Shown here: one piece after another, positions 1 through 64,000 of the stretch
Numbering within the stretch: the stretch's first letter is position 1
Layout of the letters: every line of letters begins with the position of its first letter
Source of the DNA: Oikopleura dioica
Lineage: Eukaryota > Animalia > Chordata
Reading direction: 5' to 3'
NCBI GenBank assembly: GCA_907165135.1
Contig: OU015570.1
Location: forward strand, 2,377,929-2,441,928
DNA length: 64,000 nucleotides
The notes under the pieces: generated by a model
Databases searched by the model: none
Told to the model about the DNA's origin: nothing
Seen by the model: only the letters and a program-made list of their open reading frames with translations
Translations under genes and position numbers: made by a program

Positions 1-869
1 GTGTCTAGTTGAGAACAGTTCCAGTTTTATAGGGTGATAATTGTTAGGTGGCGCAGTGTAGAAAGTAATCAATCAACCGGTTTCACCTGTGAAACCGGTG
101 GTACAAGGAATACAGCGTCGCATTCATGTGTATTCACCCATGACTACGTATGAGACATGAAACGTAAGGTTTCCCGAAACCTTATATTTAAGGGGCTTGA
201 CAAAGGCATTTAACTCTGAGGTGATCAATCTCAGTTTTGTCCCCAACCACACCCACACCCGTTTGCATAAAAATGAAAATAATTCCTATTTCTTAGTTTG
301 TTATGGTTATCGTCTTAGAAATTTCTTTTTCTCATAACGAAAATTAAAATTTTTCAATAATTCTGAAAGAAATTATGAAAAATTATGAAAAAAAATTTTG
401 ATTTTAGGTGAATCGATCTCACCACCTCTTGCTTTTCAAGCGAGAGCGCTAACATTTGAGCCACCAAGGGAGGATCCTGGCAGTAATAAAAATCGCTAGG
501 CGGAGCTGACCAATCAGAGCGCACTTGGCTCTGCATTCAAATTTTCATTAAAGCCCTGAAAAGGGTTGAATCGGAGGTTTTCTGGAGAACCAGTGACCGG
601 AATTGAATTCCTTAGGGTCGAATTAGTGGAATCGTGAAGTTTCATTGAAATTAAATTTTTTGTCCTAATCATGCCGGACCCTACCTTGCATCGTCCGCGA
701 TTTTCGGATTTATGAGGATGAAGGCGTCCCTGAGAAATAGCTGATTAATTTATGCAATTTCTTGGCTTTGCACTCAGCTCAGATGTAAAAGTGCCAATGA
801 AATCAAAAACTGCCAAGAGTCGCGAATGTCTGTTGTTGTGGTCCCGTCACAACAAGAATGAAAATGTTT

Positions 870-941
870 TGGTAAGACTAGGAATCGAACCTAGGACTCT
901 AGCTACGTAGCGCGGTGTGTTAACCACTACATCCTCTCACC
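870..941 (-). tRNA. tRNA-like element (Arg-ACG-like loop), probably pseudo-tRNA or tRNA-derived repeat
   Basis: Minus strand reads GGTGAGA GG ATGT AGTGGTTA ACAC A CCGCG CTACGTA GCTAG AGTC CTAGG TTCGATT CCTAG TCTTACC A. Acceptor stem and T-arm pair well and A/B boxes are present, but the anticodon stem mostly fails to pair. TTTT follows a few nt downstream. Confidence 0.55.
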
Positions 942-1327
942 GGTTGTTTGCTATTTTAATTGGGATCTATGTCACATTTAGTCGATGACTTCACTGTGAA
1001 TTTCCGGAAGTGGAATTTACAGAAATTTTCGACAGAAAAAAACAGGCCTGGGACAAAGCCAAGCATTATGGCTTTGGGAAGTGAAGTGCCTTCCTTAATG
1101 TTGCGAGGCTGGATTGTTTATCATCTTGAAAGAATGAAGAGTATATTAAGTAAGAAATTTTGAAGGTCAAATACCTTCGTTTTCGTTTAAGTTTTGACGG
1201 CGGACGCACTTTCACGATGATTGATCCCTCCCGCATTTCACTGCGGAGACATGAAGGCTAAAATCTGGGTCCATCGAAGTCCCCAAATTTGCTCTTCATT
1301 TTGGCGCACGCGAGATAATCAGAAATA

Positions 1328-1723
1328 TAGTGAAAACTCAAAATTTGCCTATTCTAAATTTGGCCGGTTTTGATCAAAATTGGCTGAATTTTGAATCTGA
1401 AAAAGACTCAAAAATTGGCCGCTTTTCAAAAATTAAAAAATTTGCATCAAAATAGACCCAAATTATGGTCTTTCTGACCATTTTAAGCTATTTTGAAGCG
1501 TTTAAATCATCTAAAATAACTTTATTTTGATAAAAATGACTTAGAACAAGCAAAAAAATTGAATAAAATTCATCAAAAACGTGAAAATCATGCCCAAATT
1601 CGAAAATTTCGAAACTTTGCTTTTTTGAAGAGGAAGCTTGGCTACCCGGCAAAAAACTCAAAATTTGGCCGCTTTTTTCGGAAATTTGGATCTGAAAACC
1701 GGCCAATTTTTGAGTTTTCACTG
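1328..1723. mobile_element. MITE, Tc1/mariner-type (TA TSD)
   Basis: TIRs (T/C)AGTGAAAACTCAAAA...TTTTGAGTTTTCACTG flanked by TA on both sides; internal TTGGCCG subterminal repeats; no ORF. Confidence 0.8.
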
Positions 1724-2559
1724 TATCAAAACTCGAGGAAACTGCCAAAATCAATCTTGACGGCCCTTGCGAAATCGGATTGAGCTCGAATATGAAACTT
1801 TCGAAATTTCTTTTGACTTTCGCCTAATATCACGTGGCGTCAATCGCTACGCGTTGTTGTTCCCCTAATTCTCCCGTTTTTCGGATTTTTAGCCAGAGAT
1901 CTGGGTTACGTAGAGTACCAATTTTCACGCTTTCTTGAAGAAAATTGGCACCCTCGAAATTTCAAAAGTTTTGCCCTTTTGGCTTTTCCAAGGACGAAAT
2001 ATCGGCGTTTGAATTCCAAGTTTAGTAACACTATTTTGGTTTCGGCGCGATGCAAGAAAATTTTCCCAACTTCCGGCCTTGTTTTTTTTTAGAAATTTCA
2101 ACCCTTTGAAGAGTTATCAGTCGCGTCACATGCGAATGATAAACACGAGAATAATCTTAATTTTCTTTCTTCATTTAACGTTAATATTTCAGTATAAATG
2201 AATTTAGATAATGAAGTTCTTCCGTAATTACCTGACCCAAAACCTAACCCAGGGGGCTACGCCCCCCGGGACCCCCCCTAACTAATGCCGGGGTCTAGTC
2301 TAGGGTCCTGCGGTAACCCTCGCAAACCCTAGAGAACCCTAGCCTATCCCCCTCGTGTAAGTTTGTTCTGTCATTTATCCCAGTTTCCCTAACCCTAATT
2401 TATAGGAAATATTCAGTCAAGCCATGAGACAATCAAAATTTTCGCGACTGGAGCAACTGCAAGCGCTCAAGAAACAAGTCGAGCTATCACAGAATCTTTA
2501 TATTATGATTGAAGCAAATTCACAATGTTCCAACATTATTTCAGATACCCCCATACACA

Positions 2560-3462
2560 AGAAAAAAAGGATAAAACTTACCACAAAGGATGACATCTTG
2601 TGCAGGCCCGAGTTCCTTTATGATCTTGTCATCATAAATGATAAGAAATTTCGTTTCTTAATCTTGATGGAGAATTTTTCGTCCATTCACCAGCAAGTCT
2701 AAAGTATTTTTAAGATAAGGACTTTATATGATAGTCTATCATTGATAGATAATCAATCTTTAATTATTCTTGCGATCAATTTACCTTGTGGCTCAAAGAC
2801 AAAATCCGTTGGGTCTTTTATGTCGCCGCGCTCAGCTTGAATTTTTTTTGTGGTATCGAAGGAGGTTCGTGAATTTATCCTTTGTAGAGAAGAATTGGCA
2901 GTAGGCCTCTTCAGAATTCGTCTGCAGGATAAGACGGGAGACAAAATGTCGGATTTCTTCATCACGACGAAGCAAAACGCTAAATATAAATTAAACTTGT
3001 TTCTTGTTACTTTTTTTAACCAGCACATTTTCTCTCTGATGATATTTTTCGTTTGAATGATCATCTTTGATTTTCCATAGGAATGTCGACGCAAGAATGT
3101 TGTCCACTATGTTGAGTAATCGTGTAATTGAAAACATCGAACATTTTATCCGTATCACTACGAACAGTGATTCTATTCTCCGTTGTTATTCTTGTGATTC
3201 AATTTCTGGTTCTTGTCCTCTCATGAGTCACTTGCTTGATGAACTGTTCATTTGGAACAACTGTGTATCTGGCAGGACATTCTCTTCCTTCGACATTCTT
3301 CCCCTGGCAATTGTACAGCTGACTGTTTACAAGAGCAGCTGATCTCTGGAGAAAGAATTCTCTTTTATTTTCGAGTACCACAATGTTAGGAAAATTTTTC
3401 CGATTGTTTACAGTTATGTCAATTTCAGATATATTTATTGGATGCTCTTTGGGATCATCCAT
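2560..3462 (-). pseudogene. possible degenerate DNA-transposase fragment (FLYWCH/MULE-like)
   Basis: Broken minus-strand ORFs (3199-3462, 2753-3094) with YNCQGKNVEGRECPARYTV resembling a FLYWCH/WRKY-type finger; stops and frameshifts; catalytic core not clearly recognised. Confidence 0.25.
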
Positions 3463-4697
3463 TTTTAAAATGATGAAATTTGAAAGAATAAGAGGCTGAC
3501 AAGTGGATCCACTACGCTTTTTTGGTTTTGGAATGGATAAGGGGATTATTCAATCCGATTGCGCGAGCGCGCGAGAAAGAAAAATGAGTGTCCACTGAGA
3601 ATTTCGCTGGCCGAATTTTTCACCAGAATACTTTGTAAAATCTGACCAATTATTCGGTCAATTTGGCCGAATTTTTCATTCAGGATTATTGATAATTTTG
3701 ACGAATAACTCGGCTATGGTTGGCCGAATTTTGAGATCATAATACGAAAATTTTAATATAAGAGCTCTATCAGTATTTAAAAAAAAAAAAGCTGCTTTGA
3801 TTTGCGTTCGATCCCTAATCCAAGACTTCGGTTCTGATGATGGAATTTTTGCTGTTCAGAAAAGCCACTGCAAATAAAAAAAAGTCGTTTTTTTGTCAAT
3901 TGATATATTTGACTCCTAATTTTATTGTCGAACTTTATCTCAAAAGAACTGTTTCTCGTCAAAATCTTTATTTTTGTTTAGATTAACGGCTTAAGATTCC
4001 TTCTCGAGTTTTAACTGTAACAGATTTTTCCTCCTTTTGTGGACATTTTCTTTATTTAAAGAGGTCCATTTAATAAGTTTTTTTTTCTTTAGGTTTCGCT
4101 CTCTTTCTGTCAATATTAGATGGTATAAAGATTCTTGTTGGTAGACGTAATTTTCTACATATAAAATCGATTATTTATCATGTAATATTTTTAATTCTTG
4201 CCCTTTGCATCCCGTATGCGGGTGAGGGCCGGATTAAAATTTTGTAAAGAAAGAGTCATTTTTGTAAAGACTCATTCACGCCGTCAACGCGTGGTTTGTT
4301 CTTGAAATTATCTCAACTTAAAAAAATACAGCCGGAACAGTAGAAATGTACATTGGTGTGGGTGATACGTATAGAGTCGCATAAAAAACTTCTTCTTGTC
4401 CTATTTTTCGTATTTTATGTTTATGTTATCGTGCCCTGCCTTATTGATTTATGATATTGACTGATTAACTTGACCTGTTTCGGTACTCAGTGATGCTGGA
4501 AGTGACGCACCCGCTGGACTGAGTTTCCGCCTGACCTATTTGCACCTGATCCCCAATAACGCGAGTCACATGTTTTACATTTTATAACTTATAAATTATA
4601 AGGTGCAATTTTCCTGTGAAAATCATTCAAAATAAACGAAATCACTCTCCGAGTTTTCGCCTAAGATTCTGTCAAGAGTGCAGCTTTATTTTGTATC

Positions 4698-5548
4698 ATG
4701 GTGAACATCAATAAGCACCCAATCGATGTTCTTCAGAATTTCGAAGACAATTTCCTGATGAAGGAACCGACGATCAAGACAACAAAAAGAGAGATCCGAG
4801 ATATAAAAGAAGATTTTGAAAGAGCCCTTATGAGAATGCGTCTTGCTTTCAATTTCTGCCTTACGAATTGCGGACTCGACGAAGACACACCAGCTTAGAA
4901 AGCCGAAAAAGAGCAGTATCACAGTCCTTTCAAAGAAACAAGAAAAGAACTCTGCATGTCTCTTCTAACCCCGGAGTTAAAGCGTAAGTACTACGCTGAA
5001 CTTCGGTGAATTACAGGATCTAAGGAATTTTTCGGTTTAATCGACGAAGTTTTTGGAAAATTCTCTGATAAAGACTAAACCAGAGATACTGAGCGACAAC
5101 TTCAAGAGATCTGCAGAAATTCAGAAGAAGAAGAGACGTTCACACGGTATTACAAAAACATCGAGCGACTGGCGAAGGAAGCCAGCGAAAACTGCGCCAA
5201 TCTTCAAAAATATTTCACCTCAGAGGCCTTCAACAGATGCTTAAAACCAGAACTGAAGCGCTCTTTGTTGGATCAAGGGATGCACGACCAAGACTCGAAC
5301 AGTACCGCTGAATACCTCGATAAGAAGCTAAAATACAAAAATAAAGCTGAAGTTCGTGTCATCTAAACACAAGATATTCTTCTTGAAGAAAAGCTGAACG
5401 CACTCAAGGACCGATTTGCGACCATACCACATATGATCCAAAGCTCAATGGAAAATTCCCTTACAACCCTCATAAAAAACAAAATTGATTGTCTGGAGCA
5501 AGAACTGGCTGAAATCAAAAGAATTGGTCGCCGAGACAATGAGAGATA
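4698..5548 (+). pseudogene. gag: degenerate gag of a Ty3/gypsy-like LTR retrotransposon
   Basis: Interrupted ORFs 4698-4898 and 5053-5244 lie upstream of recognisable protease/RT/RNase H/integrase remnants on the same strand; multiple stops. Confidence 0.5.
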
Positions 5549-6240
5549 CAGTGATAACCTATTTTAAGGCCCACCATTTTTAGGCCATTTTTTTTGAAAA
5601 AATCCGAAAATTTGTCATCCTCAAAAAGTCCATTCTAAGGCCACTTTTGATGGTTATTTTTTCCAAATTCGAAAAAACAGTTTTACCGCTAATTTAAGCG
5701 AAGAAATGAGGTTTCTTCATCGCTATCAGGATAAGATTCAGCCCGAAATAATCAGAACTACAGTTGGTCCTCGATTGATTCGAGAATCTTGCGTTGCAAC
5801 TGTACGCTTTAAATCTTTATAAGAACTTTAAAGTGCAGCCAATTTAAATAGAATTTCAAATTTAAGATTTCTGTTCTTCTGTGGAGAATCAGTTGGAATT
5901 TTCTTAACTTCGAATAGCAAAAATCATTCAATGATTTGTCTTTTGACCGAAGAGGTTCTCACGTATTAGAAATTTTATTTGTCTTACTACAACATCAACA
6001 GTCTTTCAATTTAAGGATCAAAGCTGATCTTTCGATTCGAAATCTTAATATACTCTTCTTTCTTCCTTGTGGCTGCTTCTGAACGAGTTAAGCAGGCCAA
6101 AGGCGAGAATTTTCAGTAAATCCTGTTTAATGCCGAACAAAAAAAAATAAAAAATCATTGAACTCTAGCTCAGCCCGAAAAATGTTCGTTTTAAGGCCAC
6201 TTTTGAGATTCGCTGTCATCCAAAAATCGGCCATATAAAT
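5549..6240. mobile_element. truncated MITE/non-autonomous TA-targeting DNA element between gag and pol
   Basis: Starts TA|CAGTGATAACCTATTTTAAGGCCC, like the ends at 10514, 12381 and 14022; shares TTAAGGCCACTTTT and TGTCATCC motifs; right end not clear. Confidence 0.5.
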
Positions 6241-6261
6241 ATATATATAATTTAAATAAAG

Positions 6262-9175
6262 AAAGTTCTTGGACACCGGAGCTTCAACTGCCGCGGAACC
6301 AAGCTGACTTGTAATATTTGCCACGAAGTAGGACACATCCAAGCTCCATCCTCGTCAATTCGTGCCTTCCAATTTCATGAAAACTCTCACGCCCGCGCCA
6401 TTTCAATTGGAATTATACAACGAATCAACAATTTAAGTCTTTGGCTACCTCCAAGCGGATCTTCGCATTGGTTCAATCAACCTTAAAAACTGTATTTTTC
6501 AAATAGTGGTAAACTTCTGCTCACCAATTCTTGGAACACCCGAACTGTCTGAAAGTGGAATCATCATCGATGTCCAAATAGCTCTTCTTATCAAGAACGA
6601 CAAATCTGAAATGATGACAGTCTCCGGACAAAAGTCGAAATTCGCCGGACTCAAGGTCGTCAAAAAGTCATCATACTTCCAAACCGCAGCACACTCACTC
6701 TCGTCTCAAGCCATCCCCGCGAAAACCTTAACAACAATCAACTTAAATCTTTCTGCATTTCCATCCAGTACCTTTTATGATGTCCCCGAAAATGTTTCCA
6801 GAAATAAAACTATGAAATTAACGATCAAGTCATAACTTGGGTTTTTCACGGGAGCGCACGGAGGCCCGAGCGCATCTCGGCCACCATTTTCATGCTGATA
6901 ATATCCCCGTTATTTTGTATGAAATTAACAAAAGATATAAAATCGAGGTCGGAGATTAATATTTCAATATTGAATTTTAAATTTATGTTAAAGAACGGCG
7001 GAAAACGAGCGATTAAAGTGAAAATTCTTCTCTCTTGCATCGGCTGAACTCATCTACACACTCGATTTTCGGATATGTTAAATAATTATAACATCTCATC
7101 CATCTCTGACAATTCTGAATGCTAGGATCAACAAGTGACAACCCTAGTCAAAACAATTTATCGGAAATGAAGTCAGCAAGAATCCAAATCGCAAACAATT
7201 CAGATTCACCTTTAATCGTCGGAAAGGGTGAAATAAAACAAATGCTGTCATCAAAATCTGCAAAAAGCGGAAAACTCAGGCAGATATTGGAGGAGCTTTT
7301 AATAGGCGATCTTCCAATGGTTATCAAACAAAAACTGCATGCTATCATTGCAAATTTCGAAGACACGTTTGCTTTTGAAGATGAAAAACTAGGATCAACG
7401 GACGCATTGGAATACAATATTGACACTGTTACAGCAGCCCCGACAGCTTCCCAAAGATATAGAACCCCGTACTACTTGCGTTACGAAATGAAGAAGATCA
7501 TTGAGTCCAACCTTAACACAGGCCTCCTTGTTCCATGCTCAAGTCCCTGCGCAGCACCTGTTTTGCTCGTGAAAAAGCCGAACAGAAAATGGCGTTAAGT
7601 TTGCGACGATAGAAAACTAAACTCGGTGACGATATCAATCAATTATCCACTCCAAAAAATAGACTTCTTGATCGATCAAATGTCAAATTCGCGTGTTTTC
7701 TTGACAGCGGATTTATTATCTGGTTTTCATCAAATTCCATGCTCTGAAGAAACGATGCAGAAAGTTGCGATTACCACTGACTTTGGCCAATATGCATGAA
7801 CTAAAATGCCGATGGGCGGTAAGAATGCTCCTGCTGTGTTTCAACGAATGATTGACAAGATCTTAAATCATATCCGTCCTTCTGAGCTTGTCATCTACAA
7901 AGATTATCTCTGCTTTCACTAAAAGACGTTTGAAGGAAGCCTACGAACACTGAAAAAAGTATTCAAGACGCTAAGGAAAACAACCTGAAGATAAGAGCCG
8001 CGAAAACAGAATTAATGAAAACATCCGTCAAATTTCGCGGAGCAATCATTGAAAACGGTTTTCGACGGAAAAATACAGATAAAGTCAAGGCAGTTCTCGA
8101 ACTACGACATCTTTCGAACAGAAAAGAAGCCCAGAGTATTTTTAGTCTTCTTAACTATCACAGAAAATTTATCCCACGTTTTGCAACCAAGTGAGCTCAA
8201 ATCACATTGGCTACAAAGAACGGGTTCAAATGGACGTCTCGAGCCGCTCAAGCTCTAGAGTGATTTATATAAGAGATTCCAACGAAAATCGACAAATTGA
8301 AAATCCCGACACCAAATGATGGACAATTTGCTGTAGAAACCGATGCAAGCGACATTGGTCTTGGAGTAGTACTATCCTACCGGAAAGGCAAAGCGGAAGA
8401 TTTCTTATCAGTTGCACATCTATCCCAGAAATTTAACGAGGGACAGAAGAATTACAACACTAACGAGAAAGAATTGCTGGCGGGGAAAAGAGCCTTCGCA
8501 AAATGGCCTCATTACCTCCTTGGACGCTCCTTCATTTGATTCACAGATAATTCGTGTGTGAACTGGGCTCACCGAATCAAAAAGAGAAACTCAAAAATAG
8601 CAAAATGGCTTGCTAAAATTTGGGATTTTGACTTCAAGACAATCCTAAAGCCATCAAAGAATATGGTGATTTCTGATCGCCTTTCTCGACAAATTTCAAT
8701 GGTCAAAGCAATAGTCTCTACTATAAAAGCGTCGGAGATAAAGGCGCTCCAAGAAGTGGAACCTTTTTTTATGACATAAGAAGGTATCATCAGCTTTATA
8801 GATGGCCTCACGTTCGATAAATAAACTGAAGTTTTTCTACAAAGAAAAAGATTACCTCTTTTTTGGTCAAAACCATGTTATAGGAATGGTGAAGAACGGT
8901 TTTTAAGTTATTCCTGCAGAAGCACTTGTTCCCGACATGATCAAGGAATACAGTGAAAACTCAAAAATTGGCCGGTTTTCAGATCCAAATTTCCGAAAAA
9001 AGCGGCCAATTTTTGAGCCTTTTTCAGATTCAAAATTCAGCCAATTTCGATCAAAACCGGCCAAATTTAGAGTAGGCAAATTTTGAGTTTTCACTGTACC
9101 ATGATAATAACGGACATCCAGGAATTGCGCAGACTTTGACGGAGATACAGGCCAATTTTAATAAGGAATCCAAAT
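6262..9175 (+). pseudogene. pol: degenerate gypsy pol (PR-RT-RNaseH-IN order)
   Basis: Protease FLDTGAS (about 6265). RT: SPCAAPVLLVKKPNRKWR, DLLSGFHQI, MPMGGKNAPAVFQRMI. RNase H: FAVETDASDIGLGVVL, NYNTNEKELLA, ISDRLSR. Integrase zinc finger: EYHDNNGHPGIAQT. Many stops and frameshifts. Confidence 0.9.
8951..9096. mobile_element. 146-bp MITE, internally deleted and inverted relative of 1328-1723
   Basis: Perfect TIRs CAGTGAAAACTCAAAA / TTTTGAGTTTTCACTG with TA TSD; removal restores GAA TAC CAT GAT (EYHD) of the integrase. Confidence 0.9.
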
Positions 9176-9521
9176 TCCAAATCCTAACCTCCCATGTTTT
9201 TATGCTCGTTGGAAAGAGCGAAAAAAGTTACGTCAGAAAACATTAGTTTGACTGGCTGAGTCATCATTAATGACATCATGGCGGTTGGTGAACAAACATT
9301 TTTTTTTATTTAAAAAACGAGTCAATTATTTTTGCAAAATTCTGCATAAAAATATGCGGTTCTACCGAAGAGAGAAGAATTTTTGGTCCCGGTTGTAGAT
9401 CCGCGCTGATTGATCGGCGCTTTAAGAGAAATAAAAAATTTTTTAAAATTAAAAAAGAGATGACACACGAAATAATCGAACTCATCCCTGTCAGTAAATA
9501 TTTATTTTCTTTTTAAAATTT

Positions 9522-9812
9522 TCATCTAAGTGAATCATCATTTACACATTCTTCATCATTGTTGTCGTCTCCATTGTAAGAGATTGATCTATCTCTTTTT
9601 CTGAACTTACTTGTGGTTAGCTGTCCGTAATCGCTGCTAAGTCTGTCGCGCTTCCGTTTATTTTCATTTCTGTTGCTTGGGGGGCGAGCTGAGGTTCCCT
9701 GTCGAGATGTTACCTGACTTGGTTTTTCCTGTCTTGTAGTTGGTCGTGAAGGGGTATTCTCTTTGTTATTAGGTGTTCCAGGGCCACCAGAAGTCATTTC
9801 AGGAGAAGCCAT
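9522..9812 (-). CDS. hypothetical basic/disordered ORF fragment
   Basis: 96-codon ORF rich in S/T/R/K with an NLS-like KRKRDR; no recognisable domain. Confidence 0.25.
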   Translation of the reverse strand: MASPEMTSGGPGTPNNKENTPSRPTTRQEKPSQVTSRQGTSARPPSNRNENKRKRDRLSSDYGQLTTSKFRKRDRSISYNGDDNNDEECVNDDSLR

Positions 9813-10513
9813 TTGATCTCGTTGGCGATCGAAATCGTTAACAGCTTATGCAATCGATTGAGTTTGCTGATTTTAAAGAACTCTTTCGCGAAGTGGCGAG
9901 CGGAAGTCAAGAGCGCGATTGACGTTATTTCGGCTTTGAGCTGGCACATTCTCTCGCTGAAATAATTGAGAGACAAATAAAAAAAATTAAACTACCCATC
10001 TAGAGGAAAATATTCCCTTTCGACCAAATAATGCTCTCGGGTAATGCACAGGATTGCACGTATCATCAAGTTCTCTTATCAGTCGAATATTTATATCAAT
10101 AAACATAAGAAGAATAACCTGTCAAAAACACACCAGTCTCTTTCCATTTGAGACCAAACGAGATGATGCGTCGAGGAATACAAAAGAAAAGCCTTTACAG
10201 TATTGTAGATATGACGTCCTCTCTGAAAGGCAGTTTTATAAGCGATTCTACTCTCTAGTATCTGATCAACTTGTATTTTGGAATTGATTTTCGGCAAGTC
10301 CTAGAGTTTGAGGAGCAAACATTTATTCTCATCTGCGTTTTCAGCTTTCTGAAAGACACCCTGGACGGTGAGTAAAAATAAAGAAGGATTTGTTTCATTT
10401 TGTGGTTTGATAAATTGAGAATCGTATTTATAGGGAAGATTTATTTAATTATTGTCATAAGATAATCTAACTGATCATAGGATCGATTCTGAATCCCGAG
10501 GATGTCTTATCTA

Positions 10514-11081
10514 CAGTGAAACCCCAACTTAAGGCCCAGCAACTTAAGGCCACTTTTTTGAAATACCCCCAAAATCTGTCATCCGAAAAAAGTTATTAAA
10601 AATTAATAAGGCTTTCATCAATCTCATGATGACGTCGCATTCTGTTGCCTTTAGAAAAAGCTCCGCGCTTACATTAAAGATTTCGTCGTTGAACATGATC
10701 ACTTGAACATCAAAGAAGAAGATCTCGTGAATCAGGCGAACGAAATCTTCATGAACATGAACCCTGCAATCTTCAAGCGATCATAGCTCAACACAGGACT
10801 ACTTTAAGAGGATGATTTTGAAGAAAAATCGAGCAGTTTGAAGATCTGGAGAAAAAGTTCTGGAGAAACAAGAGGAAAAATTGGTCGACACACAACACGT
10901 CCTTCAACTTGCACCGACGCTGATGAGCCATTGACTTCATAATGGCTGGAGACGCAGTCGAATAAAACTAGCTTTTTAAAGTGAAACTTTCGGATTTTGA
11001 ATAACAATTAAAAAAAAGTGGCCTTAAAATGGATTTTTCTAGGATTACAGATTTTGGGGATTTTAAAAGTGCTTCACACTG
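10514..11081. mobile_element. non-autonomous TA-targeting DNA element (CAGTGAAA TIR family)
   Basis: TA|CAGTGAAACCCCAACTTAAGGCCC ... CTTCACACTG|TA; internal sequence is related to 11957-12381 and 14022-14407. Confidence 0.6.
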
Positions 11082-11646
11082 TAACCGTCATTTATCGAAA
11101 CCGTCATAGATTGACCGAATAATTTCACATAGACACAGAAGATATAAAGAAGAAGAATCTGTGGGGGGTCTCTCTAGTCCACTAGTACTCTATGAGTCCT
11201 AGTTGTTGGCGCTGCACTTGCTGTCGCTTCTTCGGGTACTGCTGGTTTCTGCTGGATAAAAGAGAGTCAGGTTGTTTTTTGTCGGTTTTATTCTACTGAA
11301 TTATAATAATGAACTAACAGCAAGGTGCACGCTTTATATAGTACAGAAAAGGGAAAATAAGAACAGTCGAGAAGCTCCTTGATCGGGATAGATGAATCTT
11401 CAAGCTTCTTAGAACAGTGATGGAATATTCGAGTAGATTCTCCAAATGATGTTATCCTTCGTAATCGTGAGTCATAGTGAGTAAGGGTGTCCAGAATGTT
11501 CCAGGACCTTCATCGACTGAAGTCGATCCTCAGTCACTGATGAATCAGGATGAGATCTCAAGTTTTGTGCTCACCATAGGTGGCGCAACTGAGCCACCAC
11601 TAGAGGTCACTAGAGAGCTATTCCTGAGTGTCCACTAGGTGGGGCG

Positions 11647-11956
11647 CGAGAGCTGACGCTAGATGGGGCGCGAGAGCATGCACCATGTGGCGCTGTTACA
11701 AGTGAGCATTAGCTCAGTTATGCTCTTGTAAGGTATATGAATGGATGTACACTTATAGCAATGATTTAGAGGTGAACCGGAAGTGAACCGGAAGTCACCT
11801 GACGTCACCGGAAGTGAACCGGAAGTTACCGAAAGTAACCAGAAATGATCACAGGCATTTGCTACGGGCAAGAGCAACTCTTGCCTAGCATTTTCACTCA
11901 ATTAGCGCCCTCCGGCGACAAAACACCGGGAAAGTCTCTGTTACTGAGAACAGGAT
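11647..11956 (+). repeat. about 300-bp direct repeat, copy 1 (partial LTR-like)
   Basis: Near-identical to 12824-13123 apart from a 10-bp indel and a few substitutions; contains a TGTTACA start and the CCGGAAGT/TGACGTCA cluster. Confidence 0.9.
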
Positions 11957-12381
11957 CATGGATCAACAAAGGACTACTTCAAAAGAATTATTTTCGAGAA
12001 GAAATCGAGCAGTTTGAAGATCTCGATACTGCAGAAAATATTCTGGACAAACAAGAATTAGTCGAGCATTTTCTGGCGCTTCAAATGGAAGAGCTACGAC
12101 TCGGCGAGTCGTAGCTCCCCGCTTCAAATTGATGAAACACGTCCTTGGACTCCGATGGAGATGGAAGAAATGCTTCAAGTTCAAGTGACAAACAATGCTG
12201 ACACTGAATTTTTAGCCATCGACTTCAAGATGGCCGAAGACACGGTCGATGATAACTAGCTTTTACAAGCGAAACTGTTACTTTCAGATTAAAAAAAAGT
12301 GGATTTTTTAGGATGACAGATTTTGGAGATTTTCCGAAAAAGTGGCCTTAAAAGGGTGGGCCTTAAAATGGGTTTTCACTG
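11957..12381. mobile_element. 3' part of a CAGTGAAA-family element
   Basis: Ends GGGCCTTAAAATGGGTTTTCACTG|TA; its first about 180 bp duplicate 14228-14407. Confidence 0.65.
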
Positions 12382-12870
12382 TAACTTATACGTAGGGATT
12401 CTCACGAAAAAATTGCGCGCGGCGCGGCGCTCTGCACTCAAAATTGTCAAATGATATTCTGATATTTTCAGTACAATTTGAGCGCAAAACATTTCGAGCT
12501 TACTGCAATGATGACGTTTATTCATTATCTGCTTTCTAAAAATAGTTTTTTGGCCAAAATACCCTAGAAATAAGCAAAATTCACACAAAACACGATTTTT
12601 CTATGCGCAAACAAGCTTATAAATTTGTGATTTTTAGAGATGTAATAAAATAGACCCTATGCCAGTATCACTCAAATTTTGAAGAATATGGATTGACTAG
12701 AATTTTCCAAAACTACCTGTTGACTGACCAAGGTTGTCGCCGCGGGGTGAGCGCGGCCCGGAAATGAGTTTCTCTTACTTATCAACCCCCAAACAAACTT
12801 AAAAAACGCTGAATTTTGGCGCTCGAGAGCTGACACTAGGTGGGGCGCGAGAGCATGCACCAGGTGGCGC

Positions 12871-13205
12871 TGTTACAAGTGAGCATTAGCTCAGTTATGC
12901 TCTTGTAAGGTATATGAATGGATGTACACTTATAGCAATGATTTAGAGGTGAACCGGAAGTGAACCGGAAGTCACCTGACGTCACCGGAAGTGAACCGGA
13001 AGTAACCAGAAATGATCACAGGCATTTGCTACGGGCAAGAGCAACTCTTGCCTAGCATTTTCACTCAATTAGCGCCCTCCGGCGACCAAACACCGGGAAA
13101 GTCTCTGTTACTGAGAACAGGATACTGCTCTCTCCACTCAGACACTATTGTAAGGGATATTCTCCCTTACAGAAGACCCGAGACAATTACATGGGAACCT
13201 CGACA
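12871..13205 (+). repeat. putative LTR (TGT...ACA) followed by a TGG PBS-like start and a decayed coding region
   Basis: TGTTACAAG...CCTCGACA, then T-TGGTCCGGACG at 13207; internal perfect hairpin TGTAAGGGA-TATTC-TCCCTTACA; decayed ORF-like sequence to about 14000. Confidence 0.45.
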
Positions 13206-14021
13206 TTGGTCCGGACGCCGACTGCTTAAATGTCGTCACTTATCACATTCAAAATGAATATCCTGACTTTCAGACAGAAGATAACTTAGACATTTGGAGA
13301 GGAAGCACGGAAGTAGTGCACTCATCAGACATGACAAGAACACGCGGGAAACGTTATTGATGAAGAACACGATGATGATAATCGAAAACATAGAAACAAA
13401 GAAGATACGATGATGAAGAAATTGTTGAAGAAGAAGCACGGAGAAGGAAAGCTTTCCCGTCTTTAGAGAGAAAAAGGACGACCAGCGACGGCACTCTCAC
13501 ACTGGAAGAGCCCTGAAAGACCTGTAGAGGGAAGGTTGTAAGAAGAGATGCATAGGATGCAAGGAATTCCGAGGCCAGGCACATGGTCGCTGAAGGGTAT
13601 GGTACATACCGGTTGTGTGTTAAAATTATTTTCCCTTTGACGAAGAAAAATGTGTATATGCGTCAAAATTTCGTAAAGACAATAAACATCCTGATAACGA
13701 AAATATATTTTCGACGTTTTCCGTGACAACCGTGACCTTGGCGCAACTTAAACAGGAAATGGACAATCACTCGAGTGGTCCAGAGACAATTTTGAAAAAA
13801 GACGCATCCGAATCTTCTGCGATCAGCCTGCAGAGCGTGCAAGTAGAGAAAGAAACAGAAAAAGAAACAAACCGATACATCATCATTGGATTATACAATA
13901 TAAATGGATTATTTCTACAACATGGACACGACCTTTACATGACACTTTATTCGAAGAGACGAAGAAATTGGATTGGACTACTCTACTCGATTTTTTTATA
14001 TTCTTAGGACACGACACGATA

Positions 14022-14407
14022 CAGTGAAAAACCCATTTTAGGCCCGAGTCTACCGCATGTTTCTATCGCCCGAACCAAGTATGATTCAAAATGTGTTCTT
14101 TAAATTGGACTCTTGATGATTCTTTCTTTCATTCTTTCAAAAATATTTTTCTGCCAACAAATCAGAGAAATGGATCAAAAATCCCCATCGAGATCTTCAT
14201 GCACTTGAACCCAGCAATCTTCAAGCGATCATGGATCAACAAAGGACAACTTCAAAAGAATTATTTTCGAGAAGAAATCGAGCAGTTTGAAGATCTCGAT
14301 ACTGCAGAAAATATTCTGGACAAACAAGAATTAGTCGAGCATTTTCTGGCGCTTCAAATGGAAGAGCTACGACTCGGCGAGTCGTAGCTCCCCGCTTCAA
14401 ATTGATG
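14022..14407. mobile_element. 5' part of a CAGTGAAA-family element
   Basis: TA|CAGTGAAAAACCCATTTTAGGCCC start; 14228-14407 matches 11957-12134. Confidence 0.65.
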
Positions 14408-15341
14408 TTTTACCTTTTTTTTATTAAGTTAAGAACTTGTTACAGAATTTTCGATGACTATTTTACCTATATTTCATTGGGTTTAGAATTTTAAATGTAG
14501 AATTTGACTAGAAATTATCATTTTCAACCGCCAAATTATAGAGAGAGTATTTTGAAATAAAAATTTCTTTTGAGATAATATAGGACTAAGAGGTTAAAAA
14601 AGATAGAATATTTCATGCTTATTGATATTATTTACTTTAACGCGAATGGTGAGTGATAATTATGGAATTTTTGCTAGTAGAATGAATTTAAATCATAATT
14701 TTACATAGTTTAATCAAGTTGAATATTTTTGATTTTACGTAGCTTTTTAATTCATCCTTATCATCGCATATAAATTCAGTGACGAATAAACGAATTTTTT
14801 TGGACTCTAAAAAAGATTAAAATCTATTATTCGATAAAAGGGAGTCAAAATTTTGTAAATTTATTTTTTGACAAATTTCAATTTTATTCAAATCTATTCT
14901 GGTTTTAATATTTAAAAAGATTATATTTTAAATTTATAATTTCTCTTATTTTATAACAACAAGGGAGGAGAGGCGTAGTAATTCGATCAAGAATATTTTT
15001 TTCGTCTTTTACTCACGAAGTCACGCGAATAAGAGAAAATTTAAATCGAAAAATCATATTTATTGAATGTTTTGGAGCCTCTGAGATAATTTCTGAAATT
15101 TTAACCCGTTCGCGCACATCGACCGAAAAATTGCTAACATCGATTTTTGTCTATTTTTTATTATATTAAAGTATAGAAATAGATATATTTGTTGTTTTTA
15201 CTTAATATATATTTAAAAGATGAGTAATCAAGTTAGAAAAATGAATTATGAGGTGACTAACCGGTGATCGACCTCACCCTCTTTCGGAACCCTTTCGGGA
15301 CGTCAAATGACAGCAAGACCTCTCGGCGCCACAGTTAGTAT

Positions 15342-15702
15342 TGTTGTAATATGCTTCCTGATTTATGATAACTATAGTAACTATAGTTAGTACATATGTA
15401 CTAAGCTAAGTTCCTGCTAAGTAAGCATACTACTTTTGGATTGACGATAATTCGGTGTTTATTTGTGATTCTGGGGCAAGGCCAGAATGAGGGAAAATGG
15501 GCATGGTCAGGCACTTTTATAGGAGCGCTCGCTCACAAGTCTCACTTCAAGTTCGACTTTATTTCTGAGCTGCAGTTCCGAGTTGAGTGATGAGCTCGCG
15601 CTTCGCAGTTGGTGCTCGCGCTCGCCCCTCAGCTTCGGATTCTGTGAGCTTGGCTCGAGACTCGACTTTCGTTTTTGTTATCATAAGTTATGGACCATAA
15701 CA
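15342..15702 (-). repeat. 3' LTR
   Basis: TGTTGTAATA...CCATAACA; by eye it differs from 63311-63671 at only 2 positions. Confidence 0.95.
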
Positions 15703-15715
15703 CTTTTCCCCCCTT
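15703..15715 (-). promoter_or_regulatory. polypurine tract (PPT)
   Basis: Minus strand AAGGGGGGAAAAG abuts the 3' LTR. Confidence 0.85.
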
Positions 15716-15740
15716 GCTGGCAAAATAAAATTGAGTTCAG

Positions 15741-15987
15741 GTTACAGCTACAGTAAAGTTTAACGATGAGCTTAAGTAAAGATTAACGTTGAGCTACAGT
15801 AAGGTTTAACGTTGAGCTACAGAGAAGATTTACGTTGAGCTACAGTAAGGTTTAACGTTGAGCTACAGTAAGGTTTAGCGTTGAGCTGCAGAGAAGATTT
15901 ACATTGAGCTACAGTAAGGTTTAACGTTGAGCTACAGTAAAATTAGACGTTGAGCTACAGTAAGGTTTAACTTCGAGCTACAGTAAG
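15741..15987. repeat. 23-bp tandem repeat (GTTGAGCTACAGTAAGGTTTAAC), about 11 units
   Basis: Visible tandem units with a variant GTTGAGCTACAGAGAAGATTTAC; lies in the 3' UTR of the LTR element. Confidence 0.9.
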
Positions 15988-16121
15988 AGATAAAATGTTC
16001 TGAGTCGAAAAATTTGAAGGGCTGTTGCTGCTGTTTGAGGTCTTCTTCCCACCTATTCTTCCCCTCCTTCTGCCAGTGTCGTTGAGCTACGTTTGTGTCA
16101 GGATGTAAAAACACTAGTTTC

Positions 16122-16721
16122 TTACTTGAAGTTGTTATGCTGCAAAGCCATCGTAAGAAATGCCATCCTTGAGCATCCGCAAAGTATGCATTTTCGTGTA
16201 AGGCGAGCGAATTGTACGGCGCATTCAGGATGAAAGGAGTGAAGGCAGCGCAGTGTTACTGTGGGGTTACCCTTTCGACAAATCGGGCGTAAACGGCCGT
16301 TTGTATGATTCTCCATGTGTGTCGTAAAGAGACGAAGTCTCATCGAGTCCCAGCAAGCAGGACAATGATCATATTTTTGGCATCGCTCAAAGAAGCAGTT
16401 TATGTGAAGAAAGTGCCCACATTTTGCTTTGATACCCATCTTCATACTTGATTCACTGTCTCGCGTTGAACAAAAAACGCAGACTTCGTCAGGGTTTAGC
16501 GTTACTCTTCGGCATCCTTCGACGAAAACGAACATGAAAGTTGTTGTAACGAGCCAATTGATGGGTGTTTCTTCGGCTTTTCTATTGACAGAGCTAGTTC
16601 TTCCGGCTCTTTCAAGGCGACCACTCGAAAAATCGTTTCTGTTACTCATGATCTGAATCAGAGTTCTAATAGTTTCTGTCAGCTTACAATAATGGATGTC
16701 TTTAACAGCTGTAAATTTCAT
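16122..16721 (-). CDS. tandem RING-H2 protein at the env/ORF3 position of the LTR element
   Basis: 199 aa. RING1 CVFC-x17-CGHFLHINC-x10-CPAC is a complete C3H2C3. RING2 RPIC...CLHSFHPEC...CILC has its first Cys replaced by Arg (codon CGC). Confidence 0.8.
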   Translation of the reverse strand: MKFTAVKDIHYCKLTETIRTLIQIMSNRNDFSSGRLERAGRTSSVNRKAEETPINWLVTTTFMFVFVEGCRRVTLNPDEVCVFCSTRDSESSMKMGIKAKCGHFLHINCFFERCQKYDHCPACWDSMRLRLFTTHMENHTNGRLRPICRKGNPTVTLRCLHSFHPECAVQFARLTRKCILCGCSRMAFLTMALQHNNFK

Positions 16722-16999
16722 CGTTTTAGCTATGTTTTTTCAAAAGAAGAGCTTTTAGCAAAAACTGTATAAAAAAGAACTGTAACAGTAAAAATTAAGT
16801 TCACTTTTCGTAAAAAACTTGCGTTTTTCGGAATCCGTTTTTAGATGCTGGAATTGATGTTTAAACGGTATTTGAGAAAATCCCTTTTTTTTTTAAAGCT
16901 CATCGATCAATTTTTTTTATGAGCCCATTGAATTGAACTTACAGTTAATCAGTGTTTAGCTACAGAATGATAAGTGGAATCCTTAATGGTTCAGTTTTT

Positions 17000-19478
17000 C
17001 TGTAATCGGACTCAAGTTTTTTTTTATGAATCAGTCTTTCATGAGAGTCCATGATTCTTTTGTCCATATTTTCTGATTTCCATGAGATTTTCGATGAAGA
17101 CAGACGTAAGCTAAATAATTGCAATTATGATCCGTTTACTTTCAAATGAAGAAAACGAGGTTTTTCTTTTCCAATAGGACTAGTTTTTTCAAAATGGAGG
17201 AATAAGGGGATGAATGAAAGTACTATTTAAATGAATATTTATCTTAAGGGTACGGTTATCGATTTTGAAAAGGGGTTTATTCTGATTGTTGAAAAAACTT
17301 TGTCGTTTCCTGAATTTAAGAAGCTTCCGTCAGTTTTTGGTGTAATGAGCCTCGTACGGACCAAAATTTTGGAAAAATCTGTATTAAGGCTAGTTTTTAT
17401 TAAATTTTATGATCAAAAGGGTTAGAGTCCGTTTAAGATTCCTAATTTTGCGTTTTCCGAAAATCAGGTTCGCGCGGATGAATTTCTGTGGTGAAACCCT
17501 TAGTTGATTTTACTTGCTGTTTCGGAAAAAGCATCCCTTTAGCTTTTATCAATACTGTTAAGGGTGTCTTGATCATTCAATGAAGATTGGAAATTCAATT
17601 ATTGAGCCTCTTCAGAGCACTGACCAGGTAAATTTTACTTGTTTCCTTACAAAAAGTGCTGAATTTGTATTTACAAAATCGATTTTCGACAATATTTGAG
17701 ATTGCGCTCGAAAAATTTTGTTATAAAAATTTCTTCCGTCACCTGAGCTACGGTCGAAATTCGTAAAAAAACGGGGTGGGGTTCCTTAAGTCAGAAATTT
17801 TTAATGATTGAACATTATTTTCATCAATGGGTATTCTGATTGGTTCCGAGAAACAAAGATCAAGTTAAGCAAATCAATTTTATTGAAACCCGTGATCTGC
17901 GCTAGAATTGACCTTCTCAGAGTTATTCGAGCGTAACGGTGGTGTCCTCAATACTGTTCGCTCCTAATTATTTTATTGGCCGTAAAATTTCGAACTTCTC
18001 CTTCGCCGCCTTGACCTCTTTATTTTTATGGTTTCTGCCTGAGCGCTTCAACCGAGTTTCTGAATTTCAGAATTTCTCATTTTGAAAAATCGGTCAAAAA
18101 GGCCTAGAAAATGATTTTTTTCAAATCTAGAGGTTAAAAGAAGGAAAGCAAAGAAAGAAAAAGATGGAAGACGAATTTTTGAAAATATCTAAAGTAAGTC
18201 GGGAGCAATTTTTTTTCAGCGCATTTTCGGACTAAGTACAATTTAAGGGTATGCATTTCTTTTAAATTTTCGGATTCGCCGTTTTTCCGAAAATGAAATA
18301 TTAAAGATTACAAAGGATCTTTATCCCAACTTCAGTTGCATTTAAACGAAAGTGGGCAACTCTAAAATGGTCAATAAGAAATTCATTTAATAATTTCGGG
18401 GCTCAAATTTCTTAACTCAGATCTTTCTAGAAACGCAAGAGTCCTATTTTAAAATCGACTGAACCCAAAGGGTTTTGCGCTCTGAATTCAAGTGAGCCTT
18501 TTTCTTTAAGAATATCATAAAACAATTTTCAATTGAACTAGTAATGTCAATTCGAGCCCTTATTTCAAAAATTCTTTATCTCAAATATGAACAGAGGACA
18601 AGCACAACTCAAAAGCATTGTTGCATCACAAATTCTCCGTATCACGTGACCTTCACGAATATCATTTTAGATAAGCAATTGCTTGAATATCCCTTAAAAA
18701 TGAAATGAACAGAAATTCTTCCTTTTTCACTACTTTTGATTCATTTTTTCTAAATGCGAATTTTTCTTGGCTTGATTCGGGTGGGTCAAAAGTTATTTAC
18801 CATTGTAAATTTGGCTACTTGAGAAAACTTTCATAGGTCACAAACACTGTTTGAAAGCTGCGTTTTCAAAAACTTTTTCCGGTCGTGTTCAGATTCCGGT
18901 CCCCGGAATACAAACATAGGTAAAATAGCTTTTTTTCTGGCTCAAGTCTTTCATTTGACTCGGAGTGTTAAATATTTCTTTGAGATCATTTTATTTTTCA
19001 AATTATGTAACGAAAGCCCTTTATCCTCAAATTTTCGTAATGGCTATATTTGCGTCTTATTTATCAAAGTTTAAAATTTGTGAAGTTGTCGTAAAAACTT
19101 ATTATTTGAGCTGATTTGCTCTCGCTTTGTGGTTTATTAACTTACTTTTTTCTGACGCGAAACGAAATCGGTGGGCTTATTCTTTTCCACAGACGTTCAG
19201 AGATTTTTCAAAGTGAATCTCCATGGGCCCACTTTCGTGTAGTGAGATGGCCAAACGTCATTTACGGGGTGCCTTTGGCTCCCTGGCAGTATACTGAGAC
19301 CAACTGCCCTCCAAATGGAATCCCTATTATGTTAAATACCTTTACTTAGCGAGAGACCACATGCATGATCCATGCGTATGGCGAAGTCAATATTGTCTTT
19401 GCCTATCCCTCTGCAAGGTGATAATAACATCTGTCACCGGTCTACAGTTTGCCTGCGAAACGTAAAAATAAGGTCTAT
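17000..19478 (-). pseudogene. pol: heavily decayed pol (RT/RNase H remnants), 3' part
   Basis: Minus-strand remnants IDL, HLAEG*AKTILTSPY, VFNIIGIPFG (RT-like) and ICDAT (RNase H-like); no long ORF; left boundary approximate. Confidence 0.5.
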
Positions 19479-19803
19479 AGTAGTATAATGTCTGGCTAGG
19501 GCTTAGCTGCAGGCCGCCCTTTCGCCGCGCCGAGTCCAAAATGAAAAAAGTGAAAAAAGGGTGGATTTTGCGCGCTCGACATATGGGGACCCCGGGGCAA
19601 ATACTTGGAAAATATTCAGACTTTGACTAGGGTGGGCAGGCCGTACGGCAGGCCGTTTGGACTCGGTGCAGTTTTGGGCGATTTGCAGCCAGGCTCTAGC
19701 CAGACATTTTACTCAAGTGGTCGATCAAAATTAAGTGGTCAATAAAAACGAGTGGTCAATAAAAACGAGTGGTCAATAAAAGTGGCCGAAAGGCTCTAGA
19801 ATC
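19479..19803 (+). repeat. Polinton left TIR
   Basis: Reverse complement of 58364-58700; the outer about 235 bp are near-identical; the inner part has AATAAAAACGAGTGGTC tandem units in variable number. Confidence 0.97.
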
Positions 19804-20268
19804 GGGGGGATAAAAATTTTAGCGACGAATTGGAAGCTGCCACCGGAAGTGCTTGGAATTGCTGCCACTGGAAGTCGACGGAGAAGCTGTCATCGAAAGT
19901 GGAACCTACTCCGCTGCTGAAACTACAAACGCCGCCCGTAAGCTGGAAAACTCTGCTCTACTCGACGACCGTTGTTCTCTGCAAAAGGTAAAATGAACAC
20001 AGTTTCAGAAATCAAGAACCTTTATTAGCACAATGGGAGCATGGATAGCGATTGGAGCAGAAATGAAGGCGAGCCGTTGATTGGAGGAGGTCTTGTTGGT
20101 CGCTCGCAAATTCACACGCTCGCTGTCGCCGGGTAAAAGTATTTTTCCACGTGACTGGCTTGATGGTACTCAGCTGCTGACCCATTCTAAATGCTCTCAT
20201 CTGATCACTGCACGCTAAAAGAATTTAATAAAGAATCAGTCGCAAATAAATGAAAATCAGGCTAACTT

Positions 20269-20746
20269 TTACTCGGACTCTTTGTCTTCCTTGTTGTCTT
20301 CGAGTTTCATTTCTTTGGCAAGTGCGTCGGCAGCAACTTTGCAAACTTCCTTGACGTCCTCATCGGTAAGGCTGGGCAGGCGAGGCTCATAATCATGCAT
20401 AAAGTACTTCAAATCGTCGGGCATTATGCGAAAGTTGTTTTCGTACATGCAGATGTTGCTCTCGAGTTCTTGCAGGTACTCGCATTTCAGTTGACAAATT
20501 GGGTTGGTGCAAGCCGCCGCCAAAAGACACTGGTAAATGTCAAAGGAGAGCTGATCTTCAAAGACGTGGAATCGTGGAAAGGTGCCGTCCTTGACGAGCT
20601 TGGCGGCAATTTCCTTGAGTTTTGAAATGGTCCATTGGCGGTAAACGGTACCCTGGAAATCTCTTAGCAACAAGTACCCTAGAAGAATTATTAAAAAAGA
20701 TTTTACCTCTGGCATATTTGCAGCGTCTAATAGCTTTCATTGACAT
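20269..20746 (-). CDS. Polinton orphan protein (about 150 aa, one short intron)
   Basis: MSMKAIRRCKYAR joins GYLLLRDFQG... through a GT-AG intron at 20679-20706 (28 nt, unusually short); acidic C-terminus. Confidence 0.5.
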
Positions 20747-22343
20747 GCTAATATAATCATGGGGATTAATAATTCAGCCTTCCCACACGCCCAACAGTTG
20801 TTCTAGAACACCCAAATTGTTGTTGTGGATAATGGTTGGGGTGTTGATGAAATTCCGTATTTTTGCGAAAAAGGGCTCACAATCTCTAGAATTGTTGTCA
20901 ACCTGAGGCCGAAATTTCAAATTTCAATCAGTCGCCACTCGTTGCTCGACACAAAAGCTGCATTTTGCGCTTTCTACGTTTATCATGAAAACTAGGTCCA
21001 AGACCGCTTCCGAACGCCTGCGTGCGAATTCTACCGTGGAAGAAGCAACTGCTGAAGGTAAGTGCGCTACTTCTTTATTTGCAGGGAGAGGGGGGAAATT
21101 TACAGGGCCAAAAAAATCTTCACTTCTTTCGCTTCTGACTGACTGACTTCAAATATCTTCTTGTCCTCTTGGTTCTTGAATTTGAATGGTTGGCAGGTCC
21201 GATTTTCATTGTCGATCTGAAAAGGGTTAGAGTTTAGAGAGAGTTTTCAAAGAAGTCTATTCTTGTGACAGTTGCGAGATCGTTTAGATTCATTTCAAAA
21301 GTTTTCTTTGCAAAACTAAAACGTGTCAGGTTTTCATTTTAGAATGGGAGTCGCAAAGACAGTATACATAGCGTTTCATTTTAATGTCGGTGCGCATGGA
21401 ATGAACGAGGAGATCATAGTTTCATTTTAACATACGTTGCCATGTGAATGAGGAAAATGGTTGCGATTCATTTTATCACTAAACTTGGGCTAGAATCATT
21501 TACGCAACGGGCTCATTTTATTCAAATTCGCTCGGGAATATAGTTGCCAAAGCGGAAATGGTTTCATTTTCTAATCATCTTGGTAACATTCGTGTTTATT
21601 GTTGGGATTCATTTCAAAACAAGTGCGGGAATATTGGCGGCCACGGTCTAGTTTCATTTTAAATTCGAAATGTGCATCAACACCAAAGAGAGTATAGTGT
21701 TTCATTTTAAGCGCAGGGGGAGAAGCTTTGGTACTTTCTCAAAATTTTAAAGTTTCATTTTGTTACGACTCGGACACCACTAAGGTGCGCTTTCAATTTA
21801 ATTGGGCAGATTTGCTTTTCAATTTCCGGCCAAAGTATGCATTAGACCATAGACATATCATACCTTTTTAGAATCCTCTTGGCATGCTCTTTTGCTTTAT
21901 CGAGCCAGAATTCAAAATATCCGGCTTTTATCGGATTTTTTGTCGGTTTTACCGTAAATTAATCGGTTTTTCTCAAATTTGAAATCAAAACTTCTGTATC
22001 CTCTACTCTGCTTTGTTTTCGAGCCGAAAAGCCCATGATGACTCATCGTTGATAAGGTTGAATCTGGCTTTTTATACCCAATAAGAGAAACAACAGCAGA
22101 TACAAAGAAGAAAAAGAGAAAAAGAAGAACTTCAAAAAGAGAATCGAAGCTGGATAGTCTGGTGGTGGAGTAATGACGTCATTTTATCGGTTTCAATAGT
22201 TTTTTGAGGGTTTTTATTGCTTTTTTTCATGGTTTTTTCTCTTTCCATTGGATCATTTTGGAACTAAAAATTATTTAAATTGTATCTAACTCCAACATAG
22301 ACAAAAAAGGAGTTTGAGGACCTTCGGCCACAAATGATCGAGA

Positions 22344-25108
22344 ATGCGAGGAAGATTTTCGATTTGGTTTTTGATCAAGATTTGCGACGGTTACCTGATG
22401 AAAACTCGCGTATCGTTACACGCGCACTTCGAGGTACTAAAAACGACCTTTTTTGGTTTAACAATTATTACAGCAATATTTTGCGGGCTCAAAGAAGATC
22501 TTCCATCTTATTTTGAAGATGTTGATTTTCATAAAATCGATCTTGAAAAGATGCGCAACTACGATCATCAACTCTACAATAAACATCCGAAACGCAACTC
22601 TGGAAATCGAGTTGAGGGTCTGACACGGAAGAAAAGCAACAGATCAATGACAAAAAATGAAGAGATACGAGATGACATGATCCGATTTTTTGAAGAAAAT
22701 TCCGTTCTTGACACAAGATGCAGAAACGAGGCGACGGTTGCTGGAGAAGTGAAGAGAAAACGGCTTCTTCAGAAGCCCTGTTGGGTTTTGCTCCAGAAAT
22801 ACGATGAAGAGAAGAAGAAAGAGGTCGCAGAAAGGCGCCAGCGGAATGAAAATGTGAAAGACCCCCCGAGTATAAGTACTTATCGTCGAATTTATGTTGA
22901 AAACTTCTCGAAATGGCTTCGACTCGCAGACAACAACGCAATATTGAACTGTTATTGCCCAGTACACCTACAAATGGAACTCTTCACATCCGCGATCAAC
23001 AGATATGCGCTTGCAGCTCCCATAACAGATGCTGATCTTGTTGAGTTCTCGATTTGTGAAAATTCTGGCCATCGACTGAAGTGCATAGAAAACTTGTGCG
23101 AGTACTGTAACGATACAGAAATCGGATATGAACATTCAAAAGCAAGACTTGAAGACCATTTTCATGGTGTACCACCAGATGCCGAAATCACTTACGCCCA
23201 ACTTGTTGAAGTCGAACGCACCGATGCCAACCAAAACGCATACAAGAGAGAACAGCTTGTGATGCAACTTGCTACTCGTGACGAGTTCATCGCTGTAGTA
23301 AGCGACTATCTTCAACGTGGTTGCCTTGCTACAGGAGCACAGAGGAAGACCATCAATCACTACGAACTTGTGAGAGAGTCAAAAGACTTCCGAAAAGTGA
23401 ATCTTGGCAACTGTACATATGACAAGGACTCGATGCTTCTTGTCACTGACTATGGTAAGTTAAGAACTCTATCAAAGGATTCTTAAGGCTAGTAAGGGCT
23501 TTATCAGAGGATTCTGAGGGCTAGTCAGGACTTTATCAGATGATTCTGAAGGGTGGTAAGGACAATATCAGATGATTCTGAAGGCTAGTCAGGACTTTAT
23601 CAGACGATTCTGAAGGCTAGTCAGGACTTTATCAGACGATTCTGAAGGCTAGTCAGGACTTTATCAGACGATTCTGAAGGGTAGTAAGGACAATATTAGA
23701 TGATTCTGAGGGCTAGTCAGTACTTTACCAGATGATTCTGAAGGGTAGTTAGGACAATATCAGATGATTCTGAGGGCTAGTCAGGACTTTATCAGATGAT
23801 TCTGAAGGGTAGTAAGGACTATATCTGTGGATTCTGAGGGCTAGTCAGGACTTGACCAGAGGATTCATCAGATAAAGTCCTTGATGGTCTCCAGAATCAT
23901 CAGATAGAGTTCTTGAGAACCTTCGGAATCATCAGATATAGTCCTTGATAGCCTTCAGAATCATCAGAAAAAGTCCTTGATGGGCTTAAGAATCGTCTGG
24001 TAATGTTCTGACATCACTCAAGAATCTCAGCCAATCATAAGGCAGTATTTAAAATTTGAACCAATCAGAAACAAGGATTCTTTCCATGAGCCAATCAGAA
24101 ACCAGTATTCTTTCCTTGAGCCAATCAGAAGCCAGTATTCATAAATTGAGCCAATCAAATCCATTGTTCTATAATTTTATTCTAGCGATGGGAGTCAGCT
24201 GCAGAGAATTATGCGAAACTTCCAATATGCATTTCAAGAGAGACAGTTACCCCTTGCTCTCGATCATAAGCTACGGAGTTGACCAGAACAACAATGCGAA
24301 GAAGATATACAACCATCTTCTAAGCGAGATCCGAGTTGTCAAAGATGTCGAGTTCAGCCTAGCCGGGATCAAATTCGCGCTTGAGAATGCTGTTGCTGCT
24401 GTTGGCCCGAAGAAAAATTTGTGGATTCAGTCAGACGGGGCTGGTATGTGAGTTTAGCATTTTCCGTCAATAACAGAATCTAGAATCTCAATTCTGGTCC
24501 AAAGAAATGTTCTCTACCCTCCCAAGATACTTCAACTTGCTCCAAGCCTATCAATTCCAATCGATTATTTGGTATAAAACAGTCTCTGGGCATGGGAAAG
24601 GTATGTCTCAAAGAAAAATCACACTTAAAATTTGTAAGGAGAGATCGACTCCTCCCACGGATGCGTAAAACAGGACATTGTCCGACAGTACAATCACCTT
24701 GGGGGCTCCGGATTCGGTGGCGAGCGTTTGGAAAATATTGGAGTGGTCGATTCTGCTTCTCAACTCGTAAATTTCCTCAATCAACAACGAAAGGATCATT
24801 TTGGAACTCTTGAGAAGAAAAAAGAAGACAGTAATGGCTACACTCTGGCTGGCCGATACATTTCCGAGTTCATTAATGATCCCAATTTCGTAAAAGAAGG
24901 AGAAAAAATCGCTGGATCTCGAGCATATCATCTTGTTCAACTGGTCAAAGATGAAAATAATCAATGGGATGAAAGAAAACTTTTGTTCAAAAAAAGACCG
25001 ACAGATTCAGTGTGTCCCCGAATTCTACAGAAGAAAGAAGAAAAACATCCATGCCCAACATGTGGTCTTCAACCGTCACTTCATTGGATCCACCATGATC
25101 TTCAATAG
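22344..25108 (+). CDS. transposase (about 650 aa, 3 introns)
   Basis: Introns 23455-24185, 24444-24483 and 24601-24638 splice in frame to give VTDYAMG, QSDGAESQFWSK and GHGKGEIDSSHGCVK; Cys-rich region CYCPVH / CIENLCEYC upstream. Confidence 0.8.
23478..24020. repeat. 32-bp minisatellite with an inverted block (foldback) in transposase intron 1
   Basis: About 12 forward units GATTCTGAAGGCTAGTCAGGACTTTATCAGAT (23478-23860), then about 4-5 diverged inverted units. Confidence 0.85.
24026..24160 (+). promoter_or_regulatory. five CCAAT boxes at about 30-bp spacing
   Basis: RRCCAATCA at about 24030, 24061, 24091, 24121 and 24151; matches the NF-Y consensus. Confidence 0.5.
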
Positions 25109-27332
25109 TTATTTATCTTCAAATCTTTTTTATTTATTATTGAAATTTTTGCCTTTCATATCTTCGCAAAGTGAAGATTTTCTCGTTCGAAATCTACTGC
25201 CAATTAATTCTTTTATCAGAATATTCACCACTGAAAACTGCCAAATAAAAACGGAAACGAAGAAATTTTATATTATTTTTCCCTTATTTAGATGTAAATT
25301 TGAGCCCCAATAGTTTCGGGGATTCCCGTCATGGTTTTCCATAATGGTCAACCGGTGCGCAAGCGTGTTCCTACTGGAAAACGTTTATCACACCGCCCCG
25401 CGAAGGTAAGATTGATTTAAGTTTCAAAATGATCCAATCTGATCTAAAAACCGATAATTTTCAAATTTTACCGAGAAAAAAACCGATTATATAACGACGA
25501 CAACGATAAGAATAATTCAAATCATTTAAATTTTGAATTGGCAAAGGAAAAGAGCCAAAACCGGAATTATTTTCTATTGAAACCGATAAAAATCCGATAA
25601 AAAGTCCGAAATCTGAAAATCCGGCTCGATAAAACAAAAGAGCTGGTCAAGAGGATTCCAAAAAGGTATGATACTCCCCGGGTTTAATGTAAAGTTTTTC
25701 CGGGAATCGAAAAGAAAATCTGCCCAATTAAATTGAAAGCCCACCTAAGTTCTATAAGTCTTGATTCATTTCAGAGTTGACAAAAGAGTACCTTGACTAT
25801 CTACAAGATTCATTTTGGAACCGCAGTTTAATTAAATGGTGAAAGAATACTTGAATCATTTTATATCGTCTACTAAAGGACTCATTTTGGGCGTATCACA
25901 CGTGATATGTCCAGTTAGTAGGAAATTATATGTTTTCAAATTTGCCATCATTTATTTTGTGGCGGTGGCGGCGGACTAAATAAAAGCGTTGAAAATCTTG
26001 GAGCATTTTATAGTCGTTGTTGTCTTCAGGGCTCGATTCGCTTTTCAGAGAGCTTGACAAGATATCTCTCGATTCATTTTACAATACGATTTCGACTGCC
26101 TAAAATTAGAAAAAGTTAGAGTTAGAGCTAAAATAATTTTAATCAGTCATTTCGGTACAGTAGAGTATGTTTATACTGATTGCATTTTATAAAGGGAACA
26201 TTGCAGGAAAATTTTTGCTAGCATTTTATTATAGGTTATATTGGTCGCTTTGCGGAGGATTTTTTTGTCAGCATTTTATTGCCACGAGAAGTAGAGTAAA
26301 GATATTTGACACATTTAATGGATCGGGTTGAAAACGGATAGTACGTTCTTCAAAGGGTTTCATTTTAAACAAATGCCTATCGTAAGGATATCAAGACTCT
26401 GGGGTCATTTTATGTGTCTAATGCGTAGAGATTGTACCAAAATTGGCTTCATTTTAAGAGGGCGACTGAAAAAGAGCCTTATGAACAAAACGCTTCATTT
26501 TATGAAATGGGGGCTTCGAAGAGGCTTATTGAGGGAAGCGTTTCATTTTACGAATATGGGCGCGTGGAAAAGGCCTCATGAATAAAAAGCTTCATTTTAA
26601 TATTAGAAAAATTTCCTTAAAAATGAACTTAACGCTGAACGAAACGTTTCATTTTATATTATCAAGAATCATTTTATTCGTTGTCGGGGATTTGCACTCA
26701 AGTTTCCTTGCGTTTCATTTTATAGTCTACAGAACTTAAAGTATACTGGTCTGTTAGATTTAGCTTCATTTTAAACCCTTTTTCTTTAATAAATGACATA
26801 CTATTGGAATCATTTTAAATGCGCCAGTAGATTTCAGTGCAATAATTTTTGCAGGTTCATTTTAAAAACGTCGATTGAATCTCATTTTCGTGTAGAACAT
26901 TTAGAATCATTTTAAAAACGGGCAGTATGGAACGATTAACAAACAATGTTTAGTATCATTTTACTGTTTTGATTTTTGATCAAATTAAAGTCCATTTTGA
27001 AACATTTTGACGCGTATTGTTGAGAATCATTTCAGTTCAACTAATGAAATTACTAAAAATTTGGAATCATTTAAGCAAAGTTGCAAAACCTAAGTCCCAT
27101 AGCTGATACAGAATTTCATTTTATAAACATAGATCTTTCACTCTTTCTCACTTTCTAAAATCTCTCGGCGTCTCTCTTTTTGCAGATCTCTCATTCTAGT
27201 CTCTTTCTTTTGCTTTCGGATCTCTTTTCCTTCAAGTCATTTTGATGAAAAGTTGTCAAAGTGGCCCACATTTATGCTCCCCAATATTGCGCCCTCAGCG
27301 AAGAACCCTCCATTGATTTTTCTTTTTAGCCG

Positions 27333-29851
27333 TTGCCGACTCCCCACTACGACCAGCTGCTGGATCCGAGCAATCGCAAGGTAATCCCTATTCATTGTCG
27401 ATTTTCCGGAAACAAGTCTTTAGACCTTGAAATCGCGGCCCAGCATGTTGCTTCCGCGGCTGCCGATACAAGCGACGCGCTCTCATCGGTTATCGAGGCT
27501 GGGCAATCAATTCTGCTCGACGAATCGATGGACAGCTTCCACAATCCACCACCTCGACGAAGCTCCTCTCTTCGCGATCCTGCTCCCTTCAACGCCTCTT
27601 CTGGCAACACCACTGGACCCAACAGCTCGTCCTCCTCCGCCGAAAAGACCGTCACCCTCCCACATGTGCGAAACCAATGGGTTAACGAAGGCTCCACTCT
27701 CGTCGAAGAACCCGTTGCTCGCCCAAACGACAACACTACCAGCGCCGTCCCCACCAGCGACTGCTCCTGCGAAGAAAAGTCGCCCAAGCTTCCCCAGAAG
27801 CGCAACTGGGAAATGGATGGATCGACTGATCCTGAGAATCGCCCCCGAAAGCGATTCCAAGACGGCCGCGCTCCTCCCACCAGCTCCAGCGACGACAGTG
27901 TCAACGACACCGATTATCTGCTCGTAATGGGCGCTCCAGGTGCTGCTGAAAAAGCCCAAGAAAAGGCCAAGAGACGTGCTACTGCTGCTGCTCACGCTCG
28001 AGCTTTGAAGATTGTCGAATCTTCCTACCGAGCGTTGGCTCCTTCCGACGGCGACTCCTCTCAACCCGACAGCGACGATTTCGATGGCGTGCTCAACAAG
28101 AGCGAGCCCCGTCGAGTTGTTGTCAACACGAGCGAGGAGAACGACACACCCAACAACTCTCCTGACAGCGACGGCAGCGAGGAGCCCATGCGCACCACCA
28201 ACTTTGACCCCTTTGCAAACAGGGGCGAAAGAGGGCTGGACTTGCGATGGCTCAACAAGCACGATCGCGTTGTCGTCCGCCAGCCTCACCGAAGACCTTC
28301 CGAAGACGCTTCCGGCTCGGACAACGTGTCAATGGAGGTCCACACGTCCGAGTGGAGCGACTCTTCTGCTGCTGGAGCCTTCCTTGGACATCCCACCTCC
28401 TCCTCCTCCTCCTCCTCGCCCCCGTCTGACAGCAACAGCACGCCCAACGCCAGCACCGTTGCCAACGTTGGCACCGTTCTCGCCGATGTCATCGAGGAAA
28501 TGGCCGAATCGATCATGGACATTTCGGATCTGTCAACCTTGACAGATCCCGAGACTCCCACCAACGCTCAGCCCCCACTCGGAAATGGGCTCTCACCCGC
28601 GATGATGGCTGGCGCTCTTACCGGCCTTTGCGACAACGGATTTATCCGTAATATGTCGCCAAAAAAATCGGCTCCGCTCGCTTCTCGATCAAAGGGCCCG
28701 CTTAGCCCTGTTGAAGTGGTCTTGGTTCGCCAGATGGATTCCTCGTCGTCTGGCTACAGCTCTGGCTCAAAGAGCGGCGAAGAAGAGCGAGAGCTGATGG
28801 ACGTGGACCCGATTCTCGCGATCAAGGAGCGAGCTCTTCTTGGCGGCGAAAGCTCAAGCTCCTCCGACGAGCCCACCACCAGCAGTTACAACACCAGCTC
28901 CTCCTTCCCAACTGGCTCTTCTTTTGAGCCCAGCTCAATCAGCGGCAACTCCAACGGCAACTCTTCCTCCAACGGCAACTCCTCTTCCAGCGGCAACTCC
29001 TCCTCCAACGGCAACTCCTCCTCTTCCAACGGCAACACCTCCACCAGCGGCAACTCCTCCTCAAACGGCAACTCCTCCTCAAACGGCAACTACTCTCCCA
29101 ACGGCACCGGCAACACCTTCAAAGGTTCCATCGTCACCGTCTTTGACGAAGTCGATGTTGGCGCCGACCTTGGCGAAACAACCATCGTCGCGCCAGCCAC
29201 GCCTGCTAACCGATCTGTCGTCACCGTACCTGGCGGCAGCGTCGCTGCTCCCGACGAGAGCGTTTTTGTTGGCGGCGCCGACGTAAGCGGCATTTCTGGC
29301 GTCGAGCCCCTCAACGCCACCGGCACCGGCCCTTCTCCCAACGCCACCGTCCTCAACGGCAGCGGCAACGGCACCAACGGCAACTCCACCAACGGCAACT
29401 CCACCAACGGCAACGGCACCTACACCGAGCTCCGATCCGGCGAGAACGGTCAGATTGGCGAGCAGGGCAACATTGTCCTTCGGGCGTACCGACGGGATGG
29501 AACTTTGGGCCGGCCAACCGACTTCAACACCCCGCGAATCTTTCGCATTGAAAGCTTTGTCGAGCCGCCACACAAAGGTACTTTCCATCAAGATAATTTA
29601 AATCGAGAACTTTTAATCAAATCATTTTAATCAAAACTTTCTTAATCAAAATTTAGCTCCGGCCGACGCGACCCCCTTCCAAAAGCAGCTGGTCTCCCTC
29701 AAGAACAACCTCGCCGAGATCTACCTCAACCACGACAACTTCCGCGAGGAATTGGCGAATGGAGAAGTTGGGGCGTTGATCCTCGTCAAAGACGAAAATG
29801 GGCGTGTGACCGCGTTCAAGAATAACATTGTCTTGCAGCGACGAAATTAAC
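27333..29851 (+). CDS. large S/N/G-rich intrinsically disordered orphan protein (>800 aa)
   Basis: 765-codon open exon plus an in-frame second exon after an intron starting at about 29578 (HK|APADATPFQKQL...QRRN*); NGNSSS repeats; start codon uncertain. Confidence 0.75.
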
Positions 29852-29964
29852 GGTTTAAACTCCACGGGAGTCTGTTTTCAAAAATAAATTCAATTAATCT
29901 TTCATATAAAATGCAACTGATTCTTGATATTGATTGCATTTACGAGTGTCTGAGTCGAGCAGAG

Positions 29965-30375
29965 CAGGGCTAGAAAGCGGAGCGAAAAATTAGAGTAGAA
30001 ATCGGAGCGAAAATTAAGAGTAGAAATCGGAGCGAAAAATTAGAGTAGAAATCGGAGCGAAAATTAAGAGTAGAAATCGGAGCAAAAATTAAGAGTAGAA
30101 AGCGGAGCGAAAAATAGAGCTAGAAAAGTAGAGCTTGAAAAATAGAGCTAGAAACTTGCGAGTAGAAAATGGAGCGAAACTTAGGAATTAAAAACTCACG
30201 AGTAGAAAATGGAGCGAAAAAAATTAGAGCCAGAAAAGCCGAGAGCCAATTTTAAAAAATCTCGAAATTCCAGAGAGCCGCCTCGAAATTCCATAGAGTC
30301 GCATCGAAAATCCAGAGAGCCGCCTCGGAAATCCAGAGAGCCGCCTCGAAATTCCATAGAGTCGCGTCGAAAATT
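29965..30375. repeat. two adjacent minisatellites (25-26 bp AGTAGAAATCGGAGCGAAAA unit; about 21-bp CCAGAGAGCCGCCTCGAAAT unit)
   Basis: Visible tandem units between Polinton accessory genes. Confidence 0.8.
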
Positions 30376-30961
30376 CATATTTTTGGAAAAAGAGCCAGTT
30401 TCAAAAGTGCAAGCTTGCAAAAAGCACAATTCCAAGAGTCACCATGCATTTTTTGAAATTCAAATCTAGGTTGAGTTTTCCCTTTTCGCAAGATTTCGTC
30501 AGATTTGTACTTTCGAGAATTGCTCTGGGTTCGTTTCTTGATGGCGCCCGAATACAAAATTACGAAAAAGGCCACATTCCGATGCTTATCAAAGTCCGGA
30601 TGTTCCCAAGGTCAAATTCTGCTGAGAGAAAACTGCTGATCGAGAGAAAGACTGTGCCGACTGTTATCAATTTTGTGGCGCCTTTGACTCTTTGCCCCCT
30701 CTTTCTTTGATAATTGCCGCGTCACTAACATGTTCACTTTCAGCGTGAACATTTCGAATTTGGAAAATTGGTGGTTGCGGCTCCGTCGCAACATCAAGAG
30801 AGCCTTCGTCTACCCGTATCCGTCCATGTCACTTGGATCGTAAGTACCAGAAAATTTTGAGACTAGAAATTGTGACTAGTAATTAGCAAAATTAAAATTA
30901 ACTATTAACTAAATAAAACTAAAATTGCAAATTTAGCCACACATCCACTTCATCCCTGTCC

Positions 30962-31341
30962 ATGCCAGACGAAGAGCGCGACTTGGACATGTCGAATTCG
31001 TCGATGGCTAACCAGCTCGCGGATACGCTTCAGGCGAATGCGGAGCAATTCCAGCGACAGCTTCCTGCCCGACACCCTGACCCACGCCGACTCTTCATCT
31101 CCCTACTCGATCATCAAGAGATCACGGTCGAGAAGTTTATCATCGTGGCCCACCTCAGCGGATTTCGAGTAAGTTTATTTTGAAACAAAAGAAAATTGGC
31201 ATTTTATTTTAGCGAGTCAACAACCTCATGTTGTTTTCCTGGTTTTTCGTCGGCTGCATCTTCACGGTGGCGGTGATGATATTGGTTCTTATGCTGTTTC
31301 CGGCTCGACGCCGCTGCTTAAGCGGACGCTTCGCGCGCAGC
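30962..31341 (+). CDS. small single-pass membrane protein
   Basis: MPDEERDL...SGFR spliced (GTAAGT...TTTTAG) to RVNNLMLFSWFFVGCIFTVAVMILVLMLFPARRR: a hydrophobic helix followed by a basic stop-transfer. Confidence 0.6.
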
Positions 31342-31425
31342 GTGATTGGTTAGTTTATTTGGCGCAATTGCGCTTAAAAATCATTTAGCGCCACCCGCTG
31401 GCAACTTGTCAATTTCTGTCCCCCG

Positions 31426-31798
31426 ATGGATTTTGGCCTCGACGACTTTGGCTTTGTCAACGACCTCGTCAACGGCCTCGTCAACGGCACCGCCACCAAC
31501 CTCACCGCCATGAACCTCACCGCAAACTCCAGCGTCGCCAACTTTGCCACCTCCAACGACACCCTTTTCATCTACGACGATGAAGATTTCGGCTCCGGCG
31601 ACTTTGGCTCCGGCGACTTCGGCTCCGGAATGGACGTCGTCTTCGAGTCCTTTGGCTTCGACGAATCCGACGGCGACTACAAGGGCGAGCTCTTTTTCGA
31701 CATGGTTGTCGGTAAGTTTAAACTTGATTGAAACTAAAATTGAAACTAAAATTGAAATTTTAGGATCGCTCGAAGCCGCTTTTCGAGCCTTTTGGTAA
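31426..31798 (+). CDS. acidic DFG/SG-repeat protein with N-glycosylation sequons
   Basis: DEDFGSGDFGSGDFGSG; NGT/NLT/NLT/NSS/NDT sequons; one intron from about 31713 gives the C-terminus VGSLEAAFRAFW*. Confidence 0.55.
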
Positions 31799-32091
31799 AA
31801 CGATCGCCTGAAACCCCTCCAAATTGTTCTTCCACGAATTGGCTTCTCCCTGTACATTGTCCCTGGTTAAAAACACCTCGTCTTCATCTATCATTCCATC
31901 ACTCAAGCTTTTCCTGACCTCGACTTCTTGATCCCTTTCTTATCATTTAGCCTTTCTTCTCGTTTAGCTTTATCATCTTTAGCGTTTCTTCTCGTTTAGC
32001 TTTAGCCTGTATCATCATCTCTCTGTTTTAACCCTGTTCCAAATTTCTATCCCTTTAATTAGAGCTCTTGTGAAAAATTAAAAATTTCAGG

Positions 32092-33293
32092 ATGTCGAAA
32101 TCGGCCCAGAAAATGAATGCCAAGCCAGATCTCTCGACAGTGACCGAAGAGTCGACAATTGTCGGCTCTGATGATCCAGAGAAATTCTACGCCCGCATCG
32201 ATCCGCCATCCAAGCCGCCACCGCCGCGCCCGCTCAAGACTCCAGCGGAATTCGCGCCGCCGCCGCCGCCGCCGCCGTCGTTCAAGAAGCCTCCGCCACC
32301 GCTCCAAAAGCCGCCCGATGCGCAGAAAAAGCCCGACGCCGAGACACGAGAGCCCGTACGGGAGCCCAAGCACAAAGTGTTCATTCGGGATCCTGTGCAC
32401 ATTTGTCGGAGCTCGGAATCTAAGCCTCTCATCGAAGCTCCGTCTCTGAGCGTCATCGGCCACTGCGGCGATCGACAGGTAGTGCCCCCTTTTAAGTGAG
32501 CAAAATCAAAGCTCAACTTCTAACGGAGCATTAAGGATCCGCGAGAGCTCAACGACTCTAGCGATGATGATGAGCAGCCAAATCGGTACCAGCATCAGTT
32601 CCGGAACTCGAGCCGCGCAAGACGACGAGGGCGATTTGGATCTTGCGGACGACCAGCTGCTGCTCTCAAACAGGTAAATTTTTTCAATTTTGCAAAAAAC
32701 TTACTTTTGACAAGGACAACGACGACTTGGACGCCCTTGCCGACCAATTTGTTCGATTTGGCGTGGCACGATCATCTCCTAAACGTCCACAACCTCCACC
32801 TCGCCCGTCTGTTGACCGGCAACGACTGCTCGCCGAAAACGCCAAGGTTCTCACCGAAGCGGAAAGCGCTCGAGAAGCAATGGCGAGCGCTCAAATCAAA
32901 CCTCCACCCCCGCCGCCGAGTGCCTACTTTGGCACCCCGGTAAGTTTAGACACGGGTGCTTTTGCTGACTTTTACTTTTAGGATGACGAGATCGATGCTT
33001 TCTTTGTCCGCGACAATCCCGAGCGCGCGTTTGTCAGCGGACTTGCCAAGACAAACCATCACCGGCTCCTGAATTTCAAGCCGTCGCTGAAGATTGCATG
33101 CGCCGACGATCCCACCGCGATCAGCAAGAACAAGTTCCAACTCCAGGTGGTCACCACGCATCGAATCAAGATCCTCGGAGGGCAAGGGCTGCTCGACATG
33201 ACGCAGAAGTCGACAACAACTACGCCAATCAACTGGGACGGAAGTTTGCAGCACACCAGCAGCGTCCAGCGAATCAACAACTACTACAACTAG
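32092..33293 (+). CDS. Pro-rich orphan protein (4 exons)
   Basis: Poly-Pro tracts; three GT-AG introns join in frame (DRQ|DPRE, LKQ|DNDD, GTP|DDEI). Confidence 0.65.
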
Positions 33294-33432
33294 TTCCCCT
33301 GCACCTGCTCTTCCACTGCTTTTGCTAGTTTAGTCGACTGTGCGCAAAAAAGCTCGCCAACTTGGCTCGCCAACTTGGCTCGCCAACCTGGCTTGAGCTA
33401 AAATTTTAGCTAAAATTACAATTTTAGAAAAA

Positions 33433-34212
33433 ATGGGTCGCAAAAAAGCGACCGAATACGTTTGCGAGGCCGTTGCTCGAATCGACCGCGATGCCCGGAA
33501 GATCAAGACCGTCGTAAAGACAACTACGAGCCGCGTCTTGCGTCGTAAGTTCAAGTTTCGAGGGGCCCCTTATTTACTTTAAGCCTTTCGATCCGAGGGA
33601 ATCGTTTCCTCAGCAGCCCGGCTATCGCTCCGAGATCGTCCGTCGACTAGCGCACCATCGGGCTCAAGTGAAGGCTCGACAAGCTCATCTCCGCCTCGAA
33701 CGCGACGCGCTTCAACTGGCGCAATTTCTCGCAAGAAAAGTGCCCTTGACGTCGTTTCGGATGTCGTTGACACTGCGTCCAGTAAGTCTAAATTTGTAAA
33801 AACCTGTTAACATGAATTTTTAGAATTTCTGTCAAATCAGAATTTGGTAACAGTTGGCGCCCGGATCAAAGATGTCGAACTTCACGCCAGCTATGCGACT
33901 CGTCCGACTTTTCCTGCACCTCTTCCGCCTTATTTCAGCCCCTACCAGTACCCGTACCCGTCTTCGCGTCCCACTTCGGCGCCTCCTTCTCCGCCTGACT
34001 CTCGTGCTCGTTCTCTGCAGAGTTCTCCCATTTACCCACCCGCTTACCACACCCTTTCTCATACGAGTTCTTTTTCGAGTTCCCGTACGGGTTCCCTTAC
34101 GGGTTCCCATATGGGTTCTCCTTCGATTTCTCATGCGGGTTCCCGTGCGGGTTTTCCCGACTACTGTCCAATCTATCCCCCACTCCCGCCGTTTGATCAA
34201 TTTCATCGATAG
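33433..34212 (+). CDS. basic / Ser-Pro-Tyr-rich orphan protein (3 exons)
   Basis: MGRKKATEY... follows a TTTTAG acceptor; two GTAAGT introns; C-terminal YPYPSS and GSxxGS repeats. Confidence 0.55.
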
Positions 34213-34256
34213 TCAATCCCCCCGCCCCACCTTACCGTAAAATTTATTCTAGAGCG

Positions 34257-36058
34257 ATGGAGAGTCCGCTAGATGTCTCGCCTGTTAGAGTTCGGCGCTC
34301 TAAAAGAAACTGCCGTAAAAAGGAGCAGCCCCGCACCAAATCCGGAAAACTGTCTGCAGCGATGTCGGAGCCAATCCGAAAAACCGGCAAATACAACCGA
34401 AGAGGCAAATTTAACCAAATCTGGCATCAATAACGATTTTTTAGTGCTCTACTCGGCCGATCAGCCCATCTACGGATCTCGTGGCCGCCAAAACGGTAAT
34501 TTATCGCCAAAAAGCTTTATCTCATCAAAAATTTAGTAGACCCGCCAATCGAAAGGCCAACTCGACGACGAAGTCAGGGCCACCCCCGAATTCCTCTCTA
34601 CCAGCAGCGGCTGCGACGAAACGACTCGCCAGCACGCCGTGAGCAGCCTCGGCGCCAGCAGCCCCAGCGCCAGCAGCCTCTGCGCCAACAACCTCTGCGC
34701 CAACAACCCCAGCGTCAGCAACGCGAGCAGCCACAGCGACAGCAGCCCCAGCGCCAGCAGCCACAGCGCCAACAGCCCGAACGCCAGCAACGCCAACAGC
34801 CCCAACGCCAGCAGCCACAGCGCCAGCAACGCGAGCAACGCCAGCCTTCTCCAGCTCGACAAGCGTCTCCAGAGCCAGCTCGACAACCGTCTCGACAACC
34901 GTCTCGACAACCGTCTCGACAACCGTCTCCGCAGCCCGCTTCCCCGCTCCCTCGACAACCGTCTCCGAATACAGCGCCGACTACAGCTCCAGCGCCGACT
35001 CGAGCGCTCACTGGTGCCGAGCGGTATCCAAACGTGGCTCGCTGGCTCGACTCGCAAGAGGATCCCGAGCCCGACTTGGTCCCAATCAATTCCGTCAAGC
35101 GATGGAGCATCGCTTCTAACCTCAACTCGATTGTCGATGACAATCTGAGCGCAGAGGGCCTCACCGGATGTCTCAAGGGCACAAAGCTGGCCAAGTTGCT
35201 CAAGGGGCTCCCAATCACCGACAAGCCGGTCCACGTCTTCAACTGGCTTCAGCTCGGCGCCTTCTTCCCCAAATTCAAAGTCGTCGACGGATACTTGACG
35301 ATTTCGTCGCTGCGAATCTGGGCAAGTCTTTTCGCTCTTGCAAAATTTTAAAGTGGCAATTTAGATTGATTTGCCGAGCGAAGGCTGGTCATTGCTCAAC
35401 GTTGAAGACGCCATCAACTCGCAAACCGCCCCCAAAATCTACAAGCACGTGACGACTGCTCCGTTGGTGGCTCATCCCTGGCCCGACTGGCAAATCGACG
35501 ATCTCGCCAACGTCAAGGCGGCCTATTTGCTCGTCGCCGGCTTCATTCCCTGCGCCACCATTCCCGAATACGACCCGGGAGCCATTCGATGGAATCAAAT
35601 GGTAAGATTTTCAATTTGCGACAAGAAATTAACAAATTTCAGGAGTGCCGAATGTCTGGCACTATCAAGCCGATCCAAAAGAAGCTCCTCCGCTACAATT
35701 TGGAGCTCAAGCTCTATCAGAGCGCCATCAGCGAAAACGAAGAGCAAATCCGCTCTTCGAAAGAAAACAACGACCCTTCCGGTGAGCGAGAGCGCTTCAA
35801 AACGCTCTTTAAAGTTCTCCGCGGCCGCGACGCTCGCTCCGTCAACGAAGTGCGCCGAATCGACGAGCCCATCTTGTGGGCCATTGGCAGCACCGCCCGC
35901 TCTTTTGAACACCTCGTCGGCTGGCTCCCAAAGCGCGCAATGGCGCAAAATCTTCTCGCCGCAAATGCTGCTTCTCGACCCACCGAGTCCGACGCCTTTT
36001 GCACTTTGGTAAGTCGATCAAAAGAGCCAAATTCTAATCAAAGTTGTAGTTCAACTAG
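34257..36058 (+). CDS. Q/R/P-repeat orphan protein with a globular C-terminal region (about 530 aa, 5 introns, two GC-AG)
   Basis: Introns 34405-34444 (GC-AG), 34496-34536, 35322-35364 (GCAAGT donor), about 35602-35642 and about 36010-36049 all keep one frame; QRQQP and SRQP repeats. Confidence 0.7.
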
Positions 36059-36440
36059 CTGCCGCCGTCGCCACTTTCGTCGCCGCCGCTGCTGCACTCG
36101 CCGCCGATAAAAGTGCCATCCCCACTACTAACCCAACCCGACGTACTAACATGCACCCATCACTCAAAACATTTTCCTGCCCGTTTTTCAATTGATACTT
36201 TTGTGCTTTTAAATTTTCGCTTTATTTGACTGTTTAAGATTTAGTTTCTGCTTCAAACTTTCCTTCAAATTTAGTTTTGCTTCGATTCCGTTTCCTTCAA
36301 ATTTAGTTTTGCTCCTAGATTCCGCTTGTTTCAAATTCGTAAAACTAGCTTTAAATTGTTCAAACTTGTGCCACTCTTTCTCAAACACTCAATCTAGACC
36401 ACTCAATTGTACTTGCGCTCTAATCAAAAATTTTAGAATT

Positions 36441-38553
36441 ATGCTCGTTTGGTTGATCTTGGCGGCGAGCTTGAGCTCACAAGAGATGACAAGCGAAGAG
36501 CACCGACGATACTGCAGCCGCTTCGTTAATCACCAAGACCTGATTTGCCGGAAACACGCCCCAAAGCCCTCGTCAACTATTCCGCCAACGCTCGAGCCGC
36601 CGACGACCGAGCCTTCAACGCCCGAGCCGTCTCCACCACCACCACCAACGCTGGAGCCGTCTCCACCGCCAACTCCAGAGCCAAAGTCGTCCAAGGCCTC
36701 TTCTCCGTCCAAGCCGACTCCTCCAACTCCCGAGCCAACGTCAACGGTCAAGACAACATCCATGTCAACTTTGCCGGTCGAGACAACTTTTGCCGAGATC
36801 CCAACGAGCAGCAATCAAACGGACTCGCCAAGCCCTACGTCGCCGAGCTCTACGTCAACGAGCCCTGCGTCACCGAGCCCTACGTCGGGACGTACGTCAT
36901 CTGTCGAAAAAGGAAAAATTAATTTTCTCACGTGAGTACGCTAGGTGCTTTTTCTCACCAGGTACCCTGAGCGCGCGGGGTACCCTGGCGCGCATATGGC
37001 GCATTTAATTTTATTTTTTCATTTATTTTATTTTCCTTTTTGCACCCCGTGTGCGCCAGGGTACCCCATGCGCTCAAGGTACCTGGCGTCGCTAACCACC
37101 CCGTAGGCTCTTGTTAATTATCGGCCTCGCTTTCTCCTTTTTGGTGGTATTGATCGTTCTTGGAATGCATTGCCGGCTGGTGCGCTCACGGTACGAAACA
37201 ATTCCCATGGAAGAAGTCGATGCCGAAGGTGAGGACCCCTATGAGCTCAGAAGAGACTTTGAATATTTTGCAGCTCTTGATGCAGAGAGGACAAACAGAG
37301 CCACCAACCGTCGAGCGGAAGAAGAGGAAATTGCTGCAACACGTGCTGCTGCAGAAAATGCCGCTGCTGCTGCCGCTGCTTCAAACCAGCCAGGAACCTC
37401 CGCGGCGACCTCGTCAGAAAATCAGCCAACCACGTCAACGACCTCGCCAGGAATCTCCTCGGCGACCTCGTCAACGACCTTGTCAGGAAATCCGCCGACA
37501 AATTCTCCACAGCTGTCCGAAGAGTCCTTTTCAATCGAGACCGAAATTTCAAATTTCGAGAGCTCGCGAACGCCGCCCGAAAATCGAAGCTCTGCGCTCC
37601 AAGCGGTAAGTTTTTACGAAAATTACAATTATTGATTTTTAACTCTTATTTCAGAAAACGCCGCAACAAACAATGGAGCAATATCTCGCCAGCCTTCCGC
37701 CCGATGTTGTCGAGCACATTGACAAGTACGAGTCCCTCAAAGCCCGATTTGATGTCCAGTCGCCGATTACAAAGAAGCTGGCAAAGATTACGGTGCCGCT
37801 GAAAAAGCTGATGGATGCGCCGGCAAAATTTGGGATTTTGCGACGACAGCTCTTTGTGGAAACGCCGTTTTCAACGCCAGTCGCTTCGCCTGCTCCCTCG
37901 GCGACTCCGTCGGCGACTTCATCGCCAGAATTTGTCTCGGCACTTCAGTCGCCGATCGCATCGCCCGCTCGTCCAAATTTGTCGCTGCTCTCCGAGGAAG
38001 GAAACGACTACTGGAAGAACGAGTATTGGAGCAACTCGCCAGTCGCCAAGGTTTCACCGTTTAGCGTTGTCGAGCCAAAGCAGGAGCCGACGACGGAGCC
38101 AAAGCTGGAGACAAAGCTGGAGCCAAAGCTGGAGCCAGAGACGGAGCCAGAGACGGAGCCAACGACGGAGCCAAAGACGGAGCCAACGACGGAGCCAAAG
38201 ACGGAGCCAACGACGGTGCCAAAGACGGAGCCAGCGCACACTTACGCCGCCACCGAATACGAATACGACTGGCGATTCGGCTGGCAATATGATGATGGGC
38301 AATTTGTGCCGAAAAAGAAGAACCCAAAGTCGAAGGCGGCGTCTTTTACCGCGAAATGGAAAAGCTTTTGGATGAATTCGACGGGCCCAACGATCAAGAA
38401 TTCACCTTTATCGATGGGCTGGTTGCCTTTGGAAACTATATTTCGTAAGTTTTAGGCCTTTTGATTTTTACTCATTTTTGTCTAGAAAGCGAACTCAAGC
38501 TGCCACCACCGCCAACTCCTCCACCGCCTGATTGCTTCCAATTGTGCCTCTAA
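36441..38553 (+). CDS. type I membrane mucin-like glycoprotein (about 615 aa, 3 introns)
   Basis: Signal-like MLVWLILAASLSS; P/T/S-rich ectodomain; TM LLLIIGLAFSFLVVLIVLGMHC; long tail with TEPK repeats. Introns 36932-37106 and 37606-37654 are in frame. Confidence 0.75.
36958..37086. repeat. about 38-bp imperfect inverted repeat inside an intron
   Basis: CCAGGTACCCTGAGCGCGCGGGGTACCCTGGCGCGCAT versus the reverse complement of GTGTGCGCCAGGGTACCCCATGCGCTCAAGGTACCTGG, separated by an AT-rich loop. Confidence 0.85.
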
Positions 38554-38596
38554 AACTTTAAATTTTTTCAAATTTTCAAGGTGCCATTTTTAGTTT

Positions 38597-41433
38597 ATGA
38601 CATATGGATCGGAATATTGCCTTGACGCCGGAATCAATTCAACGTGGCCGCGAGCGACTCGTCCAGCGCCGACAACGACGACGAGAGCGACATCAATCAT
38701 GGGTTCAAGGCCACTCGGATGGTCTCAACGTCCCAATTACCCGGAGTCGGTCACGCCGTTCTTTGTTGCAAGCCGACCCAACTCCGCGTCCAGCAACACC
38801 AGCGCCCCCACGTATGCGGGAGTCGTCACCACTGGCTCGGCCCTTCCCACCTTTGTCCCTCTTGCCACCAGTCGAGTCAGATCAAGAAGCGTCGGCCCCG
38901 CCGCCGCCGCCGCCGCAAACAACAACGACAGCGCCAACAACGGCGCTGCCAACAACGCAGCCTCCAACAACGACGACGCCAACGGCCACTCCAACGGCCA
39001 CGCCAACGCCAACTCCACCAGCCACGCCGCCGATACGGGACCTGGTCAATCAAACGTCCGCACTTCTGGATCCCCACCAAAGACCAGCTACTCCATCAAC
39101 GACGGCGGTGACAAAGCGAATGAGCGAGCTGAACCCGTTCGGTCGCAAGAAGAGCCACTTCGAACGCCCATTGTCAACTCCACCGCCAGTCCTTCGCTTA
39201 CGGAGCCTAGCCCGGTCTCCTACGAGAGCGACAACGATTTCACCATTCTCGAGCGAGCCATCAACAGCGTCCTCGACTCCTCCAGCAACTCTGAACAAAC
39301 TGTCGTCGGAGCGGGCACTGACAACAGCCCGGGAACGAGCTCTCGAACGAGCTCTCGAACCAGCCCTGGAACCAGCCCTGGAACCAGCCCTGGAACCGAC
39401 AGCACCGCCAACGGCCACACCAACGGCAACGCCAACGGCAACGCCAACGGCAACGCCAACCTTTTCGACAATGCCGCCCCAATTTGCTCCCGAGTCGAAT
39501 TTGTCGATCCACCCGATTCAACTGGTGGCGGTATTTGTGGCGATTTTCGCACTTTATCAGATGCTCAAGGCGTTTTTCACGCGAAACCAGCAATAAGGTA
39601 AGCCATCGCAGTCAACAGATTTTTCAAGTGTATTCTAGTGCATCAGGGCTCATTCCAAAAGAGCTCTTTTACGCGAAAACTGTCCCCCGCAACACCTGGG
39701 TCGACTACTCGTCTTCGCTGGCGAGTCATGTGCGCGAAAACACGGGCATTTTTACTCGAATGCCGACTTCATTCAAGGGCGAATTTGGTTTCACCGTTCT
39801 CCCGCAAGTTTGGCCTCTTGTCGAAGCAGACGCACTCTTCAATCAACTGCTCGACGACATTCTCGTCTGCTGCCACCAGGAAAAGACGCTGACCTTGGAC
39901 AATGTGCACCAGCGATCGTTGCTCTCCAGCCACTTGCTCGATTCGATTCCGCACTCGAGCCGCTTTGGCGCATCCATTGCGTAAGTTTTTGCCGCTTTGC
40001 GTATACTAATCAGTGAATAGACTCGCGGAATTTTACTTGGCGGCGTGCGATTGCAAGTTCATTCCGAGGTCTTATTGGACGGGGCGAGAAGAGAATGGTG
40101 ATATGAGAGCCGTCAGCTACCTTGGGCGAAATATCTGCTCTTCAACAAACTCGCCACTCACCAACGACTCGACCGCAGCACCAGAGGACAGCGAATACTT
40201 GGTCGGTATGTTCTAATTCTAGCAAAGCAAAAACTCACAAAACGGTTTAGGTCTCGACGTTACAACCGAGCTGACATCGATTATGCAAAGCATTTGCATG
40301 GCGAGTTACTCGGAAGTCAAGTCGCGGCAAGCGTTTTCACCGACTGTGCATGAAATCGACTGGACGACTCTTCATCGCAGCGACGCATTCGCCCATCTGG
40401 TGACCGTTGCCAACATTGTCGACTACACGTACAAGGACCTGGCGCTTCCAATCCAAAATCGACTCGGCCGAAGATACCACGATTTGGAAACTCCGCGAGT
40501 CTTTGGAACATTTCTCCAGGTCGAACTGCCGAAGCTCGCCAAGGATCTTGCTCTGCTCAAGGGCTACTCCTTTCACCACAACTCGGAAAACGTCGCACTC
40601 TCGATGCTCGGAATTATTCGCCAATTTTTGGTGAAATTTGTCGAAAGCGAAGAGCAGCGACTCACCAAAGTGCTCTCCTTTACAGCGCTAGAAAAGGAGC
40701 TCGTCTTTCAGCCGTTGGAGAATCTGTCGCCCGAGCAGCAGCAATCCCGACGCGTTCTCCTCCGCACCCACAAGACCCTGCGCGGCACGTGCATCGCAAA
40801 TCACAGGTGAGTGAAGTTAGAATTATGAGTGACTCATAAAGCTATCTTCATTCATTAGGCACACAATGTTGGTACTGCTGGATCGACTCGCCAACTTTTA
40901 CGTCGTCTTTGCGCTGCAAGAAGATCCGATGCTCCGCCTTAAATCTGTCCTCAAGTACGACCACGTCATCAACCAAACGCTCATCACAAAGAGGCGATCG
41001 CAATTTCGATCCCTTTTGCAAACGCTGGGCATGGATGCAGCCGACTTTCCACTCTACTGCGAGACAAAAAAGCTCGACGGCACAGGTAAGCTTTTGCGCC
41101 CTTTGCGCTTTTTGCACTTTTGCACACTTTTTACCAAAAATTCTAGCGTTTGACATCAAGCCGCCAAGCCCGCTCAAGCGACGTTTTGATCCAAGCCGCC
41201 TCGTCGCTCCCAGCCGAAAACGAACCATCAGTTCCGTCTTTAGAAGCGTCGTCGGAGTTCCAACTCGTCGAGCCTCTGCACGTGCTTCATCCGTAGACAC
41301 CGCCGGGGCGTACGCCGCCACCGCCGCCGTCAGTACTGGCGCCACAGCTGCAAGCAGCGCCACCGGGGCGTACGCCACCGCCGCCTCAAATAAAAACGAC
41401 CCCTTTTCAGGTAAATCACCAAAAGCACAATAG
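38597..41433 (+). CDS. large multi-exon orphan protein (disordered N-terminus, helical globular core)
   Basis: Successive open exons at about 38600-39597, 39650-39980, 40020-40204, 40250-40806, 40859-41084 and 41147-41410, separated by about 40-60 nt GT-AG introns; two overlapping frames at the 5' end; end approximate. Confidence 0.6.
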
Positions 41434-42055
41434 ACAAATAATCAGATTTGTTTTTCTAACGCCCTTCTCACGATGAAGTGTCTTCAACCAAGCCATAGCA
41501 CCCAAGCAAGCCTGTCCTGCAGTTCAAGAATGCACGAACATTATATTAGAAAAGGATACACGTGTGAAACAAGTTCAATACGGCTAGGAATGTAAGGAAT
41601 GTGAGAGATATATGCGCGGCCCCTTTTTGGTCTTTTTCTGTGGCACCATTTTTTACACCTTTAAACTGCTTTTACTGGAACATTTGTACATTTTCACCCT
41701 TTTTCGCCTTTTTATGCTTTTCTCGTTATTTATGCTTTTCTCGTCATTTATGCTTTTTCGCCATTTATGCCCTTTTTCGCCATTTATGCCCTTTTTCGCC
41801 ATTTATGCTTTTCTTCGTTATTTATGCCCTGAATTCATTTAAAAGCAAAAATCCAAAAAATCTCAAAACCTCTTTTTAAACATGATTGAAACTGCCAATA
41901 AACATTGTAAATATTCATCTTAAACAATCGTTTTTATTTACAAAAGTTGAGCAGGTTTTGCGCACATTTAAAGCTAGTTTGGAAAAGCAGAGTTGCAGAA
42001 AAATGAAGGTTGAAGCAGGGTTAAAGAAGCAGAGTTGAAGCCAGGCAGGGTCGAG

Positions 42056-43024
42056 CTAGGAATGTATCCACGAGGGCGGAAACGTGTAAACGACAACTTG
42101 GTAAGCGAGCAGGCGATGAAGGCGCACATTCGAGTCTTGAAACACGTTGCGCCGCTGAAATGTGTTGATCAAGAGTTTGTTTTTGAAGGCGTCGGGTTCA
42201 AGTTCGTGCACAAGTTGATCAATGTCGGCGGGAGTTACAAGAAGTTCGGTGTCGTTTACTGAGCCCCAGGTGTTGGGGTATACAATCCTCACCTTGGGGC
42301 TCATTTCGTGCAAGTTTCCCTGTCGATCGCGCAATCTTCTAGAGCTTATGGTTGTGTAAAAGGCGTCGACTTGAACGCGCAGCAGCCCATTGAGATTGTG
42401 CGCAATTTTTCTCACCGTTTCTTGAATATCCCACGTGTTGAGCAAAGTGATGCTGTACCGATTGCACAGTTCGTAATGGCGTTTCCAGCGATCCCCAGCA
42501 AAGGACATTTTGTGATGGTCCCAATGATCTCCTAAAATTCTCTGTGAGCCATAATGTTGAAAATTTATACTAGCGTTTCAATTTTGCAAAGTTTAAAATT
42601 TGAATTTCTAGTTTTGGTGAAACCCATGTAAAACAGCTCGTCCGAACTTACGTATAAAGTAAATTGGCGCATATTGTAGCGGAGAATCTAGCGCATACAG
42701 GCACTCCTCTTCAATCGGCTCAAAATATTCTTCGGGGTCGGGATAAGCGCTTTCCATGTTGTTGTTGGGAATGAGCTCGTTGAGAAACTTGATGTCCGCC
42801 TTGGTTCCCTCGCCAAGATTGTCGCTTTCGCTTTGCCAGTTGATAATGTTTCTCGAGGCGGGATAATACCAATCGAGCTCTTCTGGCGACAACTCGTAAT
42901 CATTTTTCTCGTCTGCATCTACTGGATTGCGTGGAGGCCTCAACGGAACAGAGCGCCGATACCGACTTCTTTGGCGCCGAATGTACTCGACCGTTTCACT
43001 TAGACGCTCGCGAAAACCTCTCAT
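42056..43024 (-). CDS. Polinton protein downstream of pPolB (about 280 aa, one intron)
   Basis: ...PIYFI joins RDHWDHHKMSFAGDRWKRHY through a GTAAGT...TTTTAG intron (about 42533-42651); acceptor directly before the ATG. Confidence 0.6.
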
Positions 43025-43116
43025 TCTGCAAATAGATTTTTATGGCTACTTGTATTTTAGTTTTTATTTACGGCTACACAGTTGAAAAACGAATTGAAAA
43101 GAGCTTGAAAAGACAG

Positions 43117-46100
43117 CTAAATTAGAGATCCATTTGCACGCCTGAGGGGTCGAGTAGTGACCTTGTCCGGCATAATCAGTCGTTTTGTCAGTATTGGGTT
43201 AATGACCTTGCGCGTTGTTGTCACCGTCTCCATTCTGTCGCGCTTTCGATTCCACAAAAACTGGGCCACATCTCGCGTCACTCGCTGGTAATAATCGATT
43301 CCAAATACAGCACACAGAAACTCGTAAAACCTATAAATTAGTCGGTCTGTTGTGTGCGCGGCTACTTACGAAAGCTGAATCTTTGTCTTGCATCCCTTGG
43401 TCGACTTTTTCGTAATTTTGGGCTCCCGTACGGGCTGCGCAAAAGTGTGCAAAATCTCCAGCGTTCGATGCTCATTTCTTGGGTCGACAATTTGCTTCTC
43501 CAACTCGCAGGGCTCTTTTGGGCACAATGCATAACACTTGGGCGAAAGTGTTAGAAACCAGCCCGATTGGATCGATGCCTCTTCTTTCAGCAGCCCCGGC
43601 TCCTTTTGACTTTCCACCGATTCTCCAGCAAACCATTGTGGCTCGACAGCTTCCTCCCACATTTTCACCAAGTGTGGCTTGACACATTCTTTTAGCGTCG
43701 CTCTTGTTCGAGCATAGGCCAGCGAGTCTGTGTCGCAATAGCAAAATTTTACAGTTCCAGGAATCATGAAATCCTTGATAATGTCCTTGAACTGCAATAA
43801 ATGCAGCTTCGAGTTTTGATAAATGGCGACTTGGATATGAAGTGCCAAATTCTCAATAACGGTCGACTTGCGCATGACAACTTCATGAAGCGGGTCCATT
43901 GCCACATCCTCGACGCGAATCGGTTTATAAGCTTTGAACATTGAGCTTTCAAAGCACTCGCGGAGACGATCAGCACCGACAATTTTTGTATTTACAAAGC
44001 GATGATTTGCTTGCGCAAATTTTCCAACAAACGAGTTCAAAAAGAGCTTGTACATGTTTGAGCCGGCATCGTCGCCCTTTTCTCGCACTCGATTCGCTCC
44101 TTGACCATTTTGTTGACAAAGTTGGCAAAGGGCGCTCCTCGATAGTAGTTGACAAAGTACTTGATTTCATACTCGTAGCCTTGGTCAATCAAGTATGCCA
44201 GCATATCGCTTGTGCACAAGTAGTTTTCCTTGTTGTAGCAAAAGATGTTGTCTTCCTTGGGAAACATTCGCTTCTTGACATCTGGGGGAATGATGCGGTC
44301 AATGTGTCCTTGGCAGTCTCCAGCTTCGAGTTTTACTCGCGCAAAAATGGGCGGAATTTCGGGATGGCGATCATAAACTTCTTGCGTCGCCTTCAAATCA
44401 ACCATAATAAAGCCAAAGAATTGCGTCTTGTTGCCCTCGATGCGACGAGCAAAGGTTTCCCTAACGTCATTTTCGCCAACGACTTCGTCAAACAAAAACG
44501 GATAATCGGCACTGTAGAGCATCTCGGGACGTTTTCTCAAAATGATCGACTTTTCCTTGACCCATTCACAGTGGTACTTGATGCGCAACACGTGGTGAAA
44601 ATTTTGTGGGCCTTGGAGGCCTTGAACATGTTGCCCGTCTAGAGTAGGCTTTCCCCAGTCTTGCATCTTGTCTTGCTCGCGCAATGTGTCGACAATCGAA
44701 TGGATGCGCTCAATTTCTAGTTGGACAATTTCGGGCGTCGAAAGAACCTTGTTGACAAATTTGCCATTGACAGAAACTCGACGTGTTCTAGCGGATTTAT
44801 AGAGCACTTTTTTGCAGGAAAGAAGCGGACACGGATGAAAATGGCAGCCATTGTACTCGACAAGCAGCTTTTGAACAATGTGCTCGCCATCGCTGTTGGT
44901 GAAAATCTTTGAAAGTGTAGCAAAGCCGTCAATCGAATATCGCCCAATCTTTTTTTCGACAAAATTGTAGGCATGTTTGATGCGATCGCCCATAAAGTTT
45001 TTGTTCAAGTACTCGAGGTAGCGGATCGACTCGAGTGAGGGATTTTCCTTTTTGCGATAAAGTGGAGTCGCTCTAAAATTGTTGAAATTGCTCGTCTGTC
45101 GCTTGTACAGCATTCCGGCGCCAATTGGAAGCGGTTGACGAGCCATGTGTCCATACAAAGCATTGAAATCGTAAATTGTAAAGTCGCAAAAGGCTTCTCC
45201 ATTTGTAGATTGCCACAGCTCTTTGGGAAGATCGTCACTGGGCCCATTGAGATTAACTGCTCGGTGAACAGACTGACAGATGCCGCCTGTAAGATTTTCG
45301 CGCAAATCATTGTAAAAGCTTTCTGCCTCTTTGGGCGGCGAAATAATTGGCGGCAATTGTTCATCATAGTGCATAAATGCTGCAGTTTGGGCAAGCTGTG
45401 CAATTGAGAGTCCTCCATGTGCGCCAAGTCCAAAAACTTCGAGACACTTTTTCGAGTAGGCATCAATCGCCGCGGTCAGCAATCGCACGTCGTTTAAATT
45501 GTAGTTGACAAGGAATTGCACCATGTGCATGTTTTTGACGCTTTTCGCAATCTCATCCCAGAGGCCAAGACTTTCATTGTAGGCTTTGGGCGAAATGTGA
45601 AACATTTTTTTTCACCGCTTCATTTTCAGCATCGCACTCGTAGCAGTCGCCCTTCCATTCAAAATGCGAATAAATGTACTGGATCATTGTGGGAGGACAA
45701 TCTGGTGGCAAATCTTTGAGCGCAGGAGAATCGTACAGTCGCTCGAGACCAAGGTACTCGTCGAGTTTTTCGAAAAAGTTGAGCTGCGTCCACTCGCCCG
45801 ATTCAAACTTGCTCTTGATAATTGAATTCATTTCAAGCGCGTGATCTTTGCACGGAATGTAGAGCGAAGACGAAAACGCTGGATAGGGCGGCAATTGAGT
45901 TGTCTGATACATGGTTTCCATGTCTGTAAACAAGTCGTAGGGGAAAATGCCTTTGGAAAAGGCGGCAGGATCCAAGTTGAACGATCGAGCAAATTTTTCA
46001 AGAGAAATCGGCCCCACGTGGTTCATAAAATCCCGAAAACTTATTCCCGCACACTCGAGCATCATGTAGCCCCCGTCACGTTTGATTATATTGAGCTGAT

Positions 46101-48258
46101 TTGATTTCCTTCCAACAAAATCATACAGTACCGACGTGAGCAGCGGCATCAATATTCGCAAGTCGTAGCTTTCTCCATTCCAGGCGTAGCACTTGAGTTT
46201 GAAAAATTCTTTGAGGTAGTTGAGCTTTTTGCGAATGACGCCTTGCTCCTCGGGCGTAAATTGATCCTTGGCATCTTTGCTCAGCTGGTAAGAGTACATG
46301 TCGATCCCTTGCTGAAGACATGGAGGTAATTTTTCGGCCGCGCGCTGTCTCAGCTTGGACAAATACTTGACGAACTTGGCCGCCATAATTATGCCACTTT
46401 CGTAGTTGAGATCTTTTCTCAAAAACCATTCCTTTTCTCCGTCGCTAGTCATGCAAGCAATTGAGACTACATTGTGGAATTTGTGATTAGAGAGAAGCGG
46501 CTCCTTTTGGGGTTTTTGCCCTTTTGACTTTTTGGGCGTCGCAAATGCGGCGGCAGTGCTTGCATTGATCCATTGATTGAAACACAATTGTTGTCGACTT
46601 GCATTTCCTCGCCGCCGCCATTGTCCTCGCCGTCGTCATCGTCGCCATTGCCCTCGCTCTTGCCGTAGTCGTTGGTGTTTTCGTAGCCATAGATTGACGC
46701 AATTCGGCCAAGCGAGTCGCTCGACATGACCGATTCTATGTCGTAGGTTATGTAAAAGTTTGGACAAATTGCTCGTGTGGCAAATAACCATCTTTGACAA
46801 TTTCTTTTATAAAGTCGGTCACGTGGCGGCCGCGCACCGTTTGCGTGATAATTCGCCTCTGCTCTAGAGTGCACTTTTTGATGTGATCTTTCATTCGAGC
46901 GGGGCGATCGTTTGTATACGGACAGTTTTGGGTGGGGCAGCGCGGCATATCTTTCACTTCGGAACTTTGAAGCACTCGCACGCGGGTATTTTCGTCAAAT
47001 ACATTGGGCACAAGTCCACCCAAATTTCGTATCGGCTCGTCGTCGTCGTTTTCAATATCGGTGGCATCGCTGTCGTACTCGGGAAAAAGGTCAACGTCGT
47101 CGTCACCGTCAGAGTCGCACCGCTCGTCGACGTCGGTAAGGTCGCCATAGTCGGCACAGTTGTAGTCGTCTTCGTCTTGCATGGCAGCGGCACCAGCGGC
47201 GGCACCGCCAGTTCCAGCAGTGGCGATATAAGTCCCAGCAAAACCAGCCAATTCTCTCAAACTGTCAGGATACTTTTCGAGTCGACTTTTTCGCCAGTTG
47301 GGGTGAGCAGCAAGGCCAGGGTTTCTCCAGGGCTCGGCTTTAAGGCGCTTGTAGCTCACGTTGGCAAATTTTTCAAATTGGTCCAAAAAGTGTCACTTGT
47401 GTGCCCAGCGACGAGCAGATGCAGCTGCTTGTGACTTTTGAGCGGCATGGCGCCATAATAACAACGACGATCGCGCACATTATCGTTGACAACATTGCCA
47501 GTATAAAGCATAATGTTGACTCCAAAGCGAGATCTTATCCGGCCAAGAACACCATCGGAAATTGAAAACCGCTCATTTTCCGCCAACGTCAGCTCCTTTT
47601 TCACGTGCTCGATTTTCAAGTCCTGCTCTTCCCGGCTCAACTTTGGCCATTTACAGTTGACAATGGCTCTCCAAACAGAAATCCAATTTTTGTCAAAATC
47701 TTCTGCCACGCGGCGAGTTGGAATAAAATGAAACGTGCCCAAGCGATGGAAAAATGGCCTACTACTCTGCAAAACAACAAGCGGCCGATCGCGGTCAAGT
47801 TTTTCTAGCTCGCCAAGCACGTTTCGAATGCAACTAGGTCCAGACGTTCTGTAGGGCCTATATGAAATTCCCAGGGGCGCATAACGTCCCCCATACAAAA
47901 TGTAGAGATCAATTCCGAGTCGCTCTTCAATACGAGGAAAATCGCTGCGTTTTGGAGTGCCAAACTCGGCAACCAAATCATCAACATTGACATCCACAAT
48001 TTTATCCCACAAGGCGCGCGAAATTGTTTTTGGCTGCTTACCTCCAGACAGACGGTGCCAATTTATTCCCAGCTTGACTGCGTGGTAAAAGTTGGTCTTG
48101 CAGCCTCCATCATCATCATCGGAATCAGAGGAATCATCGGATGTTCTTGAACGAAATCTCTCGCCTTGACGATTCGAATACAAAAAGCGATTACGGCGCT
48201 TGCGAGCACCTTCAGATTCATGCTTTTCACGATTTATTAAAAATCTTGAAACTTTCAT
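43117..48258 (-). CDS. polB: protein-primed family B DNA polymerase (about 1,700 aa if repaired; 5 homopolymer frameshifts, 1 intron)
   Basis: ExoI ITYDIES; ExoII WNGESYDL; ExoIII YNLNDV; motif A YDFNALYG; motif B KLFLNSFVGKF; motif C YCDTDS; LSPKCY; EYNGCHFHPC insert; intron 43331-43369 gives the C-terminus KRLIMPDKVTTRP. Confidence 0.95.
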
Positions 48259-48327
48259 TTTTCAATAATTGAATAAAAAGACTTTTTTTCAATAAAACAA
48301 CATTTATTAGAATATACACATGCATAA

Positions 48328-50191
48328 TTAACCCCTTCGTCTTCGTTTTGGAGCAGCCTTGGGAGGCGGTGGGATAGTTTCGGCCCTTCGCTTTGTGCCC
48401 CTTGCAGTAGTTTTCATGACCCGAGTACCGCCCACCACAGATGCCTCTGAATAATAATAATAATTAGTGAGTTCCCAAGTGAGTAAATACCTCGAGCTTT
48501 GGCGTCCAAAAACAGCTCTCGCACTGGCAGCCTCATAATCATTGCATCCCATTGTTGCACAAGCGTATCGGCAAATTTGATTTTTGCAGTAACGAGCGCA
48601 GTTTGACCTTCACCATCATTGTCGAAAATGAGCGGCACCAACCAATTTTGCCCTTTAAAGACAAAATAGTCGAGTCCGCTAGCTGTAGCTGCATTCTCCC
48701 ATCGTCCATTGTGTTTCATAAAGTTGATGTAGTGCTGAGTTGCAGTTGACCAAGGAGATCGATATGCAGGCTGACCATCAATGTAAATGGTAAATTCTTG
48801 AATTTTGAAAAATGGATGTTCCATTGTAGTCTTTGAGATGCACTTTTCAAATGTCATTTGACTAGCTTGTGAATAGGGCATTCCTGTGAAAATTATCATT
48901 TTGGGAACAGGTCCTGCGCTCAACTCAATGTCGTACTCGCTCATTCCAGTTCCAAGTGTCTTTCGGGTGAATTTCGGATAGTAAAATGGAATAACACATT
49001 CACCATCCCGTCCAGTTGAAATTGGTCTTTCGGCATCAGTTTTTGGATCGCAAAAGACTGATTCCATCAAAAAATTTCGAGGCTTGAGTCGCTCCTTTGG
49101 ATCCAGCTTGTTTTCCCTGAAAAAGTAGATCATCTTTTCGTCTTCGGCAAAGTTTTCTTGTCCTTCAATTTCTTCTGTCTTGACCATGTCTTCGATGATG
49201 TCGTGGGGGCGCCACCATTTTAGATCCGTTCCATTGGCAGCCGTGGTTTTGATGTCGGTTGCCTTGATGTTGACTTCGTCGTCGCTGTACGGGTCCAATT
49301 CAGAGTTGAACTTTTCAATTACCCGTTTAATTTTTTTAGCCTTTAATTTTTCAGCGCAATCGCATTGGCCCGCATTGTTGTGCTGCCCAATATTTTTTTC
49401 AAAAGTTTGAATTTCTTCGGGAAAGGGCATTCTGACTTGATCTAGCTGGGACATTTTGGCTCGGCACTTTTGAAAGTTGGAATGGCGCATTAAAGCATAA
49501 CACTGCTCATTCATTGTAAGTTCAATTTGTACTCGGGTGCCGGCTGGGAGCACTCGACCCTGTCTGCACAGGCCGTGCATAATGGGAGCCCGAACTTCGT
49601 ACTCGTGAAAGAGTCTCTCATACGGGATCCAGATCTCGTATGCCGTCTTCTTTGACAAATTTTTGCTTTATCTCAGCCGGCTCCCATAGCTCGGTGGCAA
49701 ACTGTTGCCGATTCTCGACCAAATTTAGCTTTTCCCCTCGAAATTAGTGTGATGCACTTTGAAGCGCTCAAGTTCGGGCCCCTCTGCATCAAAAGTGTCA
49801 AACCTTCCCTGGGAGAAAAGCTCGACTTCTTGAGCCACTGTTGATTTGTTGAGTTTGGCCTCACAGTGGCTATAGTGGCCATACTCGGCTGGGTCAAAAG
49901 ACGAAAAGAGCCGAGTATCTGCAATGATAAAGTCCATTTTTTAATGCCCTTGGACAAAATATCATTATCGGGCACATAATTTGAGGGCATTTTAAAATTG
50001 CAGCCAAACATGCACTGCGACAATTTAAGACTGTACTTGTCATCGGGCACTTCAAAACGGGTAATTTCCGGACAGTCATTTTTGCCGAGTCGCGGCACTA
50101 CTTTGTAGCCCTTGTACGGATCCAGAGTTTCTTTGAGTTCGCGCTTTCTTCCGCGAAAGAACATGAGATTTCCATAATTTTCGTTTGCCAT
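48328..50191 (-). CDS. double-jelly-roll major capsid protein (about 600 aa; 2 frameshifts, 1 intron)
   Basis: Polinton MCP-like segments PIMHGLCRQGRVLPAGTRVQIEL, GPVPKMIIFTGM and HPFFKIQEFTIYIDGQP; intron 48447-48490 adds a basic tail KRRRRG. Confidence 0.8.
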
Positions 50192-50317
50192 TCTAAACGC
50201 ACTGCATTAGACAACTGAGTTACACAAGCTTTTTCAAATATTCCAATATACGAGCACAATCAATAAATCGGAAAACAACGAGGACAACATAGGTGACGAG
50301 AATTGCCACGAGCATAA

Positions 50318-50464
50318 TCATCTTCGTCTTCGTCGCTTGGCGCTGGCTCGTTTCTTGGGCCGAGACACTATTCCTCGTTTCGAGAGAGACAGTACTTTGC
50401 CTCGGGTCGTCACAAGGAATGCAATCGGCGATTGCTTCTTCTTGCTCTTTCGTCGGCGCGCCAT
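50318..50464 (-). CDS. 48-aa protamine-like basic peptide (candidate virion core protein)
   Basis: MARRRKSKKKQSPIAFLVTTRGKVLSLSKRGIVSRPKKRASAKRRRRR: 21 of 48 residues are K/R, none acidic; preceded by a TTATTCAG acceptor; directly upstream of MCP. Confidence 0.6.
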   Translation of the reverse strand: MARRRKSKKKQSPIAFLVTTRGKVLSLSKRGIVSRPKKRASAKRRRRR

Positions 50465-50582
50465 CGAGTGCGATTATTCCCCCAATCTTGACTGAATAAA
50501 ATTTTAACCTTTACAAGTCACCAAGCGACCAAATTTACGACAGTTGTAACGACAGTTTTTACGACAATTGTAACGACAGTAA

Positions 50583-52824
50583 TTAAATTTCAGTCTTGTC
50601 TTTAACAAAATTAATTTCGGGTTCGTAGTAACGGCGATGCAAAGTTTGGCCCTGGGGACCTCGCAAAGAGTAAGTTGGTTCAAAAGTTCCAAAGTGAATA
50701 TCAAAAATTTCGTACAATTCTTTGGTCCACTTTGCGCGCGCCCCTTTCCTAAAGCGGGATGATTTAGCTGCAGGTAAAGTGTCGAGAGGGATTCGAACAA
50801 GATCTCCAATAAAATATTTGGAACTTTTGCCAGTGCGTTCTTCGTACTTGCGCTTGAGTTCCAAATAATCAAAGCTCGCGCGCATTTGCACGATTAACGC
50901 TACTGGGAGCACGATTAATTGCGCTATGCACAGAATTATTGTAGGCAACATTGACATCTTGAAGAATGTGTATCCAGCGGCGAATTCCGTTGTGCGATGC
51001 GAAATAGAGCTCCAAACGATCTTCCAGCGTGCGACTTAAGTTATCCGTTTGAATTTAACAAATTAAAATTGCATGCAAAAGCTATCAATTATTCAACGCA
51101 CTTGAATCGCTCAGCAAGAGCAGCTTTTACGCCGGTTAGCTTTACGGGCGTCATGTTCCAGTCGTCGAGCAGAAGCGCAACTTCCCCTTGAATTCGTTTC
51201 CTTGATCCGTCATAAACATGGTGTGCCCAGGCAAATCTAGCGTGGAAAATATGTCGCCCAAAAGCTGAGCGCATTCGGCAGATGATTTGGTTTTCATGGG
51301 GCGCACAAAAGATTGCCGAGACAATCCGTCTACAACTACCAAAATGTATGGATAGCCAGAGTTGACGGTGGCATCGTTTTTGTACGCTTCGATTGTATCT
51401 GCATAAAGACACGTGTAGAGTCCAGTTGCAATGACGGGATTTCGCCTAAACTTTTTGACAAGCGGCTTGTGGCGAGAAAGCACTTCATTGCGCCGCTTCA
51501 TTTTTGCCACATCGAGCCGCGAATATGCAGTTGGCTCGTTGAAATTGTAGAATAAATTTTGACTGTTGTTGGGTTGTTGTTGTTGTTGTTGTTGTTCTTG
51601 TTGTTGATTTGGTTGTTGCTGGCGTTGTTCCCGCTGGCGTTGTTCCCGCTGCTGCTGCTCATTTCCAAAAATTGGAAAGGTCCTTGATTGGGGCTCCTTC
51701 GGGCTCGGGGTCGCTTGATTCGCGCGATTCGACTGAGTCGGAGTCGACTTCTTCGTCGTCGTCGCCGATGGTGGCGGTGGTGTGACCAGGTTCAACTTTG
51801 ACTGCGGTGACCTTAGGTTGAGCATCTTTGCTATTCTTTGGGATCTCTCCAAATTGCTTTCGGAATTGGGCAGACCGCTTTGCAAAACTGTCCTTGGCAT
51901 CATGTCCGGCAAATCCAACGGGTTCCCGAATTGATCTACTGTCCGTTGGCTCGAGCTCGGGCTGCTGGTGGGGATTTCCATCGGCTCCGAAAAAGTAGTC
52001 TTTTGGGTACCACTGCTTGGTTGGAGCAAATCGGGGAAAGTCGTCTTGCCGCTCTTCTCGCCCCCCACGCATTGGGTCAAAAAAGAAAGGCCGCGGCTCT
52101 GGGTGAGCAAAGCCGGAGTAAGAATCGGTTTGACGACTGTAGGGCCAGTTGGATCTCCTAGCCCTGCTCTGTTGAGCTCCTCGGTCATCGTATCTTGCCA
52201 TTTTGCCGCCGCCTGGACTGGGTTCAAATCGGACCCGCTTGGATCTGGGTTCAAATTTTTGTTCAAATTTTTGATCAAATTTTTGTTCGAATCTGGGGTC
52301 AAATCTGGGGTCAAATCTGGGGTCAAATCTTGGGTCGAATCGGGGGTCAAATCGGGGGTCGAATCTTGGGTCAAATAGGGGTTCATAATAGTCGGGTTCG
52401 TAATGGCGAGGTTCGTATTCGCGAGGCTCGTATCTTGGCTCGTATCTGGAATCGTGCCTTGGCTCGGGATGGGAACCATGCTTTGGTACATGCCGTGGCT
52501 CGTGCCTTGGTTCATGCCTTGGCTCGTGCCTTGGCTCATGCCTTGGCTCATGCCTTGGCTCATGCCTTGGCTCATATTCGCCTCTGGGCGGTCCAGCGGA
52601 AGTGGAGTTTTCCGCGGCCGGCCTCGGGGCCTCTTCGTTGTCTGCAAATCTTTTTGGTGAGTCTTCTGATTCGACTTCGTATTCTTGTTGCGTCGGCTCG
52701 ATGTCAATGTTTCTAGGCCTGTAGGAGTACGATTTTCCCATTGGAATGGCTCGGTTTGAAAATCTTGCAACCATTTGGGCGGTTCGCGTCTCCTCTTCGG
52801 TGTAGTCCGGGTAGGGTTCGCCAT
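50583..52824 (-). CDS. int: retroviral-type (Polinton) integrase with long low-complexity N-terminus
   Basis: YADT...GYPYILVVVDGLSR, MTDQGNEFKG, AALAERF|NRTLE (intron 51035-51101), YNNSVHSAI, GDLVRI, KWTKELY, RRYYEPEI; frameshifts at about 51185 and 50872. Confidence 0.92.
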
Positions 52825-52939
52825 TTGCGCGAGGGCCGCGGGCCCTTACCCTACCTGTGTCGGGATTGTACTCGATGTCGTCAAACAGATGTCCAAATTC
52901 AGTTGGAGTCAGACTAAAGTATACACTCGCTGTTTTCAT
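51659..52939 (-). CDS. 426-codon ORF overlapping the integrase frame (EPRH/FDPR repeats); may be the true integrase N-terminus
   Basis: Open for 426 codons in a second frame; ends at an A5 run at about 51667-51671. Confidence 0.5.
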   Translation of the reverse strand: MKTASVYFSLTPTEFGHLFDDIEYNPDTGRVRARGPRANGEPYPDYTEEETRTAQMVARFSNRAIPMGKSYSYRPRNIDIEPTQQEYEVESEDSPKRFADNEEAPRPAAENSTSAGPPRGEYEPRHEPRHEPRHEPRHEPRHEPRHEPRHVPKHGSHPEPRHDSRYEPRYEPREYEPRHYEPDYYEPLFDPRFDPRFDPRFDPRFDPRFDPRFDPRFEQKFDQKFEQKFEPRSKRVRFEPSPGGGKMARYDDRGAQQSRARRSNWPYSRQTDSYSGFAHPEPRPFFFDPMRGGREERQDDFPRFAPTKQWYPKDYFFGADGNPHQQPELEPTDSRSIREPVGFAGHDAKDSFAKRSAQFRKQFGEIPKNSKDAQPKVTAVKVEPGHTTATIGDDDEEVDSDSVESRESSDPEPEGAPIKDLSNFWK

Positions 52940-53097
52940 TCACTCCCATGCGCCGCGCTCATTATGCCTCTCTCTAGTAATCAATCTAGGATTAATATTT
53001 AATTCTCCCTTAAATCAGTTTTTTCATAATTTTGAGTGCGCCACCTACAAAAATCGGACCCAATATAAACTGCGGTTTCATCTACAAAAGTACAAAA

Positions 53098-53925
53098 ATG
53101 TCTTCAATCATGGAACAACTCCGCCGGGAGCAAGAGTCTCCCGAAAAAGAGAATTCACTTCCATCGCCCTCTGATAATCGGCCTGAGCCGTCAGATTTTC
53201 GCGTACCTGAGCCGCCTCAGAGAAAACGAAAAAGGAGCAGCTCCCCATCCCCAACTCGAATCAGCAAAAAGGCCCTCTTGGACTTTTTATTCGGCGCCGA
53301 AGATCAACCCTCAACTTCGAGAGCAATCGAGACCACTCCTGAAGACAACAACGACAAATCTCAACCCAAGTCGCCAAAGAAGCGCAAGCACATTCCTCCA
53401 CGACCAGCATCTAGCTCCGACGACGAAGACGACGGTGACGACGAAGACGACTGCACCCCCGAGCCTTCCGTCAAGAAAGCCAAAGCCGCCCCCTACACGC
53501 CGACCTTTATAAAGATCCAAACCGCGTTTCCAATCTTGGAGAAGGAGGAGGAATCTCTCTCGGCGCCATTTTTGGCGCTCATCGACGGACACAAGCTCTC
53601 CAATCCTCCCAAGGGCACCTACTGGATCAACTTGCTCATTGAGCGAAGCGTTCGCAAAGACACGAGCCCCCGATTTGATTTTGAAAAGCTGTTGAAGCGA
53701 GGATCGCGCATTCAGTGCGTTATTAATCTCCACAGTTTTAATCCCAAGAAGCGAGACGACGTCGAGTTCAAAAAGTACTTGCCCACAGTTTTGGATCAAG
53801 GAGGAAAAGTCGTCGTCTTTCTGCGAGCACGAGTCGAGCCCAAAAAGCCCGAATATCAACGGGCCTTTGAGCCTAAAGGCTATTTCAAATCCAAGTTTCT
53901 CTTGCCACTCAAGTCGACAGAATGA
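53098..53925 (+). CDS. Polinton orphan protein (acidic/Pro-rich N-half, globular C-half)
   Basis: Intron-free ORF; AAAATG start at about 53098; its stop overlaps the ATPase start (ATGA). Confidence 0.7.
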   Translation: MSSIMEQLRREQESPEKENSLPSPSDNRPEPSDFRVPEPPQRKRKRSSSPSPTRISKKALLDFLFGAEDQPSTSRAIETTPEDNNDKSQPKSPKKRKHIPPRPASSSDDEDDGDDEDDCTPEPSVKKAKAAPYTPTFIKIQTAFPILEKEEESLSAPFLALIDGHKLSNPPKGTYWINLLIERSVRKDTSPRFDFEKLLKRGSRIQCVINLHSFNPKKRDDVEFKKYLPTVLDQGGKVVVFLRARVEPKKPEYQRAFEPKGYFKSKFLLPLKSTE

Positions 53926-54657
53926 TCGGCTCAAGTTTTCTTGGTAAGTACTTTGGGGACACGCGGCTCAAACATCCATTTGCGGCGATTATTAGCGGAA
54001 GTACGGGCACAGGCAAGACCCACGTAGCTAAACAGCTCATTGAAAAAGAGGGCATAAGGGGAAGAATTTCGACCATTTATTACTTTATGCCCCGCCTGGA
54101 GCCTTTGAACATTAAACCCCCAGCCCATCAGCGATTATTTTTGATGGAAGGTCTCCCCACTAGAAAATGGGTTGATGACACGTTTAAAGAGACCCAGCGC
54201 GACACTCTGATTATTTTCGACGATCAGTGGGCAGAGTGCGTTGAAAACCGGGCAATCGAATATCTCTTTGTTTATGGGAGACGCCATCTGGGGATTAGTT
54301 TAATTGGCATCACCCAAAATTTTTATCAAAAGTCGAAAAGCTCCACCCTCTATCGGTTTGAATTTTCTAGAATTGCCTCAACTAATTGTTTATTTTAGCA
54401 ATTGCATGACATGCTTTGTCTTGCTGCCGAATCATGTAGACTCGTCAATCAACGCCACCATCGCCACCAAGCTCGGCTACAGCGCCTGCTACAAAGCCGC
54501 CCGAAAGCTCTTCAAAGAACGTCGATGCCGGTACCAGTACGTTATAATTAGAAAAGACGTAGAAGATCCGACGACGCCGACCTTTTATACAAACGCCTTT
54601 TCTGACATTCCCGAGTTGGGGCCAAACCCCGTCTTCTTTGAAGAAAACGACGAGTAA
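53922..54657 (+). CDS. A32/FtsK-like DNA packaging ATPase (one intron)
   Basis: RLKHPFAAIISGSTGTGKT (Walker A); LIIFDD (Walker B); GRRHLGISLIGITQNFY; intron 54356-54398 joins LYR|NCMTCFVLLPN. Confidence 0.92.
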
Positions 54658-54901
54658 CTATACGATTCGGCATTCATTTGTAACACTCTTTTTCTACACT
54701 CAACCGCTTTATCTACTTTCAACCGCAAAACAACAAAAAAGAATAAATGTTTTTATACAAAATTAGAAATTGTATTTGGTTTTTTGCAGAAATACAGTAG
54801 CGAGTTTGGCAAAGTGACAATGACAGTAAACAATGCAGGCCAGCAAGCCAACAAAGTTTAAAATCGTATCAGCAGAGCAAAACTCGGCACACGGAGCGGG
54901 T

Positions 54902-55456
54902 CTAAAAATTGCGACCGCAAATATCAAGGACGCGGCCATTGGCCGATCGGATCAAAATTTTGACCCGCTCCGCGCGCAGATCGTTGACAAGGCGATGCTC
55001 TTGGGTCTCTTCGGCGTCGAGGATGTCGCACATTTCCTTGGCGAAGGCGGCGCGCTCGAGAACGGTGTTGGCCTGGGTGAGGCGGAGGAATCGAAGGTTG
55101 TCTAAATAAAAGTTAGTTGAGCATTTTTTCGAGCTACTCTTACCTTCGAAAATAGAAGCGCCGTCGATGCAGTAGCTCAGCTGGTCAGCGTCCACGTCGA
55201 CAAAGTTGACGCCATTTGGCGCGCGAGTGGGATACTTGGGCGCGGGAGGAGCCAACGGAACTCGCTGAGGCTGGGCCTCTTGGTAGGTGCGCTGGTTTTC
55301 CTGCTGTCGCTGCTGCTGTCGCTGTGGCTGGGGCTGCTGCTCGCCCTTTTTCTTGCCGCCAAAGAAGGGCATCTTTCCTCGGCCAACTTCGGGAGCTTCA
55401 GCGGGCTGGGAGAGCGTTCTCGAGGCAGCTGCCAACTTGGCGCTTGCTCGTGCCAA
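54902..55456 (-). CDS. Polinton orphan protein (Q-rich, probably one intron)
   Basis: 184-codon ORF with a GTAAGA...TTTAG intron-like stretch near 55105-55144. Confidence 0.5.
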   Translation of the reverse strand: MARASAKLAAASRTLSQPAEAPEVGRGKMPFFGGKKKGEQQPQPQRQQQRQQENQRTYQEAQPQRVPLAPPAPKYPTRAPNGVNFVDVDADQLSYCIDGASIFEGKSSSKKCSTNFYLDNLRFLRLTQANTVLERAAFAKEMCDILDAEETQEHRLVNDLRAERVKILIRSANGRVLDICGRNF

Positions 55457-55781
55457 AGATTTGGCGAGGTTGGTTCGCTTGGCCGCCGTTGTCTAAACAA
55501 ATTTGTTCTAGAATTGTTTTTTTCAACACTGCAGCAAGCTACAGTCGAAGCAAGCTACTAGCCACAGTCGCAGCAAGCTTCACTTGCGAAAATTTCGACT
55601 CACCTGCTTGGTCATTTCAAAAAAGTAAAAATTGATCCTTGCTGTAGGGTTGCAAAAACCAAACTGAGCATTTTTTTGCATTTTTCACACTCGCCAGGGG
55701 CAGTTCTAGAGAAATTTATTCAATTTTTTTATTGAAAACAACAATAACAAACAGGGTGCAGAGTGGGTTCTAGAGATTTTT

Positions 55782-57104
55782 TTAATTTTCTTCTTGGACG
55801 ACGACGGGGCGCAGAGTTTCTTCGACTTGGCGACCGTTGAGCAGTGGATCGGCGGCTTGTCCTTGCGGCGGCAAAATTGGAACTGGCATTCTATTTGCGC
55901 CAAGAATGAATCTCGGTCGTCCAAAAGATTGGACCTGAAAATTTTCAAAGGGCACATCGTTTGTGCGCGTACGAACCCGGTCAATAAAGATTCGATGGGG
56001 ATTAATGTCGGCGCGGATGATTCGAGGAAAGACGGGATTGTAGAAGCTGTTGCGAAAATCTTGGACGAGCGAGGCGTTTCCATTGTTGCCAGTGACAAAG
56101 AGCACACCGTTCCAGGGAATTTTTTCGCGGCAACATTTGACGCGAAAAGGTGAAACCGCGTAGTCGAATTCAACATCTCCACCGCCACCAGTAGTTGCAA
56201 CATAGAGCTCACGTCTGCGCCGGCGCTCGGCATCGAGGCGACCAATGTAATCCTCGAGGCGATCTGCGGTGAAAGCACAACAGCCGATTTTTTGCTGGCG
56301 AAGTTTCACTGTTTTTACGCTTTCGGTGAACCTTCGCAAATCGTAATCGGTCATTTTTTCTAGCTCGTACTGCTCAATCGGAAGAAATTGGCCAAGGATG
56401 CGGCGGACTTGATCGTTGGCGGTCTCTTGGTCAAAAGTTTTGTCCTTGTAAAAGCGGTCACGCAGCGTAGTTTCAGCAAACAACACCAGAGTCGAGTTGA
56501 AAAGCTTGTTCGAATAGCCGCTGAATCGCTTTCGCATGTCGTGAAAATAGGTTTCGTAGCGCGGGTACTGAACGCGATTGTAGGGCATTGAAAATTTTTG
56601 ATTTTTCAGCGAGTCGGCGTCGCGAGAGTATTCAATTTCGTAGGAGCGGCAAGTGTACTCGTTGTTGCTATCAGTCGTGTGCATCATTGTGGGGCGATTC
56701 GAGTTGAGCAGCGGGCCACTTTTTCGAAGTCCTCCTTGAGCAATGTCGACAACGGGAATCAGACATCTTTGGCCCTTGGTCGAGTAGGTTTCCGGATCAA
56801 CTAGAATTTATTAGAAGGTGAGAGAACATTTCAACATACCGGTGACACGATGAACTACAATTTTGAGCCCAATTTTTTCGACGCCATTTTCCCTGTATCT
56901 CTGAGGAATAAATTCAAAACTTTCGTCGCTGGGAACTCCGCAAACTCGAGTCGGGCGAACTTCGATTGATCGGAATTCGTCTTCATAGTTGACGCCGATC
57001 AACGGTACTTGGTTCAGGCCAATCTTTGAGGCAATTTCCACCTTTTTCATGGGCATTTTTAAATGTGACAATTGAGTCCAAAATTCCACCCAGTCCAGCT
57101 CCAC
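55782..57104 (-). CDS. probable minor capsid (penton-like) protein, about 430 aa, one intron
   Basis: Intron 56801-56839 joins ORF 56811-57104 in frame to ORF 55782-56687; the C-terminal IIRADINPHRIFID...VPF...FGRPRF resembles the Polinton minor-capsid pattern only weakly, by eye. Confidence 0.45.
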
Positions 57105-57266
57105 CAGTGCTCCTCCACTCGATATCCATATGCCGAGATCAATTATTCAGTCCAACGGTATTCCGCTCAATCGAAATCTACTGATAAACGGTTCAAAGGA
57201 TACAGCACGTCAGAGAGAGATCATTCATCGGCAAGAGAAGACATCATTCATCAGCCAGAGAACAAA

Positions 57267-57419
57267 ATGCCAAAACGAAACTTTAAAAAGTCTTTTCTTG
57301 GAGTCGACGGCAGCGTCTACTGCTACGAGTGCTACTTGGAAAATCGACCTCACGCTCACCTCATGTTCAAGCCCTACATCTTTTGCTCCATTTGCAAAGC
57401 CGAGTTGACTTGGAGTTAA
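57267..57419 (+). CDS. 50-aa CxxC-x17-CxxC zinc-binding peptide with a VxCxE motif
   Basis: MPKRNFKKSFLGVDGSVYCYECYLENRPHAHLMFKPYIFCSICKAELTWS; AAAATG start context. Confidence 0.55.
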   Translation: MPKRNFKKSFLGVDGSVYCYECYLENRPHAHLMFKPYIFCSICKAELTWS

Positions 57420-57699
57420 AGTCTCGCAGCCAGCGTGCCAGTTTGGCGCAGGTAGGAAAACCTAAATCAAGGTCTTAGTGGTCCCTCGAGTTCGATTCTC
57501 GCCAGTGACCAAGCTCTTTCGGGGGCGAAACGAGAATCAAAGCTTATTCCGGCGGCTATTACGGCGGCCGTACAGAGCACCAGGAAATAGCTGACACCTC
57601 AGCTCAAGCTACCCGCAAGGAGGAGGAGGAAACCGGAGTTGGAGGCGCGGTAGACAATCAAAAACCACCAAACTTTTTTTCATTTTTTATTGCACTAGA

Positions 57700-57840
57700 A
57701 TAACAATTGCACTAGAATAAGAATTGCACTAGAATAAGAATTGCACATGAATTTAGAATTGCACTAGAATGGCACGTGGGAAATTGCACTATAGGACACG
57801 TGGGAAAAGAGTAGGCGGGAAATTAGTAGGCGGGGATTAG
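57700..57840. repeat. short tandem motifs near the right TIR
   Basis: GCACTAGAAT(AAGAATT) x4-5, CACGTGGGAAA x2 and AGTAGGCGGGGA x2. Confidence 0.6.
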
Positions 57841-57862
57841 TCAGCAAGCACGTGGACGACAA

Positions 57863-58075
57863 TCAAAAGAGAACAGAGATGGTGCTGCCAAAGGCGTTAT
57901 TGATGGCAGCTTTGCTTCCGTAGCTGACCGTGTAGTCGACGATATTTTTTTCTTGCTGCTTGCAGATGATCTTGAGCTTCCTGCGCAGTCGCTGGCTCTT
58001 GGTTCGCAAAAACGGCACATTTTTCTTTTGGAGGGTTTTTCCAATCTTTTTCGTAAAGCCCTTGAGAGAAAACAT
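57863..58075 (-). CDS. small basic orphan ORF
   Basis: 70 codons, K/R-rich, preceded by an acceptor-like TGAATA/CAACTG region; may be one exon of a longer gene. Confidence 0.3.
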   Translation of the reverse strand: MFSLKGFTKKIGKTLQKKNVPFLRTKSQRLRRKLKIICKQQEKNIVDYTVSYGSKAAINNAFGSTISVLF

Positions 58076-58363
58076 TATTCAGTTGCTGTAGATATTGATT
58101 TTAAATGACAACTAGAAAATTGGAGCGCATTTATACCTACCTCGGTTTCTAGCGCCAATTTTTCACGCCTTGTGTTATTGGAATTTGATTTAATCAATTT
58201 AGATTGGACCGCAATCGAAGCATCATCTACATCCAGCATCTACATCTTCCGCCAGCTGTGCCACCATCGTCCTGCAATAAAGCCTTCTTCCGCGAAAATG
58301 GGTGCAACTTGTCGTTATTTATGCAGATAAGATCTTTTGAAATTTAAAATTTCACGCCCCAGG

Positions 58364-58700
58364 ATTCTAGAGCCTAGCGGCCACTTTTATTGACCACTCG
58401 TTTTTATTGACCACTTTATTTTTTATCGAACGATTTATTTTATTGACCACTTAATTGACCACTCGAGTAAAATGTCTGGCTAGAGCCTGGCTGCAAATCG
58501 CCCAAAACTGCACCGAGTCCAAACGGCCTGCCGTACGGCCTGCCCACCCTAGTCAAAGTCTGAATATTTTCCAAGTATTTGCCCCGGGGTCCCCATATGT
58601 CGAGCGCGCAAAATCCACCCTTTTTTCACTTTTTTCATTTTGGACTCGGCGCGGCGAAAGGGCGGCCTGCAGCTAAGCCCTAGCCAGACATTATACTACT
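58364..58700 (-). repeat. Polinton right TIR
   Basis: Ends CATTATACTACT followed by the TSD GTCTAT. Confidence 0.97.
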
Positions 58701-59512
58701 GTCTATGCCGAAAACATTTTACATCGCAAAACTTTCAGAGGTTAGTTCAGCTTAGATTTTAAGTCTTTTATGATTCTCAATCATAATTTGGTTTTTTTTT
58801 TCCTAAATTTAATTGCATCAGTTTGCGCTTGATAAAATCTTTTCATAATGTGATGATAACTACTATACTACTGTCATTGTTGTTTGTAAGAAACCCTTTA
58901 CATACCTTTTGTGTTGTTTTTGTTGTAATTTCGAAGGACTCGTTTTCGCGTTGGGGCCCATCCTTCAATTTTCTTATTCATAGTCATTTTTTCGGCTATG
59001 TTATTTCGTTATGATGAAATCGTTTCGTAGCACATCGCAAGCCCAACTGTGTTGCGATTTTTCAGGCAGATTGCGCTCAATACGTTTCATCTTGGATCAA
59101 TGTCGAATCCTTTCTGCTTTCTTATTCCTTTTTGTTTTCTGCCATTGAAGTGACTTCGAGCTTTTTATGTGGAAAATCCCGTCTCCAAGCTGAAGTAAAG
59201 GAATCGTTTTGGACACCATAACCTTTTTCTGTCGATTTACCTAGCTAATTCTGTCGTGTTTTCGTCAGTTGATCAGGGTTATTGTTTCCTCGGCTCCACA
59301 TCGAGATCGACATTGCTTTTCGCCCGCACCAAAGGTTGTTGATTCCGAACATCCCGTGTTCCAGTGTCCACCGCTTTTCGAATCAAAGTGTTATTGTCAT
59401 CACTCAGAATTAACAATAACCTACGCAGGTTTTTGCCCTTGCAATTTCCGGGATTCTGTGCATCAAACGTGTACGTTGTTGATGGACTGAAAATCGCCCT
59501 CGAAAAGCCCAA
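58701..59512 (-). pseudogene. pol: decayed pol, 5' part (protease to RT start)
   Basis: AVDTGT protease-like motif in ORF 59279-59512; reading across the Polinton gives NVFG-ID-LIF (RT motif A-like). Confidence 0.5.
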
Positions 59513-59920
59513 GCAGAGTTCATGTTGATAATTCCAGTCAGCTGTATCGTTTCGACAATTTCAATTATGTCTGAAAGTTCCATATGTTAACTCTACCGTG
59601 TAATTTGGTAAAATTTAAGTGTAAACGGATACGGATCTAAAGTTTCAGTACAATGAAGATGGTTTCATCGCGCCAGGATCGGGCGGCTTCTTCTTTCCTA
59701 AAGCAGGCGGGATTCGAGACCCTTAGGGTTGATCAGACCAGGTCAGGTTTCGCGCAGGTGGCTTAGTGCAGGGCTTCCAACTCACGCCCACAATTGCCAA
59801 AGTCGCTCGTGCCCGTCGACTTGAAAGTATCACTCATTGCAGAAGCGCAATTTTGGCTCACTTCTTTGAATAAAGATCATCCGCTTGATTCTATTATGAT
59901 CCAATGTGCCGAAATTTTTG

Positions 59921-61351
59921 TTATTTTCCGTAAAAGCAGTCGCAAGCGACTGTTACCTTTTTTGTCCATGTGAAGGTTTTTCGAACTGCAGTTTTTAATT
60001 GACTGAAAGTGATATCATCATCGTCAATTCCAAGTAGGCGTGTCATCTCAGCGTATTCTTGTTGATTGCAGTTCTTCATTGTCATAACCTGAAGAATGCA
60101 AACCGCTTCGGTGGCCCTTGGGTCCTTTCCTGTTGTTGTTTTGTATTTCGAGCAGAGACGCAAGAAGAACCGCATAAGCGTTTCATTTTGGCCGCGAGTC
60201 ATCCTCAGCACATCTGTTGCCGTCGCTGATCTGAAGGGAGCCAGAAGGGCTCCAACGGAATCCACAAATGATTCGAAGTCTTTGCGTTCGCCATCTTCTA
60301 TGATTTCGTCGATGTAACGATCTCGAGGTCGAAGCGTCATGATGAGCAAGTTCATCATCTGTTTGTCAGACAGCCCAGACTCGCAAGCGTATTTGAAAGC
60401 ACTCTTGTTTCGGTTGAAATGTTCCCAGAACGTCAGGTTCGGCTCAGTCCAGTTCCGAAGTCCATATTTTTCCGGGCTTGATATGATGACTTTGTCGGGA
60501 TCACGCTTCGGCAATTCTGTTCCTTTGTGTCCTTGCTCACCGTCTGAGAGAAAGGTGTTCGTCTGAGTCCCTCTTTTGTTTTTTCCGCTGGTTTCAGGCT
60601 CAGGATCAGTGAGCGGGACATCGAGGTTAGTCTTGCTAGATTTTAATTCGTTGTTTCGAGAAGACATTTTTGGGTTTCGCAGTCTAAATAAGGAATAGTT
60701 TATATGTCTTTTCTTCCTTTTTGTTAATTTTTGCAAGCCTTGAATTTTGTGAAAACTTTCAGGAAGCTTTCCCGAGAGAGGGATTTTACGCGTATTTTCG
60801 CTTGTCGGGAAGGGGAGGTTTCTTTGTAGCTGGCCATTGATTGCGAACGCTCGTTGTGCCTGCCGTTGTTCTCGTTGCGTTTCGTATTCAGATGAGAATT
60901 GTCGGATTCGATGGTCAGTTGTACGACAAAGCTCACAGTTATCCAGGTTTGAATTGAGCAGCAGAGACCAGGTCCGTTCATTGTTGATTTTTCTAAAGAA
61001 AAACCTTGCCGTTTGCTTTTGGGCTGCGTAAAGAGAAATGTAGTTCGTCCGGATGCGACGAAATTCAATTGTGATTTTGAAATGCCATTCTAGCAGCTCA
61101 TCAAGCGTAGTTGGCGCAGGGCTGGTTTCGAGGATTCTTTCAAGATTTCTCAGAGCTGTTCTTGGTGAATAATTTGGCAGGGCTGAAGAGTTAGCCGTTC
61201 TTTGAATCATCACTACGATTGAGCCGATAATTCCGTCACTTTCCGATTGATGGCCAATCGGGTATCGTTTGCCGGCGAGTGCGTCGGGAATCACTTCGAG
61301 ATACATTTGTTTAATTCTATTCGTGACGTTGCTGCCTTGTTTCACACTCAT
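59921..61351 (-). CDS. gag: gag-like ORF with an N-terminal extension
   Basis: 476 open codons; RGQNETLMRFFLRL is MHR-like; located between PBS and pol remnants; internal AAAATG at 60667 preceded by a TATTTAG acceptor. Confidence 0.75.
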   Translation of the reverse strand: MSVKQGSNVTNRIKQMYLEVIPDALAGKRYPIGHQSESDGIIGSIVVMIQRTANSSALPNYSPRTALRNLERILETSPAPTTLDELLEWHFKITIEFRRIRTNYISLYAAQKQTARFFFRKINNERTWSLLLNSNLDNCELCRTTDHRIRQFSSEYETQREQRQAQRAFAINGQLQRNLPFPTSENTRKIPLSGKLPESFHKIQGLQKLTKRKKRHINYSLFRLRNPKMSSRNNELKSSKTNLDVPLTDPEPETSGKNKRGTQTNTFLSDGEQGHKGTELPKRDPDKVIISSPEKYGLRNWTEPNLTFWEHFNRNKSAFKYACESGLSDKQMMNLLIMTLRPRDRYIDEIIEDGERKDFESFVDSVGALLAPFRSATATDVLRMTRGQNETLMRFFLRLCSKYKTTTGKDPRATEAVCILQVMTMKNCNQQEYAEMTRLLGIDDDDITFSQLKTAVRKTFTWTKKVTVACDCFYGK

Positions 61352-61764
61352 TATTTCTGGTCTTAATTGTGTTGCGATTGTATCTAAATATGATCAATTG
61401 TCGAGATTTTTCGAGAGCTCCGCTGACTCTTTAATCATCGAGCTCCGCCGAGGTTTTCACGGAGATAGTGCACTTTTGGCTGTAAATCAAAGGCTTAGCC
61501 GAATGCCAAGCTTAGACCTAAAGAACACATTTTTAACGAAGGTAATCGTATAAATAAAAGCGTATATGCGTTTTGAGCAAAGAATCAATGCTTTCTTGTA
61601 AACAATTCCTAAACCTCTCTTTTTTTTGGCAAAAATCGGGGGCTGTGCCTTTTATTACAGCAAAATTTTCTAAGAAGAAATTTTGGTTAATTTTGAGCAG
61701 AGTTTTGCCGCCGAGGGAGCGAAAATTCATATTTAAGTTGGCGCTTCTGGCAAAGATCGAGGGC

Positions 61765-62725
61765 TCCGCTGGAGGCCGCAGCCAGAATAACTTGAGATGG
61801 CCCAAATTTGGCAAAAAATCAAGGGCTCCGCCGGAGCCAGTTCAAAAATTTAGTTGTAATGAGCCTCTTCGGCGAAAATCCTATAGAGCTCCTTCGGGAC
61901 CCAGCCGGAAAACGAGTTAAAATGGGCCGTCTTGGCAAAAATTCTGCATGGCTCCGCCGGGGCCTGCTCAAAATTAAGTTTTAATGGGCCTTCTTGGCGA
62001 AATTCTGCAGGGCTTCGCCGGGGCCCGGCCGAAAATCAGGGTTAAATGCGCCTCCTCGGCAAAAATTCTGCATGGCTCCGCCGGGGCTCGGCCGAAAATC
62101 AAGTTAAACTGGCCTTTTCGGCAAAAAATCTGCATGGCTCCGCCGGGGCCTGCTCAAAAAATAAGTTTTAATGGGCCTTCTTGGCAAAAATTCTGCAGGG
62201 CTCCGCCGGGGCCCAGCCGAAAATAAAGTTAAGGTGGGCCTTTTCGGCAAAAATTCTGCAGGGCTCCGCCGGGGCCCGGCCGAAAATCAAGTTTAATATG
62301 CCTCTCGGCTAAATTTGGGCAGAACTCCGTCGGGGTCCGGCCTTAAATTACTTTTAAAAGTGCCTTCTTGGCAAAATTTGCGCAGGGCTCCGCCGGGGCC
62401 GCAGCTAAAAATCATTTTCAATACGTCTCTTGGCAGAAAAATCATAGAAGCTCCGCCGGGGCCCGTGCAAAAGTCCATCTAGATCGCCTTATTGGTAAAA
62501 ATTGGGCAGGACTCCGTCGGGGTCGGCCTTAATTTAAGTTTCAAATTTGCCTTTCTGGCAGGAATTTCACAGGGCTCCGCCGGGGCCTCGGCCAAAAATA
62601 ACTTTTAAATACGCCTTTTGGCAATAATTGGGCAGGACTCCGTCGGGGTCCGCCTTTATTTTAGTTTTAATATGCCTTTCTGGCAAAATTTGCGCAGGGC
62701 TCCGCCGGGGCCTCGGCCAAAAAAG
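61765..62725. repeat. about 62-63-bp minisatellite (GGCTCCGCCGGGGCC core), about 16 units, in the 5' leader
   Basis: Core recurs at about 61950, 62012, 62074, 62137, 62200, 62264 and onward; variant ACTCCGTCGGGGTC units alternate in the right half. Confidence 0.9.
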
Positions 62726-63296
62726 AACTTAAAACCTAGCAATTGCCCTTACCCAGACCCGAAGACCTCTCCTAAAGGCGTGTCCACCGGATAGCCCCTC
62801 TAAGAGCGAGCTCCCGATCCTTACACACAGCCCTGGAGGTAAGCCTTTCTCCAGCAAAAAGAGCTTGCGACCCGTTAACGAAGTTTACCTCACTCAGAGC
62901 GTAAAGAGCGTACATTCGGAAAGTGGTCCGCCCCAGCCGAAACATCCTTCAAACAGACCCTGCCGGGCCCTAGGGATGACATGGCCGTCTCGTCGTGGTG
63001 GTAAACCCGTATCCCCTTTAGTTTTTTTGGACTAACCTGGTTTTGGCGGCTTCTATTGTGGAGCTTGAAAATCGCGAAAATTCCTTTTTTTGCTGTGTCT
63101 TCTATCTCGGGATCGGCGAAAATGGCGCAGATTTCAGATTTCCAAATCGTAATTACCCATATTCGTTCGTCATTCAGCCATGACTGCAGATATTCGTAGA
63201 ATCAGGTGCTATTTTTGTTGACAGCTATGATTGATCAGGAATCGTACCAACGGTCATCAATCATGATCGGAGCAGCAAGCGGGCAGGTTCGTCAAT

Positions 63297-63309
63297 ACTT
63301 CTGACACCA
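63297..63309 (-). promoter_or_regulatory. primer-binding site, tRNA-Leu(CAA)-like
   Basis: Minus strand TGGTGTCAGAAGT, 1 nt from the LTR; complementary to the ...ACTTCTGACACCA 3' end of animal tRNA-Leu(CAA). Confidence 0.85.
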
Positions 63310-63310
63310 A

Positions 63311-63671
63311 TGTTGTAATATGGTTCCTGATTTATGATTACTATAGTAACTATAGTTAGTACATATGTACTAAGCTAAGTTCCTGCTAAGTAAGCATACT
63401 ACTTTTGGATTGACGATAATTCGGTGTTTATTTGTGATTCTGGGGCAAGGCCAGAATGAGGGAAAATGGGCATGGTCAGGCACTTTTATAGGAGCGCTCG
63501 CTCACAAGTCTCACTTCAAGTTCGACTTTATTTCTGAGCTGCAGTTCCGAGTTGAGTGATGAGCTCGCGCTTCGCAGTTGGTGCTCGCGCTCGCCCCTCA
63601 GCTTCGGATTCTGTGAGCTTGGCTCGAGACTCGACTTTCGTTTTTGTTATCATAAGTTATGGACCATAACA
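63311..63671 (-). repeat. 5' LTR
   Basis: 361 bp, near-identical to 15342-15702, followed by the TSD GTAT. Confidence 0.95.
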
Positions 63672-64000
63672 GTATGAAAGTGATAAAGATGATAAATTAT
63701 GTTAGTTAAAATGATATGGATAAAATGTATAATTATGCGACTAACCGGTGATCGCGTTGGAAAATGATCGCATTCCCTTCGCTCTCGGCGCCGCAATGTT
63801 AGGATGATAGTGATAAGAATGTTAACTTGTATTAGTTTGATGATAGAAATAGTGATATGAGCATGAATATTGAAATAATGTTTATTTTCTTTTTAAATCA
63901 TACATATAAGATTTAAATATTTACAATCGAACTTATATAATAGTTTGAAAATTCTGGCTGGTTGAATATGTCTTTTTCTTTACTTGAAATGGCCTTAAGT

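What the first reader, a model, noticed from the sequence alone, without database searches (positions are those of the whole stretch)
19479..58700. A 35-39 kb Polinton-like endogenous virus, about twice the usual size, with a bipartite genome
Seen: the right part holds the core module (pPolB, MCP, basic peptide, INT, ATPase, probable penton). The left part (27.3-41.5 kb) is a co-oriented block of about 9 orphan genes, and the two converge near AATAAA signals at about 41900. Net length is 35.3 kb without the nested transposon. Established: typical Polintons are about 15-25 kb and gene-compact. Inference: a distinct, probably virion-competent lineage with a large host-interaction module.
Basis: partly seen in the sequence, partly recalled or inferred. 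Interest (0 to 1): 0.9.

Follow-up and report, generated by a model that had tools for sequence, protein, structure and literature searches.

The report
Large Maverick element on Oikopleura Y
A 39-kb virus-like transposon (Maverick/Polinton) sits in the male-specific chromosome region of the tunicate Oikopleura dioica and carries a 14-kb block of unknown genes. As assembled, its polymerase and capsid genes are interrupted, and cargo-carrying Mavericks of this size are already known.

Summary
The element spans 19479-58700 (39,222 bp). Its inverted ends are identical over the outer 236 nt, it has AG..CT termini and it is flanked by a 6-bp duplication, GTCTAT. The host is Oikopleura dioica: a Y-specific-region gene model of the Okinawa assembly matches the window's capsid gene exactly. 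The right part encodes a protein-primed polymerase with solid support. Support is weaker for a retroviral-type integrase, an A32-type ATPase and a capsid protein whose low-confidence model matches double-jelly-roll capsids. No protease was found and the "penton" could not be tested. As assembled, polymerase and capsid genes are interrupted by frame changes and stops. Short introns or Nanopore errors could explain part of this. The left block (27.3-41.4 kb) is truly coding-like on the + strand, GC3-rich and low in complexity. It has three membrane-anchor-like segments and no detectable homologues. Gene number is open. It most resembles the GC-rich cargo region of nematode Mavericks, only larger. 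Published sizes for such elements (10-50 kb) include 39 kb, and Mavericks are already listed among O. dioica Y-chromosome repeats. Verdict: a real new member of a known kind. "Virion-competent" is not supported for this copy, and the origin of the left block is unsettled.

The parts
19479..58700 (.). Whole Maverick/Polinton element, 39,222 bp
   Evidence: TIR pair, AG..CT termini and 6-bp TSD
19473..19478 (.). Left target-site duplication GTCTAT
58701..58706 (.). Right target-site duplication GTCTAT
19479..19821 (+). Left terminal inverted repeat. The outer 236 nt are identical to the right arm. It is itself a fold-back (arms 19482-19519/19676-19713) and carries three subterminal copies of a 15-nt repeat at 19733-19781.
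   Evidence: (DNA fold z = -4.7)
58345..58700 (-). Right terminal inverted repeat, with the mirror fold-back (58466-58503/58660-58697) and four subterminal 15-nt repeats at 58385-58464
20269..20715 (-). 148-aa ORF in the left arm. Composition is coding-like (GC2 0.28, GC3 0.57). No family or structure match.
21780..25749 (.). Nested TIR transposon of 3,970 bp: 185-nt arms 77% alike, 3-bp TAA flank on both sides, a 32-bp tandem array and a 380-aa ORF without a Pfam match. It is not shown to interrupt a gene of the host element.
27333..41433 (+). Left block: GC-rich (0.50-0.63), C-skewed, + strand coding-like region of low-complexity orphan ORFs
   Evidence: no homologues
27333..29630 (+). 765-aa ORF, rich in Ser/Gly/Asn/Pro, with 32 N-X-S/T sequons and 18-nt coding repeats. 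AATAAA follows at 29883.
31213..31731 (+). Membrane-anchor-like segment (31243-31299, hydropathy 2.9) followed by a sequon-rich acidic ORF
36213..37635 (+). Two ORFs. The first has a signal-peptide-like start and a Pro/Thr/Ser-rich stretch. The second has a strong membrane segment (37108-37164, hydropathy 3.1) and a charged tail. A 46-nt-arm inverted repeat lies in the spacer between them.
37673..38455 (+). 260-aa ORF with 12-nt (Glu-Pro-Lys/Thr) coding repeats
38597..39601 (+). Region open in two + frames (334 and 330 aa). The Pro/Thr-rich frame ends in a membrane-anchor-like segment (39522-39578).
39484..41433 (+). Higher-complexity ORFs, including a 175-aa ORF at 40283-40810 with GC1/2/3 of 0.59/0.36/0.65. 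No homologue found.
41434..42055 (.). AT-rich zone where the two halves converge, with a T-rich tandem repeat (41689-41833) and AATAAA on both strands
42056..48258 (-). [quoted passage not shown] Uninterrupted relatives of 1,807-1,849 aa align to 43120-48108. O. dioica gene models of other copies extend the match to 42059.
48328..50191 (-). Capsid-like gene, given as one part and interrupted as assembled. It includes a basic C-terminal exon joined by an annotated intron.
50583..52939 (-). Integrase region, given as one part: a low-complexity N-terminal region with 12-nt repeats, an rve catalytic core, and a possible C-terminal continuation that was not tested
53032..53925 (+). 297-aa Lys/Pro/Ser-rich ORF abutting the ATPase gene, function unknown
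53922..54657 (+). A32/IVa2-type packaging ATPase region, given as one part. Walker A and B motifs are present and the reading frame changes at least once.
54902..55456 (-). 184-aa ORF with a Gln/Pro/Arg-rich N-terminus, function unknown
55782..56687 (-). The assignment is unverified.
56811..57419 (.). Two small ORFs, 97 aa (-) and 115 aa (+, Cys-rich C-terminus), function unknown

Best explanation
This is an integrated copy of a Maverick/Polinton virus-like transposon of the tunicate Oikopleura dioica. It lies in the repeat-rich Y-specific region, inside an older LTR-bounded element. It belongs to a host-wide family: a second copy on the Y region, and more distant copies on the X region, the pseudo-autosomal region and chromosome 1. 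Relatives with uninterrupted genes occur in marine metagenomes. Shown here: the retroviral-type integrase class of insertion (TIRs, 6-bp duplication) and a protein-primed polymerase with all six family-B motifs readable. Inferred from established knowledge of Polintons: replication starts at the inverted ends, and a capsid-plus-ATPase module could package the DNA. The 14-kb left block is most likely accessory or cargo DNA that travelled inside the element (my estimate about 0.6). It is comparable to the GC-rich cargo region next to a TIR in nematode Mavericks. It is transcribed on the + strand towards the polymerase gene in two or more units. Its products are low-complexity Ser/Thr/Pro/Asn-rich proteins, of which at least three look membrane-anchored. 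A surface or host-interaction role is inference only (about 0.25). As assembled, this copy cannot make full-length polymerase or capsid protein, so it is probably a decaying or non-autonomous copy rather than a competent virus.
For: TIR, TSD and termini. Host and location: the Y-region gene model g17168 is identical to the window's capsid ORF over 321 aa and then to the next exon. Other copies and metagenome relatives. pPolB: relatives pass Pfam PF03175 at 41-61 bits against a cut-off of 25.8, and the Exo I-III and Pol A-C motifs are readable in the translations. Integrase: rve at 24.2 bits and foamy-virus integrase cores at E = 0.02. ATPase: Pox_A32 at 21.7 bits, IVa2, and Walker A/B motifs. 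Capsid: Foldseek's top hit is an adintovirus capsid (E = 1e-6), followed by NCLDV, Sputnik, mavirus, PBCV-1 and D13 capsid proteins. Left block on the + strand. Tandem periods inside its ORFs are multiples of three. Membrane segments and sequons. Interruptions. Analogy: nematode Mavericks have a 2-5 kb cargo region of high GC next to a TIR (bioRxiv 10.1101/2022.07.12.499685).
Against: No homologue of any left-block ORF was found, not even from the second Y copy. Those blanks are weak, because of the search tool's length limits and low-complexity flooding. I could not check whether other copies carry the block. Its GC3 (0.6-0.8) differs from both the core genes (0.44-0.58) and the flanking ORFs (0.43-0.46), which fits neither a simple viral nor a simple host origin. 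Integrase and ATPase hits are below Pfam's cut-offs. The capsid model is of low confidence (pLDDT 37.6). No protease was found and the penton is unverified. The outer 236 nt of the two TIRs are identical, which sits uneasily with about eight disabling changes arising after insertion. Some may therefore be introns, assembly errors (1.3% error reported, PMC8008620) or older than the insertion.
Confidence: 0.6

Rival explanations
1. The left block is a passenger: host-derived or horizontally acquired DNA captured by this copy or a small sublineage, with no role in the element's own cycle.
For: Codon composition is unlike the core genes. Pfam matched no family (viral or cellular) in any ORF scanned. 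There is no hit from the second Y copy. Its position next to a TIR matches nematode Maverick cargo.
Against: No O. dioica host protein matched either, although both host proteomes are in the searched collection (weak because of length limits). GC3 also differs from the flanking ORFs. The block is co-oriented and ends in a shared termination zone with the polymerase gene.
Confidence: 0.3
2. The left block entered after integration, by a rearrangement or an unrecognised nested insertion in the repeat-rich Y region, so the mobile element proper is only about 21 kb.
For: The locus is a nest of elements: LTR element, then Polinton, then TIR element. GC rises sharply at about 27.3 kb and falls at about 41.5 kb.
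Against: No direct or inverted repeat pair and no duplication brackets the block. No transposase, RT or integrase signature lies inside it.
Confidence: 0.1
3. The copy is in fact intact and virion-competent. The apparent interruptions are short O. dioica introns or Nanopore assembly errors.
For: The outer 236 nt of the TIRs are identical. All polymerase motifs are readable. One short intron is annotated in the capsid gene. Median intron length in this genome is 49 nt and the assembly error rate is 1.3% (PMC8008620).
Against: Metagenome relatives have the same genes as single uninterrupted ORFs. Two or more frame changes come with no extra DNA that could be an intron, and at least one stop in the capsid gene lies opposite aligned residues. 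The annotators' capsid model starts downstream of the interruptions. No protease was found.
Confidence: 0.15

Closest known systems
Polintons/Mavericks of animals, for example the 'intact' vertebrate Mavericks (PMC8097293)
   Same: TIRs, 6-bp TSD, pPolB, rve integrase, packaging ATPase, capsid-like gene, genes arranged in modules.
   Different: Intact vertebrate elements have eight intronless conserved ORFs. Here the polymerase is about 1,800 aa, at least one intron is annotated, no protease was detected, and a 14-kb extra block is present. This copy is interrupted.
Cargo-carrying Mavericks of nematodes (bioRxiv 10.1101/2022.07.12.499685)
   Same: A high-GC region of poorly conserved genes lies between one TIR and the core genes, inside an otherwise typical Maverick.
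   Different: Nematode cargo regions are 2-5 kb and hold recognisable genes (protease, kinase) plus a gB-like fusogen. Here the block is 14 kb, holds only low-complexity orphans, and no fusogen was recognised (structure not tested).
Adintoviruses (PMC8502044)
   Same: Best Foldseek match of the capsid-like protein. Both are animal-associated members of the same virus supergroup with pPolB and integrase.
   Different: Adintoviruses are known as exogenous genomes. No sequence-level match to a named adintovirus protein came back from any search here, and membership was not tested.
Maverick (MAV) repeats annotated on the O. dioica Y chromosome (PMC5240408)
   Same: Same host, same chromosome, same repeat class.
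   Different: That paper only lists the class. In the searchable literature I found no description of gene content, size or a left block.

Membership tests
Polinton/Maverick | Long terminal inverted repeats | tested here: met
   250-nt arms, outer 236 nt identical
Polinton/Maverick | 6-bp target-site duplication and AG..CT termini | tested here: met
   GTCTAT on both sides; ends read AG and CT
Polinton/Maverick | [quoted passage not shown] | tested here: met
   The 522-aa piece finds relatives at E = 1e-93 to 1e-106 that pass PF03175. Motifs are readable. The gene is interrupted as assembled.
Polinton/Maverick | Retroviral-type (rve) integrase | tested here: met
   rve at E = 4e-5 but 24.2 bits, below the 32.6 cut-off, on a truncated piece. 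Foamy-virus integrase core at E = 0.02. The insertion footprint fits.
Polinton/Maverick | FtsK/A32-type packaging ATPase | tested here: inconclusive
   Pox_A32 at 21.7 bits against a 22.8 cut-off, IVa2 at 18.4 bits, Walker A and B present. No PDB match.
Polinton/Maverick | Double-jelly-roll major capsid protein | tested here: inconclusive
   No Pfam or PDB sequence hit. The AlphaFold model of a relative is poor (pLDDT 37.6). Even so, Foldseek hits are dominated by DJR capsid proteins: adintovirus capsid at E = 1e-6, then Sputnik, mavirus, PBCV-1 and D13.
Polinton/Maverick | Penton (minor capsid) protein | tested here: inconclusive
   The 301-aa candidate has no family or PDB hit and its model is unusable (pLDDT 31.9).
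Polinton/Maverick | Adenain-like cysteine protease | tested here: not met
   No Peptidase_C5-type or other protease hit in any ORF or stop-free stretch scanned at E up to 1. A divergent or split gene cannot be excluded.
Cargo-carrying Mavericks (nematode type) | High-GC cargo region between a TIR and the core genes | tested here: met
   GC 0.50-0.63 over 27.3-41.4 kb against 0.44-0.50 in the core
Cargo-carrying Mavericks (nematode type) | gB-like fusogen | tested here: inconclusive
   No Pfam hit in any ORF.
Cargo-carrying Mavericks (nematode type) | Cargo shared or exchanged among copies or species | not tested
This needs DNA of other copies.
Adintoviridae | Exogenous linear genome with particles | not testable with these tools
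   Only an integrated copy is in hand.

The most novel reading that the evidence does not exclude
The left block is a conserved, virus-encoded module of mucin-like, membrane-anchored glycoproteins shared by this larvacean Maverick lineage and its uninterrupted marine relatives. That would mark a chordate-infecting Maverick group with a surface-glycoprotein arm, in parallel to the fusogen capture seen in nematodes.
Probability: 0.12. Interest if true: 0.75.

Novelty: new member of a known kind. Interest (0 to 1): 0.4.

Why it matters
O. dioica has the most compact chordate genome, with few mobile elements, most of them on the Y. A young, fully bounded 39-kb Maverick shows what still invades this genome and how the Y collects nested insertions. 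Marine metagenomes hold relatives with uninterrupted polymerase and capsid genes. This hints that a related virus may circulate in the sea, possibly in larvaceans, which matter for ocean carbon flux. If the 14-kb block proved to be shared among copies, it would extend Maverick cargo carriage from nematodes to chordates.

Tried and rejected
- **Left-block homology searches:** blank for the 765-aa ORF (candidate list flooded by low-complexity words) and for the 175-aa ORF. Pfam was blank for 20 left-block ORFs or stretches. The one PDB sequence search was blank. There is no paralogy within the window.
- **Capsid identification by sequence:** Pfam and PDB profile searches were blank.
- **AlphaFold:** the capsid relative with a 6-row alignment gave pLDDT 37.6. 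The penton candidate as a single sequence gave pLDDT 31.9. The second model was not sent to fold search because it would be meaningless.
- **Protease hunt:** nothing in the ORFs and stop-free stretches of at least 65 aa scanned in both arms. A UCH hit at E = 0.09 on the 148-aa left-arm ORF was rejected as noise.
- **Extra polymerase domain:** none found in the long N-terminal half.
- **Nested TIR element and LTR element interiors:** no family assigned.
- **Naming more distant polymerase relatives:** all are unnamed metagenome proteins.
- **Rejected idea, left block as a nested LTR or TIR element:** no bracketing repeats.
- **Rejected idea, - strand coding of the block:** the longest - strand open stretch is within the shuffle range.
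Full report
**1. Observation**

The window holds a 39,222-bp element at exactly the coordinates given. Its arms, 19479-19728 and 58451-58700, are 99% complementary over 250 nt. The outer 236 nt are identical, and looser similarity runs on to about 19821 and 58345. The ends read AG..CT, and the hexamer GTCTAT flanks both sides. This is far beyond chance: the terminal 32-mer occurs twice in the window against 0 expected.

Each arm is itself a fold-back; a DNA fold of the left arm gives z = -4.7. Each arm also carries a 15-nt subterminal repeat, three copies on the left and four on the right, against 0.17 expected.

A 3,970-bp TIR element with a 3-bp TAA flank is nested at 21780-25749.

**2. Host and setting**

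The capsid-like ORF finds Oikopleura dioica proteins.
- Gene model OKI2018_I69.YSR.g17168 is identical to the window over 321 residues. It then continues, across an annotated intron, with the basic C-terminal peptide that the window encodes just downstream.
- The window therefore comes from, or is identical to, the Y-specific region of the Okinawa assembly of this tunicate, which is an animal.
- A second Y-region copy gives models g17137 (capsid, 83% identical) and g17140 (polymerase, 97% identical over its best 149-residue stretch, 84% mean over all matched stretches).
- More distant members lie on the X-specific region, the pseudo-autosomal region and chromosome 1, and in the Bergen assembly.
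- The literature describes the Y as gene-poor, heterochromatic and the main sink of mobile elements. It lists 'MAV, maverick' among Y repeats (PMC5240408).
- The Okinawa assembly is Nanopore-based, with a stated error rate of 1.3% and a median intron of 49 nt (PMC8008620).
- The whole element lies inside an LTR-bounded element: 361-nt direct repeats, 2 mismatches, TG..CA ends, and a GTAT flank on both sides. The locus is thus a three-level nest.

**3. Core module**

*Polymerase.* A 522-aa piece finds 201 proteins among 1.84 billion representatives.
- The best are O. dioica models and unnamed marine metagenome ORFs of 1,807-1,849 aa at 38-44% identity.
- Those relatives pass Pfam DNA_pol_B_2 at 41-61 bits.
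- The Exo I-III and Pol A-C motifs of family B polymerases can be read in the window's translations (motif definitions from general knowledge).
- Relatives align across 43120-48108. Host gene models of other copies extend the match to 42059.
- An 1,800-aa polymerase is long for this class. The more distant hits are 900-1,400 aa. No extra domain was recognised in the N-terminal half.

*Integrase.* There is an rve core at E = 4e-5 but below Pfam's cut-off on a truncated piece. Foamy-virus integrase cores match at E = 0.02.

*ATPase.* Hits are Pox_A32 at 21.7 bits (cut-off 22.8) and adenovirus IVa2, with Walker A and B motifs present.

*Capsid.* No family or PDB sequence hit came back.
- A model of an uninterrupted relative built from a 6-row alignment was poor (pLDDT 37.6), with only the C-terminal beta-rich part above 55.
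- Even so, Foldseek put an adintovirus capsid first (E = 1e-6), followed by giant-virus capsid proteins.
- The PDB list is dominated by PBCV-1, Sputnik, iridovirus, vaccinia D13 and mavirus capsid proteins at E = 0.003-0.02.
- I read this as support for a jelly-roll capsid protein, not proof.

The 'penton' (301-aa ORF) could not be tested. No protease was found.

**4. State of the genes (counts only)**

These counts are measured against uninterrupted relatives.

| Gene | Interruptions as assembled |
|---|---|
| Polymerase | 4-5 changes of reading frame. At least two carry no extra DNA, one carries 30 nt or more of extra DNA, the rest are unclear. Also 1-2 in-frame stops. |
| Capsid-like gene | One frameshift-like change and two in-frame stops. 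At least one stop lies opposite aligned residues. One annotated intron is not a break. |
| Integrase | At least one interruption, kind unresolved. |
| ATPase | At least one interruption, kind unresolved. |

One nested transposon lies in the left arm and is not shown to hit a gene.

Caveats:
- Short introns and Nanopore indel errors could account for part of this.
- The perfect outer TIRs argue that little time has passed since insertion. Some changes may therefore predate it, which would mean a non-autonomous copy mobilised by others (inference).
- Either way, 'virion-competent' is not supported for this copy. The uninterrupted metagenome ORFs suggest that the wider lineage may be.

**5. Left block**

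From 27.3 to 41.4 kb, GC is 0.50-0.63 with a steady C excess on the + strand.
- **Coding signal.** The + strand has 41 stop-free stretches of at least 100 aa against 13.8 +/- 3.0 in local shuffles, and the longest is 766 aa against at most 307. The - strand's longest is within the shuffle range.
- **Repeat periods.** Tandem repeats inside the GC-rich ORFs have periods of 9, 12, 15 or 18 nt, all multiples of three. The repeats in AT-rich stretches outside those ORFs have other periods (25, 23 and 32 nt), apart from one 21-nt array.
- **Codon composition.** GC3 is 0.45-0.81, and 0.6-0.8 in most ORFs, often C-ending. Core genes have 0.44-0.58 and flanking ORFs 0.43-0.46.
- **Predicted products.** They are rich in Ser/Thr/Pro/Asn/Gly. 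The 765-aa ORF has 32 N-glycosylation sequons. Three strong membrane-anchor-like segments lie on the + strand. One follows a signal-peptide-like start and a Pro/Thr-rich stretch. Another closes a Pro/Thr-rich frame.
- **Homology.** No Pfam family, no PDB sequence and no protein in the 5.8-billion-cluster collection matched the ORFs tried. There is no paralogy within the block. These blanks are weak because the search tool only sees proteins of 0.55-1.75 times the query length, and low-complexity words flooded one search.
- **Gene number.** Only four AATAAA lie on the + strand (29883, 30912, 41389, 41897). The block could be as few as two or three transcription units, so 'about 9 genes' is open.
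- **Boundaries.** No repeat pair brackets the block.

**6. How it most likely works**

Shown: insertion of the integrase type with a 6-bp duplication, and a polymerase of the protein-primed class.

Inferred from what is established for Polintons: replication primed at the inverted ends, where the fold-back termini and subterminal repeats are candidate recognition sites, and packaging by the ATPase into a jelly-roll capsid.

The left block is most likely accessory or cargo DNA carried within the element and transcribed towards the polymerase gene. The two halves end in a shared AT-rich zone with AATAAA on both strands. Its products look like secreted or membrane mucin-like proteins. A role at the cell or particle surface is a guess.

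**7. Comparison with known systems**
- **Animal Mavericks.** The anatomy matches. Intact vertebrate elements have eight intronless ORFs, TIRs and 6-bp duplications in two modules (PMC8097293).
- **Nematode Mavericks.** These are the closest parallel for the left block. A 2-5 kb region of high GC, low conservation and intron-bearing genes next to one TIR is read there as cargo. Here the block is 14 kb and holds only orphans.
- **Size.** Sizes of 10-50 kb are quoted for these elements (PMC11131425), so 39 kb is large but not outside the range.
- **Prior description.** Only three open papers mention Oikopleura together with Maverick, and none gives a gene set.

**8. Verdict**

This is a real, cleanly bounded new member of a known kind. 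Its notable traits are a large orphan block, a very long polymerase and fold-back termini. Interest is moderate.

Noticed in passing
window 15342-15702 and 63311-63671: 361-nt direct repeats (2 mismatches) with TG..CA ends and a GTAT flank on both sides bracket the whole Polinton. It looks like an LTR element of about 9.1 kb (8.4 kb interior) into which the Polinton inserted. A purine tract and a TGG-start site suggest - strand orientation. No RT or integrase domain was found in its interior.
   Followed up: partly
window 21780-25749: Nested TIR transposon with 185-nt arms (77% alike), a TAA flank on both sides (a PIF/Harbinger-like footprint), a 32-bp tandem array at 23399-24026 and a 380-aa ORF with no Pfam match. 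Its family is unassigned.
   Followed up: partly
window 19482-19713 and 58466-58697: Each Polinton TIR is an internal fold-back of about 230 nt (38-nt arms 82% alike; single-strand DNA fold z = -4.7). The element's ends could therefore form hairpins.
   Followed up: partly
window 19733-19781 and 58385-58464: A 15-nt subterminal direct repeat (GAGTGGTCAATAAAA) occurs three times on the left and four times on the right, 7 matches against 0.17 expected. It is a possible binding site for the integrase or the replication proteins.
   Followed up: partly
window 36958-37003 / 37041-37086: An inverted repeat with 46-nt arms (83% alike) lies in the spacer between two left-block ORFs. Its nature is unknown.
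   Followed up: no
window 870-941 (-): Rfam tRNA match at 34.5 bits (cut-off 29) that ARAGORN does not call. It may be a degenerate tRNA or a tRNA-derived repeat.
   Followed up: no
window 15700-16021; 61813-62733: Tandem arrays inside the LTR-bounded element: a 23-bp array next to one LTR and 125/187-bp repeats near the other.
   Followed up: no
window 29946-30398: Two AT-rich tandem arrays (25-bp x6 and 21-bp x6) lie in the gap after the 765-aa ORF. They may be intergenic or regulatory sequence of the left block.
   Followed up: no
proteins P0009, P0156, P0012, P0003, P0004: Marine metagenome contigs of 2.4-9.4 kb encode uninterrupted relatives of the polymerase (1,807-1,849 aa) and the capsid-like protein (560-570 aa) at about 40% identity. 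The source organism or virus is unknown.
   Followed up: partly
window 16122-16721 (-): A 199-aa ORF with a RING-H2 finger (zf-RING_2, 29.5 bits, above cut-off) lies inside the LTR-bounded element.
   Followed up: no

Follow-up and report, generated by a model that had tools for sequence, protein, structure and literature searches.

Tandem spacer promoters of rDNA and the hr enhancers of baculoviruses consist of cis-acting units repeated in series and separated by sequence that drifts, and they boost the transcription of their neighbours. To our knowledge, the control of genes by Polintons is almost unstudied. The poxvirus UCE carries TGA at positions 6–8 of 15 with a purine start 12 nt away, and the UCS of yeast linear plasmids reads ATNTGA with the start 11 nt away (PMC6211774). 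In Oikopleura dioica, TCTAGA testis promoters fix the start site 45–48 nt away, and trans-splicing takes place at an unpaired AG followed by A (PMC6389100); intron lengths in this species have a mode of 47 bp (PMC5240408) and a median of 49 bp (PMC8008620). O. dioica has no NHEJ and relies on MMEJ, a source of templated insertions (PMC12426944, PMC11067885), and insertions made by Pol-theta are described as mostly shorter than 25 bp and templated by neighbouring DNA (PMC12426944). Here we describe a repeat-spacer array in an O. dioica Polinton that is a real and unusual element.

A Tandem Motif Array within a Polinton

The 64,000-nt stretch of DNA analyzed (the window; contig OU015570.1) contains a Polinton/Maverick of 39.2 kb at 19479–58700, to which no strand is assigned, bounded by terminal inverted repeats that start AGTAGT and by a 6-bp target duplication, GTCTAT, at 19473–19478 and 58701–58706. 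Its pPolB, retroviral-type integrase and packaging ATPase genes were recognized with Pfam as a B-family polymerase (PF03175), an rve integrase and a Pox_A32/IVa2-like ATPase, all of them weak matches in the pieces present in the window. Across 28% of the query, the polymerase shares 97% identity with an O. dioica pPolB; this protein itself clears the Pfam cut-off and is named from the Y-specific region of an Okinawa assembly. Because the two polymerases are not identical, the Okinawa protein belongs to a sibling copy. No Pfam match to capsid proteins or a protease was found among the Polinton ORFs scanned, nor were relatives of the polymerase and ATPase found in viral contigs.

The array consists of about 40 motif copies in the same direction, about 47 nt apart, and occupies 1905 nt once a nested transposon is removed. 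Its left half (21286–21783, plus strand) holds 11 in-phase units and its right half (25746–27125, plus strand) about 30, including an out-of-phase, decayed section with degenerate motifs at 25883–26360 (plus strand). TCATTT occurs 37 times in the 1905 nt versus 3.2 ± 1.7 in 1000 dinucleotide shuffles, G.[AT]TCATTT 29 times versus 0.46, and exact TTCATTTT 20 times versus 0.65; the figure of about 40 motifs given in an initial annotation of this DNA is thus borne out as an excess over shuffles but is reached only with a relaxed core. The spacing of about 46 nt given there holds in the same qualified way, since gaps between CATTT sites fell within 42–53 nt in 25 of 44 cases, as opposed to 5 by random placement (maximum 14 in 20000), whereas the section 25883–26360 is out of phase. 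The in-phase gaps (n = 32) have a mean of 46.8 nt and a standard deviation of 4.0 nt, with no helical phasing found among them. The period coincides with the O. dioica intron mode.

The motif does not stand in front of the other genes of the element, and TCTAGA does not occur within the array. Searches for related arrays elsewhere picked out 120 and 39 viral loci by the motif pattern, along with 63 from metagenomes, all of which were rejected as A/T-rich chance occurrences or homogeneous repeats; blastn showed none of these loci to be homologous to the array. Rfam gave no match at gathering score, the best E values of 0.55 and 2.9 lying far under the cut-offs. A reading of the motifs as minus-strand poly(A) signals was rejected, AATGAA being present in only 23 of 41.

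Spacers Are Mostly Unrelated to One Another

Pairwise alignment of 32 of the 38 spacers (25–48 nt) gave a mean z of 0.07. Nine of the 496 pairs exceeded z 3 and three exceeded z 4, two of the latter inside a local duplication of three related units at 26450–26592 (plus strand; spacers 26450, 26496 and 26544). The spacers had been described as unique, which this mean z supports apart from the local duplicates, and the autocorrelation analysis proposed alongside, carried out with masking, is nearly flat. Folding of the spacers does not set them apart (mean z of −0.13 for 36 spacers versus −0.19 for 105 controls), and as a set they carry no plus-strand coding signal (z 1.0 and 1.7). Compared with the window itself, 35 of 36 spacers score at shuffle level. 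An exact self match of 18 nt at 26013–26030 (plus strand), antisense to an ORF that the element carries at 53338–53355, is weak (p of 0.005–0.03 over four null models).

Each Unit Combines a Motif with a Positioned Pyrimidine-Purine Step

The unit comprises G-W-W-T-C-A-T-T-T-T-A and a pyrimidine-purine (YR) step exactly 17 nt away. The flanks are constrained as well: of the 37 listed motifs, 31 have G at −4 and 32 have A at +6. YR occupies −17/−16 in 19 of the 28 strict motifs, where 6.4 would be expected (p 2.4e-4 after Bonferroni correction and 5e-5 by permutation), and it is present in both halves of the array (6 of 11 units on the left, 18 of 30 on the right), compared with 16 of 94 control TCATTT sites elsewhere. 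The earlier description, in which the positioned YR step was missed, held that only the core is conserved and that the array is no simple minisatellite; G at −4 and YR at −17 correct the first statement, whereas the spacers are indeed mostly unrelated.

Four dinucleotides supply the step about equally (CA 6, CG 6, TG 6 and TA 5 among the 37 motifs), so that a class of step has been kept rather than an ancestral sequence; a constrained class at a fixed position points to selection beyond ancestry alone. The distance is fixed with respect to the motif on the right, whereas that to the motif on the left ranges over 17–34 nt with a median of 23. Read on the minus strand, the unit is TAAAATGAA(A/T)C, with A or T about equally frequent after TGAA, then an A/T-rich linker (GC 0.29 versus 0.39 for the rest) and a YR whose purine is 17 nt downstream of the G in TGA. 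From this predicted start to the next motif, 15 of 21 lengths are 21–26 nt. Identity anchored on the motif is also raised slightly at −24 to −7 (0.301 versus a null of 0.282, z 5.3), an excess spread over about 24 bp.

These observations bear on the simplest account of the array, that of a functionless 46-bp minisatellite in decay. One local triplet and the weak anchored identity are what such a history would leave, but the spacer scores given above (mean z of 0.07, 3 of 496 pairs above 4), the nearly flat masked autocorrelation and the use of four YR dinucleotides at a single position all argue against it. So do the minisatellites in public data that contain this motif, whose neighbouring repeats are 65–97% identical. 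We regard the minisatellite reading as largely refuted and its truth as highly improbable.

A second account treats the motifs as docking sites for a DNA-binding protein that act together as an enhancer, tether or packaging signal, with YR as a bend point and no transcription starts. The motif statistics fit it equally well, and the weak information shared over about 24 bp, the location of the array between divergent gene blocks and the unstructured spacers are all compatible with it. The spacing, however, is no multiple of the helical turn, and Pfam scans of 35 and of 22 proteins detected no RNA polymerase and no known DNA-binding domain, leaving no candidate binder there. With the nested transposon discounted, the array lies 1.8–3.7 kb from the element end, which would be far for a packaging signal of the adenovirus type. 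The suggestion that the array binds protein through IRF-type sites therefore survives in its general form only: an IRF site would not fit an A-or-T base after TGAA, and helical phasing is lacking. On balance, docking seems to us rather unlikely.

The Array Predates a Nested Transposon and Varies by Units

A DNA transposon with inverted repeats of about 200 bp beginning GG and a TAA target duplication is inserted at 21784–25745 (plus strand). Subtracting it together with one TAA leaves a gap of 46 nt, confirming the earlier observation that its removal restores the phase. A contig from run X5, which derives from another population, carries a copy of the array that has no nested transposon: the match starts exactly at the empty site and is preceded by 461 non-transposon letters, so the array is older than the insertion. 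The same contig has 34 additional bases at 26662 that turn a 20-nt gap into one of 54 nt and, judged by eye, recreate YR at the expected position for unit 26670.

On another contig, of 2080 nt, X5 contains a second array that has diverged, in which pieces of about 87–91% identity alternate with non-aligning stretches and unit-sized losses skip 44 and 104 nt; in one of its spacers YR is displaced by one base (by eye). Between the two copies, units have been duplicated, lost and replaced at motif edges, where 10 of the 16 listed breakpoints fall (p 0.014). As local alignments tend to extend through a conserved motif, these breakpoints are best read as kept motifs beside changed spacers and not as a cutting site. 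The comparison of copies proposed initially thus revealed gain and loss of spacers, but no polarity, the listed differences being scattered along the array. In the decayed section, 4 of the 15 listed substitutions of the second copy fall at motif positions and the motif at 26075 is destroyed, which counts against strict conservation of the motif.

Predicted Splice Signals and a Testis-type Promoter Flank the Array

Each end of the array adjoins a pyrimidine tract and an outward-facing acceptor. On the minus strand, the tract and acceptor (TTTTCAG followed by A) lie at 21218–21262, with the acceptor itself at 21218–21224, and all motifs face it; this unpaired acceptor is likely a trans-splice site. 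Downstream of it, a putative 29-codon ORF (21120–21209, minus strand) encodes 11 Lys/Arg and no Asp/Glu, is followed by AATAAA at 21079–21074, and has no Pfam match. At the right end, pyrimidine tracts with acceptors at 27186 and 27329 occupy 27128–27329 (plus strand). They lead into the first gene of the rightward block (27330–29630, plus strand), predicted as a 51-nt exon, a 43-nt intron and a long low-complexity ORF for which no homologue was found over 421–1341 aa. To the left of the array, a TCTAGA testis-type promoter region at 20885–21057 (plus strand) has an initiator-like TCAGT 45 nt downstream (A20930), an ATG at 20985 and a donor GT at 21058. The exon with this ATG is predicted to join either 21106, through a 48-nt intron that gives a short ORF, or, in phase, 27330 on the far side of the array. 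This geometry suggests that the array may be both an intron on the plus strand and an outron on the minus strand.

Acceptor-like TTT[ACT]AG on the minus strand of the array is not depleted (7 versus 1.8 expected), which counts against the outron step. The sole depletion, that of plus-strand YYYYAG (6 versus 12 expected), is weak, with a p of 0.02 uncorrected for 12 tests. A long outron with repeated AAAATG that leads to the acceptor near 21218 had been proposed before; the geometry agrees with this proposal, but the AAAATG frames are only 3–44 codons long and minus-strand acceptors have not been purged.

The same signals allow the array to be read as part of a long first intron on the plus strand, where it would act at the RNA level through a branch-like YUCAY and a U run. 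In testis it would then either aid or retard splicing, or serve as a sponge for an RNA-binding protein of the U-rich type. The TCTAGA promoter, the in-phase exons on either side, the weak YYYYAG depletion and a period equal to the 47-bp intron mode (PMC5240408) speak for it. Other evidence does not: a 48-nt intron option makes the long intron unnecessary, the YR step is left unaccounted for, and the related idea that the motifs are AG-less mimics of 3′-splice sites finds no support, since the motif is followed by AG about as often as expected (4 of 34, p 0.2) and none of 20 short introns of the element, picked by rule, ends in the motif in spite of the matching period. A role as an intronic element is accordingly very doubtful.

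One Spacer Matches a Host Locus

The spacer at 26318–26354 (plus strand) matches, edge to edge, a separate host locus at 30 of 34 positions in run X3, 31 of 34 in X5 and 33 of 37, over 26318–26354, in organism B. The match was first seen as a single X3 contig that corresponds to 26321–26354 only, with unrelated flanks. The spacer lies on the same strand as the host reading frame and contains an in-frame TAG. Chance expectations were 0.02–0.1 for the discovery in X3, 0.001–0.003 for X5 and 6e-5 to 2e-3 for X7, values that are not independent of one another; a random 34-mer would fall inside one spacer in 4% of cases and meet both spacer ends in 1%. A control search of phages gave one chance match (44 bits, E 0.4). 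We consider it very probable that the match between spacer and host is real. Read depth in X3 was 11.3 over the array versus 25.5 over the host locus, which would be explained by a single, hemizygous copy of the array.

By eye, the flanks of the host locus in X3 and X7, read in the spacer frame, encode the same five residues upstream and differ at two third positions, and the residue after the match is Asn in both, by different codons; the upstream flank in X5 diverges after 11 letters. Given the synonymous differences between X3 and X7, the locus is likely protein-coding on the motif strand. His and Asn stand 16 residues apart in it, an arrangement that we take to be reminiscent of papain-family proteases. 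A degenerate pattern of the host target had 0 matches in viral and metagenome contigs and nothing was found in PDB or Pfam, a 12-residue match being too short for significance in large protein sets.

A host-derived spacer raises the question of small RNAs. According to this reading, the units are minigenes for short capped RNAs whose first 21–26 nt serve as a guide, and captured host pieces silence or decoy host mRNAs. In addition to the match in three runs and its chance values (0.001–0.003 for the best same-species allele, 1–4% for the fit inside one spacer), the start-to-next-motif lengths of 21–26 nt in 15 of 21 cases are as expected, and, with the host locus apparently coding in the spacer frame, a transcript that began at the YR on the minus strand would run antisense to it for about 26 nt. 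Nevertheless, only 1 of about 27 testable right-half spacers matches the host in X3, this spacer could not be aligned with the second copy of the array, and its host match extends 10 nt upstream of the predicted start. Moreover, the self match at 26013–26030 has the opposite orientation relative to genes (antisense, the host match being on the same strand), coding signal is absent from the spacers as a set, and the T of a YRNT-type start is missing. The guide or decoy RNAs suggested in the initial annotation thus have one spacer in their favour, without structure in the individual units. Small-RNA minigenes are in our judgement unlikely, and so, to the same degree, is the bolder proposition of a Polinton with its own programmable small-RNA array, in which host-captured spacers yield antisense guides against the host without any Cas proteins.

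DISCUSSION

The explanation that we tentatively prefer, short of regarding it as probable, is a tandem battery of mini-promoters that faces a trans-splice acceptor and whose spacers are occasionally filled by repair-templated capture. The battery would sit between the two outward-facing gene blocks of the Polinton, each minus-strand unit having the geometry of an upstream element followed by a YR initiator. Because every unit faces the acceptor at 21218–21224, starts from any of them would pool into a single trans-spliced message. It would serve the leftward genes, of which the first would encode the small basic peptide. The approximately 23 nt after each start would be discarded as outron, leaving the spacers free to change, and short foreign pieces, as seen for one spacer, would occasionally be written in, likely by microhomology-mediated repair.

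The positioned YR, the A/T-richer linker and a motif that resembles viral early promoters incline us, with the same reserve, toward promoters, as do the fixed-distance starts and the trans-splicing known from O. dioica and the second X5 array, whose motifs persist beside changed spacers. A YR step reads alike on both strands and bends easily, and it is therefore no proof of initiation. The promoter reading has against it that no RNA polymerase or binder was found among the proteins scanned and that the motif does not precede other genes; a viral RNA polymerase may be supplied by a helper virus. Capture at the DNA level would be expected to produce the opposite orientations of the two template-like matches, but a 34–37-nt piece from a distant locus is unlike the typical short, local Pol-theta insertion, which counts against this route.

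If the promoter reading is correct, the Polinton would raise expression by means new for a virus-like element, namely a 40-fold battery that relies on host trans-splicing; its predicted start sites are defined to the base. Were the host-derived spacer expressed as a guide, the array would be a case in which an animal virus-like element collects pieces of host genes between its repeats. If neutral, the array would still document, in an animal that lacks NHEJ, how a template at a distance was naturally captured.

Comparison with Known Systems

The array shares the rhythm of motif and spacer with CRISPR, as well as spacer-sized gains and losses and one spacer with an outside match. An assignment to CRISPR was rejected: the core is only 8–11 nt and degenerate, as against near-identical repeats over 20 nt, Pfam scans revealed no cas genes, the spacers duplicate locally and drift, and no polarity was shown.

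In the 21U-piRNA minigenes of worms, motif and start are about 40 nt apart, whereas the distance in the array is 17 nt, the host is a tunicate, and the units run head to tail in a virus-like element. A GTTTC-like upstream motif, a YR start at fixed distance and a short unique sequence are common to the array and the minigenes of Caenorhabditis elegans (PMC6436959). The YR of the YRNT start is present, but T is not enriched on either strand. A nematode 21U-piRNA (Ruby) minigene was rejected as an identity for the unit, the host being O. dioica and the second base A or T equally; the likeness is one of layout only.

Like the array, the poxvirus UCE, the ASFV EPM and the UCS of yeast linear elements combine an A-run, then TGA, with a narrow, fixed distance to a purine (PMC6211774, PMC7163114). 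The A-run, any base and TGA of the UCE are all present, but the purine lies 8–9 nt from the UCE-like 3′ end in place of 11–12, 2–3 nt under the medians, and a conserved C at position 11, after TGAA(A/T), breaks the A/T-richness expected over 15 nt. The array further differs from viral early promoters in being an approximately 40-fold tandem within a nuclear, intron-bearing element in which no RNA polymerase was found, and in that its initiation is predicted. The TCTAGA testis promoters of O. dioica likewise have a motif that fixes the start, at a spacing of 45–48 nt that equals the array period, yet the motif is a different one and is present as a single copy per gene (PMC6389100).

Compared with rDNA spacer promoters and baculovirus hr, the units of the array are far more diverged and non-palindromic, and one spacer is host-derived. 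Literature listings showed no paper on such an array. Tandem cis-acting arrays are a known kind of element; an arrangement like the present one, which combines a positioned YR with a spacer derived from the host inside a Polinton, did not turn up in these listings.

Cargo, coding capacity and internal repeats of the Polinton

The plus-strand gene block at 27330-41433, which spans 14 kb and is rich in short peptide repeats, is accessory cargo and is unusually large for a Polinton; a Pfam scan of its plus-strand genes gave no meaningful match for any of them. Also inside the Polinton, at 36958-37086, lies a MITE-like pair of 46-nt inverted repeats separated by a 37-nt gap. The B-family DNA polymerase (43366-46635) is split over three overlapping minus-strand frames, which reflect either real frameshifts or assembly indels, and small indels separate the sequencing run X3 from the window sequence. 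Two copies of TCTAGA, the testis-type promoter motif of O. dioica, lie 83 nt apart between divergent genes (20802 and 20885) and are likely to form a back-to-back promoter pair.

Within the DNA transposon nested in the motif array, for which a Pfam search returned no match that would assign a family, a 32-nt minisatellite is followed by 30-nt repeats with CCAAT (23466-24157), and this region has the appearance of a transposase-gene intron. The minisatellite reverses orientation at 23865, a switch that could potentially form a long hairpin.

Polinton ends and flanks

A 300-nt direct repeat (99% identity; 15342-15641 and 63311-63610) brackets the Polinton, contains a 40-nt near-palindrome and is possibly LTR-like. 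Degenerate 17-24-nt repeats occupy 57689-57834, close to the right end. Each terminal inverted repeat carries an inward-facing AAAATGAAAAAA (19538 and 58641), and neither copy has the pyrimidine-purine step at 17 nt. The poxvirus early core is resembled more closely by AAAATGAAAAAA than by the TCATTT-core array motif.
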